The notes under the pieces: generated by a model
Seen by the model: the letters and a program-made list of their open reading frames with translations, nothing else
The model's database searches: none
What the model was told of the DNA's origin: nothing
Position numbers and translations under genes: made by a program
Part shown: one piece after another, positions 1 through 64,000 of the stretch
How the letters are laid out: each line of letters opens with the position of its first letter
Position numbering within the stretch: the first letter of the stretch is position 1
Assembly (NCBI RefSeq): GCF_057098645.1
Contig: NZ_CM169472.1
DNA length: 64,000 bases
Reading direction: 5' to 3' (one strand)

Positions 1-10337: not shown

Positions 10338-10910
10338 TTACACAGACTGACGTGATGCCAGTTGCGCACTTTTACGCGAAAAAATCATGTTCTGCGCAGG
10401 GGTGAATTTTTCACGGCTGTCATCCACCGAAGCCGCGTCAGGCCTGAATCCGATGGTCGTTAAAATGTCGCTATCCTGTGCGGAATAATTAATTTTTTCA
10501 CCCTTCGCAAGCCAGGACAGGAGGGCTTCACGCAGGGCATCTGTGGCACGCTGTATGGCACAGTTTCGGGCAATGGCCGTCAGCTCACTGTAGCCCATCA
10601 GCTCCGGTGCCAGTGCCGCCGCCAGTGCTGTGCCGTGCTGCTGCATAAAATCATTCAGCCGATCGCGGATGCTGATGTGCTGAACGGCTTCATGCGAACG
10701 AATATAACGACCGGCGGCCTGATTCACCTGCCATTTTCTGACTTCGATAATATTGCGTAATTCGTCCAGGCGACTGACGTTTCTGCCTTCTCCTGACAGA
10801 AGCCGCAGATATTCCTGTTCGGCCGCAGCCAGCTCATTTTTGCGTTGCAGCCATGCTGCTTTGTTATTCTGACAGGTGTCAAAGGCCTGCTGTAAGGCTG
10901 TGCTTTCCAT
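10338..10910 (-). CDS. psu: P4 Psu-like polarity suppression / capsid decoration protein
   Basis: 190-aa ORF MESTALQQAFDTCQNNKAAWLQRKNELAAAEQEYLRLL...; size and position (last gene of the sid-delta-psu operon, next to cos) match P4 Psu. Confidence 0.8.
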   Translation of the reverse strand: MESTALQQAFDTCQNNKAAWLQRKNELAAAEQEYLRLLSGEGRNVSRLDELRNIIEVRKWQVNQAAGRYIRSHEAVQHISIRDRLNDFMQQHGTALAAALAPELMGYSELTAIARNCAIQRATDALREALLSWLAKGEKINYSAQDSDILTTIGFRPDAASVDDSREKFTPAQNMIFSRKSAQLASRQSV

Positions 10911-10983
10911 CGTTATCTCTTTCTCATCATGCTGAAGAATAAAAATACGGTGTGCGGCGACGGCCGGGGTTAACCGGCAGCCC

Positions 10984-11484
10984 TCATTCCAGACGCAGCG
11001 AATATGATTGTGTTTTTAACCGTACTGGCGGCAGTTCCTGTTTTTCATGCAGGCTTTCTGCCAGTTCGTCCGGCGTGACCGGGCGGACAATGAAGCGGTT
11101 GATGGTCTGAAGCGTTTTAAACACCAGACCACAGCCCGGATCCGTGCACACATAAAAACGCTCGGTGACTTCCTGAGACAGACGCCGCGATGTTCTTGAC
11201 AGCGCAAGGCCTTTACATCTCCGACAACAATATCCGGTAACAAGCATTCTTTTCGGGCGCTTCATGCTACCGGAGGCTGACGTCAGTGAATCGCGGTATC
11301 TCTGTTTGCCTGAAATGTATTCCATTCCTGAATCTTTACAGTCAGAGAAAAAGCTTTCACTCGCTTCAAATGTCGCAGAGCAATAAATATTCCGGCACTG
11401 TGCAATCATTATCTTGGTGCCATCGTCCATGAAATGTGCGCGACGGGTGTGAGCAACATGTCCACACGACGGGCAGTAAATCAT
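10984..11484 (-). CDS. delta: P4 Delta-like zinc-finger late-gene transcriptional activator (Ogr/Delta family)
   Basis: 166-aa ORF MIYCPSCGHVAHTRRAHFMDDGTKIMIAQCRNIYCSATFEA... with two Ogr-type CxxC..C..C zinc-finger repeats; overlaps sid stop (ATGA). Confidence 0.85.
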   Translation of the reverse strand: MIYCPSCGHVAHTRRAHFMDDGTKIMIAQCRNIYCSATFEASESFFSDCKDSGMEYISGKQRYRDSLTSASGSMKRPKRMLVTGYCCRRCKGLALSRTSRRLSQEVTERFYVCTDPGCGLVFKTLQTINRFIVRPVTPDELAESLHEKQELPPVRLKTQSYSLRLE

Positions 11485-12215
11485 GACAGCAGTCCTCTGG
11501 CCTTAAGCACTGCTCCCTGCTGGTCTATTTTGTCCTGCCACACCTTGCGCTGTGCCGGTGTGCCTGCCACCTCATAATCCATGTGCGGGAGTGTTGCCGC
11601 TGACAGTCCGGTCAGCCGGAGAACCGGCTCGCCGGTGAGGCTGATTTGCATCTGTTTTATTTTCTGTTCCAGCGATGATTTCACCTGCTGCATGACAGCT
11701 TTATCGGGTGCGACGTAGCCCTGATGCCCGGTGGTGTTGGCGAGCGGATTTTCCTGTACCAGAATGCTCAGATGCATTGCCCGGACAAGCGCCTCACAGG
11801 TTTCATTCAGGGCGTGTTCCAGCTCATGCTCTGCATACAGACTCAGAAGGTGATGATGTGCCTTCCGGTAGGCGGTGGCCGTGCTGTCACACGCCCCTTT
11901 CAGGCGTTCACGTTCGAAATTCAGCACCACGGCCAGATTGTCATATTCCTGTACCAGCTCCCGGCGTGCCACGCGCTCAATGTGGCGCTGTTTCAGCTCG
12001 TCGCTCAGGACACCACCGGCTGCACGAAAGGCCGTGCGCCAGTCGTCAGCGTCGTTTCCGTCGGCCTGCGCCAGCGCATTTTTTTCCTGCTCTGCCCGTT
12101 CAATGGCCGTGACGGTCTCATCCATCAGTCGGGCGTTCTCAAGGTGGGCGGCTCTGGCCTTTTCCAGTTGTGCCAGTGCGGGTTGCAGATATTCAGGGAT
12201 GGTGTTGTCAGACAT
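11481..12215 (-). CDS. sid: P4 Sid-like capsid size determination protein
   Basis: MSDNTIPEYLQPALAQLEKARAAHLENARLMDE..., about 244 aa, coiled-coil-rich; first gene of the sid-delta-psu operon. Confidence 0.8.
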   Translation of the reverse strand: MSDNTIPEYLQPALAQLEKARAAHLENARLMDETVTAIERAEQEKNALAQADGNDADDWRTAFRAAGGVLSDELKQRHIERVARRELVQEYDNLAVVLNFERERLKGACDSTATAYRKAHHHLLSLYAEHELEHALNETCEALVRAMHLSILVQENPLANTTGHQGYVAPDKAVMQQVKSSLEQKIKQMQISLTGEPVLRLTGLSAATLPHMDYEVAGTPAQRKVWQDKIDQQGAVLKARGLLS

Positions 12216-12287
12216 TTTCCGGCTCCTCGTCACTTCAGGTTAAGAAAATTGTGACGTACACCGGACAACAACACGACGCATTGCAGA

Positions 12288-12305
12288 TGTGCCAGCCCTG
12301 ACACA
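12288..12305. promoter_or_regulatory. TGT-N12-ACA dyad; candidate Ogr/Delta activator site of the sid late promoter
   Basis: tgtgccagccctgacaca matches the P2/P4 late-promoter activator consensus TGT-N12-ACA; centre about 80 bp upstream of the sid start codon. Confidence 0.5.
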
Positions 12306-12384
12306 GGAGACTCATCCTCAGACCGGCAAGCCAGGAAAAGGTCGCAGGAAAAACCGGCTTACTGTTTGTTTTTTTATATTTTAC

Positions 12385-12478
12385 TGTTCACCTCTGTTCA
12401 CCATAAGAAAAAAGATAAGTAATACAGTAAGTTAAATGGTGAACAATCGCAGTAATGACTGTTCACCGTCTGTTCACC
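12385..12478. repeat. Cluster of TGTTCACC octamer iterons (P4 ori-like)
   Basis: Five copies of TGTTCACC or its complement within 95 bp (12385, 12395, 12438 reverse, 12460, 12471); P4 alpha protein binds this octamer at ori and crr. Confidence 0.6.
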
Positions 12479-12756
12479 CGTTGATGGACTTTTTGTGCTG
12501 TTTACTACTGTTTATTTTTATTAATTCACTGAAATAAATAAGAAAAAACAATTTGTATTTCACTATAATTTTTTCCAGCTCCTTCCAGAGCGTTTTAAAG
12601 CTATCTGGCGCTGATATACAAAAAATGCACAGCCATTGTAAGGCTGCCGGAACAAATCCCCCCTGTTGCGTCTGCCAAAAATATTCACAAAATAAAGCGC
12701 TACCCGAAGCCGGACGGACTTATCCGGTGCTGTATGGACATTAACGAGGTAGCCCG

Positions 12757-13023
12757 ATGCAAGCTGTTTTTTCTTCCCCGTCTCCCGCCCCTGTGACGCC
12801 ACTGATGCCGCTGCCGGACATCACGCAGGAGCGTTTTTTACGTCTGCCGGAAGTGATGCACCTGTGCGGCCTGTCACGCTCGACCATCTATGAACTCATC
12901 CGTAAGGGGGAATTTCCGCCGCAGGTGAGTCTTGGCGGTAAAAATGTGGCCTGGCTGCACTCTGAAGTCACCGCATGGATGGCCGGACGCATTGCCGGAC
13001 GCAAACGGGGGTACGACGCATGA
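12757..13023 (+). CDS. AlpA/Vis-like small DNA-binding regulator
   Basis: 88-aa ORF containing [27 protein letters not shown], an AlpA/Vis-type HTH. Confidence 0.6.
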
Positions 13024-13610
13024 TAGTGCCCGCTCTGCAAAAACTCCCTTTTTCTGGCTTGCCTTTTTCCGGCATTTGCGGATATAGTTTTTCCGCTGCC
13101 GCAAAATCGGCAGCCGGGCGTGAGAACCCGTGTAGCTCGAAGGCGACATATGACGCGCCATGCGTCTTTTTTTGTGTCGCAATCAACGCCACAGAGCGCC
13201 AGATTATGGTGTGGCGTGTGGTTTGCCGTGCAGGTATGATCCTGTTCGCAATCGCATGTTATGCCACTGAGTCAATGGTAGCTCAGGCGGGGCAGCCTCC
13301 GGGCTGGCCGGTATTCTTCGAGGCCGGTATTCTCACCCCCGTCTGGGCTATCGCCATCGAGCGTGAGAACTCCGGCGATAGCAGTTATTTGCTACTCGAA
13401 GGAGGCTGCCTTATGGCTACAACCCTTACCCCCTCACACCCTGAATTTGTCTTTGTGTTTGCGGCTGTCCGTCGCGCAGACCGTCATCCCCGTATCTGCA
13501 TGCTTCGCACCGTCGCCGGTGATGAACGCAGCGCCCGCCGTTCCCTTGTCCGTGACTATGTGCTCTCCCTTGCTGCCCGTCTGCCGGTGGTGGAGGTGTC
13601 CCGTGCGTAA
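13020..13610 (+). CDS. Hypothetical protein of the P4-like element
   Basis: 196-codon ORF whose ATG overlaps the vis-like stop (ATGA coupling); no recognisable motif. Confidence 0.35.
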
Positions 13611-13915
13611 TAAAAGCCCCTCAGACCGTCTCAGCGCGTCATGACGCCCGTGAACACCTCAGCATTGAGGCTTACCATAAGCTCAACCGCGCCAGCGCCG
13701 TATCCCGGTTTGTTGCAAAATGGCATCTGAATCGATCGCAGTTTGGCATTCGAATCGATCATGATTTGGCATCCATCTCCGATCACAGTTTGGCATCACA
13801 ATCGATCACGATTTGGCATGCTTCCGATCATTGATTGGCATCCTGCCAGTCACTCCGGGAATTAACTCTTTTCACCACAGTCTCCATTGCCGTGTTTAAA
13901 CCAGTGGAGACGTCA

Positions 13916-15481
13916 ATGTCCAGAAAGAGAAAATCCAGGAGCACTATGGAAACCTGTTTTAAGATCCTTCAGCTCAAGTTCGACAAGAAGCTGACTAACC
14001 GTTGTATCGGACTGACGTTACACATCAGCGCCTCAACCGTTTTTGAGGTTCTTGCCCGCTTCAAAGCCTCTTCTCTGTCATGGCCATTACCTGCTGATAT
14101 ATCCCATGACACGCTGGAGAAACTCATTTTTCCGCCCAAAGACACCTTTGCATCAGAGCTTGTAATGCCTGACATGTTGTACTTCGATACGGAAATGAGA
14201 AAACCAGGTGTGACGCGGCAACTGTTGTGGATGGAATACAAGGCACAGGCGGGTAACAAAGCGATGGGATACTCGCACTTCTGCCGTTGCTACCGGGAGT
14301 GGAAAAAAACGCGACGTCTCTCCATGCGCCAGGAGCATCGTGCCGGCGAAAAGCTTTTTATCGACTTCTGTGGTCCTACGGTTCCTGTTATTAATCCGGA
14401 CACCGGTGAGATACGCCGCGTGGCAATCTTCGTGGCCGTAATGGGGGCGTCCAACTATACCTACGTTGAAGCGTGCGAAGGTCAGGACATGATGTCATGG
14501 TTAAATGCCCACAGCCGTTGCCTGACCTTCCTGGGCGGCGTACCGAAGCTGCTCATCCCCGATAACCTCAGAAGCGCAGTGAAAAAGGCCGATCGATATG
14601 AGCCTGTCATCAACGACAGTTATCAGGCACTGGCTGAGCACTATGGCACGGTTATCATCCCGGCCCGACCACGCAAACCTAAAGATAAACCAAAAGCAGA
14701 AAACGGCGTCCTCATCGTTGAACGATGGCTTCTTGCCCGCATCCGTAATGAAACCTTCCACACGCTCAGGGCGCTGAATGCGCGCCTTAGGGAGTTACTG
14801 ACAGACATGAATAACCGGCCAATGAAGGGGTACGGCAATCAAACCCGTGCAGAACGCTTCCGCATACTGGATGCGCCAGCACTCTCTCCGCTGCCTCTGG
14901 CACCTTATGAATACACGGAATACAAAGCTGTGAAGGTTGGCCCTGACTACCACGTTGAATATGCCCGTCACTGGTACTCCGTTCCACACGAACTGGTCGG
15001 TCAGCGTCTGTCACTGAAGGCGGGGCAGTCGGTGGTACAGCTCTGGCACAAGGGGCAGTGTGTGGCGCAACATCCGCGCAGCACACATGAATATAAACAC
15101 ACAACCAATCCGCTTCACATGCCAGAGCGCCACCGGCAGCACGGGACATGGACACCGGAACGCCTGATCGAGCAGGGAAAACGTACGGGCCCGTCCACAG
15201 GCCGGGTGGTTGAATCCATGCTGAAGGCAAAACCCCATCCGGAACTGGCTTATCGTGCAGTTCTGGGGCTGCTGGCACTTCAGAAAAAATACGGCCCGGA
15301 ACGGCTGGAAAAGGCCTGTTACGTTGCCCTGCACTATAACGCCCCTGACAGACGCTTTATCGACAATCTGCTGCGTCACCATCGGGAGAACCTGGAGCTT
15401 CCATTATCCCGCCAGGGCGAACAACATCCGGCATATGCTTCAGAGCATGAAAACCTGCGTGGTCCGGGCTACTACCACTGA
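13916..15481 (+). CDS. istA: IS21-family transposase IstA
   Basis: MSRKRKSRSTMETCFKILQLKFDKKLTNRCIGLTLHISASTVFEVL... N-terminal HTH followed by a DDE integrase-like core; GGAG RBS. The ORF track extends to 13835, but the internal ATG is the better start. Confidence 0.8.
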   Translation: MSRKRKSRSTMETCFKILQLKFDKKLTNRCIGLTLHISASTVFEVLARFKASSLSWPLPADISHDTLEKLIFPPKDTFASELVMPDMLYFDTEMRKPGVTRQLLWMEYKAQAGNKAMGYSHFCRCYREWKKTRRLSMRQEHRAGEKLFIDFCGPTVPVINPDTGEIRRVAIFVAVMGASNYTYVEACEGQDMMSWLNAHSRCLTFLGGVPKLLIPDNLRSAVKKADRYEPVINDSYQALAEHYGTVIIPARPRKPKDKPKAENGVLIVERWLLARIRNETFHTLRALNARLRELLTDMNNRPMKGYGNQTRAERFRILDAPALSPLPLAPYEYTEYKAVKVGPDYHVEYARHWYSVPHELVGQRLSLKAGQSVVQLWHKGQCVAQHPRSTHEYKHTTNPLHMPERHRQHGTWTPERLIEQGKRTGPSTGRVVESMLKAKPHPELAYRAVLGLLALQKKYGPERLEKACYVALHYNAPDRRFIDNLLRHHRENLELPLSRQGEQHPAYASEHENLRGPGYYH

Positions 15482-15497
15482 CAGAAGGAACAACAGT

Positions 15498-16253
15498 ATG
15501 AGTGATAACCTGTTAAACAAACTGACCCAACTGAAACTCCCGGCGATGGCCGGGAGCCTGATACGGCAGCGGGAAACGCCTCAGACCTACGACGAACTGT
15601 CGTTCGAGGAAAGGCTGACGCTGCTGGTTGATGACGAGCTTCTGAGCAGGGAAAACAGCCGTGTGGCACGGTTGAGAAAAAATGCCGGCCTGAAATACCA
15701 GGCAACACCGGAAGGGCTGCGCTATCCGGCCTCAAGAGGTCTGCGGGCTGAACAGATGAGAGAACTGCTGAACGGCCACTACATAACCCACAGGAAAAAC
15801 CTGCTGATAACCGGTCCGACAGGATGTGGCAAGAGCTGGATAGCCAATGCGCTGGGCGAACAGGCATGTCGACAGAAACACAGCGTCCGGTACTGTAGAA
15901 CCGGGCGATTACTGGAACAACTGGCTCAGGGACGTGTTGATGGCAGCTGGCTGAAATATCTGAAACAGTTGCAAAAAATACAGGTTCTAATCCTGGACGA
16001 TCTGGGGCTGGAACAGTTAAGTAACGCCCAGTGTAATGACCTTCTGGAGCTCATAGAGGATCGTTACGGACAAAGCAGCACGATAGTGGTAAGCCAGTTC
16101 CCGGTAGATAAATGGCATGGTCTGATGGAGAACCCAACAACAGCAGATGCCATCCTGGACAGACTGGTACATAACTCACACCGAGTGGTCCTTCAGGGAG
16201 AGTCACTGAGGAAAAATCCCCCGGTAGTGGAAAGCAGCGAAAAAACGCGTTAA
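15498..16253 (+). CDS. istB: IS21-family helper ATPase IstB
   Basis: MSDNLLNKLTQLKLPAMAGSLIRQRE...; Walker A GPTGCGKS and Walker B ILDDLG. Confidence 0.85.
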   Translation: MSDNLLNKLTQLKLPAMAGSLIRQRETPQTYDELSFEERLTLLVDDELLSRENSRVARLRKNAGLKYQATPEGLRYPASRGLRAEQMRELLNGHYITHRKNLLITGPTGCGKSWIANALGEQACRQKHSVRYCRTGRLLEQLAQGRVDGSWLKYLKQLQKIQVLILDDLGLEQLSNAQCNDLLELIEDRYGQSSTIVVSQFPVDKWHGLMENPTTADAILDRLVHNSHRVVLQGESLRKNPPVVESSEKTR

Positions 16254-16525
16254 AAAGCGGTAGAAAAAGTTAAGTTCCCGGTTGATCGAATGGATGCGAA
16301 TCGCTGATCGGACTTCGATGCCAATCCGTGATCGAATAGAGCGGAATACGCAGTTTGTTGGGGGTGATTTGATTCACCGTGAACTCTCCGGCCTGCATCA
16401 GCTCTACATTCCGCATATTTTCAGTTACCTGAATGAAGATATTGATTTTGTGCTGAATGAACTGAAAGCCAAAGGCCTGTGCCGCGATTTTCTCGCCCAG
16501 CAGAAAGACCGGGGAGACAGGACGC

Positions 16526-16981
16526 ATGTTTGATTTTCCCCAGCCCGGTGAGATTTACCGTTCTGCCGGTTTTCCCGATGTGGCCGTGGTCGGCATTCTG
16601 GAAGACGGTATTCCGTGGGAAATGCCGTACCGCTGCCCGGACATTGTCTGGAACCCGTACCGCCGTAAATTCAGTATCCTTGTGCGTATCCTCGCTGACG
16701 GGCGCACCACAGACATCCCGCTGGGGCGTTTTCTGCGGGAATTTACCTGTGACCGTCCTGACCTGTTTAAACGCAGCCCCGTAAACCGGCATGCGGTACT
16801 GAAAGAAATGGCCGGAGACCCGGAATTACAGAAATGGCGGGAGAAATATCTGGATATTTACCCGCAGGACCCTGTTCCGGTCAGCCGGGCGGCACCGGTG
16901 GCGCGGGAATGGCGGGAAATTCCCCGCACGGAGCCTGACCCGGAAATCACCCCGGATAACAGTTACCGCAATTATCTGTAA
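16526..16981 (+). CDS. Conserved hypothetical protein of P4-like elements (151 aa), upstream of alpha
   Basis: ORF MFDFPQPGEIYRSAGFPDVAVVGILEDGIPWEMPYRCPDIVWNPYRR...; ATG overlaps the stop of a short upstream frame (ATGTTTGA). Confidence 0.5.
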   Translation: MFDFPQPGEIYRSAGFPDVAVVGILEDGIPWEMPYRCPDIVWNPYRRKFSILVRILADGRTTDIPLGRFLREFTCDRPDLFKRSPVNRHAVLKEMAGDPELQKWREKYLDIYPQDPVPVSRAAPVAREWREIPRTEPDPEITPDNSYRNYL

Positions 16982-17116
16982 TTAAAAAACGACACCCGAA
17001 AAATTAAATGTGCGTATTCGCGCAGGGATACGCACGTCTTCAGGAGACGCAGATATGCCTTATCAGTTAATGCAACCGGCACGGAATGCAGTCATCTGTC
17101 ACAGGGAGGAAAACAA

Positions 17117-17437
17117 ATGAAAACACCCTTACCGCCCGTCTTACGCGCTGCCCTTTACCGTCGCGCTGTCGCCTGTGCCTGGCTGACCGTGTGCGAACGT
17201 CAGCACCGCTACCCGCATCTCACCCTTGAGTCACTGGAAGCGGCCATCGCCGCTGAGCTGGAAGGCTTTTATCTGCGCCAGCACGGTGAGGAAAAAGGGC
17301 GTCAGATAGCCTGTGCCCTGCTGGAAGATTTAATGGAATCCGGCCCCCTGAAGGCCGCGCCGTCGCTGTCCTTTCTCGGGCTGGTTGTGATGGATGAACT
17401 CTGTGCCCGTCACATAAAAGCGCCGGTACTGCACTGA
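17117..17437 (+). CDS. Small hypothetical protein of the P4-like element (106 aa)
   Basis: ORF between the 151-aa ORF and alpha; GGAGG RBS. Confidence 0.45.
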
Positions 17438-17451
17438 AGGAGAACAACACC

Positions 17452-19785
17452 ATGAAAATGAACGTAACCGCCACCGTCAGCCATGCGCTCGGCCACTGGC
17501 CGCGTATTCTCCCGGCGCTGGGGATTCAGGTGCTGAAAAACCGTCATCAGCCCTGTCCGGTCTGTGGCGGGAGTGACCGCTTCCGTTTTGATGACAGGGA
17601 GGGGCGCGGCACCTGGTACTGCAATCAGTGTGGTGCCGGTGACGGCCTGAAACTGGTTGAAAAGGTGTTTGGTGTCTCCCCGTCCGACGCGGCCGCAAAG
17701 GTGGCTGCCGTGACCGGCAGCCTGCCCCCGGCTGACCCGGCAGTGACGGCTGCCGCCGGTGCTGAAACAGACGCTGCCCGGAAGAACGCCGCCGCACTGG
17801 CACAAACCCTGATGGCGAAAACCCGTCCCGGAACCGGTAACGCCTACCTGACCCGCAAGGGCTTTCCCGGCCGGGAATGCCGGATGCTGACCGGCACACA
17901 CAGATCCGGTGGCGTGAGCTGGCGTGCCGGTGACCTTGTGGTGCCACTGTATGACGACAGCGGCGAACTGGTTAACCTTCAGTTAATCAGTGCTGACGGC
18001 CGTAAGCGCACCCTGAAAGGCGGACAGGTCAGGGGCACCTGTCACACCCTTGAAGGACAGAATCAGGCCGGAAAACGTCTGTGGATAGCGGAGGGATACG
18101 CGACCGCACTTACCGTACATCACCTGACCGGTGAAACGGTGATGGTGGCGCTTTCTTCCGTGAACCTCCTTTCTCTGGCCAGCCTTGCCCGGCAGAAGCA
18201 TCCGGCCTGTCAGATTGTCCTTGCCGCAGACCGTGACCTCAGCGGTGACGGCCAGAAAAAAGCCGCCGCAGCCGCAGATGCGTGTGAGGGCGTTGTTGCC
18301 CTGCCGCCGGTCTTCGGTGACTGGAATGATGCCTTCACGCAGTACGGCGGGGAGGCCACCCGTAAGGCCATTTACGATGCCATCCGGCCACCGGCTGAAA
18401 GCCCGTTCGACACCATGAGCGAAGCAGAGTTTTCCGCCATGAGTACCAGCGAAAAGGCCATGCGTATCTATGAGCATTACGGCGAGGCGCTCGCGGTTGA
18501 TGCCAACGGCCAGCTTCTGTCCCGTTATGAAAATGGTGTCTGGAAGGTGCTGCCGCCACAGGACTTTGCCCGGGATGTGGCCGGGCTGTTTCAGCGTCTG
18601 CGCGCGCCGTTCTCCTCCGGGAAGGTGGCCTCCGTGGTGGACACCCTGAAGCTGATTATTCCGCAGCAGGAAGCCCCCTCCCGCCGCCTGATTGGCTTTC
18701 GTAACGGCGTGCTCGACACGCAGAACGGCACGTTCCACCCGCACAGTCCGTCACACTGGATGCGCACCCTGTGCGATGTGGATTTCACCCCGCCGGTGGA
18801 CGGTGAAACGCTGGAGACCCACGCCCCCGCGTTCTGGCGCTGGCTTGACCGTGCCGCCGGTGGCCGTGCGGAAAAACGCGACGTGATTCTGGCCGCACTG
18901 TTTATGGTGCTGGCAAACCGCTATGACTGGCAGCTCTTTCTGGAGGTGACCGGTCCCGGCGGCAGCGGCAAAAGTATCATGGCCGAAATAGCCACCCTGC
19001 TGGCCGGTGAGGATAACGCCACGTCGGCCACTATTGAGACGCTGGAATCCCCGCGTGAACGTGCCGCGTTAACTGGCTTCTCACTGATACGCCTGCCGGA
19101 CCAGGAAAAATGGAGCGGCGACGGTGCCGGACTCAAGGCCATCACCGGCGGCGATGCGGTGTCCGTGGACCCGAAATACCGGGATGCGTACTCCACGCAT
19201 ATCCCGGCGGTGATTCTGGCCGTGAACAATAACCCGATGCGCTTCACCGACCGCAGCGGCGGCGTGTCACGCCGGCGGGTGATTATTCACTTCCCGGAAC
19301 AGATAGCCCCGCAGGAGCGCGACCCGCAACTTAAGGACAAAATCACCCGCGAGCTGGCGGTCATCGTGCGTCACCTGATGCAGAAGTTCAGCGACCCGAT
19401 GCTCGCCCGGTCACTGCTTCAGTCCCAGCAGAACTCAGACGAGGCACTGAACATCAAACGGGATGCCGACCCGACGTTTGATTTTATCGGCTATCTGGAA
19501 ACCCTGCCGCAGACCAGCGGCATGTATATGGGGAACGCCAGTATCATCCCGCGTAATTACCGTAAATACCTCTATCACGCCTATCTGGCCTACATGGAGG
19601 CAAACGGCTACCGGAATGTACTCAGTCTGAAAATGTTCGGGCTGGGGCTGCCGGTGATGCTGAAGGAATACGGGCTGAATTACGAGAAGCGCCATACCAA
19701 ACAGGGGATACAGACCAACCTGACGCTGAAAGAGGAAAGCTACGGCGACTGGCTGCCAAAATGTGACGACCCTGCAACAACCTGA
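17452..19785 (+). CDS. alpha: P4 alpha-like primase-helicase
   Basis: 777-aa ORF; N-terminal zinc-binding primase region (CPVCGGSDRFRFDD..WYCNQCG), central P-loop GPGGSGKS; same length as P4 alpha. Confidence 0.85.
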   Translation: MKMNVTATVSHALGHWPRILPALGIQVLKNRHQPCPVCGGSDRFRFDDREGRGTWYCNQCGAGDGLKLVEKVFGVSPSDAAAKVAAVTGSLPPADPAVTAAAGAETDAARKNAAALAQTLMAKTRPGTGNAYLTRKGFPGRECRMLTGTHRSGGVSWRAGDLVVPLYDDSGELVNLQLISADGRKRTLKGGQVRGTCHTLEGQNQAGKRLWIAEGYATALTVHHLTGETVMVALSSVNLLSLASLARQKHPACQIVLAADRDLSGDGQKKAAAAADACEGVVALPPVFGDWNDAFTQYGGEATRKAIYDAIRPPAESPFDTMSEAEFSAMSTSEKAMRIYEHYGEALAVDANGQLLSRYENGVWKVLPPQDFARDVAGLFQRLRAPFSSGKVASVVDTLKLIIPQQEAPSRRLIGFRNGVLDTQNGTFHPHSPSHWMRTLCDVDFTPPVDGETLETHAPAFWRWLDRAAGGRAEKRDVILAALFMVLANRYDWQLFLEVTGPGGSGKSIMAEIATLLAGEDNATSATIETLESPRERAALTGFSLIRLPDQEKWSGDGAGLKAITGGDAVSVDPKYRDAYSTHIPAVILAVNNNPMRFTDRSGGVSRRRVIIHFPEQIAPQERDPQLKDKITRELAVIVRHLMQKFSDPMLARSLLQSQQNSDEALNIKRDADPTFDFIGYLETLPQTSGMYMGNASIIPRNYRKYLYHAYLAYMEANGYRNVLSLKMFGLGLPVMLKEYGLNYEKRHTKQGIQTNLTLKEESYGDWLPKCDDPATT

Positions 19786-19792
19786 CCCACCT

Positions 19793-19817
19793 GACCGGCA
19801 TCTGCCGGTCTTTTTTT
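19793..19817 (+). terminator. Intrinsic terminator downstream of alpha
   Basis: gaccggc-atct-gccggtc hairpin followed by TTTTTTT. Confidence 0.7.
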
Positions 19818-19830
19818 ATCCCGACATCCC

Positions 19831-20125
19831 CCGAAGGTGAACAATCCACTGTTCACCCTTCACCGTATATTCACCCGTTATCACACTGAAATTAAAAGAG
19901 AAAAACGAAAGGTGAACAGTGTGAACAATCAAATCAAAAAAAACTTTTTTCTCCCTGCGTGATTTTCAGTGCAGGGGACTAATCGCCGGTATGAGTCACA
20001 CCGGCAGAATACCGGAGGTGAAGAATCGAATGTTCACCCTTCACCCATTATTCACCACCTATCATACTGAAATAAAAGGAGAAAAAAGAAAGGTGAACAG
20101 TGTGAACAGTTCTTTCGAAAAAAAA
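19831..20125. repeat. crr-like region: two direct repeats of about 110 bp, each with TGTTCACC/GGTGAACA octamers
   Basis: Near-identical units at about 19831-19945 and 20015-20125 (..ggtgaa..aatgttcacccttcacc..tcatactgaaataaaaggagaaaaa..aaaggtgaacagtgtgaaca..). Confidence 0.6.
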
Positions 20126-20321
20126 TTTTTTATGTGGATAAAAGATGCACTGGTTTGGATCCGAGCTACGGATCCAAACTTACTGATTAAAAATGATTTA
20201 ACTTTCCGATTTATTGATGGGCTGAAAATAGATTGGTCAGAAAAACAGTGGGGGCACAAAAGGGGGCATATTTCATTGTTGTGTTTTATTATTTGTTTTT
20301 TATCATTAACTTATTTTGATG

Positions 20322-20343
20322 TTTGAGTCCGGCCTTCGCACCA
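20322..20343 (+). repeat. attR: partial duplicate of the leuX 3' end
   Basis: tttgagtccggccttcgcacca versus leuX ttcgagtccggccttcggcacca. Confidence 0.7.
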
Positions 20344-21020
20344 CACCGTATGCAAATCGAGTCGCTCAAGGGCGGCTTTTTTTGTGTCTGAAATCACCCA
20401 TATCCGTGCAGTATATAGGCCTGCCAGAAAAGCAGTTCAGTATTCTTCATTTTGTAGTCGATGGTCCCAAGTTTGCTCTGGCTGGAAGCTGCATCGTCCA
20501 CATTACGTGGGCAGGGTGGTTTCGCTATGCTACTTGAACGTTTTGACCATGTGGCTCAGGTAGCTAATATCAAAAGACGTCATTTTGTCTCCACGCCCAC
20601 CTTGGTGAACATTCAATAAATAGTTTCGGTCGAGAGCAGTTATGTAGGGCTAGCAGACGAGATGCGCAGACATCTTGTTGAAGACAATTATACTGACCAC
20701 CTGAGAACGCTATTCTACCGAATAATATTTATTATCTTGGCGAATAATGATGATTACCTGTGTAACTATGGTTTTATGCTGATGGGACCGGCAGTACAAT
20801 TTCTGTAGTGTACTCGCAATTTCAGATCTCTGGCGTTTATTCTGGTGCAAAGGAGGTATGTGATGAAAACTTTGCTACCATGCCATTAAATGCGACCAAT
20901 ATCGGATTATCCATCAGTTGCTTGTCGTAGATTTCATTGGTTATAAAAATGCAAGGTGTAAAAGATGAAATTTATAATTATTAGTTAAGTGGCTAGTTTT
21001 ATAGTAATTTAGACAATAGG

Positions 21021-23069
21021 ATGTATGGAAAAATGGAAAAAGTTTATGATACCACTAGAATTAGTAATCTTGCTAACGACCCGAAACAGTTTTGTTCTTT
21101 TTTTTGTGAGTACATAAAAAGAGATGATATTAGTATAGATATCGCCTTGGATGTGCTGAGAATATCTTCCATCTATTATAATAGATTTTCAGTTCAGACT
21201 GAAGTTGAGTATAACAATACATTCAAAAAATGTATTAATGAGCTAGTAAACTCATTTCCTGATAACATTGAACTAATTTCTGAGTTCGAGAGTCAATGTA
21301 AAATTATGCATGATATAAATAATTCTTTCTTTGCGGCTACAAAATGTGCTGGTATTTGGCGTGAAAATACAAAAAAATCACATGCATTAATACTTAATCT
21401 CATCATGTTTTGTGAGATGTTTTTATCATCATTATCATCCTTGGTTGTGGTCAATGATCCTAAAAAAATGAAGAGGATTTTTCCATTATTTATCGTTTCT
21501 GAAAATATTAATATTCATGCTGAACCTGATATCGAATATTTTCGAGTTATCGATAGGGCATTTGATGAGGTAGCCAATTACACCGGAAGAATATTTTCTT
21601 ATTTACGGACTCATGAGCCATTGAAACTAACTTCTTGTGTGAATAAACAAACCTTGCTTTCAATGGGAGGGTACCTTAATGAGTGGAATGTTTTTGACTC
21701 ATTAAGCAGAGTAAGAGACTTTTTCAGACTAAGTAGTGCAGTATTTACAAAATTGGATAATAACATTTACTCTCTTGAGGTTGATAGTTTTTGTTTATAC
21801 CGAGATTATGAGATTGCAAGAAATAGACTAATGATGAGAGCGTCACATCTATATAGCGAAGTTCATGAATTTAGTAACAAACATTTTCATCTAAATAGTT
21901 GGGTAAAGGATCATATGCCATCTTACTTAAATTCTGATGGCGTTTTTAGCTCATTTCATCTAAGCGAGTTGGAAAATATGTCTCCTGATGACCTTCATGA
22001 AGAATATGGGAATATATCATTATTTAATTGGGTGCACGCTTATCAATGTTTAGTCGAGTTATCTAAAGAAGAAATGAGCAAAAGATTTTCATCGACAAAA
22101 CCTATACCCCTACAGTTGGATCGCTGGCTGATCATAAAAAGCCGTGAGAGTTGGTTATCATTCTTTCAACGTAAGGGGATTGCAGCAGATGCAGCAAAAA
22201 AACTGATAGATTATTTTACCTTCAATTCAAAATCACATGATCTTAATGATTGCCCATTTATTCCCTGTATGGACGGTTTATGCTTAATGCCTGCATTCAT
22301 AGCAAATAGCTCAGTGACTCGCTCTCTAATGTCATTATTTGGTTCCAAAAAAATTTCTCAAGCAAGTAAAGGGCGATTTCATGAGCAACAATTTATAAAA
22401 CAAGTTCGTGATGCGGGGATTAAAGCTTCTCCAATTGATGCTCATGCTAATTATCAGTGCGATTGCGTGATTCTCCTGGATGATTGTTTGATTTTTACAG
22501 AACTAAAATCAAATGGTCAACCAATATATTATGGTAAGTACTATCAGCAAGTGTGTAACATCGTTGGAGATAGCTCATTAATACATGATCATAATAATAA
22601 ATTTATGCGTTCTTATTTTCAACAAATAAATCGAACTTCTGAACATTATCTTAATCATCTTGATGTGATCATTAAAGAATTCGAACTACCATCAACATGG
22701 CAACCCAAAGGTGTGTATAAGCTTATTGTTACTACAACTATGCTCGGTGGGAAATATCATGTGGATGATACATATGTAGCGGACAAATATGCATTATCTA
22801 GTTTTTTTCAACGAATACCTGGAGTGATATATCAAACAAATGAAAATGGAGAAATGGCGAAAAATATCATTGATGGGTTTGAGTGTTGCGAAGGGGAAAT
22901 CACTATCGATAAGTTTATAGATTATCTTTCCTCTTTGCCCGGTATTAATGCTGTACGTAAAAATATACAAAAATTAACTTATAGTGTTCGATTTAATGAA
23001 AAACTAGTCCATCACCCTTATTATGATTCTTGGGCTTTTGGCCCATATATTCGTAAGGGAAATGATTAG
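21021..23069 (+). CDS. Hypothetical 682-aa protein with a possible PD-(D/E)xK nuclease-like motif; orphan accessory gene
   Basis: Long AT-rich ORF; no housekeeping similarity recognised; QCDCVILLDDCLIFTELK segment resembles a PD-(D/E)xK core; strong terminator immediately downstream. Confidence 0.5.
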   Translation: MYGKMEKVYDTTRISNLANDPKQFCSFFCEYIKRDDISIDIALDVLRISSIYYNRFSVQTEVEYNNTFKKCINELVNSFPDNIELISEFESQCKIMHDINNSFFAATKCAGIWRENTKKSHALILNLIMFCEMFLSSLSSLVVVNDPKKMKRIFPLFIVSENINIHAEPDIEYFRVIDRAFDEVANYTGRIFSYLRTHEPLKLTSCVNKQTLLSMGGYLNEWNVFDSLSRVRDFFRLSSAVFTKLDNNIYSLEVDSFCLYRDYEIARNRLMMRASHLYSEVHEFSNKHFHLNSWVKDHMPSYLNSDGVFSSFHLSELENMSPDDLHEEYGNISLFNWVHAYQCLVELSKEEMSKRFSSTKPIPLQLDRWLIIKSRESWLSFFQRKGIAADAAKKLIDYFTFNSKSHDLNDCPFIPCMDGLCLMPAFIANSSVTRSLMSLFGSKKISQASKGRFHEQQFIKQVRDAGIKASPIDAHANYQCDCVILLDDCLIFTELKSNGQPIYYGKYYQQVCNIVGDSSLIHDHNNKFMRSYFQQINRTSEHYLNHLDVIIKEFELPSTWQPKGVYKLIVTTTMLGGKYHVDDTYVADKYALSSFFQRIPGVIYQTNENGEMAKNIIDGFECCEGEITIDKFIDYLSSLPGINAVRKNIQKLTYSVRFNEKLVHHPYYDSWAFGPYIRKGND

Positions 23070-23092
23070 AGCAATTTATTATATAGTCCATG

Positions 23093-23134
23093 TTATTCAC
23101 TGATTATATTATTGATAATATAATCAGTGAATAA
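23093..23134. terminator. Long perfect hairpin between the 682-aa gene and downstream minus-strand ORFs
   Basis: ttattcactgattatatta-ttga-taatataatcagtgaataa followed by a T7 run. Confidence 0.65.
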
Positions 23135-23691
23135 CTCTAATTTTTTTAATGTTGGGGGGTAGCCTGAAATTGAAATTGGTACTACGGAACGGTATGATCA
23201 TATCGCATCAAAATATCAAGGTAGTGATGATTTTCTACGCAACGATCCAGAAACGTGGATTTTATCATCACCATAAGCAATGGCAGCGACAACACCATCA
23301 ATTTCTATATCAAAGGTGGTGAAATGAATTAGAAAATTGTTTATTTAATCCATTAGCGATAAGTTTTATTGTTATTTAGCCGAGATATATTCCATTGAAA
23401 AAAGTAAATTGGCACTGATATTATATCAAATGGGAATAATCCTTTTGTAAATAAGCTGAGGAATGTGTTAATTCACATCCAGCGCCTTATAAACCGCATC
23501 AACCGGTTCTGAGTAAAAACTTACCTGAAACTTGGTAAACAACTCTGCCGGAACTGTTGGAATATCCATAGCCGAGGATATCGGCAACAGAACACGTTTT
23601 GCGCCGCTATCGAAGGCGAGTTGTAAACTAGCGGCAAGATCCTGCACTGATTATGTCAGCAATATTGAACATACTGCGATAGTTATCAACC

Positions 23692-24564
23692 TCACCCCCT
23701 AAAAACCTCTTTCCGATGCCACTCTACAAACACCTCATAAGGGTAATTTTTACGCACCTGCGGCAACGTAATAGTTTTCCCGTCAAAATCCCAGAATAAT
23801 CTCTCAACGATCCCTCCGCCGTTTACCGCATCTGATACCAGTACCCGCATATTTTCGTCCAGGCCAATCGATCCTTTATCAAAGGCTTTATGGTGAATTG
23901 CGCAAAGCGCCAGGCCATTAGGAATTTCACAAGGACCGCCGTGCTGTTTCCATTTTATATGCGCCGCTTCCAGCGCGACGGTGGTGTCGTCGTGGCGCAT
24001 ATTAAAGCCACATATCGCGCACTGGTAGTTATAAGCGCGTAATACATTTTTGCGAAATAACGGGTCGCGCTGTTTACGGATTTGCTGGAGATCAAAACCC
24101 AGCTCGTCAGCGATTTCTTCCTGAATACTCTCGGTGAAGTGCGCTTCGAGTATCTGTTGCGCCAGAGTATTGATGAGTTTTTTATTGCCGATTACCAGGG
24201 CGTAGTGCTGTTCATCGAAACCGCCTGCAACGTGGTATTCGTTCAGTTCCTTCACTGGCGGTTGTCGGCTGCTCCCTGCTGTTGAGCAACGCTCGGCATT
24301 GTGTAATTGCCAGAATCCGTCGCCTTGTAATCGCCAGAACGGCATATCAGGTCGGTACTGTGAACGCTGTGGCCCAAAACGTTCCAGTAAACTGTGCAGA
24401 GGTTCGTAGATTTCCGATCCATAATCGAAAAGGCGCGGATGTCCATTCAGGTATCCCGCTAATACGTATAGCAGTAACAATGGTTTATGCGGCGCGCGCT
24501 GTTCACCCTTGTGCCAAATTTTTATGTTGGCAATTGCCTGCTGTAGCGATTTACTGGAAGCCAT
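23692..24564 (-). CDS. HNH endonuclease-domain protein with an N-terminal domain of unknown function
   Basis: C-terminal HNH motif YNYQCAICGF...ALEAAHIKWKQHGGPCEIPNGLALCAIHHKAFD; start chosen at MASSKSLQQ (ATG 24562-24564). The ORF track allows an N-terminal extension to 24720 that overlaps the nanM-derived fragment. Confidence 0.7.
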   Translation of the reverse strand: MASSKSLQQAIANIKIWHKGEQRAPHKPLLLLYVLAGYLNGHPRLFDYGSEIYEPLHSLLERFGPQRSQYRPDMPFWRLQGDGFWQLHNAERCSTAGSSRQPPVKELNEYHVAGGFDEQHYALVIGNKKLINTLAQQILEAHFTESIQEEIADELGFDLQQIRKQRDPLFRKNVLRAYNYQCAICGFNMRHDDTTVALEAAHIKWKQHGGPCEIPNGLALCAIHHKAFDKGSIGLDENMRVLVSDAVNGGGIVERLFWDFDGKTITLPQVRKNYPYEVFVEWHRKEVFRG

Positions 24565-24641
24565 TGATATCCCAGGCAGTGAAATAATTGCAATCATGCT
24601 CGCAAATTTTCTGCTGTTCAAGCCTGCAAGTGAAGATCCAT

Positions 24642-24914
24642 TGCTGTGTTGAGGGATCAAAAGACAACAAAAACTTATTGAAGAAATAATCTTCTGCTTT
24701 TTTGTCGAAATAATAGGCATTGATCTTGTCTATAGCTGCTAAATATTCTCCAGCCTCGTTGAGATCTTCAAAATAGCCATTGAAGATGTTCTGGTTAACA
24801 CCGCCAGTAACATAAGCCTTGCCGCTGTGTACAAAAGTCACATTACCCGCCATGCCCATCGGCGCGTGCGACATCAATTTATTGTTTTATTCATTGTGAC
24901 TGTCTCCTGTCTAC
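24642..24914 (-). pseudogene. Rearranged nanM fragment (internal codons fused to the nanM 5' leader)
   Basis: About 240 bp nearly identical to nanM 57959-58200 (MSHAPMGMAG..FDPSTQQW) joined directly to about 30 bp matching the nanM RBS/leader region 58541-58573; lacks the first about 148 codons and the 3' part. Confidence 0.7.
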
Positions 24915-25103
24915 AAAGCTTTAACCTTCACCCGTATGAGGGAAGTTTTAAGTATGAGGCGAACCATAGCATATGCCTTTATACCTATTACACCATAAAG
25001 ATAGACAAGTTATGCCATAAACTACTTTTGTAATTTGAGTCACAAATCAGGGAAGTTTTATTTATCTTCCGTGAAAGTCTTAACTTTCACGGAGTGTTAG
25101 AAT

Positions 25104-26207
25104 TTACAAAGTTGCTGGCGTAAAGGCTCCGGTTTGTATTTCTTTAACCAGCTCACCCACGGTATATATTCTCCATCCTTCGACTTCGGCGGGAGTAAGG
25201 TTAACTGCAATTTTAAGGCCTGGCCATGCAGCTTCTACGGTTGCAATAATTTCATGTTCTGAGTTTTGAAGATCTAACCCAGGAACAGGAGGTTGAAAGC
25301 CTTTATGTTGCATCATATTAATATCACCATGCACTGATGGATCAGTCAGGTCATATATTTCATTCCAGGATTCTGCTTTTAATAACCCTTGTTGGGAACG
25401 TAAACGTTGAATGATAGCCATCTCAGCTTGGGTAACGAATATACCTTCGTGGAGGGGCTGTTTTCGATGGCAATCCTTGCACAGAACAAGAAGGTTTTCA
25501 TGGTGATTATCATATTTGATGCCATTTTTATGATGGACATGGCACAAGTTTTTGGCGGTTGATAAATTCACGCCACAATCATTACAAACATAATTGGCCT
25601 TTTCTCGTATTTCTTTAGATATTTCCTTCCAGTTTTCAACATACCCACTATTTGTTTTGTCATAGATACCCTTAGGCATATGACGAAAACAGGTACTATA
25701 ATCTGAAAAAAACTCATTTAATGAGAATGATTTAAAAATCTCTCTTTTTCGTTGTTTATCAATACTTCCTTTATAATTAAGTCGTTCGAGGCAATTCATA
25801 CATACCCGTAAATCAACATCCTGGCTCCGACCTGAACCATCATCAATTTCGAATAAACCATCTATGCGGTTAGTTGCATGATACCTTTCAAATCGATTTT
25901 TATGGCGCATTTCATCAAGAGTTCTGCACCAGGCAATATGAAAACGTTTTCCTTTTTCGCCATCTACGATAGCCGCATCATAACGCCCTGAATGGTCCCG
26001 AATATATAAAAGAACCTGGCGGCCATGATAAGAGATAAGCCCGCTACCAGGGTCAAGATCTTCGATACTAACTTCTTTACCCGTGGATAACTCAATATCT
26101 ATAGGATCAAAGTCAATAGGGGATTCATCCAGAAAAAAATCGACTCCTTCTGGTAACATTTTCTTCCCTAATTGAATAAGTTCTGAAAGGTCGATAGATA
26201 ATTTCAT
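25104..26207 (-). CDS. zorE: ZorE-like HNH endonuclease (Zorya type II)
   Basis: 367-aa ORF with HNH motif CNDCGVNLSTAKNLCHVHHKNG..NLLVLCKDCH; third gene of a MotA-like/MotB-like/HNH operon. Confidence 0.65.
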   Translation of the reverse strand: MKLSIDLSELIQLGKKMLPEGVDFFLDESPIDFDPIDIELSTGKEVSIEDLDPGSGLISYHGRQVLLYIRDHSGRYDAAIVDGEKGKRFHIAWCRTLDEMRHKNRFERYHATNRIDGLFEIDDGSGRSQDVDLRVCMNCLERLNYKGSIDKQRKREIFKSFSLNEFFSDYSTCFRHMPKGIYDKTNSGYVENWKEISKEIREKANYVCNDCGVNLSTAKNLCHVHHKNGIKYDNHHENLLVLCKDCHRKQPLHEGIFVTQAEMAIIQRLRSQQGLLKAESWNEIYDLTDPSVHGDINMMQHKGFQPPVPGLDLQNSEHEIIATVEAAWPGLKIAVNLTPAEVEGWRIYTVGELVKEIQTGAFTPATL

Positions 26208-26210
26208 CTC

Positions 26211-26918
26211 TTACTCCTGAATAATCTTTCTAATCTGCAACTCGGCATTTGTTACAACTTTGAAGGTGACACGACGAGAGCGATTAGGATCCTCCTTGCC
26301 GGTTTTATCAAGAATGGGATGTGCAGATGAATAACCTACTGCGGCAAATTTACTTTTAACCCATTGTTGGTGTGTCGCGATATTTTTTATGTCATAAACG
26401 TATTGTAATACTGCACGTGTACGACCTTGCGATAGTGCCATATTATTAAAATAAGCAATATCAGGATTCGTTGTTCCTGTCCAGTCAGTACTTGTGTGAC
26501 CTTCAATGCGGACTTCAGTAATATGTTCCTGATAATTATCTAGAACTTTTAGGTAGCGAGGAAAGAAATCGTCAAGAATGAGTTTAAACTTTGGTTTTAG
26601 CTCTGTGCTTCCTAAGCCAAATAAAACATCCGGTGATTTAAATCGAACCTCCAGAGTCTGTTTATCGATCTCTGCATCCCAGTCTTGTAAATCCTTTGCA
26701 AACTCAATATCCAGAGCATTATAAAGCTGTAACTGAGCATTCTCGTAGGCTACGGCAACTTCTTTAATTTTTTCTTTTTCAATACGTACGTAGTGCATAT
26801 AAGCAATAGATATGAACATAAAAACCATCATCAGCCCTGCCATTAGGTCTGACATGGATACCCAATGTTCATTATCTTGATCTTTTTTAGGTAATTGTTT
26901 CCCTATAATCTTATCCAT
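26211..26918 (-). CDS. zorB: ZorB-like MotB/OmpA-family protein (Zorya)
   Basis: 235 aa; N-terminal single TM helix with a preceding Asp (SMSDLMAGLMMVFMFISIAY); C-terminal OmpA-like peptidoglycan-binding region. Confidence 0.7.
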   Translation of the reverse strand: MDKIIGKQLPKKDQDNEHWVSMSDLMAGLMMVFMFISIAYMHYVRIEKEKIKEVAVAYENAQLQLYNALDIEFAKDLQDWDAEIDKQTLEVRFKSPDVLFGLGSTELKPKFKLILDDFFPRYLKVLDNYQEHITEVRIEGHTSTDWTGTTNPDIAYFNNMALSQGRTRAVLQYVYDIKNIATHQQWVKSKFAAVGYSSAHPILDKTGKEDPNRSRRVTFKVVTNAELQIRKIIQE

Positions 26919-26924
26919 GATCGA

Positions 26925-28577
26925 TTACCCGCGATGTTTATTAGCAGAAATTAATGCTTGTAACTGCCCCATAACTATTTGGTAATCTTTAATAAGTTTT
27001 TCATAGTTACCGACAAAACCTTTGCTGATTGAAAGCAGAGCATTACCTAATGATTGCATTTCACGGTTCATTTCACGTTCAGTTGCTTGCTCAAAAGCAT
27101 GTAACTGCTCGTTGATGGATAGAGCAAATTTTTCAATTGATTCTCTGACTTGAGAAGTCAGCCCTGCACTTGCCTTATCAAATGATGTCTGGATTGAATC
27201 AAACATATTATCGGCATTACTGGATAGTTGATGGTTAATCTTTTCACCAGTCTTACTGAACATATCAATCACATTCGTCGTATTTTGTTCCATATTTCTA
27301 TGCAATTCTTTCGAGTGCGACTCTAGTGATTTCAGGAATTCTTCACCACTTTGTTTCATTTCAGTAATTGTTTCACCTAACGTGCTGGTTAGGGTTTCGG
27401 AGGAATTGCTGACATCATGTGCCATCGAGGCAAATGCTTGTTGTGTTTGGGTAACCGATTGTCTGAATCCTTCGGTACCTTCATCCAGGGCAACGCGCAT
27501 TGAATCTGCATTAAGAAGTATTTGCTGGCTGGTTTGCTCAAGAGATGCACTAACATTTGCAGCTCCGGATTTCAGCAGTTCACCCACTTCAGCCATTTTG
27601 TTCTGTATTTCAGGTAATACGGTTGTAGCTTTATCGCGGATGGCGACAAAGGTTTCTAAATGGCGGGAGAGTTCGCTGATTTGATGTTGGTTCACCTGAA
27701 GCACTTCACGCAGTTCAGACATAGCCAGAGGAATTTCTTTACATTCTTCCCAAATCCCTGCAACCGCAGTTTTTGTTTCAACCAGGGACTCGACACTTTG
27801 TTGATATTGTTCTGACATCTGCTCAATTTGCGTTTTATAATTTCCCTGCCACTCAACAAGTTTTTTTACAGAGGCATCAAGAGCTTTAAAGTTTTCACCA
27901 AACTGTTCAGTTAAATTTTGATTAAAATCAATAATGACTTGTCGCAAAGCATCAATAATTTGTTCTGTAGCACCTTTTGCCATTAGATCTGCAAATTGTT
28001 CAAGTTGTTCCCAAAGCTTATTACTGAAATGAGTGTGATTAGCTAATTGTGCCTGCGAGGAATCGCTAATATCAGTACGTAGTAATTTTATTTGAGCAAT
28101 AAGAGAACCTTCACTATCACCGTTAATACCCGAGACTAATTTAGTCAGAGTCTGGTTCTGCTCTTTTAATTCATGATAGATATGTTCAGGTGTAACAGAT
28201 TCAGGGTTATTTTCTGCTAACGCACTTCGTTTATTGGCAAAAAAGAAAGCATCCATTCCATTAAATAAAATGGCAAAAAACATACCTACAATGCTTGTAA
28301 TGAATGCTGTTTTTAGGCCACCTAATAATACGGGGATGCTGGTATCAATACTTTCGGTATTAAAATTGAGTAAACCAATAATAATACCAATGAAAGTACC
28401 CAGAATACCTAATGCCCCCATTAAGGTTGGAGCATATTCTCTAAACTTACTATGTATATTTTTTTTGTCACACCACCACGCTGATAAAAATACGAATATA
28501 ACAGCCCAGATGAAAATATTGGTGATCAGTGTAGAGTCTATCGATTGAAACAACTGCTCAAAAAGCTGCGCTAACAT
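26925..28577 (-). CDS. zorA: ZorA-like MotA/ExbB-family membrane protein with long coiled-coil tail (Zorya)
   Basis: N-terminal TM helices (..LMGALGILGTFIGIIIGL.., ..LKTAFITSIVGMFFAILF..) followed by about 400 aa of Q/E-rich predicted coiled coil. Start chosen at MLAQLFEQ (ATG 28575-28577); the ORF track allows 28634. Confidence 0.7.
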   Translation of the reverse strand: MLAQLFEQLFQSIDSTLITNIFIWAVIFVFLSAWWCDKKNIHSKFREYAPTLMGALGILGTFIGIIIGLLNFNTESIDTSIPVLLGGLKTAFITSIVGMFFAILFNGMDAFFFANKRSALAENNPESVTPEHIYHELKEQNQTLTKLVSGINGDSEGSLIAQIKLLRTDISDSSQAQLANHTHFSNKLWEQLEQFADLMAKGATEQIIDALRQVIIDFNQNLTEQFGENFKALDASVKKLVEWQGNYKTQIEQMSEQYQQSVESLVETKTAVAGIWEECKEIPLAMSELREVLQVNQHQISELSRHLETFVAIRDKATTVLPEIQNKMAEVGELLKSGAANVSASLEQTSQQILLNADSMRVALDEGTEGFRQSVTQTQQAFASMAHDVSNSSETLTSTLGETITEMKQSGEEFLKSLESHSKELHRNMEQNTTNVIDMFSKTGEKINHQLSSNADNMFDSIQTSFDKASAGLTSQVRESIEKFALSINEQLHAFEQATEREMNREMQSLGNALLSISKGFVGNYEKLIKDYQIVMGQLQALISANKHRG

Positions 28578-28788
28578 TTTGATACCTGTGTAAATAATGG
28601 ATAGTTGTAATCGTTTAAAAAATAAACAAAACACACATAATTTATATGGTTAAGTTCGGTGTAGCGCTCATGATTGTAACAAGTTTTTTCGAGATATAAA
28701 TGATTTGTCTCATTTTTAGCGAGTTCATCGGGTTGAGCTTTTTTATGATGATAGTAACCTGTTACGAATTGTATCAAAGGAAGGCAGG

Positions 28789-31700
28789 TTGCTTGTGAAA
28801 ACTCCAGTTAACCCACTTTTGCAATGGCTTAATATGTTTTTTAGTCGCCGTTCATTATCCGGAGCTGATGGACGGGCGTTATATGCTTACCGTTGTACTG
28901 ATACAGAGTACGAAAGTTTGGCAGAACTACTGCGTACATATGCCCCCCGTAGTTATCCAAGAACGATATTCATTTCCTATAGCGATGTTCTATTTAGCAT
29001 ATATGCCGCAGAGTTTATCCGCCGGACTCATACGGTCGGACACCCTAAATGGGACACAATTTTAGATTCTATTAACTGGAAAGTTCCGTATGTTCATCGA
29101 CAGAAGCTGGTTAATGATGGCATTCGCTACTGGAAAAGAAAGATAAGAAACCTGGGACAAGCTTCGGGTTATCTGCATACACTGGCTTGTGAAGGTGGTT
29201 TGCCTATCCGCATGATTGAAAATGAGAGCGGTTATTTGATTACCTATTTCAGAAGGATATATCAGGCGCTTCGTGGGCAATCATCTCAATATCCTGCCGC
29301 TAAAATTGCACAAGAATTAGGCGATACGATTCCTGTCACAATGCAAAACGAACTGGTCTATGAAATAGCCGGTGAATTCTGCGAGACTCTCTGCCGATTA
29401 CTTAGTGAGCATCCTCCTCATAGCAGTGATCCCGTTTCTGCATTACGTAAGCTCTCTCCAGACTGGCATCTTCAACTTCCACTCGTTCTCCCCGAAGCGA
29501 ATGCTGCAGAGATTGTAAGGCGATTACTTTCTCAATCTTCTGAAATACGCAGTGCAAGTAGTCTTCAGGTTGAAAGAATCTGGGTCGATGTTGATGACAG
29601 TTGGTATTGCGATGCCCGGTTCCGATTCCCGGCCACAATGCGTACAGAACAGTTAACCTCTTTGTTTGAATGCCATATTCAGCCGGAGCAGACCCGACTC
29701 ATCATTTCAGGAAAATGGAAAAATGGCGGGGCAAGGTTGGCAATGCTAAGCCGTTATGAGCAGCAAGATTGGCGGGTCGAGTTATTACCTATTGCGATGC
29801 AAAAACTCTCTGGTGCAGATGCAATGGCCGAAATCTCATTGTCGCTTCATGAAGGTCCAATTCTGTTAGGTCACACAATTCCAAAAGGCGGTTATGAACT
29901 TACTGAAGAACTTCCCTGGGTTTTTGAAGCGATGAATGAGAGTGAATCGCAGCTAAAACTTGTTGGTATGGGGTCTGTGAGTTCCAGGCTAAATGCTCTG
30001 TTTATTTCGCTACCGAAAAATAGCCATTTAGATATTAGTGGAGAAGGTGAGTTTGATATCCCAAGGTTGCTGAAAAACAGTGAACGCAGCTTAACTAAAA
30101 TAAGTGGAGTATTTAGCGTTGTTTTACATGATGGTGCTGTTTGTACAATTCGCACCCAGCAACTTTATGATTCTGCGATTGAATATTATATTAAATCGAC
30201 AGAAGTTGAACTGGTTAAATCGGATTATCCTGTCCATCGAGCCTGGCCGAAGATCGGTTGGAAAAAGGATCTGCAATATGGCATTGTACCGGAGAAAGAA
30301 CTTTTTTGGCGTTCCATTCGTTCAGGTAATAATGCCTGGTATTCTGTCGCATCAGAAATGCCAAAAGGACAGATAGAAGTCCGGCGAATAGTTAATGATG
30401 AGGTTTTATTTAGCGGTAAAGTTGTAGTTTTACCAGCAGACTTCGATATTAATATTATACCTGAGAGTGCTCAGCAAGGCATTATTATGCTTTCTGGTAT
30501 AACGGATACTAGAATTGATAAATATTCAAACAATGAAAAAGTAACACTTAAGTCCGATTATTCACAAAACGAGTGTGCTATTTATTATAATTCATCGCTG
30601 ATGCTGGAAAATACCGTTGATTTACGGGTCTCCTGGAAAGATGGTTCTAATCTTAAACTATTATTACCTAAGCCGGTTAGCGGTGGCCGATTTGTAACTA
30701 ATGATGGTTCTGTTCATTTTGATGGTGTGGCATCTATAGCACATTTGCATGGAATAGATGCTGAGTTATTAACCATATCATGTGCTGGAAGAGGATATCT
30801 TAATATCGAGTTATTGGATGAAAATCCAGTAGCTGAAAAATTCCGCTATTTACATGCCGACCTTCCTCTTTTATCAGGACGCAATGACAAATTACAACAA
30901 ATTTCACTTTATGAGAACTATAATTTGCTAAATGCTATGCTGGCATGTGCATGGAACAGCAATAGTACATTATGTGTTGATTTTTACTCTGACAGATTTG
31001 GAAAGGATAAAGCAACACTCAATATTAAACGCTACGATGGTAGTTTTATTGAACACGATCAAGGGTTACTGGTTGATATAAAAAATTCTGTTGTTTTTCC
31101 TGCAAATAGAATAGACGAACTGGTTGTTGATGCTATTTCTCTTAAGAATCCTGGCTTACACATATCATTGTTAAAAAAAGATGAGTTTGCTTATGATCTT
31201 TCAGCTCTGAATGTTCAGGATAGTCCATGGTTAATTGTGGGAAAACTTGATGGTACAGCTCGCATTGCACCAGTAATTAAATGGATGCTACCTGTATTGC
31301 AGACAAATGATTTATTACTAAATGCTCTATGCGAAGCAGACCCAGAACAGCGCAAAAAAAATTTTAATGAGCTAATTTTTGAAATAGATAACAACCCATT
31401 GCAAAATTATTGCTGTTTATTAACAGAGTATATTAAGAAATACAAAATGAATAATGGCTTATCCTTGCTGGATCTGGACTTGTTCAGAGGTATTTCGAGT
31501 AATTACCGCGTGGTTGTTCAATTGTTAATATCATCATGTCTTTCTGGTGATAGCGATACGATTTATGATATACAGGAAGAATTACCCTTTTCATGGGGAT
31601 GGATTCCCGTTTCAATCTGGAAAGATGTTTTCCAAAAATGTTGGACTTATCTGGAGAAACAGATTAACGATAAAACATTAGCATTACATATATTGCAACC

Positions 31701-32148
31701 CTTTATTGCTTTTATGAACCATCGTGCACATATCGATCGTCGGCTGGCTCCGATTGCGAATATGTTACTTACATATAGTGAGAGCCTACCAACCGGTTGT
31801 GATGTATTGCCAACTGTTAGTCGTGAGCAGTTTAATGAAGCTAAACAGATGCTATTAAGGAACCCCGACAGCTTTGGGCGTATCAGTATCTTCCCTAAAG
31901 AACTTTGGTCTAGTGCTATTACTCCAGAGTTAAAATCTGTTTTTAATAAGCTTTGGATTGAAGATAAATATCACTCACGGCTTGAAAAACGTTTTAATTT
32001 GATGTTAGTCGCAGCGCTGTTAACCCAAAAAGATAATAACCTGATACATCAACTGTCTGCGCTTTTTGAATTTCACTATCAGCAAGCCCCACAGCAATTA
32101 GGGGTAATCTATCAATATTATTTTGAACAAGCAGGAGTATGTCATTGA
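28789..32148 (+). CDS. Large hypothetical protein (1119 aa), DruH-like by size and position; first gene of a two-gene operon with a giant helicase
   Basis: TTG start with AGGAAGG RBS; no P-loop or other motif recognised; stop overlaps the start of the downstream helicase gene. Confidence 0.5.
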   Translation: MLVKTPVNPLLQWLNMFFSRRSLSGADGRALYAYRCTDTEYESLAELLRTYAPRSYPRTIFISYSDVLFSIYAAEFIRRTHTVGHPKWDTILDSINWKVPYVHRQKLVNDGIRYWKRKIRNLGQASGYLHTLACEGGLPIRMIENESGYLITYFRRIYQALRGQSSQYPAAKIAQELGDTIPVTMQNELVYEIAGEFCETLCRLLSEHPPHSSDPVSALRKLSPDWHLQLPLVLPEANAAEIVRRLLSQSSEIRSASSLQVERIWVDVDDSWYCDARFRFPATMRTEQLTSLFECHIQPEQTRLIISGKWKNGGARLAMLSRYEQQDWRVELLPIAMQKLSGADAMAEISLSLHEGPILLGHTIPKGGYELTEELPWVFEAMNESESQLKLVGMGSVSSRLNALFISLPKNSHLDISGEGEFDIPRLLKNSERSLTKISGVFSVVLHDGAVCTIRTQQLYDSAIEYYIKSTEVELVKSDYPVHRAWPKIGWKKDLQYGIVPEKELFWRSIRSGNNAWYSVASEMPKGQIEVRRIVNDEVLFSGKVVVLPADFDINIIPESAQQGIIMLSGITDTRIDKYSNNEKVTLKSDYSQNECAIYYNSSLMLENTVDLRVSWKDGSNLKLLLPKPVSGGRFVTNDGSVHFDGVASIAHLHGIDAELLTISCAGRGYLNIELLDENPVAEKFRYLHADLPLLSGRNDKLQQISLYENYNLLNAMLACAWNSNSTLCVDFYSDRFGKDKATLNIKRYDGSFIEHDQGLLVDIKNSVVFPANRIDELVVDAISLKNPGLHISLLKKDEFAYDLSALNVQDSPWLIVGKLDGTARIAPVIKWMLPVLQTNDLLLNALCEADPEQRKKNFNELIFEIDNNPLQNYCCLLTEYIKKYKMNNGLSLLDLDLFRGISSNYRVVVQLLISSCLSGDSDTIYDIQEELPFSWGWIPVSIWKDVFQKCWTYLEKQINDKTLALHILQPFIAFMNHRAHIDRRLAPIANMLLTYSESLPTGCDVLPTVSREQFNEAKQMLLRNPDSFGRISIFPKELWSSAITPELKSVFNKLWIEDKYHSRLEKRFNLMLVAALLTQKDNNLIHQLSALFEFHYQQAPQQLGVIYQYYFEQAGVCH

Positions 32149-35100
32149 TGGACGTTCAGCAACTGCATTATGCGCCACTTCTAAATCAGCTTCATCAGCG
32201 TGCGGTGAGGTCGGTGGTAAGTCAGTTGGCATTGCGGAGCAAGTCGTTGACTCATTATCTGGAATCACAATATTTTCAGCCTCCCGGTCAGGAGGGGTCA
32301 CTGCTTGCAGACCCGGTATTCGAAAGTACATTCGGCTGGATGCCTGCGGATGAAACAATGGAGGATTTGCGGGACAAGCTGATCTCCAGCCCGCTGGTTG
32401 ATGCATTGAGCAAAGCGCCAGTGCCATTTCGTCATCAACTTACTGCGTGGCGAACGATTCTGGAAGACAAAAAATCCTTGTTAGTGAGCAGCGGTACGGG
32501 ATCCGGGAAAACAGAATGCTTTATGGTACCGGTTCTGGAAGATCTTATTCGTCAGCAAAAATCGACCCGCCAGTCACTAACAGGGACACAAGCTATTTTC
32601 TTGTATCCGTTAAATGCATTAATTAACAGCCAACAGGAGCGGCTTCGCGAATGGACGCGCGGATTTAAGGGGAAAATACGCTTCGCGCTATATAATGGCG
32701 AAACCCGGCATACCAAATACGAAATTCAGGAAGATCAGTTGAAAGTACCTGAACAAGCTTTGAGTCGGGAAGCCATTTATGAAGCACCACCTTCCATCAT
32801 GGTGACGAATACCACCATGCTGGAATATATGCTGATTCGTCGTAAAGATGCCCCAATCATCGAAAAGTCTCAGGGGATGTTAAAGTATATCGTCCTGGAT
32901 GAAGCCCATAGTTATATTGGTTCTCAGGCTGCTGAGTTAGCGCTGCTTTTACGTCGTGTTATGCAGGCTTTCAATGTTGGACCCGGCACAGATAAACCTG
33001 TGCAGATTATCGCGACCTCTGCCACTATTGGTGAAGACTCTCCTGAAGGTAATAAGGAGCTTGCTAAATTTGTCGCTGATCTCGCGGGCGTTACAGAACG
33101 TGATGTCAAAGTGGTTCGCGGTTATCGACAAATACCGCGGGTATCGGAGTCGCTGATTCGTCATGAATACCCCACATCTTTAACTTCTCTTAAATCCCTG
33201 AGCCCTCAGGATCTTTACCAACAGCTTTGTCATTACCGTGTGGCCCAGCAATTGCGTCAGGCGTTAACTCATCCCGGACGGCAGGCAGTACGTTTGAGTG
33301 AGTTGCTCAATGTTGCCAGAAGAACCTGGCCAGATATTAATCACCGTGAGCTACTGCAACTCCTCGATCTAATGGCAAGATCGCGAGAAGGTGAACTGGC
33401 TTTTACGCCATTACGTATGCATGGGTTTATCAGAACACTGGCGGGTCTATGGGCATGTTCAAACAAACAATGCTCACATAAAGCACATGAATTAAATCAG
33501 AGTGACTGGCCATTTGGTCAGGTATGGTTTGAGCAGCGCCAATATTGTGACTGTGGAGCGCCGGTATTTGAAGTTTTACGTTGCTCCGGGTGTGGTTCAG
33601 CTTATTTGTCTGCCAAAGAGGAGATGCGCGGTGATGGAACGAACTGGTTGGTAGCGCAACCAGCCGCTGCCGAAGTGGATGAGTTTGCTCTTGATGTAGA
33701 TGTTTATTCTGAAGATGAAGACAACGACGAATTAGACAATAACTCTCAATTTGATCGTCTGATTGCGAGCGATGGTGAAAAATATATCATTTCACTGGAA
33801 GAAACGACGGCGGGGAAAATTGATAGTGAAGCGCAAAAGCACTATGAAATAAACCTGTTAAGACCGGAATCTCGAGGTGAGGGACGCAATAACTCCTTTG
33901 CTTGTGTTTGCTGTGGTGACACTCAACGGAAAAATAATCCTTTATTCCGTCCGCTTCGGCTCGGCGCGCCCTTTTTTTTAAATGAAATTATTCCTACTCT
34001 GCTGGAGTTTTCTCCATTACCGCAAACAAGAGAAGAGCAGTTAGGACCGTTTAATGGTCGACGCTTGCTCACCTTTACGGATTCGCGTCAGGGTACCGCT
34101 CGCATTTCAGCCCGCTTACAGCAGGATGCCGATAAAGCGACGTTGCGAGCTCTTTGTTACCAGGAACTGGCAAATATTACAGAGCCTTCAGCAAAACTCA
34201 GCCCGGCACACTGTGCACTGTTAGAGAAAGTTATTAGCCAGTTTTCTGTCCTCCCTTTAAAAAATTCCATCGACGCGCTGAAAAAAGCGATGGCTGCGAA
34301 TGAGGAGCTTAGCCCGACGGACATTCAGGCACTTAAAATTATTGAGCCGATGGTGAGTTCCTTAAGCACGGAGCATGCTGAAGCGATGCAAATACTTCAG
34401 GCTAACTCTGGCAATCAGCAGAAGAAAACCATGTCATGGCAAACGCTGTCTGAACAGCTGGTTGGCAGTGTGGACCTTGCCGATAGAATGAGAGGCAGTT
34501 TTAAAGAATTGTCTGGGCTTGATCTTACTAAACAACAGTTTGCAGATTTTTGTTTATACAGCGAGTTTGGTCGCCGCCCTAAAAATGCCTGGACCCTCGA
34601 AAGTCTGGGTCTGGTAGCCATTCACTATCCATTCATTGATAAAGTTACAACCTGCCCGCAGGACTGGAAGACATTATTACCCGATCCCGATAAGCAATTA
34701 GCGGAATGGCGTAATTTATTGAAGATTACTCTTGATTTCTTTATCCGTGAAAACAGTGCCGTTTTTTACGAAAACGAGCAATACCCTCGCTGGATGGGGG
34801 CACGTTTCCCGGTAAAAATGCTCCAGGGGCCAGATAAAAAAAACAAAGGGCAGAAACGTGATCAACTTTGGCCACAAATACGCGATCGCCATTATAACCG
34901 GGTCATTAAGCTATTAATCGCAGTCTTTCCGGCAATACAACCTGAGCAGGCTCACTGGAAATCGTTAGTTAACCACTTAATGATTGAGGTCTGGGATGCA
35001 ATTCGACCCTGCTTACGTCAGTTTGAGTCGGGTTATCAGCTGGATATTAAACAACAAGCTGAATTTTACAGTCCAAAGCAAGTGTGGCGTTGCCCCTATA

Positions 35101-38100
35101 CTCGACGTGCGTTAGACGTCACGTTGCTGGGATACTCTCCGTATTTGCCGGGTAGCAAAGAAATTGCACCTGAAAAAGCAGTGTTGATTGAAATGCCTGA
35201 GCTTCCTGTACGTCACTGGCGTTTGTCTGGTGGTGGAGAAATCGCCCGAGAAGAACGTCTGGAGTGGCTGGAAAGTAATGCGCTGATTCAACATGCCCGC
35301 GAGGAAGGATTATGGTCTACTCGCAGCGACCGACTGGCCCTGAAAGATAGCTGGTATCGTCTGGAGGAACACTCTGCGCAGAGAACGCCTGAGCAGAACC
35401 AGTTTAATGAAAAACAATTTAAGTCAGGCAAAGTTAATGTGCTGAACTGTTCCACGACCATGGAGATGGGGGTGGATATTGGTGGTATGAGTTTGGTGGC
35501 AATGAACAACGTTCCTCCAGCGCCGGCAAATTATTTGCAACGTGCAGGTCGCGCGGGGCGTCGTGGAGAGAGTGCATCTGCTGCCATTACGTTATGTAAA
35601 AACACGGCGCATGGAATGGAGGTATTCAAAGACCCCCTCTGGGCGTTCAACACTACTGCCAGTGCGCCACGGGTTCGTTTTGGGAGCAGTAGCATTGTTC
35701 AACGACATGTTAATGCCCAGGTTTTAGGTCTGTTTTTACGAGCTGAAGTTCCTGATGCGACAAAACTGAGTTGCAAATGGTTCTTTGAAGGTGATGAGAG
35801 CCAGTGTCTTCGTTTTCTTCATTGGTTAAATCACCAGGCCGATGAGCTGGCGGATAAACTTAAACGCCTTACTCAGGGAACCGTCCTGATGTCATTGACG
35901 GCAACCCAGCTCTTGACCCGCACACAAGCAATGATGCAGCAGGTTGATATCCGCTGGAGAAGCCAACTTGCGATACTGTTGGAAAATATCGAAGCGTTGA
36001 AGGCGGATAACAGCGCGTGGGAAGAAACGCCAGCAGGTAAAGCCATCGCTTATCAGCTTCGTGATTATCGCGGTGCATATCTGTTTTCTAAACTCATTAG
36101 TGAAGCGTTCCTGCCGGGGCATGGTTTCCCGGTTGGCGTAGTCAATTTCAATTATCTGACGGCAGATGAGCTGGAAAAACGTCGCGCAATAAAAGCCACT
36201 CAGGCTGACCCTAATGAAGGGGGAGAAAGCTTTTCTCGTCGTATTGAAAAATTGCCCAGCCGTGATTTGCCTACAGCATTACGCGAGTATGCGCCTGGTG
36301 CAGATGTGGTATTGGGCGGAAAAGTATATCGTTCCTCGGGCATTATGCTTGGCAAGGTGCTTGCCAGCGGGCAGGAGCTGTCAGGCGATCATCATATTCC
36401 GTGGTTCTGGCATTGCCGTAAATGTGGTGCGGGGGCAACCAGTACTACCCATCCTGTCGAATGTAGTCACTGCAAAGCGGATATACAGCAACTTGATGTG
36501 AAGCGTTATTTACAGCCTGTTGGTTTTGCGACAGATATTCGTTATCAGGCACATAATGATGTATCCATGCCTGCACAACTTCCCTGGAAAGATCCACGTG
36601 TTCTTGTACCGTCTTCGGTGTGGGTTTCTTTACCCGATGCTGGGCTAGGACGTTACCGTTTTAGCCATAGTGGGGAATTGTTCCACTTCAGTGAAGGGGA
36701 ATTTGGGCACGGCTACGCAATTTGCCTCTCATGTGGTCGGGCAGAATCTCAAACTCAACCCCAGCGTACCCCTGAAAATCTAAAGAACCCAGAGCGGGAA
36801 AATACGCATTACCTGTTGCGAGGGGGCAGTAACGATCGTCAGGGGAGCAATAAATTGTGCCACGGTCATGTGCATAAAGATCTGTGGTTGGGGTATAGCA
36901 GTCGTACAGATATGGTTGAGCTGCAACTTAATGATGATAATGGCCTGTTGATCCGTGATGAGGTTGCCGCGCGTTCCCTTGCGGTCGCTTTGCGTGAAGG
37001 GTTAGCGCATAAATTGGGTATCGAAAATACTGAGCTGGGCGTGACGACGCAGCAAGCGCGCGATATCAATGGCTATACCGGATATTCCATCTTCATATAC
37101 GACAATAATGCGGGTGGTGCAGGTTATGCAGTGCAATTGATCGACCATTGGGCTGATGTCTTTAATTACGCCAGAAAATTGCTCGATTGCAGTTGCGATA
37201 AATTTTGTCACCACTGCTTGCTCAGCTACGACAGTCAGCATTATGTCAACAGATTAGATCGTCACCATGCATTAACCCTGCTTACCAATGTACGGTTGCA
37301 GCGACTTAACCTCGCGCCAGAATATCAGTACTTCGGCGATGGTAGCCGGGTTGAAACTAACCCTCTGAGTTTACGTATTGCGCAATGCCTGAACAGCGAG
37401 ATTTATGACTCCTGCTCGCTGGTTCTTGCGGGGCCGCAGGAACAGTGGGACTTTGCCCAATGGCCATTATTTAAAGAGTTGCTCCAGTTTGCCTCCTCCG
37501 GTGGGAATGTTGAGTTGCTGGTGGCCACGCCGCTGGAAAACTTAACTGATAGCTCCAGACATCAGCTTTCCGCGTTGGCGGCGATGCCGGGAGGACGCTT
37601 ACAAGTGAAATCCATTGCCACTGCGCAACTCATGCAAGGAAAGGGGCGCTGGCTTGCGCAGGTGACTCGCGAAGGGCAAAGCCAACAGTGGGCCGCAGAC
37701 GACAGCGCTACCGTTGCCCCTGGTGAATTATGGGGACAAAGTGCGTCTTCACCAGTAGTGACACTTAAAGGAACGTCCGGAAAAACCTTCTCGGGTCAGA
37801 CCTTAAGTGCAGAAGATTTACTGCCCGCCTTACCCACCGGGGCGGTGCGCATCAATCTCTGTGAACAACTGGACGGGCCGCTGGAAGGTTTTGGTTCGCG
37901 TTTCTGGTCGTTAGTCACGCAACAGCACGCTGGCTGGAAGCAGGCATTTACCCGCCACAAAGAGATAACGCATGTTGAGTACAGCGATCGTTATCTTAAT
38001 AGCCCATTCACGGCGCGTTTGTTAGGTGAAATCTTAACCGAGCTGGTTGAACAGGGAATGGCGGAACGCGCCAGCCTCACTGTTTGCGTCAAAAAATTGG

Positions 38101-38462
38101 ATTACAACTCTCGCCAACACGACGCTCTCTATAACGCGTGGCTTAATGAGGAAGATCGTCAGCAGGTTGTGACCACTTTACTTGAAGAAGGATATCTGGG
38201 GCCTGCGTGGCCGGGAGCAATTAGCTGGTTAACGGGGGATAACCAGAGTACGGAGCATGGACGAGAACTGACAGTCACCTTCAGCGATGGCAGTCAGCAT
38301 TATGTCCTGCTCGACATGGGGCTTAGCTACTGGCGCTGTATTGAAGATACCTTCTTTGATTTTGCCCTGCGAGTACCGCAGCAAGTTGAACGGCTGGCAA
38401 ACACGCGAGCGCGAGCTGTTGCCCCGGGTAATGACCTTAGGAGTTATATTATCGCTGGATAA
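32148..38462 (+). CDS. Giant DEAD/DEAH-box helicase with C-terminal Cys-rich (DUF1998-like) region; DruE-like
   Basis: About 2100 aa; motif I SSGTGSGKTECF, motif II VLDEAHSY, motif III TSAT, motif VI QRAGRAGRRGE at about aa 1130, cysteine clusters CRKCGAG..CSHC and CDKFCHHC. Start ATG 32148 (AGGAG 10 nt upstream); an in-frame ATG at 32139 is alternative. Confidence 0.75.
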   Translation: MDVQQLHYAPLLNQLHQRAVRSVVSQLALRSKSLTHYLESQYFQPPGQEGSLLADPVFESTFGWMPADETMEDLRDKLISSPLVDALSKAPVPFRHQLTAWRTILEDKKSLLVSSGTGSGKTECFMVPVLEDLIRQQKSTRQSLTGTQAIFLYPLNALINSQQERLREWTRGFKGKIRFALYNGETRHTKYEIQEDQLKVPEQALSREAIYEAPPSIMVTNTTMLEYMLIRRKDAPIIEKSQGMLKYIVLDEAHSYIGSQAAELALLLRRVMQAFNVGPGTDKPVQIIATSATIGEDSPEGNKELAKFVADLAGVTERDVKVVRGYRQIPRVSESLIRHEYPTSLTSLKSLSPQDLYQQLCHYRVAQQLRQALTHPGRQAVRLSELLNVARRTWPDINHRELLQLLDLMARSREGELAFTPLRMHGFIRTLAGLWACSNKQCSHKAHELNQSDWPFGQVWFEQRQYCDCGAPVFEVLRCSGCGSAYLSAKEEMRGDGTNWLVAQPAAAEVDEFALDVDVYSEDEDNDELDNNSQFDRLIASDGEKYIISLEETTAGKIDSEAQKHYEINLLRPESRGEGRNNSFACVCCGDTQRKNNPLFRPLRLGAPFFLNEIIPTLLEFSPLPQTREEQLGPFNGRRLLTFTDSRQGTARISARLQQDADKATLRALCYQELANITEPSAKLSPAHCALLEKVISQFSVLPLKNSIDALKKAMAANEELSPTDIQALKIIEPMVSSLSTEHAEAMQILQANSGNQQKKTMSWQTLSEQLVGSVDLADRMRGSFKELSGLDLTKQQFADFCLYSEFGRRPKNAWTLESLGLVAIHYPFIDKVTTCPQDWKTLLPDPDKQLAEWRNLLKITLDFFIRENSAVFYENEQYPRWMGARFPVKMLQGPDKKNKGQKRDQLWPQIRDRHYNRVIKLLIAVFPAIQPEQAHWKSLVNHLMIEVWDAIRPCLRQFESGYQLDIKQQAEFYSPKQVWRCPYTRRALDVTLLGYSPYLPGSKEIAPEKAVLIEMPELPVRHWRLSGGGEIAREERLEWLESNALIQHAREEGLWSTRSDRLALKDSWYRLEEHSAQRTPEQNQFNEKQFKSGKVNVLNCSTTMEMGVDIGGMSLVAMNNVPPAPANYLQRAGRAGRRGESASAAITLCKNTAHGMEVFKDPLWAFNTTASAPRVRFGSSSIVQRHVNAQVLGLFLRAEVPDATKLSCKWFFEGDESQCLRFLHWLNHQADELADKLKRLTQGTVLMSLTATQLLTRTQAMMQQVDIRWRSQLAILLENIEALKADNSAWEETPAGKAIAYQLRDYRGAYLFSKLISEAFLPGHGFPVGVVNFNYLTADELEKRRAIKATQADPNEGGESFSRRIEKLPSRDLPTALREYAPGADVVLGGKVYRSSGIMLGKVLASGQELSGDHHIPWFWHCRKCGAGATSTTHPVECSHCKADIQQLDVKRYLQPVGFATDIRYQAHNDVSMPAQLPWKDPRVLVPSSVWVSLPDAGLGRYRFSHSGELFHFSEGEFGHGYAICLSCGRAESQTQPQRTPENLKNPERENTHYLLRGGSNDRQGSNKLCHGHVHKDLWLGYSSRTDMVELQLNDDNGLLIRDEVAARSLAVALREGLAHKLGIENTELGVTTQQARDINGYTGYSIFIYDNNAGGAGYAVQLIDHWADVFNYARKLLDCSCDKFCHHCLLSYDSQHYVNRLDRHHALTLLTNVRLQRLNLAPEYQYFGDGSRVETNPLSLRIAQCLNSEIYDSCSLVLAGPQEQWDFAQWPLFKELLQFASSGGNVELLVATPLENLTDSSRHQLSALAAMPGGRLQVKSIATAQLMQGKGRWLAQVTREGQSQQWAADDSATVAPGELWGQSASSPVVTLKGTSGKTFSGQTLSAEDLLPALPTGAVRINLCEQLDGPLEGFGSRFWSLVTQQHAGWKQAFTRHKEITHVEYSDRYLNSPFTARLLGEILTELVEQGMAERASLTVCVKKLDYNSRQHDALYNAWLNEEDRQQVVTTLLEEGYLGPAWPGAISWLTGDNQSTEHGRELTVTFSDGSQHYVLLDMGLSYWRCIEDTFFDFALRVPQQVERLANTRARAVAPGNDLRSYIIAG

Positions 38463-38582
38463 ATAATTGCTCCCCTGGGGATATCTTCCAGGGGAGTTGA
38501 CCCAGCTCACTTTTTAATAATTTTTGTTTGAAAATCATGCGCAATTTATGCGCATTCCCTCCCATTTTGTCACTTTGCCGGG

Positions 38583-38615
38583 GGCCTTCATGATATCTTT
38601 AAGGCCCTCTTTTTT
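38583..38615 (+). terminator. Intrinsic terminator between the two large operons
   Basis: ggcctt-catgatatcttt-aaggcc hairpin followed by ctcttttttt; a second hairpin at 38470-38496. Confidence 0.55.
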
Positions 38616-38685
38616 ATCGCAGTGTGCCGCGCCACATTTTTCAGGATGACGTTACCGCCACTGCCCCAAATAGACAGAAAAACCG

Positions 38686-41544
38686 ATGAATAAGCAAAAT
38701 TATGCACCTGGTATGCGGGTGGTTATTCGTGATGCCGAATGGCGTATTCGCCGGGCGGATGACAGTGGTGATGGTGGGTATTTGCTGACCTGCGATGGTA
38801 TTTCAGAGCTTGTGCGCGGTAAAGAAGGGTTATTTCTGACCAAACTGGAACAAAAAGTAGAGATCCTGGATCCCGCAAAAACGCATTTGGTGGAAGATGA
38901 ATCCGCCAATTATCAAGCGGCGCAGTTGTATATCGAAAGTCAGTTACGCCAACGCGTACCGACAGACAGTAAAGTCCATTTTGGTCATCTGGCGGCGATG
39001 GATTCCATGCCGTTTCAGCTCGATCCTACGCGGATGGCGCTGGCACAACCGCGTCAGCGGATACTCATTGCCGACGCTGTCGGTCTGGGTAAAACGCTGG
39101 AAGCGGGTATTCTGGTTTCGGAGCTGATCCGTCGTGGGCGCGGAAAACGTATTCTGGTTCTGGCGGTCAAATCGATGCTGACACAATTCCAGAAGGAGTT
39201 CTGGAGCCGTTTTGCGATCCCATTGACCCGCCTGGATTCTGCTGGTTTACAAAAGGTGCGTAACCGCATCCCAACCAACCACAACCCGTTCCACTATTTT
39301 GACAAGACCATTATCTCCATCGATACGCTGAAACAAGACATTGAATATCGTCACCATCTGGAAAATGCCTGGTGGGATATTATTGTCATTGATGAGGCCC
39401 ATAACGTCGCAGAACGTGGAACCAGTTCGTTACGCAGTAAACTGGCAAAACTGCTCGCCGGGCGTAGCGATACGCTGATTATGCTTTCAGCAACGCCGCA
39501 TGATGGTAAGGCTGAAAGTTTTGCCAGCCTGATGAACATGCTTGACCCGACGGCGATCGCCAACCCGAAAGAGTATGAATACGCCGACTTTGCCGATAAA
39601 AATCTGGTTGTCCGTCGCTTCAAAAAAGACGTGAAAGATCAGATGTCCGGCGAGTTCCCCGAGCGCAATATTGTCAAATTGACTCGCCTGGCATCCGGTG
39701 CCGAAGAAGAAGCATACCGTCGTCTGGTTGAGAGCCAGTTCCGTGATGATGACGATGAACAGGCCCAGTCTAACAAAGGTCGTCTGTTCAAGATAACCCT
39801 CGAAAAAGCGCTATTTTCCAGCCCGATGGCGTGTGCCAGCGTCGTGGCGAATCGTCTGAAGCGTCTTGAGAGCCGTAAAGATCATAATAGCCAGAGCCAG
39901 ATCAACGAACTGGAGTCATTGCTGTTGGCGCTGAATAACATTGATGCCAGCCAGTTTAGCAAATACCAGTTGCTGCTCGACACCATCCGAAAAGACCTCG
40001 CCTGGAAAGCCAATAACACGGAAGATCGCCTGGTGATCTTCACCGAAAGTATTAAAACGCTGGAGTTCCTCGAACAGCAACTGCGAGCGGATCTGAAATT
40101 GAAAGATGACCAGATCGCCACGCTGCGCGGCGATCAGGGCGATACGGTATTGATGGAAACCGTAGAAGCCTTTGGTAAAACGCAGTCGCCGTTGCGTCTT
40201 CTGGTTTGTTCGGATGTGGCATCTGAAGGGATCAACTTGCATCACCTTAGCCACAAAATGATTCACTTTGATATTCCGTGGTCGTTGATGGTATTCCAGC
40301 AACGTAACGGGCGTATTGACCGCTATGGGCAAAAACATCAGCCCCAAATCCGCTATCTGCTTACTGAGGCCAGCGAACCACAGATCAATGGCGATATGCG
40401 CGTACTGGAAGTGTTGATCAACAAAGACGAACAGGCGCAGAAGAACATTGGGGACAGTTCGGAGTTTACCGGCAAATTTACCCAGGAAGAGGAAGAAGAG
40501 CAGGTTGCAGAGTTCATGATGCAGGATGATGGTGCCAGCCTGTTTGATCAACTGCTGAACAGCAACGTCTCGGAAAGCGCCGAACACGATCTGTTTGGCG
40601 AAATATGCAGTGCGGTTTCCAGCGATGCCTCAATGGTCACCGAAGCAGACACCAGCTTGTTTGCCAGCGAACAGGCGTACTGCGAAAGAGCATTGGGTTA
40701 CCTGAAAGCCAGTGGTCAAACTATCCAGTATGAAACCTTGCCTGATAATACCTTGTCGCTGGTGGCACCGGAGGAGTTACGCCGCCGCTTCAACCAGCTA
40801 CCGCCTGAAATCGCCCCGGAGAACTGGCAGCTCTATTTAAGTCAGGATAAAACCGTCATCACCGACGCGATTGCACGCGCTCGCGGTGAGCAACATGCCT
40901 GGCCCGATGTGCAGTATCTCTGGCAAATCAACCCGGTAGTGCAGTGGCTGGACGATAAAATCTCTTCGGCTTTTGGTCGTCATCAGGCACCAGTTATCCG
41001 TCTGCCATACCTGCTTGAACCCGATGAAGATCACTTCATTCTTTCCGGGTTATTCCCGAACCGTAAATCACATCCGATGGTGAACCCGTGGATAGTGGTG
41101 AGCTTTAACCGTGAATCGCTAATCGGCAGTCAGCCATTCGCTGAGTTTTTACAACGTCATCCGCAGTTGAGTAACAAGCTGACTAACAGCGGCGGTAAAG
41201 ATCGTAATCACCAACGCCAGCAGGATTTACTTGAAGCGGCTATTGCTCATGCCCGGGAGGTATTCATCCATGATCGGAATGCGTTTGAAACGCACATTAA
41301 CCAGCAACTGAATGAGCATCTGCAAAAGCTGGACGTTTTGCGTGGGCGGCAGTTGAGCCAACTTGAGCTGGATTTTGCCGATAATAAACAGCAATTGTCA
41401 GTCAAGCAGAGCCGTAAAGAGCAGAGACAACGCGAAATCGAACACAATTTTGACAGCTATATCGAATGGATTGAGGACACCATGACGACTGAAAAAGAAC
41501 CCTACATTCAGGTAATTGCTGTTATCACCGGAGCGGAGGGTTAA
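38686..41544 (+). CDS. SNF2-family helicase (DrmD-like)
   Basis: 952 aa; motif I ADAVGLGKTLEAG, DEAH box VIDEAHNV, LSATPH, helicase C-terminal motif QQRNGRIDRYGQK. Confidence 0.8.
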   Translation: MNKQNYAPGMRVVIRDAEWRIRRADDSGDGGYLLTCDGISELVRGKEGLFLTKLEQKVEILDPAKTHLVEDESANYQAAQLYIESQLRQRVPTDSKVHFGHLAAMDSMPFQLDPTRMALAQPRQRILIADAVGLGKTLEAGILVSELIRRGRGKRILVLAVKSMLTQFQKEFWSRFAIPLTRLDSAGLQKVRNRIPTNHNPFHYFDKTIISIDTLKQDIEYRHHLENAWWDIIVIDEAHNVAERGTSSLRSKLAKLLAGRSDTLIMLSATPHDGKAESFASLMNMLDPTAIANPKEYEYADFADKNLVVRRFKKDVKDQMSGEFPERNIVKLTRLASGAEEEAYRRLVESQFRDDDDEQAQSNKGRLFKITLEKALFSSPMACASVVANRLKRLESRKDHNSQSQINELESLLLALNNIDASQFSKYQLLLDTIRKDLAWKANNTEDRLVIFTESIKTLEFLEQQLRADLKLKDDQIATLRGDQGDTVLMETVEAFGKTQSPLRLLVCSDVASEGINLHHLSHKMIHFDIPWSLMVFQQRNGRIDRYGQKHQPQIRYLLTEASEPQINGDMRVLEVLINKDEQAQKNIGDSSEFTGKFTQEEEEEQVAEFMMQDDGASLFDQLLNSNVSESAEHDLFGEICSAVSSDASMVTEADTSLFASEQAYCERALGYLKASGQTIQYETLPDNTLSLVAPEELRRRFNQLPPEIAPENWQLYLSQDKTVITDAIARARGEQHAWPDVQYLWQINPVVQWLDDKISSAFGRHQAPVIRLPYLLEPDEDHFILSGLFPNRKSHPMVNPWIVVSFNRESLIGSQPFAEFLQRHPQLSNKLTNSGGKDRNHQRQQDLLEAAIAHAREVFIHDRNAFETHINQQLNEHLQKLDVLRGRQLSQLELDFADNKQQLSVKQSRKEQRQREIEHNFDSYIEWIEDTMTTEKEPYIQVIAVITGAEG

Positions 41545-41546
41545 TC

Positions 41547-44500
41547 ATGGCGCTGGTCGGTATTAATAACGAAAACGAATTTTACTCTAACCACTATTTG
41601 GGTGAGGTTTTCACCAGTGATATCCGCGATGTGCTGGAACCCTGGATAGCCAAGGAAAATGCAGCGCGTGAAGCGGAGCGTGCCGCTCGTGAACAGGGCA
41701 AAGACGTGGAGCCGGGATACCGCGCTCCGTGGAACCAGTTTAACAGTCTGGCGACTGAGTTTTTCCGCAAACTTGCCGAGCACGAAAAACAGCGTCAGAT
41801 CCCGCAGCGTCTGGCCGATCAACGTAATCGCTGGCAGCCATTGTTAAAGGCGCTGGGCTACGAAATTACGCCACAGATCCAAATGCTGGATGACGATACA
41901 CCGCTGCCGGTACTGGCGCGTTACAACAGCACTGACGGTAGCCCGTGGCTGTGGATTGTTGAAGCACACGATCAGGAAGAAGGAACGCTGGATCCGCTGG
42001 CGCTCTCCTTACTGACCGCGCAATTCCCGGCGGATACCGACAAACATAAGCGCGACAGCCTGCGCAAAAAAGCCAACGGTGAATATCGCAGCTGGCAGGA
42101 TCTGCTCTCTACGGCGGTCTTCACCCAAAATGAACCGCCGCGTTTTGTGCTGCTGCTCGGTAACCGTCAGCTCTTGTTGTTGGACCGTACTAAGTGGGCG
42201 CAAAACCGTCTGCTACGTTTTGATTTTGAAGAGATTTTAAGCCGTCGTGAAACGGATACGCTGAAAGCGACTGCGGTGTTGTTACATAAAGATTCTCTGC
42301 TGCCGGGCAGTGGGGCACCTTATCTTGACTCGCTGGATGACAATTCGCACAAACATGCGTTTGGTGTTTCGGAAGATCTGAAATATGCCCTGCGCGAAAG
42401 CATTGAGTTGCTGGGCAACGAAGCGATGCATTATCTGATCGACCGTGGCCTGGCAAACTATACCGGTAACCGTGCGGTGGACCCGGATGAACTGAGCCGC
42501 GAATGTCTGCGTTACATGTACCGCCTGCTGTTCCTGTTCTACATTGAAGCGCGCCCGGAGCTGGGTTATGCGCCAATGACTGCCAAAACTTATCTACAGG
42601 GCTACAGCCTGGAAACGTTGCGCGATCTGGAGATGATCCCGCTGACCAGCGAAGAAGATCGCAACGGGCGCTACTTCCACGACAGCCTGAATATGCTGTT
42701 TAAACTGGTGCGCGAAGGCTACAACGGCGGCGTGAAAATGCAGAGTGACCTGGAGAGCGGCGACCGGATCACCATCCATAGTCATCAGTTCAGCGTCCCG
42801 CGTCTGGAAAGTCATCTGTTTGATGCCAACAACACGCGCATTCTTAACCGCGTGGTATTCCGTAACGAAACCCTGCAACAGATTATCCAGGCGATGTCGT
42901 TAAGCCGCCCGGCCAAAGGGCGCTTTAACCGCCGCGGACGTATTTCTTATCGCCAGTTGGGTATCAACCAGTTGGGTGCGGTGTATGAGGCGCTGCTCTC
43001 CTATCGTGGATTCTTCGCCAGCGAAGACCTCTACGAGGTGAAGAAAGCCGGGGAAGAGTTTAACGAGCTGGAGACAGGTTACTTCGTCAGTAAGGATGAG
43101 ATTGGCAAATACCACGAAGACGAGAAGGTCTACGAGAAAGACGGCAGTCTGCGCATTCACCGCAAAGGCAGCTTTATCTACCGTATGGCCGGGCGCGACC
43201 GTGAGAAATCTGCCTCTTATTACACCCCGGAAGTGCTGACCCGCTCACTGGTTAAATATGCCCTGAAAGAACTGTTTAAGGAGCAGATTGATCCCATTAG
43301 CGATCCGCACGCCAAAGCTGATGCCATCTTAAACCTCACCGTGTGCGAACCGGCGATGGGCAGCGCGGCGTTCCTTAACGAAGCCATCAACCAGCTGGCG
43401 GAAGCGTATCTGTTCCACAAGCAGCAGGCGGAAGGTCGCCGTATTCCGCAGGATCGTTACACCCAGGAGTTACAGCGGGTGAAAATGTACATTGCCGACA
43501 ACAACGTTTTCGGCGTGGACTTAAACCCGGTGGCGGTGGAACTGGCGGAAGTGTCACTGTGGTTGAACGCCATCAGTGGCGATGCCTTTGTACCGTGGTT
43601 TGGTTACCAGCTGCACTGCGGTAACTCACTGGTGGGCGCGCGCCGTCAGGTGTTCAACAAGAGTGAACTGACCTACAAAAAAGCCAAAGATCCGAGCTGG
43701 CTTAACAGCGAGCCGGTCGAACTGGCGATGAACACGCCGCGTGAAGAGACGCAGATTTTCCACTTCCTGCTGCCCGACGGCGGTATGGCTAACTACAGCG
43801 ATAAAACTGTTAAGCAGCGTTATCCGGATGACTTCAAAGCCCTGGACAGCTGGCGCAAAGAGTTTATTAAAAGCTTTGCCGGGCATGAGATTGCTGATGT
43901 GCAGCGTATCAGCGAAAAGGTGGAAGCTCTGTGGAACACTTATCGCCAACAACTTAAAGCAGAACGTCTGAAAACCGCCGACAGCTACCCGGTGTGGCCG
44001 GCAGAAAACAGCGAGCAGACGCGTTCTTCGCTGAGCAGTAAAGATGAAACCTTTAGCGGTCGTCTTGAAGATAACAGCGCCTACCAGAAGCTGCGTTGGG
44101 TAATGGACTACTGGTGCGCGCTGTGGTTCTGGCCGATCGACAAAGCCGATGAGCTACCGGATCGCGGCACCTGGTTGTTTGAGATTGAAACCCTGCTCGA
44201 CGGGATTGTAATCACGGAAAAAGTCACTGAAGTTGCGGAGCACACCACCGGCGATCTGTTTGCCGAAGAAGGCCTGCTGCGAGAAGAGTCTTCGCTGTTT
44301 TCCGTTGCTGGTCGTCTGAAAACCGAGGTGTTGTTCCGTCATTTGCCGCGTCTGGCGATTGTCGATGCCCTGAGAAAGCAGCACCGTTTCTTCCACTGGG
44401 ATCTGGAGTTCTGCGACCTGTTTGCCGAGCGCGGCGGTTTTGACCTGATGCTCGGAAACCCGCCGTGGCTGAAAGTGGAATGGCAGGAAGCGGGCGTGCT

Positions 44501-46457
44501 GGGTGATTACGAGCCGGAATTTGTGCTGCGTAAGCTGAGCGCCTCGAAGCTGGCAACGTTGCGTGTTGATACCTTTAACCAGATCCCGGCACTGGAAGCG
44601 GCCTGGCGCAGCGAGTATGAAGGCTGTGAAGGGATGCAAAACTTCCTCAATGCGCAGCAGAACTACCCGGTACTAGCAGGACAAAAAGCGAATTTGTATA
44701 AATGTTTTCTACCTCTGGGGTGGCGCTTAGGGGCGCAGAAAGGTGTCGTAGGGTTCCTGCATCCGGAAGGAATTTATGAAGACCCGAAAGGGGGAAAACT
44801 GCGTGGGGCGGTCTATCCAAGGTTAAGAGCTCATTTTCAGTTTCAAAATCAGCATATGCTTTTCCCTATCGGTGACAGGGTTAAGTTTAGTATTAATATC
44901 TACACCGCGTTTGTAAGTGATCATATTGGCTTCATTAGTATTGCAAACTTATTCTCGGCAAAAACGATTGAACTGTGTTTGTCGCATGATGGAACTGGAG
45001 AAGTGGGTGGTATTAAAGATGACGAAACCGACTCATGGAACGAATCAGGACACCAAAGCCGCATATTGAAAGTATCGTTAGAGCGGCTTTCCTTGTTTGC
45101 TAATTTGTATGATGAGCTAGGTATACCTGCGATTGAGGCCAGATTACCTGCTCTTCATGCGGATCACTTGGTGTCTGTGCTTGAGAAATTTGCTAAGCAG
45201 CCAACTAGATTGAGTGACTTAGAAAAAGACTATTATTCAACCCAACATTGGAACGAAGTTAATGCTCAGGATGATGGGATAATCAGACGCGAAACCCAAT
45301 TCCCGGAAGACGCATCCCAATGGATTTTGTCTGGTCCGCACTTCTATGTTGGAACACCGCTTTATAAAACGCCGAGAGAAATTTGCACAGAGAAAGGACA
45401 TTATGACTGCCTGGACTTGCTAACTCTGCCCGACGACTATCTGCCGCGCACTAACTATATTCCAGCATGTGATGCACAGGAGTATGCAAAGCGCACCCCA
45501 CGGGTTTCGTGGAAAGAACAGGATGAAGACGAGCCGAGGAAGGTGACGGATTATTATCGTCATATAAATCGAAGAGCCATTGGTTGTTCTTCGGAGCGAA
45601 CTGCTATAGGTGCAATTATACCCAAAGATGTCGCTCATATAGATGGGGGATTCTCATTAACTTTCAAAGACCCTAAACAACTGGTGATTTTTAATACCAG
45701 CTTCAATTCCTTACCTTTTGACTTTGTAATTAAAACAACGGGTAAAAGCGATTGTCGGGCGGAATTAGTAAAAATTTTACCAATGCTTTCAGATATAGGG
45801 ACAAGGCTATTTGCTCGGGGCTTAGTTAATAATGCAATAACAGCGCATTACTCCGATCTCTGGCAATCCTGCTACACCCCAGACTTCAACACCCAGCGTT
45901 GGAGCCGCGATCTCCCGCTGCTGCCCCAGGATTTCTTCGCCAATCTGACCCCAGAGTGGCAGCGTAACTGCGCCTTACGCTCCGACTACAGCCGCCGTCA
46001 GGCGCTGGTGGAAATCGACGTACTGGTGGCGCAGGCGCTGGGGTTAACCCTCGAAGAGCTGCTTACCATTTACCGTGTACAGTTCCCGGTTATGCGCCAG
46101 TACGAAGCGGACACCTGGTACGATCAAAACGGTCGTATTATCTTTACCCCAAGCAAAGGGCTGGTGGGCGTTGGCTTGCCGCGTACCGCGCGTAAAGCTG
46201 ACCTGAAAAACGGCTTTGTCTTTAACGTCGACAGCCCGGACTGGACCGGCGGTGACTGCACCGATCAAGCCATCGGCTGGGATGATGTCAAACATCTTAA
46301 AACTGGTACCGTCAGCGTCACCTTTGATGACTATACCCGCAGCGACGAAGGCGAGCGCCGTACCGTCACCTGGCAGGCACCGTTTATCAAGCCGGATCGC
46401 GAAGACGACTACAAAGTGGCCTGGGCGTTCTTTGCACAAGATAAGGAGAGCGCCTGA
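41547..46457 (+). CDS. Large N6-adenine DNA methyltransferase (Eco57I/DrmMI/PglX-like)
   Basis: 1636 aa; SAM-binding motif CEPAMGSAAFL, catalytic NPPW (LMLGNPPWLKV); start 2 nt after the SNF2 stop. Confidence 0.8.
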   Translation: MALVGINNENEFYSNHYLGEVFTSDIRDVLEPWIAKENAAREAERAAREQGKDVEPGYRAPWNQFNSLATEFFRKLAEHEKQRQIPQRLADQRNRWQPLLKALGYEITPQIQMLDDDTPLPVLARYNSTDGSPWLWIVEAHDQEEGTLDPLALSLLTAQFPADTDKHKRDSLRKKANGEYRSWQDLLSTAVFTQNEPPRFVLLLGNRQLLLLDRTKWAQNRLLRFDFEEILSRRETDTLKATAVLLHKDSLLPGSGAPYLDSLDDNSHKHAFGVSEDLKYALRESIELLGNEAMHYLIDRGLANYTGNRAVDPDELSRECLRYMYRLLFLFYIEARPELGYAPMTAKTYLQGYSLETLRDLEMIPLTSEEDRNGRYFHDSLNMLFKLVREGYNGGVKMQSDLESGDRITIHSHQFSVPRLESHLFDANNTRILNRVVFRNETLQQIIQAMSLSRPAKGRFNRRGRISYRQLGINQLGAVYEALLSYRGFFASEDLYEVKKAGEEFNELETGYFVSKDEIGKYHEDEKVYEKDGSLRIHRKGSFIYRMAGRDREKSASYYTPEVLTRSLVKYALKELFKEQIDPISDPHAKADAILNLTVCEPAMGSAAFLNEAINQLAEAYLFHKQQAEGRRIPQDRYTQELQRVKMYIADNNVFGVDLNPVAVELAEVSLWLNAISGDAFVPWFGYQLHCGNSLVGARRQVFNKSELTYKKAKDPSWLNSEPVELAMNTPREETQIFHFLLPDGGMANYSDKTVKQRYPDDFKALDSWRKEFIKSFAGHEIADVQRISEKVEALWNTYRQQLKAERLKTADSYPVWPAENSEQTRSSLSSKDETFSGRLEDNSAYQKLRWVMDYWCALWFWPIDKADELPDRGTWLFEIETLLDGIVITEKVTEVAEHTTGDLFAEEGLLREESSLFSVAGRLKTEVLFRHLPRLAIVDALRKQHRFFHWDLEFCDLFAERGGFDLMLGNPPWLKVEWQEAGVLGDYEPEFVLRKLSASKLATLRVDTFNQIPALEAAWRSEYEGCEGMQNFLNAQQNYPVLAGQKANLYKCFLPLGWRLGAQKGVVGFLHPEGIYEDPKGGKLRGAVYPRLRAHFQFQNQHMLFPIGDRVKFSINIYTAFVSDHIGFISIANLFSAKTIELCLSHDGTGEVGGIKDDETDSWNESGHQSRILKVSLERLSLFANLYDELGIPAIEARLPALHADHLVSVLEKFAKQPTRLSDLEKDYYSTQHWNEVNAQDDGIIRRETQFPEDASQWILSGPHFYVGTPLYKTPREICTEKGHYDCLDLLTLPDDYLPRTNYIPACDAQEYAKRTPRVSWKEQDEDEPRKVTDYYRHINRRAIGCSSERTAIGAIIPKDVAHIDGGFSLTFKDPKQLVIFNTSFNSLPFDFVIKTTGKSDCRAELVKILPMLSDIGTRLFARGLVNNAITAHYSDLWQSCYTPDFNTQRWSRDLPLLPQDFFANLTPEWQRNCALRSDYSRRQALVEIDVLVAQALGLTLEELLTIYRVQFPVMRQYEADTWYDQNGRIIFTPSKGLVGVGLPRTARKADLKNGFVFNVDSPDWTGGDCTDQAIGWDDVKHLKTGTVSVTFDDYTRSDEGERRTVTWQAPFIKPDREDDYKVAWAFFAQDKESA

Positions 46458-49400
46458 TGCTGCCGTCCGTTGTCAGTCGGCAGGTCGCCGACAGCGTTGC
46501 CGCCTTTTTACGGGCGGCGTTCCCGCTAAACAGCCCGCTGTTTAACGGTGAGAATAACGATAATGTCTCAATGCTGGAGCAATTTCTGGCCCAGCCCGAA
46601 ACGCTGCTGAAAGGACCATACCTTTCCGCCCAGTTGCCGTTTCGTAAAAGTGACTTACCACTGAATTTCTTCCCTAATCTGACGCTGCCGTTCCCGCCGC
46701 ACGCGCATCAGGCCCGGGCATTTCAGCGTCTGGGAAGCGACGCGCCACAGCCGACACTGGTCGCTACCGGTACCGGCTCCGGTAAAACAGAATGCTTTAT
46801 GTTCCCGCTGCTCAACCACTGCGCGGGCGCGTCACATGCCGGGGTTAAAGCGATTATCATCTACCCGATGAACGCCCTGGCAACCGATCAGGCCAGCCGT
46901 TTCGCCAAAACCATCGCCAGCGATCCACAACTGCATGGCAAGGTGACCGTCGGCTTGTTTGTCGGCGACAGCGAAATCGAACCCAGCAAGAAAATGTCGG
47001 CAGAAAAGGTCATTACCTGCAAGCACACGCTGCGCGAAAGCCCGCCGGACATCCTGTTGACCAACTACAAAATGCTCGACTACCTGCTGATGCGCCCTGG
47101 CGATCAGCCGCTCTGGCGTTACAACCAGCCCGGTTCATTGCGTTACCTGGTCGTGGATGAATTGCATACGTTTGATGGCGCGCAAGGGTCGGATCTGGCC
47201 TGTCTGGTGCGACGTCTGAAGCATCACATAGGTGTGGATAACCAACGATTCGCCTGCGTCGGGACATCAGCTACCGTCGGCGACGAACTGGGGCAACTGC
47301 TCGATTACGCAAAAACAATCTTTGACCAGCCGTTTACCGATGACGCCGTTATTCGCGAAGATCGCTACACGGCAGCGGAGTACTTGCAGGATTATGCCAT
47401 TGCGTACAGTCAGTATCCGGGGCCGGAGGCCGCTTCGGCCCTGGACCCGCAGAGTTACTCTACCCCGGTAGCGTATCTCAACGGGCAAATCCCTTTGTGG
47501 TTCCCCGACAGCGATTTGCAACTCCCGGACGATCTGGAGAGCGACGACGGGCGTGAAAAGCGTATTGCGCTGGGGTCACTGTTACGCCGCCACAGCGTGA
47601 TGCATGTCTTACTCCATGATCTGCAAGGCGGGATCCTCTCTGAGCGAGAGTGTCTGGAAAATCTCCAGGTCATGCTGGCAGAAAGCGCCGACCATGCCCG
47701 ACGCGTGCTGCAAAGCATTCTGGCGCTGATCGCGCAGGCACGTCTCGAAGTACCGGAAACGGAACACGATCGTCAAAAACGTCTCCAGGCGAAGAAAGCG
47801 CGTCCGGTGCTGCCGTTTGTGCAACTGCGCTCCCAGTTGTGGCTTCGTGAGATGCGTCGTCTGGTCGCCAGCGTGGCGAAAACGCCGCGACTGGTGTTTG
47901 CCGATGATGTGGCGGTGGAAGACCGCGAACACTATTTGCCGGTTATCCACTGCCGTGACTGCCATGCAACCGGCTGGGCCAGCCTGCGTCATGGGCAAAG
48001 CGTTCAGCTGGAAACAGACCTCGACGGCATTTATCGCCAGTTCTTTGAAAAAGGGCGCTCCATCGTCCTCGCTTTCCCGGATAATAACGAAAAAGCGGTC
48101 AGTGGCGCACACCAGAAACTGTGTCCTACCTGTCTGAAACTTAACCGACAGTCCAGCGTCCAGTGTGGACATTGCGGTCATACGGAACTGTTGCAGGTAC
48201 TGATCCCGGATATGCTCAAAGAGCGTAAGGACGAGCTGGAGTTTGCTAATGAATGCCCGTACTGCAACAGCAAACAGGGGATTTCGATCCTGGGGTCACG
48301 GGCTGCCAGTCTGTCGGCGGTGATGATTCACCAGCTTTATGGCAGCCAGTTCAACGAACATAAAAAGCTGATTACGTTTTCTGACTCGGTACAAGACGCC
48401 GCGCATCGTGCCAGCTTCTTTACTGCCCGAACCTGGCCGCTGATGATTCGTGGGCAAATCGCCAGTGTTCTTGGCGAAAAAGAGACATTACCGCTGGATG
48501 CGTTCGCGGCGCGTGTTTGCCAACAAACGCGTGAACGTTCACCGGACGATGCTCATTTTGCAGCGAACTTCATCGCACCAAATATGCAGTGGCTGAATGA
48601 TTATCAGACGCTGAAAAATGAAGGCAAACTGGCGGAGAACTCCGATCTGCCGGAGCTGGTTTCCCTGCGCCTCGACTGGGAGGTGTACAGCGAATTTACC
48701 CTGCGCGCGCGTATCGGACGTACGCTGGAAGCCACCGGTTATGCCGTTGCCGGAGTGGATAAAGATCGCTTTAATCCGGCAATTACCGCCCTGCATCAAC
48801 AGCTTTGTGAAGAGCTGGGTGATGAGATGTCCGGTGTGAGCGTCGAGCAGGTAGCGCACCTGGCGCTGGGGGTTATCTGGTATCAACGCCAGGCCGGGGC
48901 CGTTATGCATCCGGCGTTCGAAAGTTATCGCCGTGATGGCACGACCTTTATGATGACGCAAAAAGAGCGTACATCGCGCTATATGCCTTCTATCGGTCCG
49001 AAAACGCGTAAACCGGCTTATGCGTCGTTTGAAAAAATTAATGGTTTCCATCGCCTGATTGGCGCGAAGTCTAACCCCAGTTGGTATCAGCATTGGATCA
49101 ATCGCACGCTGAGTAACGGCAATAATCTGTTTATCAGTAGCGTTGCGGAAACAGTGTTACGACGCCTGTTTACGGCGTTGAAAATAGCCGGAGTAGTAAA
49201 AGATTTTGACACCAAAGGGCGTGAAGCCTGGGGACTGGTGCCTTCGGCGCTGGTGGTGAGCCGTGACGTCGTTCAGCTTAATTGCTCATGTTGCCGTGAG
49301 GTTGTCCGGGCTCCGGCCGATCAAGGCTGGCAGTGGCGTAATGCGCCTTGTCTCTCTTTACGTTGTGAAGGTCGTTACCTAGAAGTCGACAATATGGCGA

Positions 49401-52400
49401 CCTGGCGTTGGGAGAACATGGACATCGCGCGCGTGCAGGGCGCAGAACACACGGGGCTGCTTAGCCGTGAAGATCGCGAAGCCACCGAAAAATCGTTCTA
49501 CCGCGGCAACCAACCGTGGAATATCAACCTGTTGTCGGCAACACCGACGCTGGAGATGGGTATTGACGTTGGGGATCTTTCCACCGTTTTACTCTGTTCT
49601 GTCCCACCTGCTCAGGCCAACTACTTGCAACGTATTGGTCGCGCCGGTCGTAAAGATGGTAACGCGTTAAACATTACCGTGGCAGAAGGGAACCCGCACG
49701 ATCAGTTTTTCTTTGAAGAACCACTGGAGATGATGCAGGGCCAGGTGCAGGCTCCTGGCGTCTTCCTCAATGCAACGGCTATTCTCGAACGCCAGCTGGC
49801 AGCTTTTTGTATGGATAACTGGGTGAAAACCGGTGTACCAGAATCCGCTATCTGTAAAAACGTCAAACAGATGCTGGATGAGCTGGAGTTCGGGCGTAAA
49901 TCGGGTTTTCCGTATAACTTACTGCGATATATCGAACAGCATCATGCGGAGATTGCTGCGCAATTTACGGCAATCTTCCCCGATCTTGCCGCAGAAACTC
50001 GCCAACAGCTGTTGTCTTATCTTCAGGGCGCGCCAGGACAACGCTCGCTGGTGCAGCGTATCGAAGAAGCGTTAAAACTGCTGGTGGAAGATCGCAAATC
50101 TTTGCGCTCACGCATCGATAAACTCAAGCGCAGTATCGATAAACTGGAGAACGCGCCGCGCGATCAAAACTTTGATAGCGATATGCGCGAGTTAACTTCG
50201 GAACGGCAGGCGCTGATGGCGCTGGTCAATCAAATCAACAATAAGCAAACGCTGAATTTCCTCACGGATGAAGGTCTGCTGCCTAACTACGCCTTCCCGG
50301 AAGCCGGTATTACGTTACGTTCTGTGCTCTGGCGGCGTAAAGAAGGCGGGGAAGCACGTGAATATCAAAACACCACTTTCGAATATGAACGCCCGGCATC
50401 AACGGCGCTGGCTGAGCTGGCTCCGCTGAATAATTTCTATGCCGGTGGGCATAAAGTTGAAATTGAGCAGATAGACCTGAAGGTCTCTGAGCCGGAGAAC
50501 TGGCGTATCTGTAGCCACTGTAACTACAGCGAAAATATCGACCAGACGGGCGACCAGCATAAATATTGCCCGAAATGTGGCACACCGGGGTGGGCCGATG
50601 CCGGACAAAAAACCACGCTGCTGAAACTTCGCCAGGTTTATGCCCGCGCCAGCGCACGTGATAGCCAGATCAGCGACGAGAGCGACAGCCGTGAACCTGC
50701 TTTCTTCCAGCGTCAGCTATTGGTTAGTTTCGAAAAAGAAGATGTATCGGCGGCATACGCGATTGAGGAAGGCGAAGTTCCGTTTGGTTTTGAATTTTTA
50801 AGCAAAGTCACCCTGCGGGATATCAACTTCGGCAAAATGGCGGATGATGCCAATGAGTTGATGATTGCCGGAGAAGCGAAGAAGCGAACCGGGTTTAAAG
50901 TTTGCCTCGGGTGCGGCATGGTGCAGCGTCCTCGCGATCATGAACCACGTCATGATTTGAGCTGCAAATATCGCACGGAACCGGAAAAGGCGAAGTTCGA
51001 AGATTATCTCTACCTCTATCGCCAGCTGGAGTCAGAAGCGTTGCGTATTCTGCTCCCGGTAAGCAGTTACAGTAATGACCGTGTCGTGGAGGCTTCTCTT
51101 GGGGCGGCGATCCAGCTCGGTCTTAAACATTACTTCAAGGGGAATGTCGATCACCTGAAAGGCGTTGTGTACCGCGAGCCGGAAAATGAAGGCGAATCCT
51201 GGCGGCAGTATCTGGTGATTTACGATACCGTCCCGGGGGGGACTGGTTCTCTTAAAGAACTGATGCGCACTCCCGACAATTTGCTGAAATTACTTGAACT
51301 GGCCTATCAGGCAATAGTGGAATGCAGTTGCAACAATGATACGCATAAAGATGGTTGTTATCGTTGCGTTTACGCTTACCGTGACCGTGGGCGCATGAAG
51401 TATGTCTCCCGCGATCAGGCGCGTCTCTTGCTGGCGAAAATTTTGCAGGCAAGAGATTCGATACGGGTAATTGATTCCATCAAAAACATTTCCCTCGAAG
51501 CCATGATGGGCAGTGAGCTGGAAAAACGGTTTATTAGCTGCCTGCAAGAAAATAAAAACCTGATTGTCAGTCGCAGTTACGCGCATCAGGGCGCTGGGTG
51601 GATTATTAACACCCGCAGCGAACCGATGATGAGCTGGCATCTTAAAGCTCAGGTGGATTTAGGCGCTAAAGAGGCGGTGGGGATCCCTTGTCGCCCGGAT
51701 TACGTGCTATATCCGCTTATGCAGTCTGATGCCATTAAACCGGTGGTTATTTTCCTTGATGGCTTTGCGTTCCACAAAAATAGCGTCGCAGAGGATGTGC
51801 AAAAACGCCAGGCGATTCGGGATAGCGGTAATTTCTGGGTGTGGACAGTCACGTGGGCCGATCTCAAAGAGCCTGGGCTTAAACATGTTCAGGATGTCCT
51901 GGGACTTGGGCATAACCCGGATATGAAACAGCCTAAGTTTTATAACCTGTTTCATGATACCAACTTTGCGGCCCTTGAAGCGTCGTTCCGGGAACGCAAC
52001 AGTTTTGCACTGCTGCTGGATTATCTCGCCGATCCGGGCGGAAGAACGCAGTTATGGCAGAGAATGGCTGCTGCACATGCCTGGGTGTGGTTGGATGTGA
52101 AGAAGTCACAGGACGCGGGAACGAAACAAAAGTATGCCTATGAAATGCAGGAAAACGCGCCAGCCTGGCGGCTAGCAGAGCTTTTGCCAGACGAACCGTT
52201 TGTCTTTGGTGGTTTACTCGATAGCTGTAACTCATCGCAGCAATTTATTGAGCTGGCTTCGGTGTTGCCACAACAAGCCATTAAACCGACGACCAGCGTC
52301 GCACAAATGCGCAGCTGGCTGCGTTTGCATATCTGTTTTGACGATCGCTATACGCAGGATGACGGTTATGAAGCGGGACTCAATGGCTTCTGGCGACTGG

Positions 52401-52798
52401 TAAACCTGTTACAGTTCCTGCCGGATATGACCTTTACCAGCCGTAAAGCCGTGCATTTACCGCAGGAAAGCGTTGACACTAAAGTTTCGGCAACGCCAGA
52501 GGCAGTACCAGAGACTGATGAGAGTTGGGCTGAGATTATTGAGTTTGGCTTATTAAGCGCTGAAGAGATCGCGTTGCTTCAGTCTCATTCTCTCTCTGCG
52601 CCGACTCTCGGCTACGAATTGCAAAATGATGAAGGTGAAATTATTGCGGAAGCCGATCTCGCCTGGCCATCACAAAAATGGGCATTGATTATTGATAATC
52701 AAGAATTTATTCCATTATTCACAACCAGGGGTTGGCACGTTGCATTCGGGCCAATTGACGAAAATACATTGCAACATCTGTCCGGAGGTGACAAATGA
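46457..52798 (+). CDS. Second giant DEAD/DEAH-box helicase with C-terminal Cys-rich (DUF1998-like) region; DrmA/DrmB-fusion-like or DruE-like
   Basis: 2113 aa; motif I ATGTGSGKTECF, motif II VVDELHTFDG, motif VI QRIGRAGRKDG at about aa 1060, zinc-ribbon-like CSHCNYS..CPKCG and CSCNN..CYRC; ATG overlaps the MTase stop (TGATG). Confidence 0.75.
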   Translation: MLPSVVSRQVADSVAAFLRAAFPLNSPLFNGENNDNVSMLEQFLAQPETLLKGPYLSAQLPFRKSDLPLNFFPNLTLPFPPHAHQARAFQRLGSDAPQPTLVATGTGSGKTECFMFPLLNHCAGASHAGVKAIIIYPMNALATDQASRFAKTIASDPQLHGKVTVGLFVGDSEIEPSKKMSAEKVITCKHTLRESPPDILLTNYKMLDYLLMRPGDQPLWRYNQPGSLRYLVVDELHTFDGAQGSDLACLVRRLKHHIGVDNQRFACVGTSATVGDELGQLLDYAKTIFDQPFTDDAVIREDRYTAAEYLQDYAIAYSQYPGPEAASALDPQSYSTPVAYLNGQIPLWFPDSDLQLPDDLESDDGREKRIALGSLLRRHSVMHVLLHDLQGGILSERECLENLQVMLAESADHARRVLQSILALIAQARLEVPETEHDRQKRLQAKKARPVLPFVQLRSQLWLREMRRLVASVAKTPRLVFADDVAVEDREHYLPVIHCRDCHATGWASLRHGQSVQLETDLDGIYRQFFEKGRSIVLAFPDNNEKAVSGAHQKLCPTCLKLNRQSSVQCGHCGHTELLQVLIPDMLKERKDELEFANECPYCNSKQGISILGSRAASLSAVMIHQLYGSQFNEHKKLITFSDSVQDAAHRASFFTARTWPLMIRGQIASVLGEKETLPLDAFAARVCQQTRERSPDDAHFAANFIAPNMQWLNDYQTLKNEGKLAENSDLPELVSLRLDWEVYSEFTLRARIGRTLEATGYAVAGVDKDRFNPAITALHQQLCEELGDEMSGVSVEQVAHLALGVIWYQRQAGAVMHPAFESYRRDGTTFMMTQKERTSRYMPSIGPKTRKPAYASFEKINGFHRLIGAKSNPSWYQHWINRTLSNGNNLFISSVAETVLRRLFTALKIAGVVKDFDTKGREAWGLVPSALVVSRDVVQLNCSCCREVVRAPADQGWQWRNAPCLSLRCEGRYLEVDNMATWRWENMDIARVQGAEHTGLLSREDREATEKSFYRGNQPWNINLLSATPTLEMGIDVGDLSTVLLCSVPPAQANYLQRIGRAGRKDGNALNITVAEGNPHDQFFFEEPLEMMQGQVQAPGVFLNATAILERQLAAFCMDNWVKTGVPESAICKNVKQMLDELEFGRKSGFPYNLLRYIEQHHAEIAAQFTAIFPDLAAETRQQLLSYLQGAPGQRSLVQRIEEALKLLVEDRKSLRSRIDKLKRSIDKLENAPRDQNFDSDMRELTSERQALMALVNQINNKQTLNFLTDEGLLPNYAFPEAGITLRSVLWRRKEGGEAREYQNTTFEYERPASTALAELAPLNNFYAGGHKVEIEQIDLKVSEPENWRICSHCNYSENIDQTGDQHKYCPKCGTPGWADAGQKTTLLKLRQVYARASARDSQISDESDSREPAFFQRQLLVSFEKEDVSAAYAIEEGEVPFGFEFLSKVTLRDINFGKMADDANELMIAGEAKKRTGFKVCLGCGMVQRPRDHEPRHDLSCKYRTEPEKAKFEDYLYLYRQLESEALRILLPVSSYSNDRVVEASLGAAIQLGLKHYFKGNVDHLKGVVYREPENEGESWRQYLVIYDTVPGGTGSLKELMRTPDNLLKLLELAYQAIVECSCNNDTHKDGCYRCVYAYRDRGRMKYVSRDQARLLLAKILQARDSIRVIDSIKNISLEAMMGSELEKRFISCLQENKNLIVSRSYAHQGAGWIINTRSEPMMSWHLKAQVDLGAKEAVGIPCRPDYVLYPLMQSDAIKPVVIFLDGFAFHKNSVAEDVQKRQAIRDSGNFWVWTVTWADLKEPGLKHVQDVLGLGHNPDMKQPKFYNLFHDTNFAALEASFRERNSFALLLDYLADPGGRTQLWQRMAAAHAWVWLDVKKSQDAGTKQKYAYEMQENAPAWRLAELLPDEPFVFGGLLDSCNSSQQFIELASVLPQQAIKPTTSVAQMRSWLRLHICFDDRYTQDDGYEAGLNGFWRLVNLLQFLPDMTFTSRKAVHLPQESVDTKVSATPEAVPETDESWAEIIEFGLLSAEEIALLQSHSLSAPTLGYELQNDEGEIIAEADLAWPSQKWALIIDNQEFIPLFTTRGWHVAFGPIDENTLQHLSGGDK

Positions 52799-54909
52799 CG
52801 GTGCAAACGCCCAAGGTGGCACTTTCTGATGGTTTTCTGGGCGCATTCGCGCGGATCCCAAAGGCACAGCAAAAAAAGGTGCAGGAATTCATCTCCAAAT
52901 TCCGTCAGGACCCGACCAGTAATGGACTTAACTATGAAAAGATCCACGATGCGCGCAGTAAAAATGTCCATTCGGTGCGAATCGATCAAACTTATCGCGG
53001 CATTGTTCTGAAACCTGAACAGGGTGCCCTGTATATGCTGATGTGGGTGGATAAACACGACGAAGCATACGACTGGGCGCGGCGGCATGATTGTTCGATT
53101 CACCCGGTTACCGGCGCGATTCAGGTCATTGATATTAGCTATATCAAACCGGCACCGGAAGCGGTGGTTGATAAACCGAAACTCTTCGCGGCTTACAGCG
53201 CGGAACAGATTCTGGCCCTGGGCGTGCCGCCTGTCTTTATTGATCAGGTGATGGCGCTTACCGATGAAGCCGGGCTTAATCAACTTGAAAGCATAATGCC
53301 AGCAGAAGCCTGGGAACCTCTGCACTGGCTGGCAGAAGGGCTGGATTACCAGGAAGTGCTGGAAGAGTTTAACGATCATCATGATGAGCCTGTTGATACC
53401 AACGACTTTATGGAGGCGATTGAACGAAGTAAACGTCGCTTCCATGTCGTTGAAAATGAACAGGAGCTGTTGCAGATGCTTAATGCGCCTTTAGAAAAAT
53501 GGCGTGTATTTCTGCATCCGAGCCAGCGAAAACTGGTGGAGTCGCCCGCTAATGGTCCGGTACGAGTACTGGGCGGTGCAGGTACAGGGAAAACGGTTGT
53601 TGCGATGCACCGTGCGCGGTGGTTATCTCAGCGTCTGGCAGATAAACCCGGTAAGAAGGTACTTTTCACGACCTTTACGCGTAACCTGGCGGCAGATATT
53701 CGCGCTAATCTCCAGCGGTTGTGTACGCGAGAAGAGATGGCGCGTATTGACGTCGTTAACATTGATGCCTGGATGAGCGACCAACTAAAACGCCACGGTT
53801 ATGATTTCCGCGTGGTATACGACAGCGATGAAGGGCGACGCAAATGCTGGAACTATGCCTTGCAGCAGGCACCTGCCGAACTGGGGCTACCTGACAATTT
53901 CTATGCTGAAGAGTGGCAACGCGTTGTCCAGCCAAATGCGGTTTACACCCGGGAGGAATACCTCAAAGTCAGCCGGGTTGGACGTGGTACAGCGTTATCC
54001 CGTATTCAACGGGCGAAAATCTGGCCAGTCTTTGAAGAATTCAGAGCACAAATGGCGCGTGCCAAACTGCGCGAAATGGGCGATGCCATGCATGAGGCTA
54101 TTGTTCTGTTTAAAGAAAAACAGGTTCAACTACCTTATAGCAGTATTGTGGTCGATGAAGCTCAAGATATCGGTGCCCCGGCATTTACTCTTATTCGCAG
54201 CCTGGTTCCCGAGTCGCCCAACGATCTGTTTATTGTCGGGGATGGGCATCAGCGTATTTATCGCAATAAGGTCGTTCTTGGTCAGTGTGGTATTAACGTC
54301 CGTGGTCGTCGCAGTAAAAAATTGAAGATTAACTATCGGACCACAGAAGAGACGCGTCAATTTGCTGTTGGGCTGTTAACTGGTGTGAAGGTTGATAACC
54401 TCGATGGCGAAGCGGATACCAGTAATGATTATTTGTCATTACTGCACGGGGAAAAGCCCATGATTACGCATGCGGCAGATTTCAAAGAAGAGGCTGCAAC
54501 GCTCGTCAAGCAAATTCAGGCATTGCTGGCGAATCAGGTTCGTTCTCAGGATATCTGCATTACTGCGCGTACTAAACATGCTTGTGACCGCTACGCATCA
54601 GCACTGAATGACGCCGGAATTGAGACATTTAATTTAGGCAATGATAGCGGTGACAGCGATGCACGCCCTGGCGTGCGGGTTGCAACGATGCACCGTATTA
54701 AAGGGCTTGAGTTCCAGTATGTGTTCCTGGTGGGGATTAACGAAGGCGTTGTGCCGGAAATAAAAGCATTAGCATCCGATGATCCCGTTGAACAGCGTGA
54801 TGCATTATTTAATGAGCGCGCGTTACTGCATGTGGCTGCAACCCGTGCCGTAAAAGGGCTGTTTGTTTCATCATCTGGTGTCCCTAGTCCGCTATTAGTG
54901 GCTGACTGA
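52795..54909 (+). CDS. UvrD/Rep-like superfamily 1 helicase with about 230-aa N-terminal domain of unknown function
   Basis: 704 aa; Walker A GGAGTGKT, motif II VVDEAQD, C-terminal TMHRIKGLEFQYVFL; start overlaps the upstream stop (ATGA). Confidence 0.75.
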   Translation: MTVQTPKVALSDGFLGAFARIPKAQQKKVQEFISKFRQDPTSNGLNYEKIHDARSKNVHSVRIDQTYRGIVLKPEQGALYMLMWVDKHDEAYDWARRHDCSIHPVTGAIQVIDISYIKPAPEAVVDKPKLFAAYSAEQILALGVPPVFIDQVMALTDEAGLNQLESIMPAEAWEPLHWLAEGLDYQEVLEEFNDHHDEPVDTNDFMEAIERSKRRFHVVENEQELLQMLNAPLEKWRVFLHPSQRKLVESPANGPVRVLGGAGTGKTVVAMHRARWLSQRLADKPGKKVLFTTFTRNLAADIRANLQRLCTREEMARIDVVNIDAWMSDQLKRHGYDFRVVYDSDEGRRKCWNYALQQAPAELGLPDNFYAEEWQRVVQPNAVYTREEYLKVSRVGRGTALSRIQRAKIWPVFEEFRAQMARAKLREMGDAMHEAIVLFKEKQVQLPYSSIVVDEAQDIGAPAFTLIRSLVPESPNDLFIVGDGHQRIYRNKVVLGQCGINVRGRRSKKLKINYRTTEETRQFAVGLLTGVKVDNLDGEADTSNDYLSLLHGEKPMITHAADFKEEAATLVKQIQALLANQVRSQDICITARTKHACDRYASALNDAGIETFNLGNDSGDSDARPGVRVATMHRIKGLEFQYVFLVGINEGVVPEIKALASDDPVEQRDALFNERALLHVAATRAVKGLFVSSSGVPSPLLVAD

Positions 54910-54925
54910 TAATATGTCCAAAACA

Positions 54926-54951
54926 GACCAGGAGCCGAAACGCTCCTGGTC
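54926..54951 (+). terminator. Stem-loop after the UvrD-like gene (weak terminator candidate)
   Basis: gaccaggagc-cgaaac-gctcctggtc hairpin 17 bp after the stop; no strong U-tract. Confidence 0.35.
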
Positions 54952-55861
54952 TATATAACCGTTCTGGCAACTGGCGATATTTATATTGCTTAGCTCCCAA
55001 CAGCCAGACAATATCAACTTAGAAATTATATTCGCTTATGCGGTTTGCATATTGCACAGTACAACCTGTTTTCTCTATATCTAACGTAACGTCAGGATGT
55101 GGATGATTTTTGGATGGGGTGACACACTGGACAAATATAGCTGGCACGAAAAGGCTGGCATTTCCAGCTGACCAATAGTCTCTGGAACCATGATGATGAT
55201 AAAATAAATATCTTAAGTTTTAAACGTATGATGCCAGGATTACCAGAATTATAAACGAATATATTAGTTCTTTTCTATTTGTTCAGGAGGGGTATAAAAA
55301 TTGCAATTGTTAATAGTATCGTCAGGACGATAAAAAGATAATCATGACAAAGGAAATTGAACTAAAATGATTGACATTTTACAGGTGGTTTGTCAGTGAT
55401 TTCTTGTTATTCATAATTTATTTTCCGTAAAAAATAGTAAGGTGATCACCTGAATAAAGGTAATCTCATATTTTGATGAGTATAGTGATTTTTTATTTCT
55501 CTGGTGAGGAATGAAGGAAATATCAATGGTAAGGAACGTCAGAGAATCAGGGAAAATTAAGGTCCCTCAGAAACACAATGCCGTTCACTTAAGCGGGGCG
55601 GCACTGTGTTTCACAGGATAACGGGTTTTTGATATCTTAACCGCCCTCGCCCTTGATGGTCGGGGGCGTTTTGTTATGAACACCACTTCCAGAGCCCCCG
55701 CAGATGCTCCAGTCGTTTCGGGATAGTCCCCGGTGACGCCGTGTTTCCCAGCACTATCATTTCTGTCACGATAAACTGGAACGCGAACTTAAAGCTGATC
55801 TCTGACGCCGCTTTTGTTGCCTCACGCCGTATCGCTCCGCTGGTAGGCGCGGTCATGGCAT

Positions 55862-56349
55862 TCAGTAGAATGTGATTCCCAGATTCATTAACGCCACCAG
55901 ACGCATGACGGGGTAGGCGCTCTGCCGCTCAGTGGATGTGTTGGCAGAGCCATAATATTCACGCAGCTCGGGTTCATCAGGTGTCCTGAACTGTGCGCCA
56001 TCAATGGCAAAAAGTTGCAGGCCGTGCCAGTCATCCTGCAGGTAACGTTCCGCGCCCCATGTCTGTGCGGTCTGGCGGAAGAGCCATTCCACCGGGGCGG
56101 CCCCCACGCGCTGACGCGCCTGGGTGACAGCGCTGCGGGCGCCAGCAGGTTCATCCCCGCTTCGCCATCCACGCTCAGGTTAAGACGACGAACGGTCGCA
56201 TGAGCAGAAAGCGTCAGGAAGTGCTGTATCCACTCGGTGGGAAGGTGCTCTGCAAACAGTTGCGTAGAGGGTGGTGGCATAAGCGGATGGTCACTGAAAG
56301 TGGTATAAGAAAATGGCCCCTTGTTGTGGAAGTCGTTATAGTGCCGCAC
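55862..56349 (-). pseudogene. IS4-family DDE transposase remnant (frameshifted fragments)
   Basis: Two overlapping short frames; ..WLFRQTAQTWGAERYLQDDWHGLQLFAIDGAQFRTPDEPEL.. has the layout of the IS4-family N-terminal catalytic region; no intact ORF or terminal inverted repeats found. Confidence 0.4.
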
Positions 56350-56402
56350 GCCGGAGGAGTTAAAAGCGCTGATGGATGCGAATAAATCAAATTAATGAAC
56401 GC

Positions 56403-57383
56403 TCACTTTTCGCGCCAAAACTGCAAAATTGCTTCTACAAACCTGTCAGAAATAATCCCCCGACGGGCTGCCGCGCTGAAATGACTGCTTCGCAGTGCCG
56501 TCGTCCAGTTCTCCGGTGACCGGTACGCTGAACCGTAATATCCCGTGCTTAAATCGTCCGGATCTTCATCAGGCGCGTTCGTTAGCCCTCTTGCACCTTG
56601 TTGCTGGAAGTCGACGAAAATAATATTAGCTAAAACATTATTTTGATAATTGCCATAAATAGCTTCATACGCATGAGGGAAATTTTCTTTCCAGTACCAG
56701 GTGGTATCGCCGCAAAACCACGGCGCGTCAGTAATATTATTAAGCTGAGAATGGTATTGTTTTAGATCCCTACGAAAGGCTTCAACCATATGATTAAAGT
56801 GTTGAGGATGTGACGCGTAGTCACTGGTCATTAAGTCAAATTCGCCTTGCATCCAGCATACGCCGAGGAATTTGTTCTGCGGATTTTTTGTCAGTGCGGC
56901 TCGCGTTCTGCTGACTAAATCCTGGTATAGCGGAGTATCCGTTCCCCAACGACAAGCATCATGGCTGGCTCCGTGCCGTTCTGAATATGTCCCTTCGCTG
57001 CCTGCGGTAAAAGCCGATCCGCCACGGCAACATGGAACGATGAGAACCCCTGCGTTAACAGGAATAAAGGGCAGTAATTTCCGTGCAATATGCAGTGCCT
57101 GGCCAACGGTGCCGTACTGTGTTTGATGATTCGTTGCCAGAGGATGGTGATAACCCTGCATATCCTGAACATCGTGTGGGCAGTGAGTCATTGGAATAAT
57201 GTCGTTAAAGTGACATGACGGGCCTCCGGGATGCGTATGCGCAAATCTCGCTAATTGTTTAATTCTGGGATGAGGCGCATCTTCCCTGTCCGGTAATGGC
57301 AGTCCTTCGCCATACGCCATGGCATTAGACTGACCAGCAACGGTAAGAACATAGTAATAATCAGGCGATATTATTGCGTTCAT
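56403..57383 (-). CDS. nanS: 9-O-acetyl-N-acetylneuraminate esterase NanS
   Basis: MNAIISPDYYYVLTVAGQSNAMAYGEGLPLPDREDAPHPRIKQLARFAH... matches NanS (YjhS) as recalled; ATG at 57381-57383. Confidence 0.9.
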   Translation of the reverse strand: MNAIISPDYYYVLTVAGQSNAMAYGEGLPLPDREDAPHPRIKQLARFAHTHPGGPSCHFNDIIPMTHCPHDVQDMQGYHHPLATNHQTQYGTVGQALHIARKLLPFIPVNAGVLIVPCCRGGSAFTAGSEGTYSERHGASHDACRWGTDTPLYQDLVSRTRAALTKNPQNKFLGVCWMQGEFDLMTSDYASHPQHFNHMVEAFRRDLKQYHSQLNNITDAPWFCGDTTWYWKENFPHAYEAIYGNYQNNVLANIIFVDFQQQGARGLTNAPDEDPDDLSTGYYGSAYRSPENWTTALRSSHFSAAARRGIISDRFVEAILQFWREK

Positions 57384-57447
57384 ATAAATTTCGCGTAATT
57401 GAAATGACAAATTGATAGCAGGGCCCCTTTACTGGGGCCCTGAAGCG

Positions 57448-58554
57448 TTAGTTTTGTACTGTGACTTTATTATCCTTCACAGAGATCAAAACTGAATCCG
57501 TCACCGCTTTGCCGCCTGCAGTTTCACCGCCAATAATCAATAGACTATTATTCCAGGGCAATGATACTCCGTAAGCCCGACCTTGCGATAATTCACCCGA
57601 TTTATCCCATTTCCCGTTATGCCAAAGATGAATATCAGTGCTATATGATTTTTTCAGGCCTTCATGCGCATAGTTCTTACCGTTTTGGTAATTTTCTCGT
57701 GAACCTTTGAATCCGGCCCCTCCGGCAAATATAAGAGAATCATTGCTTATCCCCGCAAAACCGCCAGCGACGCCATCTGGTGATGAGACGGGAGCAAGCT
57801 TATTCCATTTTAAATTATTACCGGTGAAATCAAGTTCAAATACGGCATCCGTTCGCAATCCTGGTTTGGCTTCGCCATTAATAAGCCAGGTTTTATCACC
57901 TTTATTCACAACCGCCGCACCAGCCGTCCCGTACCAGGGAGATTCGCCAGCGTAACTCCATTGCTGTGTAGAGGGATCAAAAGACAACAGAAACTTATTA
58001 AAGAAATAATCTTCTGCTTTTTTGTCAAAATAGTGTGCATTGATTTTATCTATAGCGGTTGAATCTTTTCCAGTTTCGTTGAGATCTTCAAAATAGCCAT
58101 TGAAGATATTCTGGTTAACACCGCCAGTAACATAAGCCTTGCCGTTGTGTACAAAAGTCACATGGCCCGCCATGCCCATCGGCGCGTGCGACATCAATTT
58201 AACCCAGCTATTGGTTTTGGGGTTGTATTTGTGTACGTCATTAAATACCTGAGTCAAGCCCTCGCTGTTTTTGCCAATGCCGCCAAACACATACAGATTG
58301 CCATCAATAAATGCAGAGGTTGCTTGATCTCTTGGTCCGCCAGGGAATGCAGCTAACGCTGTCCATTTTTTATCTTTGGCCTGTGTATCCAGCTTGTACC
58401 ATGCCGTACCTGCGCTACCTAAACCAATGTAGACAGTGTCGTTATCAATTGCTCCGGTACCACTTTTAAATGGCACAGGAGTTTCCGGTAATACAGACGC
58501 GTTTGCGGCAAATGAAGCCATCATGATAGCAAGCGCCGTTATTGTTTTATTCAT
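57448..58554 (-). CDS. nanM: N-acetylneuraminate mutarotase NanM (Kelch-repeat periplasmic protein)
   Basis: MNKTITALAIMMASFAANASVLPETPVPFKSGTGAIDNDTVYIGLGSAG... with signal peptide and Kelch repeats; ATG 58552-58554. Confidence 0.9.
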   Translation of the reverse strand: MNKTITALAIMMASFAANASVLPETPVPFKSGTGAIDNDTVYIGLGSAGTAWYKLDTQAKDKKWTALAAFPGGPRDQATSAFIDGNLYVFGGIGKNSEGLTQVFNDVHKYNPKTNSWVKLMSHAPMGMAGHVTFVHNGKAYVTGGVNQNIFNGYFEDLNETGKDSTAIDKINAHYFDKKAEDYFFNKFLLSFDPSTQQWSYAGESPWYGTAGAAVVNKGDKTWLINGEAKPGLRTDAVFELDFTGNNLKWNKLAPVSSPDGVAGGFAGISNDSLIFAGGAGFKGSRENYQNGKNYAHEGLKKSYSTDIHLWHNGKWDKSGELSQGRAYGVSLPWNNSLLIIGGETAGGKAVTDSVLISVKDNKVTVQN

Positions 58555-58573
58555 TGTGACTGTCTCCTGTCTA

Positions 58574-64000: not shown

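Follow-up and report, generated by a model that had tools for sequence, protein, structure and literature searches.

A P4-type ori and crr in a satellite prophage at leuX, and a variable patch beside the origin

The satellite prophage at leuX

The window, which is the whole stretch of 64,000 nucleotides analysed here, contains a leucine tRNA gene that is followed directly by a satellite prophage related to Enterobacteria phage P4. The features that define the element and its surroundings are the following.

5923-6007, plus strand: tRNA-Leu(CAA) gene, leuX (ARAGORN, Rfam tRNA match, alignment to the empty site of O145 RM9872)
5988-6007: attL core, the 3' end of leuX
6008-20343, no strand assigned: P4-like satellite prophage, 14.3 kb (BLAST to P4 X51522, empty-site comparison, Pfam)
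7912-8730: EcoO109I-like endonuclease, in the int-psu hotspot
8768-10021, minus strand: C-5 cytosine methyltransferase, in the int-psu hotspot
13082-13134: c4-a1b1 target motif (Rfam)
13095-13172: isrK-family match (Rfam)
13271-13358, plus strand: CI immunity RNA, Rfam C4 family (RF01695, 74.3 bits against a gathering score of 45)
13716-16352, plus strand: IS21-family insertion sequence (ISSso4-like; istA, istB), inside epsilon and flanked by duplicated GTTTGTTG
17117-17437, plus strand: cnr (ORF106, DUF5375), product 100% identical to P4 Cnr
17452-19785, plus strand: alpha, an intact primase-helicase-origin-binding protein of 777 amino acids (Pfam Zn_Ribbon_Prim, Toprim, D5_N, Pox_D5)
20324-20343, plus strand: attR core, which shares GAGTCCGGCCTTCG with attL and has one G fewer

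The order of the prophage is int, hotspot cargo, psu, delta, sid, ori, vis, CI RNA, epsilon (split by the insertion sequence), orf151, cnr, alpha, crr, and attR. P4-like satellites are recognised by a co-linear core of int, psu, delta, sid, alpA/vis, epsilon, and alpha (PMC8628076), and this core is complete, and in the order of P4, between attL and attR. A megablast search of positions 9000-21500 against phage records recovers P4 at 97% identity. Relative to the reverse-complemented P4 record X51522, the homology falls into two segments, with window positions 10174-13715 corresponding to 1-3564 (96.0% identity), and 16353-20343 to 3557-7547 (98.4%), separated by an insert of 2.6 kb. The element differs from P4 in its integrase region (5984-7371), which is a different allele with 83% DNA identity, and in the cargo of the int-psu hotspot. 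In this hotspot (7912-10021), a putative type II restriction-modification pair replaces the cII, beta, and gop genes of P4; an annotated type II restriction endonuclease and DNA cytosine methyltransferase are also found in the hotspot of the leuX satellite of O157:H7 TB21-1.

The att cores are duplicated at leuX (5988-6007 and 20324-20343), as in site-specific integration into a tRNA gene. The attR core reads GAGTCCGGCCTTCGCACCA, without one G that is present in attL, in the attP core of P4, and in the empty O145 site, and this deletion of a single nucleotide might impair excision. Genomes of Escherichia coli O145 are 100% identical to the right flank of the window, and the leuX site of one of these, RM9872, is empty (L003 16860-17001), with the tRNA running straight into the sequence that follows position 20343 in the window. 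Given this empty site, the limits of the prophage can be set at 6008-20343, and the recognition of the element thus fixes the extent of the 14.3-kb satellite at leuX. To the right of attR (window 21021-26207), the RM9872 counterpart, which is 100% identical over 20400-24400, carries a phosphorothioated-DNA restriction endonuclease, and type II Zorya genes and large DEAD/DEAH helicases are annotated in RM9872 beyond the compared stretch. These restriction and Zorya genes indicate that the satellite abuts a chromosomal defence island.

The insertion sequence interrupts epsilon at codon 38, between the promoters of the left operon (P_LE/P_LL) and alpha. It has terminal repeat arrays of 23 bp at 13721-13842. 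The insertion is recent, because other copies of the element in E. coli match it at 100% identity and its removal in silico restores an epsilon identical to that of P4. The CI RNA is part of the leader of the alpha-containing operon, and the immunity module detected by Rfam (13082-13358) is entirely upstream of the insertion sequence. An IS21 element is also present in the P2-like phage fiAA91-ss (L020 581-2550), directly after the C-cox operator region, at the expected start of cox, which parallels the IS21-family insertion in the satellite of the window.

The octamer repeats of ori and crr

Two groups of repeats, one beside sid and the other beyond alpha, share the octamer TGTTCACC.

12385-12478, both orientations: ori type 1 iteron cluster with five exact TGTTCACC octamers, at 12385+, 12395+, 12438-, 12460+, and 12471+ (aligned to the P4 'ori type 1 repeat')
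12403-12437: AT-rich spacer, 83% A+T (window average 52%; composition computed), separating the left octamer pair from the inverted octamer
19793-19817, plus strand: putative rho-independent terminator of alpha, GACCGGCATCTGCCGGTC followed by a T run, homologous to 'talpha' of P4
19831-19950: crr direct repeat 1, 120 nt, with octamers at 19836-, 19850+, 19868+ (TATTCACC), 19911-, and 19920- (TGTTCACA) (P4 annotation)
20012-20131: crr direct repeat 2, 120 nt, with octamers at 20017- (TCTTCACC), 20031+, 20049+ (TATTCACC), 20092-, and 20101- (TGTTCACA) (P4 annotation)

Exact copies of TGTTCACC number 12 over both strands of the window, in comparison with a mean of 1.73 and a maximum of five in dinucleotide-shuffled sequences. 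The frequency is thus well above expectation (12 against 1.7), a count reached in none of 100 shuffles. Ten of the 12 copies fall within ori and crr, and the two others (20604 and 24500) lie outside the prophage, in line with what chance would provide. A preliminary description of this DNA had noted octamers in both orientations, clustered upstream of sid, and the five copies that span exactly 12385-12478 bear this out.

The ori cluster occupies the intergenic region between sid and vis (orf88). Its octamers are spaced at 10-11 bp (12385/12395 and 12460/12471), with one inverted copy, and this combination of phased octamers, an inverted copy, and an AT-rich spacer reads as typical of iteron origins. 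The spacer at 12403-12437 would be the region of melting. Three dyads of the form TGT-N12-ACA, which we take to be the motif of Ogr/Delta-activated promoters, are found nearby, at 12250, 12288, and 12637, close to P_sid and P_LL. P4 itself has six annotated type 1 repeats between sid and orf88, whereas the window has five, which align to five of these six. The missing octamer corresponds to a clean deletion of 10 bp, equivalent to one CTGTTCACCA unit of the right-hand tandem block, and looks like a slippage deletion, the variation in octamer number resembling slippage in a 10/11-bp tandem.

At crr, five octamers are exact (19836-, 19850+, 19911-, 20031+, and 20092-) and five have one mismatch (19868, 19920, 20017, 20049, and 20101). 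The two repeats are 83% identical, with starts 181 nt apart and a spacer of 61 nt. The P4 record also has two features named 'crr 120bp direct repeat' after the alpha terminator, each with five type 1 repeats, and the crr of the window is 98% identical to this sequence, with all ten octamers unchanged and the substitutions mostly in the 61-nt spacer between the repeats. The preliminary description had placed two direct repeats of about 110 bp downstream of alpha; the position was right, but the repeats are 120 nt long. Its interval for them, 19831-20125, begins at the correct nucleotide and ends 6 nt short, at 20125 rather than 20131. An open reading frame of 111 codons (window 19991-20326, plus strand) extends over the second crr repeat and the arm region of attP, and equivalent frames that span crr elsewhere (L008 13138-13473 and L005 13238-13474) are entered in RefSeq as 'hypothetical protein', as in the RefSeq record of O157 TB21-1, where such a frame is called across crr. 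These frames drawn over crr are probably spurious calls on non-coding replication and attachment DNA.

The resemblance to the organisation of P4 ori and crr pointed out in the preliminary description proves to be direct homology, the repeats lying within the segments that match P4 at 96.0% and 98.4%. In the base-by-base alignment, five of the six ori octamers and all ten crr octamers of P4 are identical position for position, and the placement of the cluster by sid, upstream, and of the repeats past alpha, downstream, agrees with the P4 record. The octamer, the orientation pattern, and the flanking genes are the same as in the GenBank records of P4 ori and crr (X51522, X05623).

Related origins are common in E. 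coli. The ori region was found in 994 of 5426 complete genomes, always on the chromosome, with 1197 P4-like ori places in total, and none of these complete E. coli genomes has the ori region of the window at an identity of at least 99%. For comparison, P4 and nine E. coli prophages spread over the range of identity were examined, the prophages being inserted at four sites, the tRNA genes leuX, thrW, and selC, and the tmRNA gene ssrA. The octamer layout + + - + + (+) is kept in all nine prophages. The right-hand block of ori has two copies in the window and in UTAK-1, three in most elements, and four in 2012C-4227, which gives totals of five, six, and seven ori octamers, respectively. The crr pattern is kept across the elements as well, the second repeat having decayed in some of them, and 98 of the 103 exact octamers in P4 and the nine prophages fall within ori or crr.

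The conservation of the octamer goes together with that of the initiator. The origin-binding domain of alpha is 99-100% identical in eight of the nine prophages, which are those that keep TGTTCACC. The ninth, the element of E. coli G47-1 (thrW; L012 8070-8170 and 12190-12280), has an alpha of 83% identity and an origin-binding domain of 77% identity; here, the ori layout is kept, several iterons drift to TGTTCACT, and only one crr unit is visible. To judge from these sequences, the alpha domain and the iterons are conserved together, as expected of an initiator and its sites, and G47-1 may be a case in which the two have drifted jointly.

The variable patch beside ori

At about 110 bp from the type 1 cluster, the annotated ori of P4 includes three 'ori type 2' decamers. 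These are absent from the window, where the patch that holds them, alone among the parts of the annotated P4 ori, is not conserved but replaced. In an alignment of eleven elements, the patch, of 40-55 bp (window about 12569-12619; P4 L001 2407-2471), takes the form of three discrete alleles, between flanks that are more than 95% identical.

12571-12608, minus strand: Cox-operator-like array of four 10-bp phased units (allele B), in place of the P4 type 2 repeats
Allele A: 439 genomes, 480 places; P2-type cox-boxes (P4)
Allele B (window): 372 genomes, 393 places
Allele C: 247 genomes, 262 places

Together, the three alleles cover approximately 95% of the 1197 P4-like ori places in the complete E. 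coli genomes, and the alleles other than that of P4 (B and C) account for 655. In RM9872, with its empty leuX, allele A is found beside a P4-like ori at another chromosomal location (record position 4417030).

Read on the opposite strand, the type 2 decamers of P4 are CACTTAAAGT, CATTTAAAGC, and CACTTAAAGC, and contain TTAAAGTCA, TTAAAGCCA, and TTAAAGCAA, which are, respectively, zero, zero, and one mismatch from the consensus of the P2 cox-box, TTAAA(G/C)NC(A/C), phased at 10-11 bp (PMC3936717). The Cox protein of P2 binds beside the late promoter P_LL of P4, which leads to activation of the prophage (PMC3936717), and the Cox protein of WPhi neither binds the cox-boxes of P4 nor activates it (PMC5009727). 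The patch of the window differs from the P2 arrangement, with only one P2-type box, at one mismatch and in the opposite orientation.

The alleles were scored, without gaps and against a null of dinucleotide shuffles, on the DNA next to attP and between C and cox in nine P2-like phages. Allele A matches the Pe-Pc region of P2 (26 of 34 positions identical; 0 of 1500 shuffles), while allele C matches the attP side of WPhi (17 of 20; 5 of 1500) and the C-cox region of P37 (22 of 31; 0 of 1500). The best counterpart of allele B is the C-cox region of ESSI2_ev239, with 26 of 38 positions identical over four phased units (0 of 1500 shuffles). Phage 186 and SEN4, which are among the nine phages scored in this ungapped manner, match none of the alleles. 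In a set of 80 Cox loci from IMG/VR, helpers related to WPhi have a four-unit array 30-80 bp upstream of cox; allele B resembles the arrays of L050/L072 (27 of 37; 0 of 1000 shuffles) and L047 (19 of 22; 1 of 1000), and allele C that of L061 (31 of 45; 0 of 1000). By this measure, alleles B and C each appear to resemble the cox-upstream arrays of a different class of WPhi-related Cox.

The patch contains at least three directional boxes, phased at 10-11 bp, which resemble a helper Cox operator in sequence. The balance leans, by a narrow margin, towards a patch that is not a part of the origin, but a swappable helper-recognition cassette that would mimic the Cox operator of the helper, so that induction of the helper would switch on P_LL. 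With the dyad at 12637 placed at -55, the array would be some 90-130 bp upstream of the start of P_LL.

A covariation scan over the 7.7-kb core of ten elements found columns that track the alleles only at 12514-12619, together with the single columns 12242 and 12891. This confinement to the patch region indicates that the aligned core (psu to attR) holds no covarying protein or RNA partner, and no correspondence with the alleles is seen in the protein accessions of Vis, Cnr, Delta, Sid, or epsilon. The only exact direct or reverse-complement partner of the patch inside the satellite is a chance-level 10-mer in the immunity region (13195), flanked by the isrK and C4 matches of Rfam, and was set aside. 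When the patch alleles (47 nt) were compared with the phage collection by BLAST, nothing useful was returned, not even WPhi. The phage ESSI2_ev239 only marks a related class of operator. It was rejected as the helper that corresponds to allele B, given that searches in near and distant mode found its cox region in none of the 5426 complete E. coli genomes. A degenerate-pattern scan of IMG/VR recovered 17 allele-B satellites and one phage of the ev239 type, and no new class of helper.

No description of such patch alleles was found in the literature searched, although older subscription literature may already have identified the type 2 repeats as cox-boxes. Cox is not mentioned in the main survey of P4-like elements, which occur in about half of the E. 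coli genomes (PMC8628076). If the cassette reading is true, the exchange of alleles at the patch would retarget the satellite to another class of helper, and the element of the window would answer to a Cox protein other than that of P2. The patch would also become a predictor, readable from the sequence, of which P2-like helper induces a given P4-like satellite, and the 35-year-old annotation 'ori type 2 repeats' would be corrected.

The initiator and the bipartite origin

The initiator of the element is nearly unchanged from that of P4. Alpha is identical to P4 alpha at 770-771 of its 777 residues, and residues 671-770 are 100% identical to PDB 1KA8, the crystallised origin-binding domain of P4. 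The alpha gene lies between ori and crr, and the protein is thus encoded in cis. The adjacent cnr gene encodes a counterpart of the copy-number regulator of the P4 plasmid state (PMC8628076). In P4, the winged-helix domain of alpha binds the repeats at the origin, which is then unwound and primed (PMC4234260).

In the satellite of the window, the sequence identity, the enrichment of the octamer, the intact initiator, and the conserved layout were computed, and the binding of alpha to the origin is taken from the literature. The primary papers (Ziegelin 1993; Flensburg and Calendar 1987) reportedly place the binding of alpha at the type 1 octamers of both ori and crr, and crr is said to be required in cis for the replication of P4 from ori (Flensburg and Calendar 1987). 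Taken together, these lines of evidence argue strongly (with a probability of about 0.95) that the octamer sites are the bipartite replication origin, ori and crr, of a P4-type satellite prophage. The alpha protein of the element itself would use its C-terminal winged-helix domain to bind the octamers of ori and crr, and its helicase and primase domains would then open and prime the DNA at ori, by the melting of the AT-rich core and self-priming. The crr repeats would provide a second platform of iterons in cis, needed for initiation.

The position of the ori cluster, in the sid-vis intergenic region between two late promoters, and the proximity of the TGT-N12-ACA dyads would also suit operators through which a regulator, such as Delta/Ogr or Vis, controls the divergent promoters P_sid and P_LL. 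This is very improbable, however, given that the octamer recurs ten times in crr, past the alpha terminator and beside attR, where no promoter is annotated, that the dyads are separate from the octamers and do not overlap them, and that the literature assigns the origin repeats to the winged-helix domain of alpha. A dual role, in which the binding of alpha to the octamers also affects late transcription, is possible. There is even less reason to regard the repeats as a product of chance or low complexity, or as a CRISPR-like or other tandem array, a reading that has nothing in its favour beyond the presence of repeated units, and is scarcely credible. The observed octamer count exceeds that of every shuffle, and the DNA is homologous to annotated features of P4. 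A CRISPR array would have at least three near-identical repeats of about 23-55 bp, with unique spacers of similar length, and would usually be near cas genes, whereas crr has only two 120-nt copies, at 83% identity, around a single spacer of 61 nt. No CRISPR-related family appears in the Rfam scan of 5800-20500, and there are no cas genes among the neighbouring open reading frames. The preliminary description had warned that a CRISPR or repeat finder might mis-call these sequences; at its lowest threshold, Tandem Repeats Finder gives two arrays of about two copies, with periods of 9-10 bp, and calls none with a period of 181 bp, so the concern did not materialise for this tool.

A more serious alternative accepts that ori and crr are present by descent, and holds that the replicon is dead, the insertion sequence and the lost iteron having stopped it from firing, which would leave the repeats as relics. 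The ISSso4-like element in epsilon, between P_LE/P_LL and alpha, is consistent with this, as are the five ori octamers in place of six, and the deletion of one nucleotide in the attR core relative to attL. The alpha and cnr genes, crr, and the remaining iterons are, however, intact and nearly identical to those of P4, and the insertion is recent, to judge from the identical copies and the perfect epsilon obtained by excision in silico. The form with five octamers is a standing variant, found also in UTAK-1 and in two satellite contigs of IMG/VR, and the cis sites would still function if alpha were supplied in trans. On this evidence, a dead replicon is conceivable, but is the less probable state of the element. 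The replicon of the window is structurally complete, but cut off from its promoters by the insertion sequence, which also accounts for the distance between ori and crr, of 7.35 kb in the window against 4.7 kb in P4. The copy in the window could presumably still fire, which is doubtful without help, because the IS21-family element separates alpha from its promoters. As a consequence of this separation, induction may fail to bring about the expression of alpha, and the origin may in effect be silent.

The octamer cluster and the downstream repeats are the ori and crr already known from P4, and, in this sense, ordinary. Their recognition is mainly of value for the hygiene of annotation, in which the repeats should be labelled as P4 ori and crr, and not as a novel repeat or a CRISPR-like array. 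The sole unexpected feature seems to be the small neighbouring cassette, apparently swapped to suit a different helper phage, and this side result could matter more than the finding of ori and crr itself.

Within the wider range of known replicons, R6K and P1 have origins of the iteron type, with a second cis-acting cluster of iterons kilobases away. The comparison is one of analogy only. The P4-type origin shares with these plasmids the direct and inverted sites for the initiator, phased at about one helical turn, the adjoining AT-rich region, and the distant second cluster of iterons. The two kinds of system differ in the initiator, given that the Rep protein of R6K and P1 recruits the DnaB and DnaG of the host, whereas the P4 type relies on a single polypeptide that combines primase, helicase, and origin-binding activities.

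Follow-up and report, generated by a model that had tools for sequence, protein, structure and literature searches.

In the 64 kb stretch of DNA analyzed here (the window), the epsilon gene of a leuX-integrated P4-type satellite prophage was almost certainly interrupted in codon 38 by transposition of a 2639-bp insertion sequence (IS) of the ISSso4 type. The IS is a known element, common in E. coli and complete here, and the outcome is an ordinary gene knockout.

The whole satellite prophage occupies positions 6008–20343 on the + strand, as delimited by alignment to P4, and measures 14,336 bp including the IS, or 11,691 bp once the IS is removed. It adjoins the tRNA-Leu(CAA) gene leuX (5923–6007), with att core repeats at 5984–6007 and 20321–20343; the leuX site is unoccupied in E. 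coli O145 RM9872, whose backbone shows 99.98% identity over the left flank. Integrase, psu, delta, sid, alpA/vis, epsilon, and alpha occur in P4 order together with cos and att, as expected of a P4-type satellite, with epsilon present only as a disrupted gene. The core genes are backed by Pfam and PHROG matches, and every P4 gene except epsilon is at full length. Upstream of the IS, all on the + strand, are orf88/vis of the AlpA family (12757–13023; Pfam Phage_AlpA, 7e-21) and, directly upstream of epsilon, an Icd-like/Ash-family open reading frame (ORF) (13020–13610; Pfam Phage_ASH, 2e-21), both also annotated in uninterrupted relatives. This side of the element also carries an intact P4 immunity region (13082–13358, + strand) that comprises the C4/CI antisense RNA (13271–13358), its a1b1 target (13082–13134), and isrK (13095–13172), all on the + strand, with Rfam matches above gathering scores (RF01695, 74.3 bits; RF03163, 50.4 bits; RF01394, 69.2 bits). 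The operon continues downstream of the IS, co-oriented with it (+ strand), with intact homologs of orf151 (16526–16981; phrog_10748, 1e-101; 98.4% nucleotide identity to P4 and P4 annotation) and orf106 (17117–17437; Pfam DUF5375, 2.9e-63; P4 ORF106 annotation), followed by an intact alpha primase-helicase of 777 aa (17452–19785; Pfam Zn_Ribbon_Prim, Toprim_3, D5_N, and Pox_D5), the same length as P4 alpha. The first-pass annotation had placed the insertion between the vis-side and alpha-side ORFs of a P4-like early region, and that placement holds: the IS lies in the left operon, between vis/orf88 and orf151-alpha.

On sequence comparison, the insertion and its target-site duplication are proven by empty sites, because the two flanks are joined, with a single octamer, in P4 and in 961 complete E. 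coli genomes. In the window, the octamer GTTTGTTG occurs on the + strand only at 13708–13715 and 16353–16360, with 2637 bp separating the two copies. In the 961 genomes the uninterrupted site reads CCCGGTTTGTTGGGGG, with the flanks in one piece; the junction of E. coli HS4 has this same sequence, with one octamer, and matches the restored site base for base. Aligned to P4, both window flanks abut at nt 8061–8068. The comparison with uninterrupted P4-like elements that had been proposed as a check has thus yielded the reconstructed pre-insertion sequence (P4, HS4, and the 961 genomes).

The extent of the IS and of the duplication was determined from other copies of the element. Among the 30 alignments listed to other IS copies, none starts after 13714 and none ends before 16352, and all eight fetched copies are 2639 bp long, start with TGCAAAATGG, and finish with GAATACGCA amid unrelated flanks. 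Because these ends are constant in the aligned and fetched copies, we assign the element to 13714–16352 (+ strand; 2639 bp; TG…CA termini). The last two bases of the octamer are therefore the TG terminus of the IS, and the true target-site duplication is the hexamer GTTTGT, with its left copy at 13708–13713 and its right copy at 16353–16358, both delimited by this same boundary evidence. The additional TG match is explained by the two target bases that follow the hexamer, which by coincidence, at a chance of 1 in 16, are the same as the IS terminus. At the eight fetched copies the duplications are 6 bp in five cases and 5 bp in two, and one copy has none. Staggered cleavage of the target followed by gap repair would have duplicated the hexamer.

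Two other readings of these boundaries were considered. A 2637-bp element with a CAAAATGG terminus and a genuine 8-bp duplication of GTTTGTTG, the arrangement in the first-pass annotation, would accommodate the identity of the two octamers and the 4–8 bp range reported for IS21-family duplications. However, positions 13714–13715 are included in all 30 listed alignments to other copies, the eight fetched copies are 2639 bp from TGCAAAATGG with duplications of 5–6 bp where present, and an element of 2637 bp would be without the conserved TG terminus that mirrors CA at the opposite end; this arrangement is very improbable and was rejected on the evidence of the eight copies. The identical flanking octamers reported earlier are therefore real, whereas their 8-bp duplication becomes one of 6 bp and the length becomes 2639 bp with invariant TG…CA ends. 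That the octamers are coincidental, and the IS an old inherited component of these elements, was raised beforehand as an a priori possibility and has nothing further in its favor. It has next to no probability: the site is uninterrupted with a single copy in P4 and the 961 E. coli genomes, and unrelated replicons carry copies that are 100% identical to the IS in the window. Coincidence of the octamers was rejected on the empty sites (P4, HS4, the 961 genomes, and E. coli O157:H7 BB24-1), and relatives with the IS at this site but without a duplication, or with two GTTTGT copies without the IS, were not seen. No evidence speaks against the insertion as such.

The IS encodes an intact DDE transposase, istA (13946–15481, + strand; 511 aa; NCBIfam NF033546, 284.7 bits against a cut-off of 160; Pfam rve and Mu-transpos_C_2), with its start as annotated in identical copies, and an intact AAA+ helper ATPase, istB (15498–16253, + strand; 251 aa; NCBIfam NF038214, 257.8 bits against a cut-off of 200; Pfam IstB_IS21, 1e-60). 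The two genes are co-oriented and separated by 16 nt, which is the gene pair characteristic of the IS21 family. The left end of the IS (13714–13842, + strand) combines a terminal inverted repeat with five direct repeats of ~18 nt, found by motif search as copies of CGATCnnGATTTGGCATC at 13733–13842 with a spacing of 22–24 bp; this motif has eight matches in the window, against 0.67 expected by chance for the whole window. The right end (16283–16352, + strand) has a terminal inverted repeat, one good inverted end-repeat (16317–16334, matched on the − strand), and one degenerate copy. The left and right ends align with each other, and both the TG…CA inverted repeats and the multiple repeats in the two ends are as in the IS21 family; the end repeats are putative IstA binding sites. 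IS21-family elements duplicate 4–8 bp of target and are about 2–2.7 kb long, ranges that the 6-bp duplication and the length of 2639 bp fit. The original call of an IS21-family insertion is borne out by the intact istA and istB profile matches and by the uninterrupted sites. We name the element cautiously as 'ISSso4 or a near-identical isoform', because the name rests indirectly on the one that PGAP gives to the identical IstB, WP_001282653.1 ('IS21-like element ISSso4 family helper ATPase IstB').

The insertion is recent: 100% identical copies of the IS exist in other genomes, and none of the 5426 complete E. coli genomes shares the insertion. Near-complete copies of the IS occur in 224 of these 5426 genomes. 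The window copy has no differences over 2639 bp from those in the E. coli GF60 plasmid pGF60-C and in GPEC1040, and 0–4 nucleotide differences over that length from eight E. coli copies. Among the 5426 genomes the best coverage was 93% and none spanned both junctions, and no exact match to the left junction was found in metagenome contigs. The earlier suggestion of a relatively recent insertion thus agrees with the identical copies, the intact ORFs, the perfect duplication, and the absence of the allele from the 5426 genomes.

Restoring the junction identifies the interrupted gene: the resulting protein of 95 aa is 100% identical to P4 epsilon, which is annotated as 'helper derepression protein', and matches Pfam PF25738 (Derepression; 2.9e-50) over positions 2–95 of 95. 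Neither epsilon nor orf151 is represented by an NCBIfam model. Epsilon derepresses the P2 prophage (PMC7552001; PMC8628076). The 5′ fragment (13603–13713, + strand; alignment to HS4 and P4) runs from the GTG start, codon 1, to the first two bases of codon 38, and the 3′ fragment (16359–16533, + strand; match of the restored protein) from the last base of codon 38 to codon 95 plus the stop. The epsilon TGA overlaps the ATG of orf151, the 151-aa gene; as in P4, the two genes share an 8-nt overlap. Thus, the small early gene that the first-pass annotation suspected of having been split can now be named as P4 epsilon. Within the 5′ fragment, an A6 run is reduced to A4 at 13612–13615 (codons 4–5), a −2 frameshift that throws the native GTG (13603) out of frame; the frame read from this GTG stops at 13642–13644. 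All of 975 E. coli genomes lack the A4 allele, and this private frameshift leaves the 5′ fragment without a usable start codon. The open frame described earlier, from the left flank through the restored junction to 16533, does exist, but it has lost its start codon to the private 2-bp deletion. Split in codon 38 and frameshifted, epsilon is here a pseudogene and not a functional member of PF25738, and it would be null through two lesions, the IS and the −2 frameshift.

The relative weight of these two lesions admits other accounts, which together fall somewhat below an even chance: epsilon may already have been dead by frameshift when a neutral IS arrived, or, conversely, the frameshift may be a sequencing error and the IS the sole lesion. 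The A6-to-A4 change falls within a homopolymer and might reflect an error of sequencing or assembly. The 2-bp deletion takes away the only epsilon-frame start codon, the A4 allele is absent from the 975 genomes, and both lesions are private to the lineage, so either order is compatible with the data. Against these accounts, epsilon has otherwise no amino-acid change relative to P4 epsilon, which argues that neither lesion is old, and an intermediate allele with one lesion was not found among the 5426 genomes. A further proposal is that the IS re-wires the operon, with an outward promoter in its right end or the istAB promoter driving orf151-orf106-alpha independently of P4 immunity. The co-orientation of istA, istB, and alpha is consistent with this, as is the lack of any + strand terminator-like site between istB and orf151, such that transcripts started in the IS could reach alpha. 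However, no outward + strand sigma-70-like promoter was found at 16150–16560, even at the relaxed threshold of 8 of 12, such consensus scans being weak evidence either way; at the standard threshold, 12300–17500 contains no + strand sigma-70-like promoter except a site at 13059. In the IS21 family, the transposase promoter is weak except where two ends abut, and constitutive alpha in a prophage is expected to be harmful. We therefore regard re-wiring as unlikely. It is quite unlikely, too, that the two private epsilon lesions reflect selection to disarm the induction of P2-type prophages, which would turn the satellite into a host-retained defense island answering only an incoming helper, or that the co-oriented IS provides immunity-independent alpha expression; the disarming reading builds on the intactness of the other satellite genes and of the restriction-modification cargo.

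Under the preferred reading of a simple knockout by a transposing IS, orf151, orf106, and alpha would now lie another 2.6 kb away from the left-operon promoters of P4, and their expression would depend wholly on transcripts that read through the co-oriented IS and cross two untranslated gaps of ~300 nt each. Because expression would need this read-through, some polarity on orf151-orf106-alpha is likely, and alpha may have been uncoupled from its native promoter, as the first-pass annotation suggested. Against polarity, the IS has no predicted intrinsic terminator on the + strand, so transcription may continue to alpha almost undiminished, and Rho-dependent polarity could be relieved by P4 Psu. 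P4 epsilon mutants still multiply on P2 lysogens via delta-mediated transactivation, and loss of epsilon therefore need not abolish mobilization. P4 packaging depends on genome size (PMC9942202), and the increase from 11.7 kb to 14.3 kb would take the element away from the ~11.6 kb that is efficiently packaged in P4-size capsids; no upper size limit was found in the papers examined. Read this way, the satellite is probably impaired in mobilization. Its integrase, immunity RNA, and sid-delta-psu operon are retained, as is the type II restriction-modification cargo.

The result matters little beyond annotation: the locus is a leuX P4-type prophage with an epsilon pseudogene, for which the exact pre-insertion sequence is given, and the annotation is corrected to an IS of 2639 bp and a duplication of 6 bp. 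The satellite is probably impaired in the derepression of helper prophages and oversized for P4-type capsids. In surveys of P4-like elements, calls of 'core gene present' can mask genes disrupted by an IS, and the Phage_ASH profile, sometimes used for 'epsilon', matches the adjoining Icd-like ORF and not the true derepression gene.

The IS itself shares its gene pair with ISSso4, an IS21-family element under an ISfinder name that was first named from Shigella sonnei. ISSso4 has been reported from chromosomes of S. sonnei as well as from E. coli plasmids, among them pCT and pMCR-E2899 (PMC6361801; PMC9927407; bioRxiv 10.64898/2026.03.18.712784). There is no known difference between ISSso4 and the window copy, and only the insertion site is new. 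With P4 (NC_001609), the window element has in common the order vis/orf88, CI RNA region, epsilon, orf151, orf106, and alpha, as well as the integration at leuX and the 8-nt epsilon/orf151 overlap. The two are co-linear from cos to attP at 96–98% nucleotide identity, whereas their integrases share only 83%, and in place of the gop-beta-cII cargo of P4 the window element has its type II restriction-modification system, which includes a controller protein. Epsilon is intact in P4 but interrupted by the IS and frameshifted in the window. The leuX prophage of E. coli O157:H7 BB24-1 (NZ_CP038402.1) has the same att site, integrase, restriction-modification cargo, and core genes, and it aligns end to end with the window element minus the IS (11,691 bp; 98.76%). 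Unlike the window element, the BB24-1 element has no IS, a single GTTTGTTG, and an intact epsilon (WP_001244670.1) with the A6 run.

The DNA bracketed by two copies of GTTTGTTG, whose sole + strand sites in the 64-kb window are 13708-13715 and 16353-16360 (2637 bp between copies), encodes istA (13946-15481, + strand, 511 aa; NCBIfam 'IS21 family transposase', 284.7 bits, cut-off 160) and, in the same orientation, istB (15498-16253, + strand, 251 aa; NCBIfam 'IS21-like element helper ATPase IstB', 257.8 bits, cut-off 200; Pfam IstB_IS21, 1e-60). The motif CGATCnnGATTTGGCATC is repeated in both ends of the element, with five direct copies at 13733-13842 and one inverted copy at 16317-16334; eight matches occur in the window versus 0.67 expected by chance. 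All IS21-family defining features that were tested were found, and IstB is identical to a protein that PGAP names 'IS21-like element ISSso4 family helper ATPase'. The ISfinder element ISSso4 has been described in Shigella sonnei and on E. coli plasmids (PMC6361801; PMC9927407; bioRxiv 10.64898/2026.03.18.712784). The element is a known insertion sequence (IS), of ISSso4 type within the IS21 family.

When window positions 13600-16470 were compared by megablast with 5426 complete E. coli genomes, near-complete IS copies were recovered in 224 of them, and none of the best 30 alignments starts after 13714 or ends before 16352. Eight copies were retrieved, all in unrelated flanks; each is 2639 bp long, starting TGCAAAATGG and ending GAATACGCA, and the window IS has no differences from two of them and 1-4 from the remaining six. 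Based on these shared ends and this length, the window IS occupies 13714-16352 (2639 bp), and the true transposition duplication is the 6-bp GTTTGT (13708-13713 and 16353-16358). The retrieved copies are flanked by duplications of 6 bp (five of eight) or 5 bp (two); the last has none and is probably rearranged, since two different prophage genes are joined across its flanks. The first-pass annotation described an 8-bp duplication around a 2637-bp element; the octamers are indeed identical, but the eight copies correct both lengths, and the apparent octamer arises because the two target bases that follow the hexamer happen to match the TG with which the IS invariably begins.

The placement of an IS21-family insertion in a P4-like early region is borne out by the profile matches and by empty sites, the latter from the comparison with uninterrupted P4-like elements that the first-pass annotation had proposed. 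A 1200-bp query joining the flanks with one octamer copy was covered in a single piece in 961 E. coli genomes (best identity 99.4%), and the junction in E. coli HS4, CCCGGTTTGTTGGGGG, is the same as the reconstruction. Against phage P4 (NC_001609), window 20343-16353 aligns with P4 4078-8068 and 13715-10174 with P4 8061-11624, so that both flanks abut on a single P4 octamer (8061-8068). Without the IS and one hexamer, the element measures 11,691 bp and aligns end-to-end, at 98.76%, with the prophage at leuX in O157:H7 BB24-1, where GTTTGTTG occurs once. The alternative raised in the first-pass annotation, that the octamers match by coincidence, is rejected by these empty sites.

In uninterrupted relatives the insertion site lies within a 288-nt CDS annotated 'derepression protein', the product of which is 100% identical to P4 epsilon (95-aa 'helper derepression protein') and gives a full-length match to Pfam PF25738 (Derepression; 2.9e-50). 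Epsilon inactivates the repressor of the P2 helper prophage, leading to prophage induction (PMC7552001; PMC8628076). The IS follows base 2 of epsilon codon 38; the 8-nt overlap of the orf151 ATG with the epsilon stop (16526-16533) is the same as in P4. At codons 4-5 (13612-13615) the window has AAAA versus AAAAAA in P4, HS4, and BB24-1, and the native GTG (13603) frame therefore runs into a TGA at 13642-13644; no ATG, GTG, or TTG start codon occurs upstream of the IS in the frame carrying the rest of epsilon. This frameshift, independent of the IS, could be a lineage-private second lesion or a homopolymer sequencing error: the A4 allele was unmatched at ≥99% among 975 E. coli genomes with the segment, the best match (98.8%) differing by exactly the 2-bp gap. 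Both lesions are recent, because epsilon is otherwise without amino-acid change relative to P4. An 83-codon hybrid ORF (16282-16533) begins at a TTG in the right IS end and continues in frame into epsilon residues 37-95; its translation seems unlikely, as no Shine-Dalgarno-like sequence precedes the TTG.

The insertion allele was absent from the 5426 complete E. coli genomes by megablast and had no match in the metagenome contigs searched. Despite this, the case is an IS knockout of an ordinary kind, recent and specific to this lineage; the IS type, the disrupted gene, and the P4-type satellite, a well-studied kind, are already known. The main first-pass reading was correct in that an IS21-family element recently inserted into a small early gene and split it, and we add the gene name, the 6-bp duplication, the 2639-bp length, and the extra frameshift.

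Epsilon is likely null, and derepression of a resident P2-type prophage by the element should therefore fail. P2 lysogens still support the growth of epsilon mutants, via delta-mediated transactivation, and mobilization of the element may thus be reduced rather than abolished. The IS has placed orf151, orf106, and alpha, which run in the same direction as istAB, 2.6 kb farther from the left-operon promoters; the first-pass annotation raised the possibility that alpha has been uncoupled from its native promoter. No terminator-like site was predicted on the + strand inside the IS, and a scan around its right end gave no outward sigma-70-like promoter even with a relaxed threshold; expression of orf151-orf106-alpha therefore probably relies on read-through, with Rho-dependent polarity possible in the two stretches left untranslated, 13645-13945 and 16254-16525. 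With the IS, the prophage genome is 23% above the ~11.6 kb said to be best packaged into P4-size capsids (PMC9942202).

A published survey of P4-like satellites used Pfam Phage_ASH (PF10554) as its 'epsilon' marker (PMC8628076, Methods). In the window, PF10554 matches a 196-aa Icd-like ORF (13020-13610) and not true epsilon (PF25738; 13603-16533), so such a survey would call this element epsilon-positive though epsilon is destroyed.

The leuX site is empty in E. coli O145 RM9872, whose identity to the window is 99.98% across 6 kb on the left side of the prophage and 99.93-99.97% on the right. Directly right of attR lies a large defence island (20400-55000) that O145 strains share co-linearly; in the corresponding O145 region, RefSeq annotates a restriction endonuclease that binds phosphorothioated DNA, type II Zorya (zorA2, zorB2, zorE), a member of the STY4851/ECs_5259 family, and several DEAD/DEAH and UvrD helicase genes of very large size. 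A second IS (IS5-like ISKpn26 family, ~1.19 kb, ~60094-61285) lies between nanC and fimB, where regulatory sequence of fimB is located; O145 RM9872, otherwise 99.9% identical, lacks this IS, which occupies the same site in some other strains (e.g., E. coli H15).

The 14,336-bp prophage (6008-20343) adjoins leuX, a tRNA-Leu(CAA) gene (5923-6007). The attR core (20321-20343, TTCGCACCA) is imperfect versus attL/leuX (5984-6007, TTCGGCACCA), with one base missing and one C/T difference; judged from these repeats, excision would nonetheless regenerate leuX from the attL copy. The element encodes a P4-type integrase (83% nucleotide identity to P4 int), psu, delta, and sid (- strand), vis/orf88, and an immunity region (C4/CI RNA 13271-13358; target 13082-13134), followed by the Icd-like/Ash-family ORF, the interrupted epsilon, orf151, orf106 (DUF5375), and alpha (777 aa). 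All genes but epsilon are equal in length to those of P4. At the variable integrase-psu hotspot, where P4 carries gop-beta-cII, the window element instead has a complete type II restriction-modification system as cargo (7536-10021), in which a controller (C) protein (7536-7817) is followed by a restriction endonuclease (7912-8730) that matches PADLOC REase_II at 5.5e-198 and, on the - strand, by an m5C methyltransferase (8768-10021).

Follow-up and report, generated by a model that had tools for sequence, protein, structure and literature searches.

A very probably composite anti-phage defence island between leuX and nanS of Escherichia coli

The analysed window, a stretch of 64,000 nucleotides of contig NZ_CM169472.1 (RefSeq assembly GCF_057098645.1), contains a defence island of about 36 kb (20321-56350) which reaches from the attR site of a P4-like satellite to nanS and consists solely of defence-type genes and the scars of mobile elements. 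[quoted passage not shown] A sequence-only reading of this DNA had already assigned defence signatures to almost every open reading frame between attR and nanS; such a signature is present in all of the 11 intact genes. An Rfam scan of positions 19800-57000 gave no RNA family at the gathering threshold.

The left limit of the island is attR (20321-20343, plus strand; GTTTGAGTCCGGCCTTCG-CACCA), which repeats the leuX 3′ end in degenerate form: it is a direct repeat of positions 5984-6007, from which it differs by one mismatch and one deletion. In megablast, the matches with genomes that carry the island begin exactly at window position 20321, and the left edge (20.3-23.1 kb) is an AT-rich segment with a GC content of 0.32-0.40, in agreement with the border drawn by the earlier reading. 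On the right, homology with island-less genomes sets in again at 56348/56351 or 56400, shortly ahead of nanS (minus strand, 56403-57410), and positions 56351-60093 correspond to 8963-12710 of comparison locus L003. At the beginning of this resumed homology (56351-56402, plus strand) lies what is left of the 3′ part of an HNH endonuclease gene; in APEC E14033 this gene is intact.

The neighbouring P4-like satellite is integrated into leuX (5984-20343, plus strand) and delimited by attL and attR. It comprises an integrase (6160-7446), an IS21 insertion (13835-16253), an alpha primase (17452-19785) and also an Icd-like gene. Furthermore, it possesses restriction-modification (R-M) cargo of its own (7912-10021), as had been suspected: a Dcm-type methyltransferase (8768-10021) is adjoined by a 272-aa ORF, for which near-identical satellites of O157:H7 bear the annotation type II restriction endonuclease. 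The immediate vicinity of the satellite, its R-M pair and the defence cargo known from P4-like satellites in general might suggest that the island itself is satellite cargo and moves with it. Virtually no probability can be given to this origin, which is ruled out by the position of attR, closing the satellite ahead of the island start, and by O145:H28 genomes in which the island sits directly at an intact leuX and the satellite is absent. In addition, the satellite occurs with 98% identity at the same att site in O157:H7, where it forms a separate alignment block.

The first gene of the island, orf682 (21021-23069, plus strand, GC 0.33), encodes 682 aa, or 678 aa from a second ATG at 21033. 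It is followed by an EcoWI-like SBD-HNH restriction endonuclease of 290 aa (23692-24564, minus strand), identified by the family model NF045808 (438 bits versus a cut-off of 180). Residues 5-140 match the sulfur-binding domain of ScoMcrA (5ZMO) and residues 169-250 the HNH domain of TagI (6GHS), which is the N-terminal sulfur-binding and C-terminal HNH architecture of the EcoWI/SprMcrA type. The biochemically characterised EcoWI (PMC7461809) shares this architecture and, with 33.4 kDa, a similar size; the two enzymes are likened by architecture and family model. According to the literature on its relatives, the enzyme would cut incoming phosphorothioate-modified DNA.

The Zorya type II operon (25104-28577, minus strand) was recognised by NCBIfam equivalogs and by the PADLOC models ZorA2, ZorB2 and ZorE2. 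It is composed of zorA2 (26925-28577), encoding a long-tailed, MotA-like protein (NF041792, 1140 bits versus a cut-off of 700, full length over 1-550; PADLOC, 1003 bits), the MotB-like zorB2 (26211-26918; NF041787, 444 bits versus 400) and zorE for an HNH nuclease (25104-26207; NF041791, 696 bits versus 600). The gene order is zorA-zorB-zorE with gaps of 3-6 nt, zorE lying directly downstream of zorAB. Adjacent to it, the Druantia type III operon (28789-38462, plus strand; PADLOC and NCBIfam) consists of two overlapping ORFs, druH (28789-32148; PADLOC DruH3, 2555 bits, full length) and druE (32139-38462, RefSeq start at 32148; PADLOC DruE3, 2182 bits, full length). The NCBIfam STY4851/ECs_5259 family matches in this operon with 987 bits (cut-off 150). 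DruE is 99.9% identical to the O157:H7 protein, and this identity together with the full-length DruE3 match implies that it carries a predicted DUF1998 and C-terminal tandem PLD-like nuclease domains. The mechanism of both systems has been treated in the literature (PMC13192584); for Zorya II, a signal would pass from the membrane motor ZorAB to the HNH nuclease ZorE.

The four large plus-strand genes that follow form an ARMADA type II operon (38686-54909) in the strict order armA-armB-armC-armD. They encode an SNF2/BrxHII-like helicase (armA, 38686-41544), a PglX/type IIG-like N6-adenine methyltransferase (armB, 41547-46457), a YprA-family helicase and predicted nuclease of 2,113 aa (armC, 46457-52798) and a UvrD/GajB-like helicase (armD, 52795-54909). 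While the MotAB, helicase and methyltransferase signatures listed by the sequence-only reading hold true, these four genes had not been recognised there as one system. All of the eight required residues are present at the published positions: K136 and D236 in ArmA (GKT/DEAH), G605 and N971 in ArmB (GxG/NPPW), K110 and D234 in ArmC (GKT/DELH) as well as K266 and D454 in ArmD (GKT/DEAQ). ArmC contains the hallmarks of the YprA family, namely DEAD (84-278), Helicase_C (993-1066) and MZB (PF09369, about 1549-1638) domains; beyond residue 1640, where ARMADA type II would have a Vsr-type PD-(D/E)xK nuclease, no Pfam match was obtained, and a weak ZorE-like similarity lies at 2021-2096. Residues 1-240 of ArmD, the place of the RelE-like domain of ARMADA type II, gave no significant Pfam match. 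In gene order, domain set and the eight residue positions the operon equals ARMADA type II of E. coli NCTC 12900/ATCC 8739, without any difference of substance.

Some assignments would fit a set of genes that do not form one system, i.e. a type IIG R-M enzyme or a class 1 DISARM accompanied by unrelated helicases. The best PADLOC match of ArmB is REase_MTase_IIG (931 bits), DefenseFinder labelled an ArmB orthologue as RM_type_IIG in 2023, and ArmA has a match to DrmD and ArmB a partial one to DrmMI. Indeed, class 1 DISARM likewise combines, within a single operon, an SNF2 helicase with an N6-adenine methyltransferase and a helicase that contains DUF1998. Nevertheless, this alternative is very improbable. 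The junctions of the arm genes are those of a single operon (a 2-nt gap between armA and armB, armB and armC abutting without a gap, a 4-nt overlap of armC and armD), and defence is abolished once any one of the four is deleted (10.1101/2025.09.15.676423). DISARM is ruled out, as the DrmD score of 350 bits stays below the cut-off (610), the split DrmA/DrmB pair is missing and no PLD gene (DrmC) is present. ArmC instead fuses helicase and DUF1998 within its 2,113 aa and ends in a predicted non-PLD nuclease region, and ARMADA has an additional UvrD-type helicase. Anti-phage activity of the ARMADA system has been published for the O157:H7 and ATCC 8739 orthologues; by analogy the present one would confer direct, non-abortive protection that needs all four proteins, including the methyltransferase motif of ArmB. 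[quoted passage not shown] The sister strain O145 RM9872 has a 2-bp frameshift in armB, so the ARMADA system can be inactivated. A GC-rich hairpin downstream of armD (54927-54953, plus strand), followed by an AT-rich non-coding spacer up to about 55550, is probably the terminator of armABCD.

Compared with APEC E14033, the part of the island from the nanM fragment through Zorya II, Druantia III as well as ARMADA II up to the IS4 remnant is one block of 31.7 kb with breakpoints at 24637 and 56351, which replaces 669 bp containing the HNH gene. These base-level breakpoints, with a nanM scar and an IS4 scar at the ends of the replacement, are added here to what is known of the island. The nanM pseudogene fragment (24637-24914, minus strand) lies between the SBD-HNH gene and zorE and represents an internal nanM piece joined to the nanM start by a 337-bp deletion: positions 24637-24881 are 91.8% identical to 57957-58201, and 24879-24914 are 100% identical to 58539-58574. 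The earlier reading had placed it at the left border of the island; it is found 4.3 kb inside and marks an internal seam. About 17 substitutions of the fragment, which is diverged by about 8%, are missing from three E. coli nanM alleles. A 22-mer with five specific substitutions was not found in exact form among 100,044 species-representative genomes, which is uninformative because exact matching is strict. The divergence hints that the block may have been put together beside nanM, in a lineage outside these species representatives. At the right end the predicted IS4-family transposase remnant was confirmed (about 55553-56299, minus strand); it is truncated and frameshifted, 93-94% identical to annotated IS4-family transposases, and listed by RefSeq in O145 as a frameshifted pseudogene of a transposase domain. 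Neither a target-site duplication nor terminal repeats of at least 11 nt were found to flank the block, and further leuX-like att sites of such a length were likewise not found.

The island is carried by 442-494 of 5,426 complete E. coli genomes (about 8-9%), mainly O157:H7 and O145:H28. It is therefore not syntenic in most E. coli but accessory, with variable presence at a conserved site, as had been supposed. At least four alternative contents were seen at the same leuX-nanS site, in line with the stacked defence island at a variable hotspot which the sequence-only reading had described. In K-12 the slot contains KpLE2 genes including the helicase pseudogene yjhR, for which tblastn gave no match to ArmD or other island proteins. 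Strain 2824 possesses an SNF2-methyltransferase-helicase trio, and in APEC E14033 only orf682 and the SBD-HNH gene are found, the Zorya-Druantia-ARMADA block being absent. O157:H7 contains this block but lacks orf682. A further addition of this work is that the EcoWI-like gene adjoins nanS in the inspected genomes devoid of the block, intact in strain 2824 and APEC E14033 and as a frameshifted fragment in K-12.

The order of acquisition was derived from a comparison of five genomes. An older resident SBD-HNH enzyme next to nanS, joined in the present lineage by the orphan NERD nuclease gene orf682, would represent the first layer. As a second layer, the 31.7-kb block would have taken the place of the HNH gene that separated the SBD-HNH gene from nanS, and most recently the P4-like satellite with its R-M cargo would have entered leuX, shifting the island by 14 kb from the tRNA. 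It could be argued that the whole 36 kb is instead one mobile element from a single acquisition, since O145:H28 and assorted commensal strains share the entire arrangement between 20321 and nanS with 99.3-100% identity (megablast), so that it now travels or persists in these lineages as a unit. Yet the parts occur separately: orf682 and the SBD-HNH enzyme occupy the site without the block, the block is found in O157:H7 without orf682, and the SBD-HNH gene adjoins nanS in genomes with unrelated cargo. Moreover, the GC content of the modules rises in steps from 0.33 to 0.38, 0.49 and 0.53, a difference of 20 points, and no integrase, att site or terminal repeats were found. A single acquisition is thus unlikely. 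The region 20321-56350 is very probably an immobilised, composite anti-phage defence island of three or more layers, which occupies the E. coli hotspot between tRNA-Leu(CAA)/leuX and nanS, and the modular replacement expected at its seams is supported by the exchange of 669 bp for the block and by the GC steps.

This island is already known as O-island 172 of EHEC (bioRxiv 10.1101/2025.09.22.677730), its closest relatives being the one of O157:H7 EDL933 (z5894-z5902) and the O145:H28 version. It was described and tested experimentally in preprints of 2025-2026 (10.1101/2025.09.22.677730; 10.1101/2025.09.15.676423), the second of which contains the definition of ARMADA, the mutagenesis and a tRNA-Leu composite where an active P4-like element abuts the immobilised ARMADA island. 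The site is the published defence hotspot #37 between nanS and yjgB at tRNA-Leu-CAA, a site that is almost universally occupied (462 of 475 genomes; Hochhauser et al. 2023, PMC10121019), with which the present locus shares yjgB/ahr and the tRNA-Leu-CAA flank on one side and nanS on the other. Its content was catalogued there with 2022-era tools; some of the genomes have P4-type satellites at the site, and in most of them no mobile element was detectable. In the supplement of that study the block of E. coli S43 was filed under uxuA-nanM flanks and not under hotspot #37, with ArmB labelled RM_type_IIG. It is likewise part of the literature that the island largely explains the resistance of EHEC O157:H7 and O145:H28 to many phages, which bears on phage therapy and biocontrol, and that it is a clear example of defence-island growth by successive insertions at a tRNA gene.

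The sole component outside the literature and the defence-system libraries is the 682-aa gene at 21021-23069. Its protein comprises a helical N-terminal region of about 440 aa and a C-terminal NERD/PD-(D/E)xK nuclease domain, assigned by a conserved motif and by structure alone, as profiles of Pfam, PADLOC, NCBIfam and PHROGs gave no match. The family is absent from every defence-system library searched, and no paper was retrieved by a literature search with the RefSeq accessions of the orf682 product and of the SBD-HNH enzyme. What comes closest among known systems are NERD-domain PD-(D/E)xK proteins and restriction-type nuclease folds (Upx, the FokI cleavage domain, Shedu SduA, Hna); in contrast to these, the helical N-terminal region is without a match among solved structures. 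This well-modelled NERD nuclease is added here as a candidate for a new single-gene defence. Tentatively, it may be a stand-alone anti-phage nuclease whose N-terminal region acts as a sensor or regulator of the nuclease domain, a possible but not the favoured outcome. The suggestion is based on the leuX-proximal slot in the most defence-dense hotspot of E. coli, on the AT-rich sequence and patchy distribution of the gene and on the neighbours of distant homologues, which are located beside a type I R-M system that has a Cap4 nuclease and within an integrase element with genes for KAP-NTPase, Mrr and PIN proteins.

The interval between attR of a P4-like satellite and nanS (window 20321-56350) comprises 11 intact genes and three scars. 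Almost all of its ORFs carry a nuclease, helicase, methyltransferase or MotAB signature, a claim made from the sequence alone that matches to PADLOC, NCBIfam and Pfam profiles bear out. The window is part of an E. coli chromosome, in which the gene order runs from lptF/lptG, yjgR and ahr to the tRNA-Leu(CAA) gene leuX (5923-6007) and then to nanS-nanM-nanC-fimB-fimE. The site corresponds to hotspot #37, located between nanS and yjgB at tRNA-Leu-CAA; it was occupied in 462 out of 475 genomes, and 31 types of defence system were recorded there (Hochhauser et al. 2023; PMC10121019). A Zorya-Druantia-ARMADA trio with armB as the variable gene was described in 426 of 3,792 genomes, chiefly of O157:H7, O55:H7 and O145:H28 (Li et al.). 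In ATCC 8739 a copy of this array is at tRNA-Phe. The YprA-helicase preprint (10.1101/2025.09.15.676423), which defines ARMADA, describes tRNA-Leu composites with a P4-like element abutting an immobilised ARMADA island that has ahr on one flank and a "cell-wall-related operon" on the other; the architecture of the window matches this composite as described there. The island, including its satellite-plus-immobilised-island architecture, is already published, and the residual novelty lies in orf682, a gene for a predicted 682-aa NERD/PD-(D/E)xK nuclease, and in the precise map of the seams.

The satellite follows directly after leuX. It encodes an integrase (6160-7446), a Dcm-type methyltransferase (8768-10021), an alpha primase (17452-19785) and an Icd-like protein; the methyltransferase gene adjoins a 272-aa ORF annotated as a type II restriction endonuclease in near-identical O157:H7 satellites. 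An IS21 element (13835-16253; istA 13835-15481, istB 15255-16253) inserted in the satellite of the window accounts for the query coverage of only 78% (identity 98.3%) in O157:H7 satellites. The left attachment site attL (5984-6007) is the 3' end of leuX, and attR (20321-20343) is a copy of it with one mismatch and one deletion, so that the left island coordinate of 20344 in the sequence-only reading was accurate. Just before attR lies a 120-nt direct repeat (19831-19950 and 20012-20131; 83% identical, spacing 181 nt). That the island is cargo of the satellite was considered and rejected, since attR closes the satellite before the island begins and since the island of O145:H28 abuts an intact leuX without any satellite. 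The latter arrangement suggests that the satellite arrived last; we infer the order of acquisition events from genome comparisons, which indicate it but do not prove it.

The seams were located by alignment with APEC E14033, in which positions 3976-8293 of the locus correspond to window 20321-24637 with 99.1% identity and positions 8963-12710 to window 56351-60093. It follows from these two breakpoints that window 24638-56350, a block of 31.7 kb that carries Zorya II and Druantia III as well as ARMADA II, replaces 669 bp that hold the greater part of an HNH endonuclease gene. At the left end of the block is a nanM fragment, at the right end a remnant of an IS4-family transposase (~55553-56299). 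The nanM fragment had been taken for the left border of the island, which is wrong: it lies at 24637-24914, 4.3 kb inside. In it, an internal piece of nanM, with 91.8% identity to the resident gene, is fused to the start codon region of nanM (36 bp, 100%); the fragment carries about 17 substitutions not present in the three E. coli nanM alleles compared. In a search of 100,044 species-representative genomes, a 22-mer spanning five of the fragment-specific substitutions was not matched exactly. Neither repeats of at least 11 nt flanking the block nor a further leuX-like att site were found, and the block is immobilised. The GC content rises stepwise, from 0.33 in orf682 to 0.38-0.39 in Zorya and DruH, 0.49 in DruE and 0.50-0.53 in ARMADA; this fits a mosaic origin of the island.

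Among 5,426 complete E. coli genomes searched by megablast, window 20000-44900 is present to at least 80% in 494 and window 38500-60000 in 442. The nanS-nanM-nanC flank exists in almost all of them, with homology breaking at window 56348/56351 or 56400. The interval is accessory and not core, in agreement with the sequence-only reading, and other cargo is found elsewhere. In K-12 the slot contains KpLE2 genes terminating in a yjhR helicase pseudogene followed by a frameshifted fragment of a gene for an SBD-HNH enzyme (an EcoWI-like phosphorothioate-dependent restriction endonuclease), which in BW25113 (positions 4181-5894 of the locus) adjoins ythB and nanS. In strain 2824 (positions 8896-18310 of the locus) the slot has three clustered genes, for an SNF2-related protein with 24% identity to ArmA, for a DNA methyltransferase and for a DEAD/DEAH helicase of 1,126 aa; together they could form another DISARM/ARMADA-like system. 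In APEC E14033 only orf682, the SBD-HNH gene and an HNH gene are present. The SBD-HNH gene adjoins nanS in every inspected genome without the 31.7-kb block (strain 2824, APEC E14033 and K-12), albeit decayed in K-12. Apart from the position of the nanM fragment, the initial observation thus holds, and its interpretation as a stacked defence island with modular replacement at a variable hotspot is supported by the APEC E14033 breakpoints, the other cargo at the same site and the listing as hotspot #37 (PMC10121019).

On the minus strand, zorA2 (26925-28577), zorB2 (26211-26918) and zorE (25104-26207) match Zorya type II in PADLOC and NCBIfam above the curated equivalog cut-off. Divergent from them are druH (28789-32148) and druE (32139-38462) of Druantia type III, matched by the same two collections. 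Left of Zorya, the SBD-HNH gene (23692-24564) encodes 290 aa with a ScoMcrA-like sulfur-binding domain and an HNH domain (NF045808, 438 bits; cut-off 180); EcoWI-type enzymes are characterised (PMC7461809). By sequence-based tests, the two systems qualify as Zorya II and Druantia III, and the 290-aa enzyme as a member of the SBD-HNH family.

Druantia is followed by four co-directional genes, armABCD: armA ends 2 nt before armB, armB abuts armC, and armC overlaps armD by 4 nt. ArmA is a DrmD/BrxHII-like SNF2 helicase (952 aa), ArmB an N6-adenine methyltransferase with an NPPW motif (1,636 aa), ArmC a helicase of 2,113 aa (DEAD 84-278, Helicase_C 993-1066, MrfA/DUF1998 zinc-binding domain ~1549-1638) and ArmD a UvrD/GajB-like helicase (704 aa). 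Class 1 DISARM fails as an alternative, since ArmA scores 350 against the DrmD cut-off of 610, helicase and DUF1998 are fused and a PLD gene is missing. The cluster passes as a predicted ARMADA II system on the order of its genes, on the domains that they encode and on the catalytic residues. All eight residues mutated in the YprA-helicase preprint are present at identical positions; that preprint shows that ARMADA needs all four genes as well as specific Walker and NPPW residues, and protection is non-abortive (10.1101/2025.09.15.676423). A Pfam search with ArmD residues 1-240, where a RelE-like N-terminus is described, gave no significant match, and in ArmC, for which a C-terminal Vsr-type nuclease is described, no Pfam match lies beyond residue 1640. 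While armB is intact in the window, the island of O145 RM9872, identical to 99.96% apart from this site, lacks 2 bp (CT) of CTGCTCTTC (window 45150-45157), which shifts the reading frame of the methyltransferase gene; part of the O145:H28 lineage may have ARMADA naturally inactivated in this way. The O157:H7 allele of armB is 94.5% identical to that of the window. Residues 2021-2096, at the far C-terminus of ArmC, show a weak likeness to ZorE in its C-terminal part (E-values 5.8e-9 in PADLOC and 3e-4 in NCBIfam) and could be a domain common to two systems of one island; no mention of this likeness was found in the published descriptions consulted.

Searches of Pfam, PADLOC, NCBIfam and PHROGs yielded no match for the AT-rich orf682 (21021-23069, plus strand; GC 0.33), left of the SBD-HNH gene. 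Among 1.84 billion representative proteins there are about 223 relatives, most of them full length (600-700 aa), and in an alignment of 57 the residues D477, E490, K492 and Q531 (numbered from the second ATG at 21033) are invariant, a PD-(D/E)xK signature. With a confident AlphaFold2 model (pLDDT 90.9, pTM 0.90), Foldseek retrieved from AFDB50 a family of Enterobacterales and Firmicutes that matches over the full length and bears the label NERD-domain proteins; for the helical N-terminal region (~440 aa) a counterpart among solved structures was not found. The genomic contexts of homologues vary: the neighbours of one are a type I R-M system and also a Cap4 nuclease, another belongs to an integrase element that carries KAP-NTPase, Mrr and PIN genes as well, and a third, in Izhakiella, stands alone, inserted between metabolic genes. 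These findings are compatible with a single-gene defence nuclease but do not prove it. Directly 3' of the stop codon a near-perfect 44-bp palindrome (23092-23135) is probably a bidirectional terminator; next to it (~23469-23648) the O145 annotation records a small fragment of a pseudogene.

Beyond the island, a 1.2-kb IS5-family insertion (60094-61288; transposase 60162-61142, NF033581, 367 bits), not present in K-12, APEC E14033 or strain 2824, lies between nanC and fimB. This intergenic region regulates fimB, and the insertion might alter type 1 fimbrial switching.

What the first reader, a model, noticed from the sequence alone, without database searches (positions are those of the whole stretch)
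21021..23069. Orphan 682-aa AT-rich protein with a PD-(D/E)xK-like motif
This large ORF has no similarity to anything I recognise. It carries a D-x12-ELK segment (QCDCVILLDDCLIFTELK) compatible with a restriction-endonuclease-like fold, and is followed by a 19-bp perfect hairpin terminator. It sits between attR and an HNH nuclease gene, so it is a candidate stand-alone defence nuclease or part of an unnamed two-gene system.
Basis: inference. Interest (0 to 1): 0.6.

Follow-up and report, generated by a model that had tools for sequence, protein, structure and literature searches.

The report
Stand-alone NERD nuclease, likely phage defence
The gene is real and intact, but it is not an orphan: it belongs to a widespread, uncharacterised family of ~650-690-aa proteins with a restriction-endonuclease-like (NERD) nuclease domain, it sits in a variable defence slot of the E. 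coli leuX island, and it most likely works alone as an anti-phage nuclease, not with the neighbouring HNH gene.

Summary
The ORF (21021-23069, +) exists. Its likely start is 21033, giving 678 aa, the same as RefSeq WP_000416999.1 ('hypothetical protein'). Its GC content is 32-34%, against about 51% in the flanks.

"Orphan" is wrong. A profile search found 363 clusters of homologues at 50% identity, mostly full length, in Proteobacteria, Firmicutes and Planctomycetes. UniProt names them 'NERD domain-containing protein'.

The downstream hairpin is real (20-bp stem, -24.4 kcal/mol).

The HNH neighbour is a self-sufficient type IV, phosphorothioate-dependent enzyme. It is transcribed convergently, it occurs in five times as many E. 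coli genomes as the ORF, and it is absent next to every distant homologue examined. The two-gene idea is therefore not supported.

About half of the distant homologues examined lie beside known defence systems (type I R-M, Gabija, Cap4, pPIWI-RE, ABC-3C), and McrBC occupies the same slot in another E. coli strain.

Best reading: an unvalidated single-gene defence nuclease. Its activity, substrate and trigger are untested.

The parts
21033..23069 (+). Coding sequence of the 678-aa NERD-domain protein (RefSeq WP_000416999.1). The longest ORF starts 12 nt upstream, at 21021 (682 aa).
   Evidence: ORF list and translation. RefSeq start, from the annotated twin locus L001. Homologues align from the second ATG.
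21033..22097 (+). N-terminal all-alpha domain, aa 1-355, with one beta-hairpin at aa 237-249. Proposed sensor or regulatory domain; no family assignment.
22116..22352 (+). Small alpha/beta module, aa 362-440, with a winged-helix-like order of elements (my reading). It carries the nearly invariant D403-x2-D406-x-P408 motif.
   Evidence: Secondary-structure elements E367-369, H371-380, H385-395, E409-412 and E415-418. D403 99%, D406 96% and P408 100% conserved in 113 sequences. The winged-helix reading is inference from element order, not a tested match.
22365..22832 (+). PD-(D/E)xK / NERD nuclease core, aa 445-600: alpha1 (G447, E451), beta1, beta2 (D477), beta3 (E490-L-K492), alpha (Q531, R534), beta4, D584.
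22455..22508 (+).
   Evidence: Translation. D477, E490 and K492 are invariant in 113 homologues.
22830..23030 (+). C-terminal alpha/beta domain, aa ~600-666, with a conserved G621-x-I-T-x2-K627 motif. Possibly S4-like; unassigned.
   Evidence: AF2 elements E598-602, E608-612, H625-634, H636-642, E645-654, E657-666. A profile of this domain finds ribosomal protein uS4c as its best PDB sequence hit, but only at E=0.04. No Pfam match.
23092..23147 (+). Terminator-like perfect hairpin: 20-bp AT-rich stem with 4 G-C pairs and a 4-nt loop. A T7 run begins 5 nt after the stem.
   Evidence: Terminator scan. RNA fold -24.4 kcal/mol, z = -8.4.
21098..21105 (+). T8 homopolymer at codons ~22-25. In ST95-like strains (APEC O18, N17) it is T7, which frameshifts the gene.
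   Evidence: Pairwise alignments of the window ORF with L002 and L021.

Best explanation
The gene encodes a single-polypeptide, Mg2+-dependent PD-(D/E)xK nuclease of the NERD type. It is horizontally acquired and most likely works on its own as an anti-phage or anti-mobile-element effector.

Proposed working (inferred, not shown):
- The large all-alpha N-terminal domain (aa 1-355) and the small module carrying the invariant D403/D406/P408 motif keep the nuclease inactive, or give it specificity, until an infection cue is met.
- The core (E451, D477, E490, K492, Q531) then cuts nucleic acid.
- The C-terminal alpha/beta domain helps bind the substrate.
- DNA is the default expectation for this fold. 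RNA is not excluded, because one characterised NERD defence protein (ZwsA) is reported to be an RNase.

Shown here: the fold, the conserved catalytic-type residues, the family's breadth, the lack of a conserved partner gene, and the association with defence islands. Inferred: the catalytic activity itself, the substrate, the trigger, and the defence phenotype.
For: Nuclease fold and motif:
- The AF2 model with a 113-sequence alignment has pLDDT 93.4 and pTM 0.92, and shows the alpha-beta-beta-beta-alpha-beta order around the motif.
- P408, G447, D477, E490 and K492 are invariant. D403, D406, E451, Q531 and D584 are at least 90% conserved across 113 homologues, most of them 13-24% identical to the E. 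coli protein.
- Family members match Pfam NERD (11 at E<=1e-3, 26 at E<=0.1), Card1_endonuc (7) and Mrr_cat (4).
- Homologues in AFDB50 superpose over their full length (TM 0.67-0.97) and are named NERD domain-containing protein.

Stand-alone:
- The neighbourhoods of diverged homologues share no gene with one another.

Defence context:
- P0093: type I R-M plus a Cap4 nuclease.
- P0094: Tn7-like cargo with GajA/GajB-like genes.
- P0100: the end of a Bacillus prophage, next to a pPIWI-RE gene.
- P0124: type I R-M, Mrr_cat and ABC-3C-type genes.
- P0205: CTD10 and DUF2326 genes.
- In E. coli S40 the same slot upstream of the SBD-HNH gene holds McrB/McrC instead.

Accessory, foreign gene:
- GC is 32-34%.
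- It is present in only 334-359 of 5426 complete E. coli genomes.

Precedent:
- Single-gene PD-(D/E)xK defence systems are a known class: 8 of the 13 PD-(D/E)xK systems in DefenseFinder are single genes (PMC13099982).
Against: - No experiment on any family member was found. A search for the accession in the paper library returned nothing.
- No known defence model matches. PADLOC gives only a weak local hit over the motif (PDC-M29B, E=0.0011), or CARF_PDDEXK nuclease-part hits on homologues.
- Several homologue contexts are not defence islands. In Izhakiella the gene lies between siderophore and sugar-metabolism genes. The Xenorhabdus context is mostly metabolic and transport genes. The plasmid contexts are uninformative.
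- The context sample is small, about 12 lineages, and no background rate was computed.
- Many E. coli copies are broken. Frameshifts at five different sites and one internal stop were seen, and about 8 of 28 sampled copies differ in length by 1 nt. The gene is therefore often dispensable. Some of these may be sequencing errors.
- No phage genome in the collection carries the gene.
- The N-terminal domain has no recognisable sensor fold.
Confidence: 0.58

Rival explanations
1. The ORF and the downstream HNH gene form a two-gene defence system.
For: In E. coli the two genes are nearly always adjacent: 330 genomes carry at least 80% of the 5-kb block, against 334 with the ORF. Both encode nuclease domains.
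Against: - The genes are convergent. They are separated by about 620 bp containing a strong hairpin and a pseudogene fragment.
- The HNH protein is a full match to NF045808, the PT-DNA-binding restriction endonuclease (437.8 bits against a cut-off of 180).
- From general knowledge of the ScoMcrA/SprMcrA-type SBD-HNH enzymes, that class acts alone.
- The HNH gene occurs in 1706 E. coli genomes, so more than 1300 carry it without the ORF.
- None of the diverged homologues examined has an SBD-HNH neighbour.
- The E. coli adjacency is one block at 98-99% identity, so it counts as a single observation.
Confidence: 0.04
2. It is an RNA-targeting defence nuclease of the ZwsA (Zowangsin) type. ZwsA is a stand-alone multi-domain NERD protein that cleaves ssRNA-phage genomes or phage transcripts, aided by an S4-like C-terminal RNA-binding domain. 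This is a sub-variant of the best explanation that differs in substrate.
For: - ZwsA is a 716-aa stand-alone NERD protein with a helical N-terminus and a C-terminal S4 domain. Its catalytic residues are E535, D567, E580 and K582, with the same D-x12-ExK spacing as here. It is reported to cleave PP7 and MS2 RNA (bioRxiv 10.64898/2026.04.06.716636).
- The order of domains here is similar.
- The best PDB sequence hit of the C-terminal-domain profile is ribosomal protein uS4c, at E=0.04.
Against: - The S4 signal is marginal, and Pfam gives nothing.
- ZwsA's geometry (K582 of 716, with 134 residues after it) lies outside the range of 113 family members, where the lysine sits at 386-515 and 159-228 residues follow it.
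- No member matches the Pfam VHS, DUF647 or S4 families.
- The closest structural matches are DNA nucleases.
Confidence: 0.15
3. It is a nuclease-domain protein with a non-defence role. Examples would be a mobile-element maintenance or addiction factor, a DNA repair or recombination accessory, or a decaying selfish gene with no current function in E. coli.
For: - Some homologues sit among housekeeping genes or next to IS elements, integrases or TA genes.
- Inactivation is frequent and independent in E. coli.
- NERD domains also occur in non-defence proteins (general knowledge).
Against: - The long ORF and the catalytic residues are conserved across phyla at 13-24% identity. That argues for a selected enzymatic function.
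- About half of the contexts examined contain bona fide defence systems, and McrBC replaces the gene at the same site.
- Patchy presence and frequent loss are typical of defence genes.
Confidence: 0.2

Closest known systems
NERD domain (Pfam PF08378) proteins within the PD-(D/E)xK superfamily
   Same: - The core motifs match: G-x3-E helix, D at the start of beta2, ExK in beta3, and Q in the following helix.
- Family members hit the NERD HMM.
- UniProt labels the orthologues NERD domain-containing.
   Different: - The E. coli protein itself does not reach the Pfam NERD model, even at E<=10.
- The nuclease domain is embedded in a 678-aa architecture, with a 355-aa helical N-terminal domain and extra modules that the Pfam family does not describe.
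Upx, a single-protein PD-(D/E)xK anti-phage system (PDB 9wuf; PMC13099982)
   Same: - It is also a single-gene system, with its catalytic PD-(D/E)xK domain in the C-terminal part, buttressed by other domains.
   Different: - Upx is 1212 aa and has two nuclease domains. It acts as a 3'-5' ssDNA exonuclease.
- There is no sequence-level relation: the family profile does not find 9wuf at E<=10.
ZwsA / Zowangsin of Pseudomonas aeruginosa (bioRxiv 10.64898/2026.04.06.716636)
   Same: - It is a stand-alone multi-domain NERD defence effector found in genomic islands.
- It has the same E...D-x12-ExK signature, a helical N-terminus and an extra C-terminal domain.
   Different: - It is reported as an RNA endonuclease specific for ssRNA phages.
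- Its catalytic lysine is at 582 of 716, outside this family's range.
Can2/Card1 and Shedu (SduA) nuclease domains
   Same: - There are weak sequence-profile matches over the catalytic motif.
   Different: - This protein has no CARF or SAVED sensor and no DUF4263 match.
- The N-terminal region here is all-alpha.
- PADLOC finds no Shedu or CARF system model for the E. coli protein.

Membership tests
PD-(D/E)xK (restriction-endonuclease-like) superfamily | alpha-beta-beta-beta-alpha-beta core fold | tested here: met
   [not shown]
PD-(D/E)xK (restriction-endonuclease-like) superfamily | Conserved acidic residue on beta2 and (D/E)xK on beta3 | tested here: met
   D477, E490 and K492 are invariant in 113 homologues.
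PD-(D/E)xK (restriction-endonuclease-like) superfamily | Metal-dependent phosphodiester cleavage | not testable with these tools
   This needs purified protein and nuclease assays.
NERD domain (PF08378) | Significant match to the family HMM | tested here: inconclusive
   The query itself has no NERD hit at E<=10. Of 113 homologues, 11 hit at E<=1e-3 and 26 at E<=0.1, with a best value of 1e-5. Orthologues are labelled NERD in UniProt.
Two-gene system with the SBD-HNH neighbour | Co-occurrence of both genes across diverged lineages | tested here: not met
   No SBD-HNH gene lies next to any diverged homologue examined. The HNH gene is in 1706 E. coli genomes, against 334 for the ORF.
Two-gene system with the SBD-HNH neighbour | Operon-like arrangement | tested here: not met
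   The genes are convergent. The gap of about 620 bp contains a hairpin terminator and a pseudogene fragment.
Upx | Sequence homology, and a dual-nuclease architecture of about 1200 aa | tested here: not met
   [not shown]
ZwsA (Zowangsin) | Sequence homology to ZwsA | not testable with these tools
   No ZwsA sequence or accession is given in the preprint or its supplement. None of the 239 retrieved proteins has E535, D567, E580 and K582.
ZwsA (Zowangsin) | C-terminal S4 RNA-binding domain | tested here: inconclusive
   The C-terminal profile A4 finds uS4c as its best PDB hit at E=0.04, but the individual stretches are not significant. There is no Pfam S4 hit.
Known or candidate defence systems in PADLOC-DB v2.0.0 | Match to a system protein model | tested here: not met
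   The only hit is PDC-M29B at E=0.0011, over aa 466-515, which is the catalytic motif region. Homologues hit only the nuclease part of CARF_PDDEXK models.
CARF-nuclease effectors (Can2/Card1) | N-terminal CARF (Rossmann-like) cyclic-oligoadenylate sensor | tested here: not met
   The N-terminal 355 residues are predicted all-helical. Similarity to Can2 and Card1 is confined to the nuclease domain.

The most novel reading that the evidence does not exclude
The family is a widespread single-gene immune system that has not yet been validated. It would be a helical sensor fused to a NERD nuclease and an S4-like nucleic-acid-binding tail. It could be related to ZwsA and could target RNA (ssRNA phages or phage transcripts) rather than DNA. 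That would extend a defence type just described in Pseudomonas to Enterobacteria and Firmicutes.
Probability: 0.15. Interest if true: 0.6.

Novelty: new variant of a known kind. Interest (0 to 1): 0.42.

Why it matters
If confirmed, this would add a broadly distributed single-gene nuclease system to the defence catalogue. The family spans Proteobacteria, Firmicutes and Planctomycetes. PADLOC-DB v2.0.0 (2023) does not recognise it.

[quoted passage not shown] That matters for predicting phage host range, for example in phage therapy of APEC, ExPEC and STEC lineages.

The kind of system is already familiar: a stand-alone PD-(D/E)xK defence nuclease with an accessory sensor domain. The conceptual gain is therefore moderate unless the substrate or the trigger proves unusual.

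Tried and rejected
- Direct family scans of the protein gave nothing meaningful. Pfam, NCBIfam and PHROGs returned only a chance-level PHB-depolymerase hit.
- A first AF2 run with a 7-sequence alignment gave a poor model (pLDDT 56). I discarded it and used the 113-sequence run instead.
- Foldseek against the PDB found nothing significant for the whole chain (best E 0.35), although its weak hits were again PD-(D/E)xK nucleases.
I therefore could not compute a systematic neighbourhood census or defence score, and sampled contexts one protein at a time.
- Re-searching the word-indexed protein database with the 113-sequence profile returned only the same close relatives.
- I tried to obtain the ZwsA sequence from the preprint and its supplement, and failed.
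- I considered phase variation at the T8 tract and rejected it. The frameshifts in different strains lie at five different sites, only two of them in long homopolymers.
- Rfam found no RNA family in 19800-25100.
- No phage record encodes a homologue.
- I rejected a CARF-type sensor, because the N-terminus is all-alpha.
Full report
**Observation**

The window carries an ORF at 21021-23069 on the + strand (682 aa). RefSeq annotates the identical gene in a near-identical genome from the ATG 12 nt downstream (window 21033). That gives 678 aa, WP_000416999.1, 'hypothetical protein'. Diverged homologues all align from this second Met (M-K-x-YD), so 21033 is the likelier start. I use 678-aa numbering below.

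The gene is strongly AT-rich. GC is 0.316 and 0.341 in the two 1-kb bins it fills, against about 0.50-0.62 in the P4-like satellite just upstream.

The hairpin after the stop codon is real. It lies at 23092-23135, with a perfect 20-bp stem and a 4-nt loop, and a T7 run begins 5 nt after the stem. As RNA it folds at -24.4 kcal/mol, z = -8.4, and none of 200 shuffles folds as well.

**Genomic setting**

The window is an E. coli chromosome at the leuX tRNA-Leu(CAA) gene (5923-6007). The features, in order:

- A P4-like satellite is integrated there. It has an integrase (6160-7446), psu, delta, a sid-like gene and a primase-helicase (17452-19785).
- A degenerate repeat of the tRNA 3' end (attR) lies at about 20321-20344. 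A terminator-like site follows at 20359-20378.
- The ORF therefore lies outside the satellite, about 690 bp beyond attR.
- Downstream, on the opposite strand, is the 'HNH gene' (23692-24720).
- After it come a nanM fragment, Zorya II (25104-28634), Druantia III (28789-38462) and an intact four-gene ARMADA II (38686-54909). This is the layout described for O-island 172 (bioRxiv 10.1101/2025.09.22.677730).

**Not an orphan**

- The word-indexed search found only Enterobacterales relatives: E. coli, Salmonella at 75% identity, and Izhakiella, Xenorhabdus, Pectobacterium and Pantoea at 40-55%.
- A profile of these, run against 1.84 billion representative proteins, found 363 clusters at E<=1e-3 (183 at 1e-10, 47 at 1e-30). 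Most are 600-700 aa and aligned end to end.
- Foldseek of the model against AFDB50 found 360 matches at E<=1e-3. Full-length superpositions had TM 0.67-0.97.
- Those matches came from Bacillus, Paenibacillus, Listeria, Enterococcus, Streptococcus, Agrobacterium, Legionella, Paracidovorax and a planctomycete. Almost all of the listed matches are named 'NERD domain-containing protein'.
- Five Firmicute or Fusobacterium plasmids carry homologues. No phage record does.

**The nuclease domain**

In an alignment of 113 full-length homologues, most only 13-24% identical to the E. coli protein, five columns are invariant: P408, G447, D477, E490 and K492. Five more are at least 90% conserved: D403, D406, E451, Q531 and D584.

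With this alignment AlphaFold2 gives a confident model (pLDDT 93.4, pTM 0.92). A first run with only 7 sequences had failed (pLDDT 56). The model places the conserved residues as follows:

| Residues | Element |
|---|---|
| G447, E451 | helix 445-460 |
| D477 | start of strand 476-482 |
| E490, K492 | end of strand 485-492 |
| Q531, R534 | helix 528-540 |

A further strand follows at 560-567. This is the canonical PD-(D/E)xK order.

At sequence level:

- The family profile aligns with the Can2 nuclease motif at E=0.042.
- Members hit Pfam NERD (11 at E<=1e-3, 26 at E<=0.1), Card1_endonuc and Mrr_cat.
- The E. coli protein itself misses all of these models.

**The other domains**

- Residues 1-355 are all-alpha apart from one hairpin. 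They match only generic helical repeats.
- Residues 362-440 form a small alpha/beta module. The order of its elements looks winged-helix-like, which is my reading and not a tested match. It carries the D403-x2-D406-x-P408 motif, whose role is unexplained.
- Residues ~600-666 form an alpha/beta domain with a conserved G-x-I-T-x2-K motif. A profile of this domain alone finds ribosomal protein uS4c as its best PDB sequence hit, but only at E=0.04. Pfam finds nothing. S4-likeness is a lead, not a result.

**Alone or with the HNH gene?**

Four lines of evidence argue against a pair:

- The neighbour is a full-length match to NCBIfam NF045808, 'phosphorothioated DNA-binding restriction endonuclease' (437.8 bits against a cut-off of 180). 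That is a type IV enzyme class known to act alone (established knowledge of SBD-HNH enzymes such as ScoMcrA).
- It is convergent with the ORF. The hairpin and a pseudogene fragment lie between them.
- It occurs at 80% coverage or more in 1706 of 5426 complete E. coli genomes, while the ORF occurs in 334. Most genomes with the HNH gene therefore lack the ORF.
- The adjacency seen in E. coli is a single block at 98-99% identity, so it is one observation, not many.

The neighbourhoods of diverged homologues share no gene with one another:

| Homologue | Neighbourhood |
|---|---|
| Izhakiella | siderophore and sugar-metabolism genes |
| Xenorhabdus | KptA-like gene and a metallo-beta-lactamase-fold gene |
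| Pectobacterium | integrase and Vsr |
| P0093 | type I R-M and a Cap4 nuclease |
| P0100 (Bacillus) | after a prophage lysis cassette, before a pPIWI-RE gene |
| P0092 | HigBA-like pair |
| P0094 | Tn7-like cargo with GajA/GajB-like genes, SLFN_AlbA_2 and WYL |
| P0124 | type I R-M, Mrr_cat and ABC-3C-type genes |
| P0205 | CTD10 and DUF2326 genes |
| two Bacillales plasmids | IS elements or unannotated genes |

The gene is thus a single-gene unit. About half of the sampled contexts contain recognised defence systems.

In E. coli S40 the slot immediately upstream of the SBD-HNH gene holds McrB/McrC and a type I R-M system instead of this gene. That is the pattern of a variable defence slot.

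**State of the gene in E. coli**

It is present in about 6% of complete genomes, at 99% identity or more. Many copies are broken:

- Of 28 near-full-length hits sampled evenly down the ranking, 8 differ in length by one nucleotide.
- Five that I aligned carry frameshifts at five different sites: +G at 21069; T8 to T7 at 21098-21105 in APEC O18 and N17; 21720; T7 to T8 at 22801; and 22968.
- A further strain has an internal stop.
- RefSeq flags these as pseudogenes or annotates a truncated restart.

The scatter of sites argues against phase variation at one tract. It suggests repeated loss, which fits a costly or intermittently useful accessory gene. Some cases may be sequencing errors. The copy in the window is intact.

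**Comparison with known systems**

Single-gene PD-(D/E)xK defence systems are a known kind. According to PMC13099982, 8 of the 13 PD-(D/E)xK systems in DefenseFinder are single genes.

- Upx is the best structural match. It is 1212 aa, has two nuclease domains, and has no detectable sequence relation.
- ZwsA (Zowangsin) of P. aeruginosa is the closest in concept. It is a 716-aa stand-alone NERD protein with a helical N-terminus and a C-terminal S4 domain. It is reported to cleave ssRNA-phage genomes, with catalytic residues E535, D567, E580 and K582.
None of the 239 retrieved proteins fits those positions. Its geometry also lies outside that of 113 family members. Membership is therefore untested and somewhat unlikely.
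- PADLOC-DB v2.0.0 has no model for the family.
- A search for the RefSeq accession in the paper library found nothing.

**Verdict**

The nuclease call is right. The two-gene idea is wrong.

The best-supported reading is an uncharacterised, widely distributed, stand-alone NERD-type nuclease that serves in anti-phage or anti-mobile-element defence. Confidence in the nuclease fold is above 0.9; confidence in the defence role is about 0.6. The N-terminal helical domain is the presumed sensor or regulator. Substrate and trigger are unknown.

It is a new variant of a known kind and of moderate interest. It is a reasonable candidate for a plaque-assay test, but not a conceptual surprise.

Noticed in passing
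window 6160-19785, with attR at ~20321-20344: A P4-like satellite is integrated at leuX (tRNA-Leu CAA, 5923-6007). It has an integrase, psu, ogr/delta, a sid-like gene and an alpha primase-helicase. attR is a degenerate copy of the tRNA 3' end, with one base missing.
   Followed up: partly
window 7912-10021: The int-psu hotspot of the satellite carries a type II restriction-modification pair. The REase is at 7912-8730 (PADLOC REase_II, E=5.5e-198) and the Dcm-type C5 methyltransferase is at 8768-10021. The twin genome L001 and APEC O18 carry different cargo at the same spot (two hypothetical proteins, and a KwaB-like gene, respectively).
   Followed up: partly
window 13835-16253: An IS21-family element is inserted inside the P4-like satellite. 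Its transposase is at 13835-15481 (NF033546, E=1e-84), followed by a second ORF at 15255-16253. The element is absent from the otherwise collinear satellite in L001.
   Followed up: no
window 23692-24720 (-): The neighbouring 'HNH gene' is a phosphorothioate-DNA-dependent type IV restriction enzyme (NF045808, 437.8 bits). The model matches aa 57-340 of the 342-aa ORF. RefSeq starts the gene later, giving 290 aa. It is present in 1706 of 5426 complete E. coli genomes.
   Followed up: partly
window 21021-23069, compared with L002, L017-L021 and L028: E. coli copies of the NERD gene carry independent inactivating mutations at at least six different sites: five frameshifts and one internal stop. 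About 8 of 28 sampled copies differ in length by 1 nt. This could be repeated gene loss, or partly sequencing error.
   Followed up: partly
L027 (E. coli S40) 2577-5938, against window 21033-23069: In strain S40 the position directly upstream of the SBD-HNH gene is occupied by McrB/McrC family genes and a type I R-M system instead of the NERD gene. The site behaves as a swappable defence slot.
   Followed up: partly
window 24550-24880: This is a short internal fragment of nanM (N-acetylneuraminate epimerase). In APEC O18 and S40 the intact nanM and nanC genes and a truncated nanS follow the SBD-HNH gene. [quoted passage not shown]
   Followed up: no
window 38686-54909: The four large ORFs (952, 1636, 2113 and 704 aa) match the ArmA-D layout of ARMADA II described for OI-172. 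They are intact here, whereas the first gene is fragmented into pseudogenes in the near-identical genome L001.
   Followed up: no
protein aa 403-408 (window ~22239-22256): The motif D-x2-D-x-P (D403, D406, P408) is 96-100% conserved across 113 homologues. It lies outside the canonical nuclease core, just before a beta-hairpin. Its role (extra metal ligand, ligand site or domain interface) is unexplained.
   Followed up: no
window 20345-21032: About 690 bp of AT-rich sequence between attR and the gene has no annotated gene and no Rfam match. It contains only weak promoter-like sites, so the gene's promoter is not identified.
   Followed up: partly

Follow-up and report, generated by a model that had tools for sequence, protein, structure and literature searches.

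A 59-codon frame beside an HNH restriction gene in an Escherichia coli defence island, read as a relic of the BREX gene brxL

Does a short open frame lying just behind a restriction gene encode a protein of its own, or is it what remains of a gene that has been lost? We met this question at a 59-codon frame on the minus strand of the window (the whole stretch of DNA that was analysed, 64,000 nucleotides of contig NZ_CM169472.1 in RefSeq assembly GCF_057098645.1), which runs from a GTG at 23647-23645 to a TAA at 23470-23468 in both the ORF listing and the sequence. A sequence-only reading had placed the frame at 23468-23647, and we find it there, with the same 59-residue translation; the gap of about 44 bp that it gave to the neighbouring HNH gene is likewise correct, the HNH stop codon (TGA, 23694-23692) lying on the same strand and 44 nt upstream. 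It had also described the GTG as immediately following an in-frame TAA—the TAA is indeed in frame, at 23653-23651, but one TCA codon separates the two.

The length of the frame by itself carries no weight: 207 ORFs of 59 aa or more turn up in the window under the same mechanical rule, and 59 codons are therefore no more than chance would give. It is the homology to BrxL that goes beyond chance, and the reading that we consider very probable (roughly 0.95) is that the frame is a non-functional relic of the 3' end of brxL, left behind when a deletion of ~14.4 kb removed a BREX system from this E. coli defence island. RefSeq (PGAP) already places a pseudo-CDS over exactly 23468..23647, labelled 'hypothetical protein' or 'peptidase' and qualified as 'incomplete; partial in the middle of a contig; missing N-terminus', while brxL as a name for the stub is absent from the RefSeq records examined. 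The feature is an ordinary pseudogene scar of a known kind, already flagged in RefSeq, and no new gene; the practical consequence is that the interval is better labelled a brxL pseudogene fragment than called as a protein.

Homology to the end of BrxL

Two protein models place the peptide at the very end of BrxL. NCBIfam TIGR02653 ('protease Lon-related BREX system protein BrxL') matches it over model positions 617-675 of 675 (E=3.8e-24), and the PADLOC BrxL model over positions 623-680 of 680 (E=1.7e-19). At the DNA level, the stub matches the 3' terminus of each of three intact E. coli brxL genes at 166-170 of 180 nt (92-94%), in a collinear alignment that ends at the same stop codon, with 23468..23647 (minus strand) equivalent to brxL codons 636-694 plus the stop codon; 56 of the 59 residues are shared with E. 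coli BrxL. The more divergent allele of strain 755 (88.5%), tried as a source of the stub, proved no closer, at 170 of 180 nt and with the same three amino acid differences, and the Ile, Glu and Asp found at these three residues occur in none of the three intact E. coli alleles compared.

How much of the protein is left can be judged from its structures. The stub aligns to residues 621-679 of the solved BrxL 8emc and corresponds approximately to the last 59 residues in 8emc and 8emh (8eil being the structure of the C-terminal domain); it makes up about the last third of the Lon-like C-terminal domain, 59 of roughly 180 domain residues, whereas nothing is left of the MCM-like N-terminal domain or the AAA+ ATPase, nor of the other two thirds of the Lon-like domain. 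Intact brxL has 694 codons, of which ~10% are left here (59 + 11 codons) and 90% are gone. Measured against the full-length BrxL architecture—three domains, about 680-700 aa and a curated whole-protein cut-off of 628 bits in TIGR02653—the stub falls far short, scoring 85 bits. Pfam Lon_C (PF05362) matches the peptide weakly (profile positions 159-200 of 205; 11.1 bits vs a threshold of 21.1), and the stub contains no complete Lon S16 proteolytic domain above the Pfam gathering score. The impression that the frame looks like the C-terminal end of a larger protein was therefore well founded, since models and DNA alike identify it as the last 59 codons of brxL. The same reading had held that a lack of homologues would count against it; homologues of the 59-residue peptide do exist, in BrxL.

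The homologous remnant extends beyond the ORF, covering 214 nt with its degraded upstream part vs the 180 nt of the frame. Local alignment recovers a further piece of brxL, codons ~605-616, in the 34 nt upstream of the GTG (23648..23681, minus strand), where 28 of 34 positions are identical to intact brxL, a value reached in 0 of 2000 shuffles. (A five-way MAFFT alignment across the junction had misaligned the HNH flank with brxL and so masked this homology; we relied on local pairwise alignments instead.) Read in frame, the upstream piece gives IAVCSILLT*S against IALCSILLAKP in intact BrxL—the TAA at 23653-23651 is a nonsense codon inside the relic, at a position where intact brxL has AAA (Lys), and the GTG 'start' is the codon for BrxL Val636, downstream of that nonsense codon. 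Identity is lower in these 34 nt (82%) than in the remainder of the stub (94%).

Between the two pieces, 57 nt (19 codons, 617-635, in frame) are missing from the stub relative to all three intact alleles. Copies of a direct repeat at brxL nt 1849 and 1906 bracket the lost segment, and one copy, GT(A/G)CAGGA, survives at 23640..23647 (minus strand), marking the internal deletion; in one allele (L013) the same repeats form a perfect 11-mer, CCGGTGCAGGA. Loss between direct repeats is the signature of what would be a slippage deletion.

The deletion junction and its carriers

The frame lies in a variable island between the tRNA-Leu gene leuX and nanCMS/fim; a recent review counts this region as hotspot #37 among 41 E. 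coli defence islands, the most heavily occupied of them, and places BREX there in ~9% of isolates (PMC12707154). Strain Br_190_kylling carries, at the same locus and in the same orientation, the order fim-nanC-nanM-nanS-HNH'-PT-restriction HNH-membrane protein-brxA-brxB-brxC-pglX-pglZ-brxL-...-leuX, and an intact BREX system thus occupies the space between the same HNH gene and leuX. The window keeps the HNH gene (97.6% identical to that of Br_190_kylling) and then jumps to brxL nt 1815, implying a deletion of 14,436 bp relative to that strain. No other BREX genes are present in the window, where blastn of the complete BREX locus matches only a 181-nt stub; rather than brxA, brxB, brxC, pglX and pglZ, the neighbours of the brxL sequence are the HNH gene and a relic of a PLD-like gene. 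Of the two origins that had been proposed for the frame, the remnant of a deleted gene is the one borne out, with a brxL tail stranded beside the HNH gene by loss of a BREX-1 operon.

The HNH gene itself is intact (23692..24564, minus strand; a RefSeq CDS of 873 nt for a phosphorothioated-DNA-binding restriction endonuclease) and matches NCBIfam NF045808 (E=1.5e-131) and Pfam HNH_2. Its mechanical ORF is longer, at 342 aa, and reaches 52 codons past the RefSeq start at 24564 (24565-24720, minus strand) into a nanM fragment; the NF045808 alignment begins no earlier than residue 58, in favour of the shorter start given in RefSeq. Past the stop codon, a short 3' flank (GGTTGATAAC, 23682..23691, minus strand) leads up to the deletion junction at 23682/23681, 10 nt beyond the HNH stop. 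The window and two other islands, one in which the HNH gene neighbours McrBC (L005) and one in which it neighbours BREX (L006), are identical up to GGTTGATAA(C/T) and then diverge at once.

We found no IS element at the junction and no convincing microhomology, the overlap being at most 1 nt. CCGCGC, which occurs both in the HNH flank of the BREX strain and in brxL, was considered as junction microhomology and is at odds with the join that is seen. For the HNH-side boundary we considered, and rejected, an att-type repeat of the leuX 3' end, there being no copy near 23682 and a sole distal copy at 20321-20343. The join appears blunt and illegitimate (non-homologous), as judged from the aligned junctions.

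The 3' side of the HNH gene is a place of repeated rearrangement: four unrelated modules—the brxL relic, McrBC, a membrane protein plus BREX, and a DEAD-box module (window 23682-23694; L005, L006, L015 and L016)—abut within 0-10 nt of its stop codon. The conserved HNH tail, TGA-GGT-TGA-TAA, holds three in-frame stops, and modules break off just as sharply at the brxL stop codon; in O157:H7, the break falls within the HNH gene and leaves a shorter CDS. Boundaries of this kind could possibly reflect repeated deletion trimmed to the edge of retained genes, or a preference for the site. Strain Jnd12 (L009) shows that the stub's HNH neighbour is itself being lost in some lineages, with a 1-nt deletion at the HNH 3' end making the gene a pseudogene.

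On its other side, the stub is followed by a second decayed element. The interval 23370..23467 (minus strand) is a former brxL-to-PLD intergenic spacer, ~85% identical to that of strain 025542-1 with a 19-nt indel, and 23185..23369 (minus strand) holds the decayed 5' end (~62 codons) of a PLD-like gene, recognised by tblastn and by DNA alignment to positions 12723-14072 of an island of the same flank type (L003). In this relic the start ATG has become ATA, the sequence breaks off at 23185, and the matches to the intact gene fall in three different frames. Islands of the L003 type, as in strain 025542-1, carry the PLD-like gene directly after intact brxL, and the intact protein matches DrmC/ZacB-type PLD models in PADLOC. 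The whole of 23185-23681 is thus what survives of a BREX-PLD island, a fossil of ~500 bp cut back at either end.

The scar is not peculiar to this genome. Among 5,426 complete E. coli genomes, 339 have the stub/HNH junction with the PLD-relic flank, and a further 21 have the identical junction followed by a 35-codon relic of another gene that can follow brxL; these ~360 carriers (~6%) compare with 345 genomes in which at least 80% of brxL is present, scar and intact brxL now being of roughly equal frequency. All of the carriers examined (n=11, including the window) have the same junction, the same 57-nt deletion and the same TAA, from which we infer that the scar probably has a single origin. 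Each of the two downstream flanks is also found beside intact brxL, and for one junction to sit beside two flanks (in 339 and 21 genomes), recombination or replacement must have followed later. Had a crossover fallen within the stub, donor-type SNPs would be expected, and none are seen in the stub of VCSW5, which differs from that of the window at one site. BREX loss at this hotspot is recurrent, because two further classes of brxL stump also exist, one of 330 nt beside an IS3 fragment and one of 89 nt beside an IS1 that deleted fimI through BREX; the system has gone at least three times independently, and the stumps vary in length accordingly.

These observations can be assembled into an order of events. 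A type 1 BREX operon with brxL as its terminal gene would once have sat between the HNH restriction gene and the leuX side. One illegitimate deletion of ~14.4 kb would then have taken the membrane-protein gene, brxA, brxB, brxC, pglX, pglZ and the first ~1,814 nt of brxL, so that codon ~605 of brxL came to follow the base 10 nt beyond the HNH stop. Further decay of the remnant would have come later, through the 57-nt slippage deletion, the change from Lys to stop and amino acid substitutions. The 59-codon 'ORF' is simply the stretch that remains open between the nonsense codon and the natural stop of brxL.

Constraint, expression and competing explanations

If the stub still acted as a protein, its sequence should bear the mark of constraint. 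Among ten carriers, a small sample, the segregating changes in the stub ORF number 2 synonymous and 7 non-synonymous, whereas the adjacent HNH gene has 31 of the former and 13 of the latter (Fisher p=0.019; p=0.009 with the upstream 33 nt added). The stub changes include G15D in the conserved DSGAK motif, and in strain XH993 a premature stop, E47* (Glu47 to TAA), reduces the PGAP call to 141 nt. The frame is open in nine of the ten carriers, as expected under neutrality for 180 nt at no more than 2% divergence. Over their last 180 nt, the three intact alleles are 6-8% apart in DNA, yet the last 100 aa that they encode are identical, whereas the stub has three fixed amino acid differences from all of them. 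Selective constraint on the stub is relaxed, and the lesions that it carries go beyond truncation—the in-frame TAA and the 57-nt deletion, to which XH993 adds E47*. Lack of conservation of the frame in related genomes had been named as evidence against the frame, and with a non-synonymous excess and the XH993 stop, it is indeed not conserved as a frame.

Signals for expression point the same way. There is no purine-rich, Shine-Dalgarno-like sequence in the 22 nt before the GTG (GTTCAATATTGCTGACATAATCA); a promoter-like match at 23689-23661 scores 9/12, and shuffled sequence yields promoter-like and terminator-like matches at least as often as this region does. We found no minus-strand terminator-like site within the relic or between it and the HNH gene, and because none lies between them, the HNH transcript probably reads through; transcription of the relic would then be passive, its sequence forming the 3' tail of the HNH mRNA. 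The stub itself is likely untranslated and without a role of its own, to judge from its sequence features. The suggestion of a small co-transcribed ORF with its own role found no support, given the missing ribosome-binding site, the identity of the GTG with Val636, the non-synonymous bias and the XH993 stop.

A relic that does nothing as a protein could yet have been kept for its use as DNA or RNA, whether as a 3' UTR or stabiliser of the HNH mRNA or as a patch of homology for recombination with incoming BREX or other cargo, an idea that we regard as unlikely. It draws on the identical junction with two downstream flanks, each of which also occurs beside intact brxL, and on the abundance of the scar (about 360 genomes vs 345 with intact brxL), but the VCSW5 stub, with one site different from the window and no donor-type SNPs, does not look like the product of such exchange. 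Folding offers a further argument, the relic folding somewhat better than shuffled sequence (z=-2.55; 2 of 100 shuffles as good), yet this value is unremarkable for sequence that was once coding. No Rfam family matches within 23150-23930, and the only matches at E<=1 within 23000-24000, to a palindrome at 23085-23142 (miRNA models) and to 23931-24000, score far below the gathering scores; a terminator-like element is also lacking in the relic. Nucleotide diversity per site is 0.050 in the relic and 0.050 in the HNH gene, and this equality is compatible with a relic that hitch-hikes beside a retained gene.

A translated micro-protein, co-transcribed with the HNH gene and active, for example, against BrxL ring assembly or on transcription, is very improbable. 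The arrangement would permit it, since only 44 nt and no predicted terminator separate the frame from the intact gene ahead of it on the same strand, and the frame stays open in nine of ten carriers. In its favour, too, the C-terminal domain of BrxL mediates ring assembly (PMC12707154), and an over-expressed, engineered 707-807-nt brxL 3' remnant changed global transcription in Salmonella (PMC9009780). That fragment, however, had the whole of Lon_C (about 235-270 aa) and a strong cat promoter, whereas the stub has the last 59 residues only, starts with GTG and lacks a Shine-Dalgarno sequence. The ratio of 2 synonymous to 7 non-synonymous changes, the premature stop in XH993, the Gly-to-Asp change in a conserved motif, and the nonsense codon and 19-codon deletion in the upstream part of the relic all argue further against it. 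By analogy with the Salmonella fragment, the stub might be weakly translated, for instance by re-initiation after the HNH stop, and its tail or RNA might perturb incoming BrxL rings or host transcription; we give this scarcely any credence, although if true it would mean that ~6% of E. coli genomes keep a defence-gene fossil that works as a modulator, not a neutral scar. An evolutionarily meaningless chance ORF, which the 207 comparable frames in the window might suggest, is dismissed by the BrxL homology (E=3.8e-24), 94% DNA identity and collinearity to the stop codon of brxL. The non-functional brxL relic is the reading that fits all four lines together: homology, gene order shared with intact BREX, lesions and relaxed constraint.

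The surrounding island and comparison with known systems

The remainder of the window shows further turnover in the same island. The leuX gene (tRNA-Leu CAA) lies at 5923-6007 and is followed by a 14.3-kb P4-like satellite that is not in the closest O145 references; strain RM9872 lacks this extra element, and ARAGORN finds no leuX near ~20.3 kb, where the far end of the satellite is formed by a 23-nt repeat of the tRNA 3' end (20321-20343), imperfect by one substitution and the loss of one G. The satellite comprises an integrase (6160-7446), a cargo slot with a Type II restriction enzyme (7912-8730) and a dcm-type methyltransferase (8768-10021, minus strand), an IS21 istA/istB insertion (13835-16253) and a primase-helicase (17452-19785).

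A gene for a 678-aa hypothetical protein (21033-23069, plus strand; 33% GC), with no significant match in Pfam, NCBIfam or PADLOC, separates the relics from the leuX side. It accompanies the PLD-relic scar in several strains, is interrupted by a stop codon in two or more (19AR0646 and MLI105), and may be an uncharacterised defence-island gene. Just past its stop codon, and 50 nt from the point at which the PLD-like relic is truncated, a perfect palindrome with a 20-bp stem and a T-run (23092-23135), close to the module junction, looks like a terminator.

Directly upstream of the HNH gene, 24637-24924 holds a 245-nt internal fragment of nanM and a 36-47-nt nanC-nanM piece, duplicating (92-94%) part of the real nanM/nanC at 57957-58584. 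The two nanM/nanC copies bracket a ~33-kb block with Zorya type II (zorE, 25104-26207; zorB2, 26211-26918; zorA2, mechanical ORF 26925-28634), a gene of the STY4851/ECs_5259 family with giant DEAD/DEAH helicases, and a UvrD-like helicase. Beyond it, relative to RM9872, an IS5-type element (60093-61286, with a 326-aa InsH-like transposase at 60162-61142) sits in the nanC-fimB intergenic region.

Among known systems, the S16 C-terminal domain of Lon protease (PF05362) resembles the stub weakly, over the tail of the domain only, and most of the proteolytic fold is absent here. Another parallel is the engineered brxL 3' remnant of the Salmonella StySA BREX system (Zaworski et al. 2022), which is the only reported brxL tail with a phenotype and for which the authors favoured a translated C-terminal (Lon_C) domain (PMC9009780). 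Like the stub, it is a brxL 3' fragment without the 5' part in a leuX-anchored island; unlike the stub, it spans 707-807 nt, has full Lon_C and is driven by a cat promoter, whereas the stub, about four times shorter and without most of Lon_C, has 180 nt (214 with the upstream piece) and neither promoter nor ribosome-binding site. That paper (PMC9009780) is a lead for the low-probability translated reading rather than support for a function of the stub.

The other E. coli brxL stumps are likewise 3'-terminal fragments from BREX loss that are annotated as partial pseudogenes, the 330-nt stump as 'S16 family serine protease' and the 89-nt stump as 'peptidase'. They differ in abutting IS3 or IS1, as IS-mediated deletions, whereas the junction in the window is IS-free and accompanied by the additional 57-nt slippage deletion. 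BrxL of type 1 BREX itself is the Lon-related AAA+ protein whose intact gene, in other strains, occupies the same chromosomal position and orientation as the stub. The modest value of the stub is that of a historical marker, recording a lineage that once had BREX at the leuX hotspot and probably lost it by a clean ~14.4-kb deletion.

Follow-up and report, generated by a model that had tools for sequence, protein, structure and literature searches.

The window, by which we mean the whole stretch of 64,000 nucleotides analysed here, carries nanM twice, as an intact gene and as a fragment. How did a piece of nanM come to lie between a restriction endonuclease gene and the defence gene zorE, and does it do anything there? 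A preliminary description, made from the sequence alone, took the fragment for an internally deleted duplicate of the resident nanM that marks a recombination scar, and placed the two copies 31 kb apart. The position between the HNH-domain endonuclease gene and zorE was borne out; the distance between the remnant and the resident gene is 33.3 kb. We consider it likely that the remnant is a non-functional, decaying leftover of a second nanM copy that arose by duplication of a flank.

The remnant lies inside O-island 172 (OI-172) of EHEC-type E. coli, between the endonuclease gene and zorE. Over positions 23400–26300 the window shows 100% identity with E. coli O145:H28 genomes, RM9872 among them; the match of O157:H7 to 24560–25110 is at about 97%. 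In the RefSeq annotation, read along the plus strand, the left part of the locus consists of tRNA-Leu (leuX), an extra integrase element, a gene for a 678-aa hypothetical protein, a small partial ORF, the endonuclease gene and the nanM pseudogene. Then follow zorE, zorB2 and zorA2 (minus strand), an STY4851/ECs_5259-family gene with a DEAD/DEAH helicase gene, a helicase gene, a hypothetical/methyltransferase gene, a further helicase gene and the UvrD gene. The right part begins with a frameshifted transposase remnant and continues with nanS, nanM and nanC (minus strand), fimB, fimE and fimA. The OI-172 defence block is made up of Zorya II (zorE, zorB2 and zorA2, 25104–28577, minus strand, by PGAP annotation and ORFs), Druantia III (DruH/DruE) and ARMADA II (armABCD-like helicase, methyltransferase, helicase and UvrD), the last two occupying 28789–54909 on the plus strand. 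Their genes are annotated, and the systems are named in bioRxiv 10.1101/2025.09.22.677730, where the three defence systems are reported to co-occur in 426 E. coli strains. The block described there is the same as the block in the window. That paper differs in having neither the nanM remnant nor an alternative site of the block between nanM and uxuA, and it contains no mention of nanM, leuX, pseudogenes or island borders. A literature search found no paper that mentions Zorya together with nanM.

The window also carries, beside leuX (5923–6007), an extra element of about 14 kb (6160–20700) that is absent from the otherwise identical RM9872. It contains genes for a P4-type integrase (6160–7446), an EcoO109I-like restriction enzyme (7912–8730) and a C5 cytosine methylase (8768–10021), IS21-type istA/istB (13835–16253) and a D5-type primase-helicase gene (17452–19785). 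The ARMADA II methyltransferase-like gene (41547–46457, 1636 codons) is intact in the window and is annotated as frameshifted and split in RM9872.

Anatomy and borders of the nanM remnant

Using BLAST of 24301–25300 against the window and an exact alignment, we found that 24637–24914 on the minus strand matches the intact nanM (57448–58554, minus strand, 368 codons, identified by translation and PGAP annotation) in two blocks and in the same orientation. Block 1 (24637–24878) aligns with 57957–58198 over 242 bp with 20 mismatches (222/242, 91.7% identity); as a BLAST match it extends over 245 bp with E = 3.6e-99. Block 2 (24879–24914) is identical to 58539–58574 at 36 of 36 positions (100%, E = 7e-13). 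The preliminary description had recognized a nanM-derived piece with an internal deletion, which the two-block alignment confirms, and had given it as 24642–24914; the right end is correct, and the homology starts at 24637. The retained codons are 120–200 in block 1 and 1–5 in block 2, in place of the codons 149–230 suggested at that stage. In addition to its five codons, block 2 contains the ribosome-binding site, the whole 19-bp nanC–nanM intergenic spacer and the first base of the nanC stop codon.

The two blocks meet at a deletion junction that we call D2 (24876–24881). Here 340 bp are gone (native 58199–58538, codons 6–119), with a 3-bp TTA microhomology. The length is not a multiple of three, and the retained nanM start runs into a stop after six codons (MNKTIN). 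Of the 368 codons, 85 are left in two pieces that are mutually out of frame. When block 1 is translated, 72 of 80 residues are identical to NanM codons 120–200. An ORF of 108 codons with a TTG start persists at 24551–24877 and is predicted by gene callers.

NanM (YjhT), the N-acetylneuraminate epimerase/mutarotase of the nanCMS operon, is thus the source gene, and the leader and ribosome-binding site are identical. A complete NanM has about 368 codons, a signal peptide and a full Kelch-repeat propeller. Unlike it, the remnant has no signal peptide region and lacks most of the propeller, so the enzyme cannot be encoded. Its place is also different: the gene in the nan operon lies behind nanC, and the remnant lies behind zorE and a spacer of 189 bp. 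The homology to an intact gene, the truncation at codon 200 together with the out-of-frame deletion, the relaxed selection and the independent states of erosion described below are those of a pseudogene. In O145 RM9872, which is 100% identical here, RefSeq/PGAP already annotates 24632–24880 (minus strand) as 'N-acetylneuraminate epimerase; incomplete; missing N-terminus and C-terminus'. The remnant is therefore an annotated nanM pseudogene and belongs to a known class of objects.

The right end of the remnant is not a deletion. The homology ends at the first base of the nanC stop codon, and the same join of the nanM leader to the spacer of the block is common to every arrangement type described below and to Escherichia sp. 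E1V33. It is the original join. The spacer itself (24915–25103, minus strand, 189 bp from the zorE stop to the nanM leader) travels with the defence block; it was aligned across six loci and is also present in E1V33. A search with the spacer plus the 3' end of zorE (24915–25500) found matches covering at least 80% of this stretch in 565 genomes. Directly after the zorE stop, an 11-bp inverted repeat without mismatches encloses a loop of 4 nt (25068–25093). As no U-tract accompanies it on the zorE strand, this hairpin does not qualify as a canonical intrinsic terminator. A repeat search of 24560–25110 returned this hairpin and short weak repeats, and nothing like element ends.

The left end was formed by a larger deletion, D1 (24634–24639), with the join at 24636/24637 and a 1-bp T microhomology. 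It removed 2275 bp comprising an HNH gene, a small ythB-like ORF, nanS and nanM codons 201–368. Relative to strain TW14425 (locus L005) the missing stretch is L005 18383–20657: window 24421–24637 matches L005 18166–18382, and window 24637–24881 matches L005 20658–20902. Immediately to the left of D1, 72 bp of the native 5' region of the endonuclease gene are retained (24565–24636, minus strand). They belong to the normal divergent endonuclease/HNH intergenic region, and in GN03551, TW14425 and S43 they likewise adjoin the endonuclease gene without a break.

The endonuclease gene (23692–24564, minus strand) had been called the HNH gene in the preliminary description. PGAP names it a phosphorothioated-DNA-binding restriction endonuclease, and its product matches Pfam HNH_2 (E = 5e-10). 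Its ORF is intact in genomes that carry the remnant. Directly downstream lies a small partial ORF (23468–23647, 59 codons, 'missing N-terminus'), which is also present in PCP07014; a Pfam search with it gave no match.

At the right border, the tail of the block (54910–55155) is shared with S43 and TW14425 and is about 600 bp shorter than theirs; window 54000–55155 matches locus L007 19628–18473 at 99.4%. The tail is cut by an IS4-family transposase remnant (55156–56347; PGAP 'transposase domain-containing protein, frameshifted'), which has matches of about 93% to IS4-family transposases. This junction is common to 446 genomes. Behind it, 56348–58574 (minus strand) holds the last 48 bp of the HNH gene, the ythB-like ORF, nanS and nanM, and is 98.0% identical over 2227 bp to L005 19049–21275. 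Since this region repeats the 3' end of the HNH gene, ythB, nanS and nanM at 98%, the block and the IS4 remnant are bracketed by direct copies of one flank of about 2.2 kb. The annotation also lists the resident nanS (56815–57383) as a partial gene lacking its C-terminus, both in this lineage and in strains E62, GN03551 and PCP07014; in other genomes the gene found here bears the name nanS. Many E. coli may lack an active sialate esterase.

Arrangements of the locus in other genomes

The comparison with the islands of other strains covered 5426 complete E. coli genomes and revealed five arrangements: a plain order without the block, the block directly behind nanM, type B, the window type and variants of the latter. 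In the plain order, the endonuclease gene (minus strand) is followed by the HNH endonuclease gene (plus strand), the small ythB-like ORF (plus strand), nanS, nanM, nanC (minus strand) and fim. It occurs in 2277 of the 5426 genomes, counted as at least 80% of a 3.7-kb probe matched contiguously; K-12 matches this probe from ythB onward. The endonuclease is therefore a normal chromosomal neighbour of nanS and the nan operon, and not part of an orphan nuclease segment, as had been thought.

The genomes of TW14425, GF4-3, S43 and MB06022 contain one nanM, of full length, which abuts the same spacer, followed by zorE. The two far ends that were read, those of S43 and TW14425, run into gntP'/uxuA, and both genomes lack nanC, the fim operon and gntP. 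The junction of the block with gntP–uxuA is present in ten genomes. The same nanM–spacer–zorE junction was found in Escherichia sp. E1V33 (L012, NZ_RHJI01000003.1), the sole non-E. coli locus recovered, of which 1.3 kb were read. Its nanM is 92% identical to the native copy of the window, and its spacer and zorE are 97% identical. Judging by these identities, the block appears to have moved between Escherichia species. Four E. coli genomes and E1V33 thus show the unduplicated state, with only one copy of the flank next to the block.

Type B is represented by GN03551 and PCP07014. Its left side consists of the endonuclease gene, the HNH gene, ythB, the first 499 bp of nanM without D2, the spacer and zorE. 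Its right side consists of UvrD, an extra stretch of about 640 bp, the IS4-family remnant, ythB, nanS, nanM, nanC and fim. Relative to TW14425, type B has a different deletion, of 1525 bp, and nanM codons 166–200 are gone.

In the window type, D1 and D2 occur together in 463 genomes of many serotypes, including O157:H7 and O145:H28; the spacer/zorE end is carried by 583 genomes. D2 is present in O157:H7 (L010) and in CUWW06 (L004) and is absent from GN03551, PCP07014, TW14425 and S43. CUWW06 is a variant of the window type with an IS5 insertion at 24619 and no endonuclease gene beside the remnant. The window keeps nanM codons 166–200 and type B keeps the HNH gene and ythB, so neither was derived from the other: both were eroded independently from a fuller duplicate. 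In S43 the tail of the block runs about 600 bp further than in the window before it meets gntP'/uxuA, and S43 is therefore not derived from the window type.

Allele origin, rate of change and the question of function

The remnant differs from the resident nanM at 20 of 242 positions of block 1, and intact nanM alleles differ from each other by up to 14 of 242 in this segment. The remnants of O157 and CUWW06 are closer to a native allele elsewhere: they differ at 7 of 242 positions from the nanM of E62 and at 15 of 242 from the native copy of the window. By this comparison of alleles the remnant falls within the normal polymorphism of E. coli nanM, and its source was an ordinary E. coli nanM allele of another lineage rather than a recent copy of the resident gene. 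A protein search for a foreign full-length NanM donor with the 80-residue translated remnant returned only other short fragment ORFs. A foreign origin of the AGEYLA patch (codons 161–166) was likewise considered, but A161 and A166 occur as natural variants, and K163E, D164Y and S165L are absent from the O157 and CUWW06 remnants, which led us to reject it.

Five changes are private to the O145 remnant (N137S, K163E, D164Y, S165L and H174Y). All of them are nonsynonymous and none is synonymous, against 35 synonymous and 12 nonsynonymous codon differences between the pairs of intact alleles compared (Fisher p = 0.002, in a small sample of 242 bp). Between O145 and O157, the remnant with leader and spacer differs at 14 of 467 positions (3.0%), versus 13 of 3465 (0.375%) for zorABE, which is about 8-fold more (p = 4e-7). 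Both results fit a loss of purifying selection on the remnant. Divergence between the two serotypes climbs across the locus, from 0.06% in zorA to 0.4% in zorB, 0.8% in zorE and 4.2% in the spacer. The endonuclease coding sequence is 2.1% divergent, though its 72-bp upstream region is identical at 72 of 72 positions. This may be associated with a recombination boundary at the locus, or with constraint on the 72-bp region upstream of the endonuclease gene.

Could the remnant nevertheless act in cis, by providing a promoter, leader or read-through path for the endonuclease gene, or encode a small Kelch-fragment protein? We regard this as improbable, though slightly less so than the alternatives that follow. 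D1 took about half of the native intergenic region upstream of the endonuclease gene, the endonuclease ORF has stayed intact in these genomes, and gene predictors still call the 108-codon ORF. No canonical terminator was found between zorE and the endonuclease gene, so transcripts of zorABE could possibly read through from zorE into the remnant and the endonuclease gene. The preliminary description had proposed that nanM supplies the upstream sequence of this gene. It turned out that the gene keeps its own 72 bp (24565–24636). A consensus scan of 24300–25300 gave no minus-strand promoter-like (sigma-70-like) site and no canonical terminator, and the same scan was also blank on the relevant strand of the intact intergenic region of GN03551. 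The 19-bp nanM leader behind nanC has no promoter of its own, and an Rfam scan of 24300–25300 (E ≤ 1) gave no match. Also against a role in cis are the roughly 8-fold faster evolution of the remnant compared with the zor genes and its exclusively nonsynonymous private changes. In CUWW06 there is an IS5 insertion and no endonuclease gene beside the remnant, and in the GN03551 type the endonuclease gene has kept its native intergenic region in full, along with a nanM remnant of another form. With neither a promoter nor an RNA family nor a recombination product detected, the remnant would be a non-functional scar.

A local duplication, in which a piece of the strain's own nanM was copied 33 kb away and then diverged, is the origin that the preliminary description implied. 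The same orientation of the two copies and the 100% identity of the 36-bp leader with the resident copy speak for it. The leader identity could also have come from gene conversion; this was rejected, since TW14425 and S43 share the same sequence and the two differences seen in O157 and CUWW06 are derived. The 36/36 leader is thus the ancestral state and no evidence of conversion. Against a local origin stand the 20 differences in block 1, the closeness of the O157 version to the native nanM of E62, and the identical deletion junctions in 463 genomes of many serotypes. In addition, a full nanM lies beside the same spacer in four E. coli genomes, and nanM adjoins this spacer in another Escherichia species. 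We therefore consider a local duplication very unlikely; the remnant carries a different allele, and its scars are widespread.

It is equally improbable that the remnant and the resident nanM serve as an active recombination substrate, that is, as direct repeats for loss of the 33-kb block. The repeats are direct and 242 bp long, and the longest stretch without a mismatch measures 36 bp. However, repeats of about 92% identity whose perfect runs are short are poorly suited to RecA, and the product would destroy nanS and nanM. The predicted product, in which the endonuclease upstream region is fused at codon 200 to a continuous 5' half of nanM and nanC, occurs in none of the 5426 complete genomes. 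Finally, a chance or low-complexity similarity, overestimated by eye, is ruled out by the high identity of the alignment with the nanM region, by the two E values within the window and by the 72 of 80 identical residues.

Proposed history of the OI-172 flank

We return to the reading that we prefer, a leftover of a duplicated flank. Direct observation covers the anatomy of the remnant, its shared scars, the intermediate forms and the relaxation of constraint; the sequence of events and the mode of recombination are what we infer. In the first step, a block of about 30 kb (spacer, zorEBA, druHE and armABCD) would have come to lie directly behind nanM in some Escherichia, joined at the nanC stop and replacing nanC, the fim operon and gntP; such a chromosome may have arisen or been imported. 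In the second, DNA with the block behind nanM would have recombined into an E. coli with the plain order. One join would have been homologous, in the shared nan flank, and the other IS4-associated and illegitimate, inside the HNH gene. The same outcome would be expected if a circular copy had integrated by a single crossover (Campbell-type). In the third step, the block would have become bracketed by direct duplicates of HNH–ythB–nanS–nanM. The right copy, still linked to nanC, would then have stayed functional, and the redundant left copy would have been freed from selection. Lastly, the left copy probably lost 2275 bp (D1) and 340 bp (D2) by microhomology-associated deletions in the lineage that led to O157:H7, O145:H28 and many further strains, and point changes followed.

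The flank is present in direct orientation on both sides of the block: on the left as the nanM remnant, with the HNH gene and ythB in the GN03551 type, and on the right as 56348–58574. The IS4-family remnant at 55156–56347 marks the non-homologous join. The preliminary description had spoken of a recombination scar that records a module exchange; past recombination involving the nan flank stands, and there was no module swap at the present nan-proximal border. The nanM copies that adjoin zorE in TW14425 and S43 differ from the remnant allele at 13–16 of 242 positions. The sampled genomes with the block behind nanM are thus not direct donors, or their nanM has since recombined. The reverse direction might also hold, with this form derived from a progenitor that had the duplication; the longer tail of S43 argues only against an ancestry from the window type.

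Gene remnants left by duplication of a flank at island acquisition are a known pattern, and the locus resembles it: a truncated second copy of a core gene with a disrupted ORF, in direct orientation, evolving fast and eroded in a lineage-specific way. Unlike a short att site or tRNA 3' end made by an integrase, the repeated flank here consists of about 2.2 kb of ordinary genes (HNH 3' end, ythB, nanS and nanM), and the other junction has an IS4-family remnant. The repeat is a gene flank on the kilobase scale, and no integrase adjoins the block; the sole integrase in the window (6160–7446, beside leuX) is 17 kb away.

The remnant itself matters little, being a dead piece of nanM already flagged by RefSeq. 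It is useful as a marker, with both deletion junctions common to 463 complete E. coli genomes, and the junction sequences are a simple means of typing island variants. The intermediates suggest where the block came from, as it lies directly behind nanM in a few E. coli and the same nanM–zorE junction occurs in another Escherichia species. For the study of how defence islands move, this is a modest footnote. The route by which OI-172 may have reached its present position, and the replacement of the fim region by the same block in a few genomes, are mildly new.

The gene order of S43 and TW14425 makes the defence block and type 1 fimbriae appear to be two alternatives for one chromosomal slot. 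A wider idea, which we put forward tentatively and think rather doubtful, is that the OI-172 block and nanC–fim–gntP are alternative occupants of the nanM–uxuA slot in general. The block would then move between Escherichia species by recombination in the nan and uxu flanks, and the EHEC remnant would be the fossil of the one event by which a strain could retain both. The remnant and the intact endonuclease gene would form a portable left homology arm that still aids the spread of the block among E. coli.

One more observation concerns type B. Between armD (UvrD) and the IS4 remnant, PCP07014 and GN03551 carry a hypothetical ORF of 216 aa (L011 4574–5224 and L014 7880–8530, respectively), which is deleted in the window type. 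This ORF may be a tenth gene of the ancestral block.

Follow-up and report, generated by a model that had tools for sequence, protein, structure and literature searches.

The question raised by this locus is whether three tightly packed genes on the minus strand of the window, the 64,000-nucleotide stretch of DNA analysed here, encode a type II Zorya anti-phage system or a set of flagellar or Tol/Exb relatives lying beside a nuclease gene. The first of these answers had been proposed in a sequence-only reading. The features under study are as follows.

26925-28577, minus strand: zorA2, encoding a 550-aa MotA/ExbB-type inner-membrane channel subunit (PADLOC ZorA2, E = 6.9e-303, residues 1-550 aligned to 1-545 of 545)
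26211-26918, minus strand: zorB2, encoding a MotB-like protein of 235 aa with an ATG start (PADLOC ZorB2, E = 2.2e-104)
25104-26207, minus strand: zorE, encoding a soluble effector of 367 aa with an ATG start (PADLOC ZorE2, E = 6.6e-177, residues 1-363 aligned to 1-372 of 375)

The ORF list placed these as three co-oriented frames separated by 6 nt between zorA and zorB (26919-26924) and by 3 nt between zorB and zorE (26208-26210), exactly the coordinates and gaps that had been claimed. The zorA start was taken as the ATG at 28577, which gives 550 aa and is also the RefSeq zorA2 start, from which the NCBIfam ZorA2 model aligns over 1-550 of 550; the longest reading frame extends to a GTG at 28634. 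The PADLOC profiles matched all three proteins at full length, and each protein passed its NCBIfam equivalog cut-off, with 1140.5 bits against 700 for ZorA2 (NF041792), 443.8 against 400 for ZorB2 (NF041787) and 696.1 against 600 for ZorE (NF041791). These matches bear out the proposed zorA-zorB-zorE order of type II, and E-values down to 1e-303 exclude a chance match. The cassette is of type II, being without the zorC and zorD of type I or the zorF and zorG of type III; among the listed matches of the flanking proteins there was none to ZorC, ZorF or ZorG, and the sole match to ZorD was weak, low-ranked and located in ArmA.

Chromosomes of E. coli O145:H28 contain the operon DNA with 100% identity, and its genes bear the RefSeq names zorA2, zorB2 and zorE there; among 5426 complete E. 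coli genomes the locus was found in 593. Judged from sequence, the identification as zorA-zorB-zorE is right, already known and ordinary, the exact locus being named in RefSeq, and the result at this level is a full-length set of ZorA2, ZorB2 and ZorE whose identity to experimentally tested copies is 99% or more, with all residues known as essential present in the three proteins. Very probably the three genes form a type II Zorya system that is intact and directed against phages. The practical value of the identification is annotation; the genetics and biochemistry of type II Zorya of E. coli were reported in 2025-2026 and the structure of type II ZorAB has been solved, so that nothing is new in this respect.

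The opposite view, that the genes are flagellar stator (MotAB) or Tol/Exb-type paralogues with an unrelated adjoining nuclease gene and no role in defence, draws on the membership of ZorA and ZorB in the MotA/ExbB and MotB/OmpA superfamilies of Pfam and on weak matches to MotB, MotS and MotD. However, these matches remained far below the NCBIfam cut-offs (MotS 39.7 bits versus 264, MotB 36.4 versus 300, MotD 27.2 versus 283) where the Zorya equivalogs pass theirs, and the flagellar MotB/MotS/MotD models together with T6SS/OmpA models gave 24-43 bits against cut-offs of 140-520. The 5:2 motors MotAB and ExbBD/TolQR do share with Zorya the superfamily of the channel and of the OmpA-like anchor, including a conserved TM Asp, but they are without a long cytoplasmic tail or a nuclease partner, and stators are blocked by a plug where Zorya has a ZorA collar. 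A tail of ~440 aa, as found on ZorA, is foreign to stators. Furthermore, genes of defence systems and mobile elements flank the operon on a tRNA-Leu island, no partner of the flagellar, Tol or Ton kind lies nearby, and near-identical operons are proven anti-phage systems. The flagellar or Tol/Exb reading, named beforehand as the outcome that would refute Zorya, was rejected on the NCBIfam cut-offs and the genomic context, and we give it practically no weight against type II Zorya.

ZorA had been described as a MotA/ExbB-like membrane domain followed by a coiled-coil tail of roughly 400 aa. The membrane domain is present, with hydrophobic segments marking a TM region at ~aa 12-114 and Pfam MotA_ExbB matching aa 51-110 at 28.4 bits (cut-off 22.9). 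The claimed length of the tail also held, the cytoplasmic alpha-helical portion covering ~435-445 aa (residues ~106/116-550), with four prolines and a composition rich in E, S, L, Q and A. As to its coiled-coil nature, the amphipathic periodicity (3.5-3.67 residues) was modest and only weakly significant, the observed value being reached by 3-6% of shuffles, and Pfam returned weak, sub-threshold matches to helical apolipoprotein families. The tail would be a coiled coil mainly by analogy with homologous structures, and its bundling is likewise known from homologues.

In ZorB, one N-terminal TM helix (aa ~20-44) carries Asp24, which lies in 'WVSMSDLMAGLMMVF' and aligns to D21 of Sulfuricurvum kujiense ZorB II (8VVI_A, E = 1.5e-52), so that the conserved ion-coupling TM aspartate expected of a ZorB is in place. 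The C-terminal peptidoglycan-binding domain was recognised by Pfam OmpA over aa 99-213 at 34.7 bits (cut-off 27.2) and, with the ZorB2 equivalog passed, the assignment of a MotB-like anchor with an OmpA domain was upheld.

In ZorE, an HNH nuclease lies between an N-terminal domain and a C-terminal extension, and no TM segment was found. The nuclease core was read from the translation.

25434-25595, minus strand: ZorE HNH (beta-beta-alpha-Me) core, aa 205-258

This core, which was also matched by a PADLOC homing-endonuclease profile, contains C208-x2-C211, H225-H226, N234/N238, C243-x2-C246-H247 and H253. Generic Pfam HNH models remained below cut-off on ZorE (HNH_3 14.2 bits), a threshold that homologues do reach, and it was the CxxC...HH...N...CxxCH motif at residues 208-253 together with the equivalog score that established the third gene as an HNH nuclease. 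Every residue whose importance was established by mutagenesis (Wu et al. 2026) is kept here, with H90, E99, Y109, Y189, H226, K231, N234, H235, N238, L239, H247 and H253 present.

The Zorya II of E. coli ATCC 8739, studied by Mariano et al. 2025 (PMC11890865), has the same genes, protein lengths (550, 235 and 367 aa) and spacing of 6 nt and 3 nt as the operon described here, with identities of 547/550 for ZorA, 234/235 for ZorB and 365/367 for ZorE. Six substitutions separate the two: D169E, Q220E and S470G in ZorA, L65I in ZorB, and L7I and T366K in ZorE. ATCC 8739 also shares the divergent DruH-DruE and ARMADA II neighbours, plus a nanM fragment after zorE, but its insertion site is tRNA-Phe and not the tRNA-Leu(CAA) used here; its leuX locus was examined and holds no Zorya. 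In E. coli O157:H7 EDL933, O-island 172 carries zorABE (z5894-z5896) with druHE and armABCD in the gene order found here, likewise at tRNA-Leu, between ahr and nanM/fim. Identity to the O157:H7 proteins was 549/550 for ZorA and 364/367 for ZorE, and we infer that ZorB is identical to that of O157:H7/EDL933, because a single RefSeq protein accession is shared by the 100%-matching O145 record, O157:H7 and EDL933.

More distant comparisons concern the motor. In the S. kujiense ZorA5B2 complex, the type II 5:2 structure solved by cryo-EM (PDB 8VVI), ZorA is homologous over the TM core and the proximal part of the tail (aa 42-382, E = 4e-38) and the homology of ZorB covers nearly all of the protein; the sequences are distant, and S. 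kujiense ZorA has 378 aa against 550 aa here, which leaves the tail described here ~170 aa longer. A 5:2 motor in which ZorB binds peptidoglycan and ZorA has a long tail is also formed by the type I Zorya of E. coli (ZorABCD, PDB 8QYD; PMC11946911). Its ZorA is larger, at 729 aa, and resembles the one described here only weakly, within the TM core (E about 1e-4 to 1e-5); where type II has the HNH nickase ZorE, type I uses ZorC and ZorD as effectors (a DNA-binding protein and an Mrr-like nuclease/helicase).

The operon lies in its usual defence island at tRNA-Leu(CAA), beside Druantia III and ARMADA II, and the surrounding features are listed below.

25068-25093, minus strand: hairpin with an 11-bp stem, starting 11 nt past the zorE stop codon
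28578-28788, no strand assigned: AT-rich, divergent zorA2/druH intergenic region of 211 bp, presumed site of both promoters
28789-38462, plus strand: Druantia type III, with druH at 28789-32148 and druE at 32148-38462 (PADLOC DruH3 and DruE3, E = 0, full-length)
38686-54909, plus strand: ARMADA type II, with armA at 38686-41544, armB at 41547-46457, armC at 46457-52798 and armD at 52795-54909

The divergence of the zor genes from druHE is also stated in the literature for EDL933, and Druantia III is a reported functional partner (synergy) of Zorya II. ARMADA was assigned from PADLOC matches of the DrmD-like, type IIG/DrmMI-like, DruE-like and GajB-like kinds, and its gene order is that of EDL933 z5899-z5902; O145 genomes that are identical in other respects have armB annotated as a pseudogene. 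A phosphorothioated-DNA-binding endonuclease is a further neighbour. Between tRNA-Leu and the defence array the window carries a P4-like satellite with an IS21-family insertion, where EDL933 has a different integrase-bearing element. The ORF at 15255-16253, which drew a PADLOC 'DrmD' match, was rejected as a defence gene, since it encodes the IstB-like ATPase belonging to an IS21-family element. A 682-aa orphan protein of the window had no match in PADLOC, Pfam, NCBIfam, PHROGs or PDB, and at the corresponding spot O157 has integrase and transposase remnants.

Sigma-70-like matches were seen on the minus strand at 28777-28748 (10/12) and 28700-28673 (9/12). The promoter/terminator scan of 24700-29000 gave 12 sites where 14.5 were expected from shuffles, and with no excess over the shuffles the promoter position is not fixed. 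The hairpin downstream of zorE folds at -16 kcal/mol (z = -4.6), and 0/200 shuffles fold as well; it has no U-tract and was not called by the terminator scan because the T-run is missing. It is possibly a transcript-end or stabilising structure.

Such a setting allows the operon to be a Zorya II by descent that is silent or non-functional in the source strain, where it would be decaying as the passenger of an island that is immobilised. The decay products of the island (a transposase with a frameshift, the nanM fragment and, in related strains, remnants of an integrase), the annotated armB pseudogene and a promoter scan with no sites above shuffle level would all fit a passenger of this kind. 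Against this, the three ORFs are full-length relative to the equivalog models, they differ from functional copies by merely 1-3 mostly conservative substitutions, none of them at a tested residue, and the native chromosomal locus of EDL933 is active against T7, protecting against Autographiviridae. We therefore regard a silent passenger as quite improbable and an intact system as the preferred reading. In ATCC 8739, the deletion of any single Zorya II component led to loss of protection against T7, and the constructs D24N, ZorA delta106-550 and ZorB delta45-235 were tested by T7 efficiency of plating (PMC11890865). Phage resistance here would require all three genes, as was shown for the ATCC 8739 and EDL933 copies, whose identity to this operon is 99% or more.

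The literature on near-identical or homologous copies suggests how such an intact system would work. Five ZorA and two ZorB subunits would assemble into an inner-membrane, ion-driven, MotAB-like 5:2 motor, in which Asp24 of the ZorB TM helix would carry the ion flux, the periplasmic OmpA-like domain of ZorB would bind peptidoglycan and the five ZorA C-termini would be bundled into a long cytoplasmic tail. Perturbation of the envelope or peptidoglycan at phage genome injection may then cause ZorB to engage peptidoglycan and the channel to open, upon which ZorA would rotate around ZorB and a signal would pass down the tail. Both the trigger (peptidoglycan damage or displacement) and the tail rotation are models, the proton-driven motor with tail signalling being derived from type I (PMC11946911). 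The tail would recruit and concentrate ZorE at the phage entry site; ZorE is a Mg/Mn-dependent nickase that is recruited by ZorAB upon infection. Its HNH domain may nick DNA there, in supercoiled or partly single-stranded substrates of phage and to some extent of host DNA, and this nicking would block mainly T7-like podoviruses. Druantia III, next to the operon, might in addition make use of ZorE independently of ZorAB, with ZorE working on DNA intermediates common to both systems.

Authors disagree on whether this defence is direct or costly to the infected cell. If ZorE mainly damaged the host chromosome, the outcome would be a population-level, abortive-like defence and not the local destruction of incoming phage DNA, and Mariano et al. 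reported host chromosomal single-strand breaks, cell elongation and lower fitness of infected Zorya II cells in an E. coli B background. In vitro, however, host DNA proved less susceptible than phage DNA; a direct action without abortive infection is reported for type I Zorya (PMC11946911); and when Zorya II is combined with Druantia III, the outcome is reported to move toward survival of infected cells. Damage mainly to the host is thus the less likely course, though with an appreciable chance, and local action on phage DNA is preferred; whether the outcome is direct or abortive-like may depend on strain and phage.

The last domain of ZorE offers a possible link to another system of the island.

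25167-25373, minus strand: ZorE C-terminal extension (core aa 279-347), modelled with a Vsr-like PD-(D/E)xK fold

This extension, left without an assignment in the publications consulted and reported to be enriched in 'Druantia-associated' ZorE, shares homology with the very C-terminus of the ArmC helicase, the ARMADA II helicase-nuclease encoded 26 kb from zorE in the same island; ArmC has the Vsr-like domain as its last domain, and DruE of Druantia is without it. Pfam searches of both C-terminal domains, and PDB sequence searches with ZorE and with the ArmC C-terminus, gave no matches, and a homologue search with the ZorE domain returned only nine short fragments, uninformative on its distribution. 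The extension models as a restriction-endonuclease-like alpha/beta core of the Vsr type, probably without the canonical catalytic strand. In the alignment, the 'ELAWPxxK' motif retains E325 and K332 as consensus residues, not invariant in every sequence, and the strand that follows ('IAVNLT' in ZorE) has no conserved acidic residue, which is consistent with an inactivated domain. That the domain common to ZorE and ArmC is a module plugging ZorE into neighbouring helicase systems is a doubtful proposal, to which we assign a low probability; such a link might run via recognition of the same DNA intermediates or via direct pairing with ArmC. If true, the 'Druantia-associated' enrichment of the extension would reflect co-inheritance and cooperation with ARMADA II, and a synergy dependent on this domain would be predicted between Zorya II and ARMADA II. 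The fold assignment and the ArmC homology, which bear on cross-talk between the systems of the island, are the sole small and possibly useful addition made here.

The ORF listing covering 20000-34000 bore out the arrangement proposed by the sequence-only reading, namely three minus-strand genes set 3 to 6 nt apart at 25104-28577, the spacing within zorA-zorB-zorE being 6 nt and then 3 nt:

26925-28577, minus strand: zorA (zorA2), 550 aa, ATG at 28577; the mechanical ORF runs to a GTG at 28634
26211-26918, minus strand: zorB (zorB2), 235 aa
25104-26207, minus strand: zorE, 367 aa

The Zorya region has a G+C content of ~37-40%, compared with ~52-60% in the flanking core genome, and the low-GC block begins near 20000. 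A strong hairpin (25068-25093, minus strand; 11-bp stem, -16 kcal/mol, z = -4.6) begins 11 nt past the zorE stop; since no U-tract follows it, it is no canonical intrinsic terminator.

All three products were matched over their full length by the PADLOC type II profiles (ZorA2 6.9e-303, ZorB2 2.2e-104, ZorE2 6.6e-177) and passed the NCBIfam equivalog cut-offs (ZorA2, 1140.5 bits vs 700; ZorB2, 443.8 bits vs 400; ZorE, 696.1 bits vs 600), confirming the type II gene arrangement that had been put forward. The descriptions of the first gene as MotA/ExbB-like and of the second as MotB-like with an OmpA domain were likewise upheld, with Pfam MotA_ExbB on ZorA residues 51-110 and OmpA on ZorB residues 99-213 both exceeding their gathering scores. 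An assignment to flagellar or Tol/Exb paralogues was rejected, as the NCBIfam MotB, MotS and MotD models reached 27-40 bits vs cut-offs of 259-300, and no flagellar, Tol or Ton genes were found among the neighbours of zorABE. This profile check thus failed to refute Zorya, and both the earlier observation and the reading put on it hold. The system is a known one: RefSeq names it, and copies at least 99% identical have been characterised by experiment.

Many E. coli O145:H28 chromosomes match window positions 25000-28800 at 100% identity, and in them RefSeq places zorA2, zorB2 and zorE at exactly the same boundaries, and the locus is present in 593 of 5426 complete E. coli genomes. The ATCC 8739 system, the one used for type II Zorya mutagenesis and biochemistry (Mariano et al. 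2025, PMC11890865), encodes proteins identical to those of the window at 547/550 (ZorA), 234/235 (ZorB) and 365/367 (ZorE) residues; its placement at leuX was ruled out, the copy being found at tRNA-Phe. For O157:H7 the corresponding values are 549/550 for ZorA and 364/367 for ZorE. The likeness of ZorB was taken from accessions, the 100%-matching O145 record sharing its ZorB RefSeq protein accession with O157:H7 strain BB24-1, and EDL933 carries the same three Zorya protein accessions as BB24-1.

The conserved aspartate sought in the ZorB transmembrane helix is present, Asp24 lying within 'WVSMSDLMAGLMMVF' and aligning to Asp21 of the Sulfuricurvum kujiense type II ZorB (PDB 8VVI, E = 1.5e-52). 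The NCBIfam equivalog model for ZorB2, 210 positions long, starts at ZorB residue 26 and so excludes the ion-coupling Asp24 (ZorB aa 1-25 = 26844-26918); a shorter start seems to underlie the model. ZorA residues 42-382 align to 8VVI ZorA (E = 4e-38). The window ZorA is ~170 aa longer, and its tail thus exceeds that of the solved homologue. The tail has four prolines in 435 aa, and its 3.5-3.67-residue periodicity was matched by 3-6% of shuffles; as this test was weakly significant, the putative coiled coil rests on homologous structures. That the third gene encodes an HNH nuclease was borne out by the ZorE signature (C208xxC211 ... H225-H226 ... N238 ... C243xxC246-H247 ... H253), with the generic Pfam HNH models staying under their cut-offs. 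ZorE also keeps all of the residues mutated by Wu et al. (H90, E99, Y109, Y189, H226, K231, N234, H235, N238, L239, H247 and H253).

In the literature on near-identical or homologous systems, ZorAB of types I and II assemble into MotAB-like complexes at a 5:2 ratio, in which a dimer of ZorB domains binds peptidoglycan and the ZorA tails form a bundle. In ATCC 8739, efficiency of plating on T7 was measured for the constructs D24N, ZorA delta106-550 and ZorB delta45-235, and loss of any single component abolishes T7 protection. In EDL933, T7 resistance depends on zorA, zorB and zorE of the chromosomal locus, whose protection is mainly against Autographiviridae. The ZorE protein, a monomeric nickase dependent on Mg/Mn, prefers supercoiled DNA and shifts to the membrane fraction with ZorAB upon infection; it can also function without ZorAB, downstream of Druantia III, on shared DNA intermediates. 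In the proposed model, phage-induced perturbation of the envelope would allow ZorB to grip peptidoglycan and the channel to open, rotation of ZorA would pass a signal down the tail, and ZorE would gather at the site of entry and become active there. It is disputed whether Zorya II clears the phage directly or in part damages its own cell.

The window repeats the published tRNA-Leu island architecture, which is shared by O157:H7 NCTC 12900 and EDL933 O-island 172 and likewise reported for O145:H28. First in order come tRNA-Leu(CAA) and a P4-like satellite prophage:

5923-6007: tRNA-Leu(CAA)
5923-20338: P4-like satellite, ~14.3 kb, integrated in tRNA-Leu(CAA)
6160-7446: integrase
7912-10021: type II restriction enzyme and cytosine methyltransferase
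10338-19785: psu, ogr-delta and primase-helicase genes

An 18-nt direct repeat, whose copies at 5984-6001 and 20321-20338 differ by one mismatch, flanks the satellite; maximum coverage of the satellite in one place among the complete E. coli genomes in the collection was 78%. The ~3 kb left without coverage by O157:H7 copies of the element appears to be an IS21-family insertion (13835-16253; IstA-like transposase 13835-15481, IstB/DnaC-like ATPase 15255-16253). The PADLOC call of this ATPase as 'DrmD' was a false lead, the gene belonging to the insertion. Beyond the satellite the order is the first three features below, Zorya II, divergent Druantia III (druH, druE), ARMADA II (armABCD), a decayed transposase and nanM/nanC/fim, and the array with Zorya II is immobilised.

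21021-23069, plus strand: 682-aa orphan protein, ~32% G+C, lying after the tRNA-Leu repeat and before the defence genes
23692-24564, minus strand: restriction endonuclease that binds phosphorothioated DNA, with sulfur-binding and HNH domains (NF045808, 437.7 bits)
24632-24880: 249-bp nanM fragment adjoining zorE; full nanM at ~57446-58552
41547-46457: armB, ARMADA II methyltransferase, an intact 1636-aa ORF

The orphan protein had zero matches in PADLOC, Pfam, NCBIfam, PHROGs and PDB sequences; it contains 'DCVILLDDCLIFTELK', which resembles a PD-(D/E)xK motif and makes it a candidate uncharacterised defence nuclease. The endonuclease gene lies a short way downstream of zorE, its mechanical ORF (to 24720) being longer than the RefSeq start. 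Since the same nanM fragment follows zorE at the unrelated tRNA-Phe site of ATCC 8739, it travels with the Zorya-Druantia-ARMADA array, and is possibly a scar of earlier residence beside nanM. In O145 strain RM9872, otherwise ~100% identical, the annotation gives armB as a pseudogene split by a frameshift, with the matching stretch 2 bases shorter; either the gene is truly inactivated in those strains or the assembly is in error.

The PADLOC ZorE2 profile also matched the final ~75 residues of ArmC, encoded in the same island (E = 5.8e-9), and blastp aligned ZorE 279-347 (25167-25373, minus strand) with ArmC 2022-2095 (52520-52741, plus strand) at 35% identity (E = 5e-7), with no comparable ZorE match in DruE. 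This shared domain is a minor refinement that leaves the verdict unaffected. In the available part of Wu et al. the extension is called nuclease-like but unassigned, and enriched in Druantia-associated ZorE; the available part of the YprA preprint states that type II ArmC often terminates in an inactivated Vsr domain, and the link between the two is absent from these parts of both sources. The ZorE extension is modelled as a Vsr-like PD-(D/E)xK fold. The strand normally bearing the catalytic acidic residues is unconserved, so the extension may lack activity. When 1.84 billion representative proteins were searched index-free with the C-terminal 107 aa of ZorE, 114 relatives were returned, most of which, judged by match length and position, look like long-form ZorE proteins or their fragments. 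One relative (P0104), 546 aa long and containing a DUF1998/MZB domain, carries the same domain as the ZorE extension at its C-terminus.
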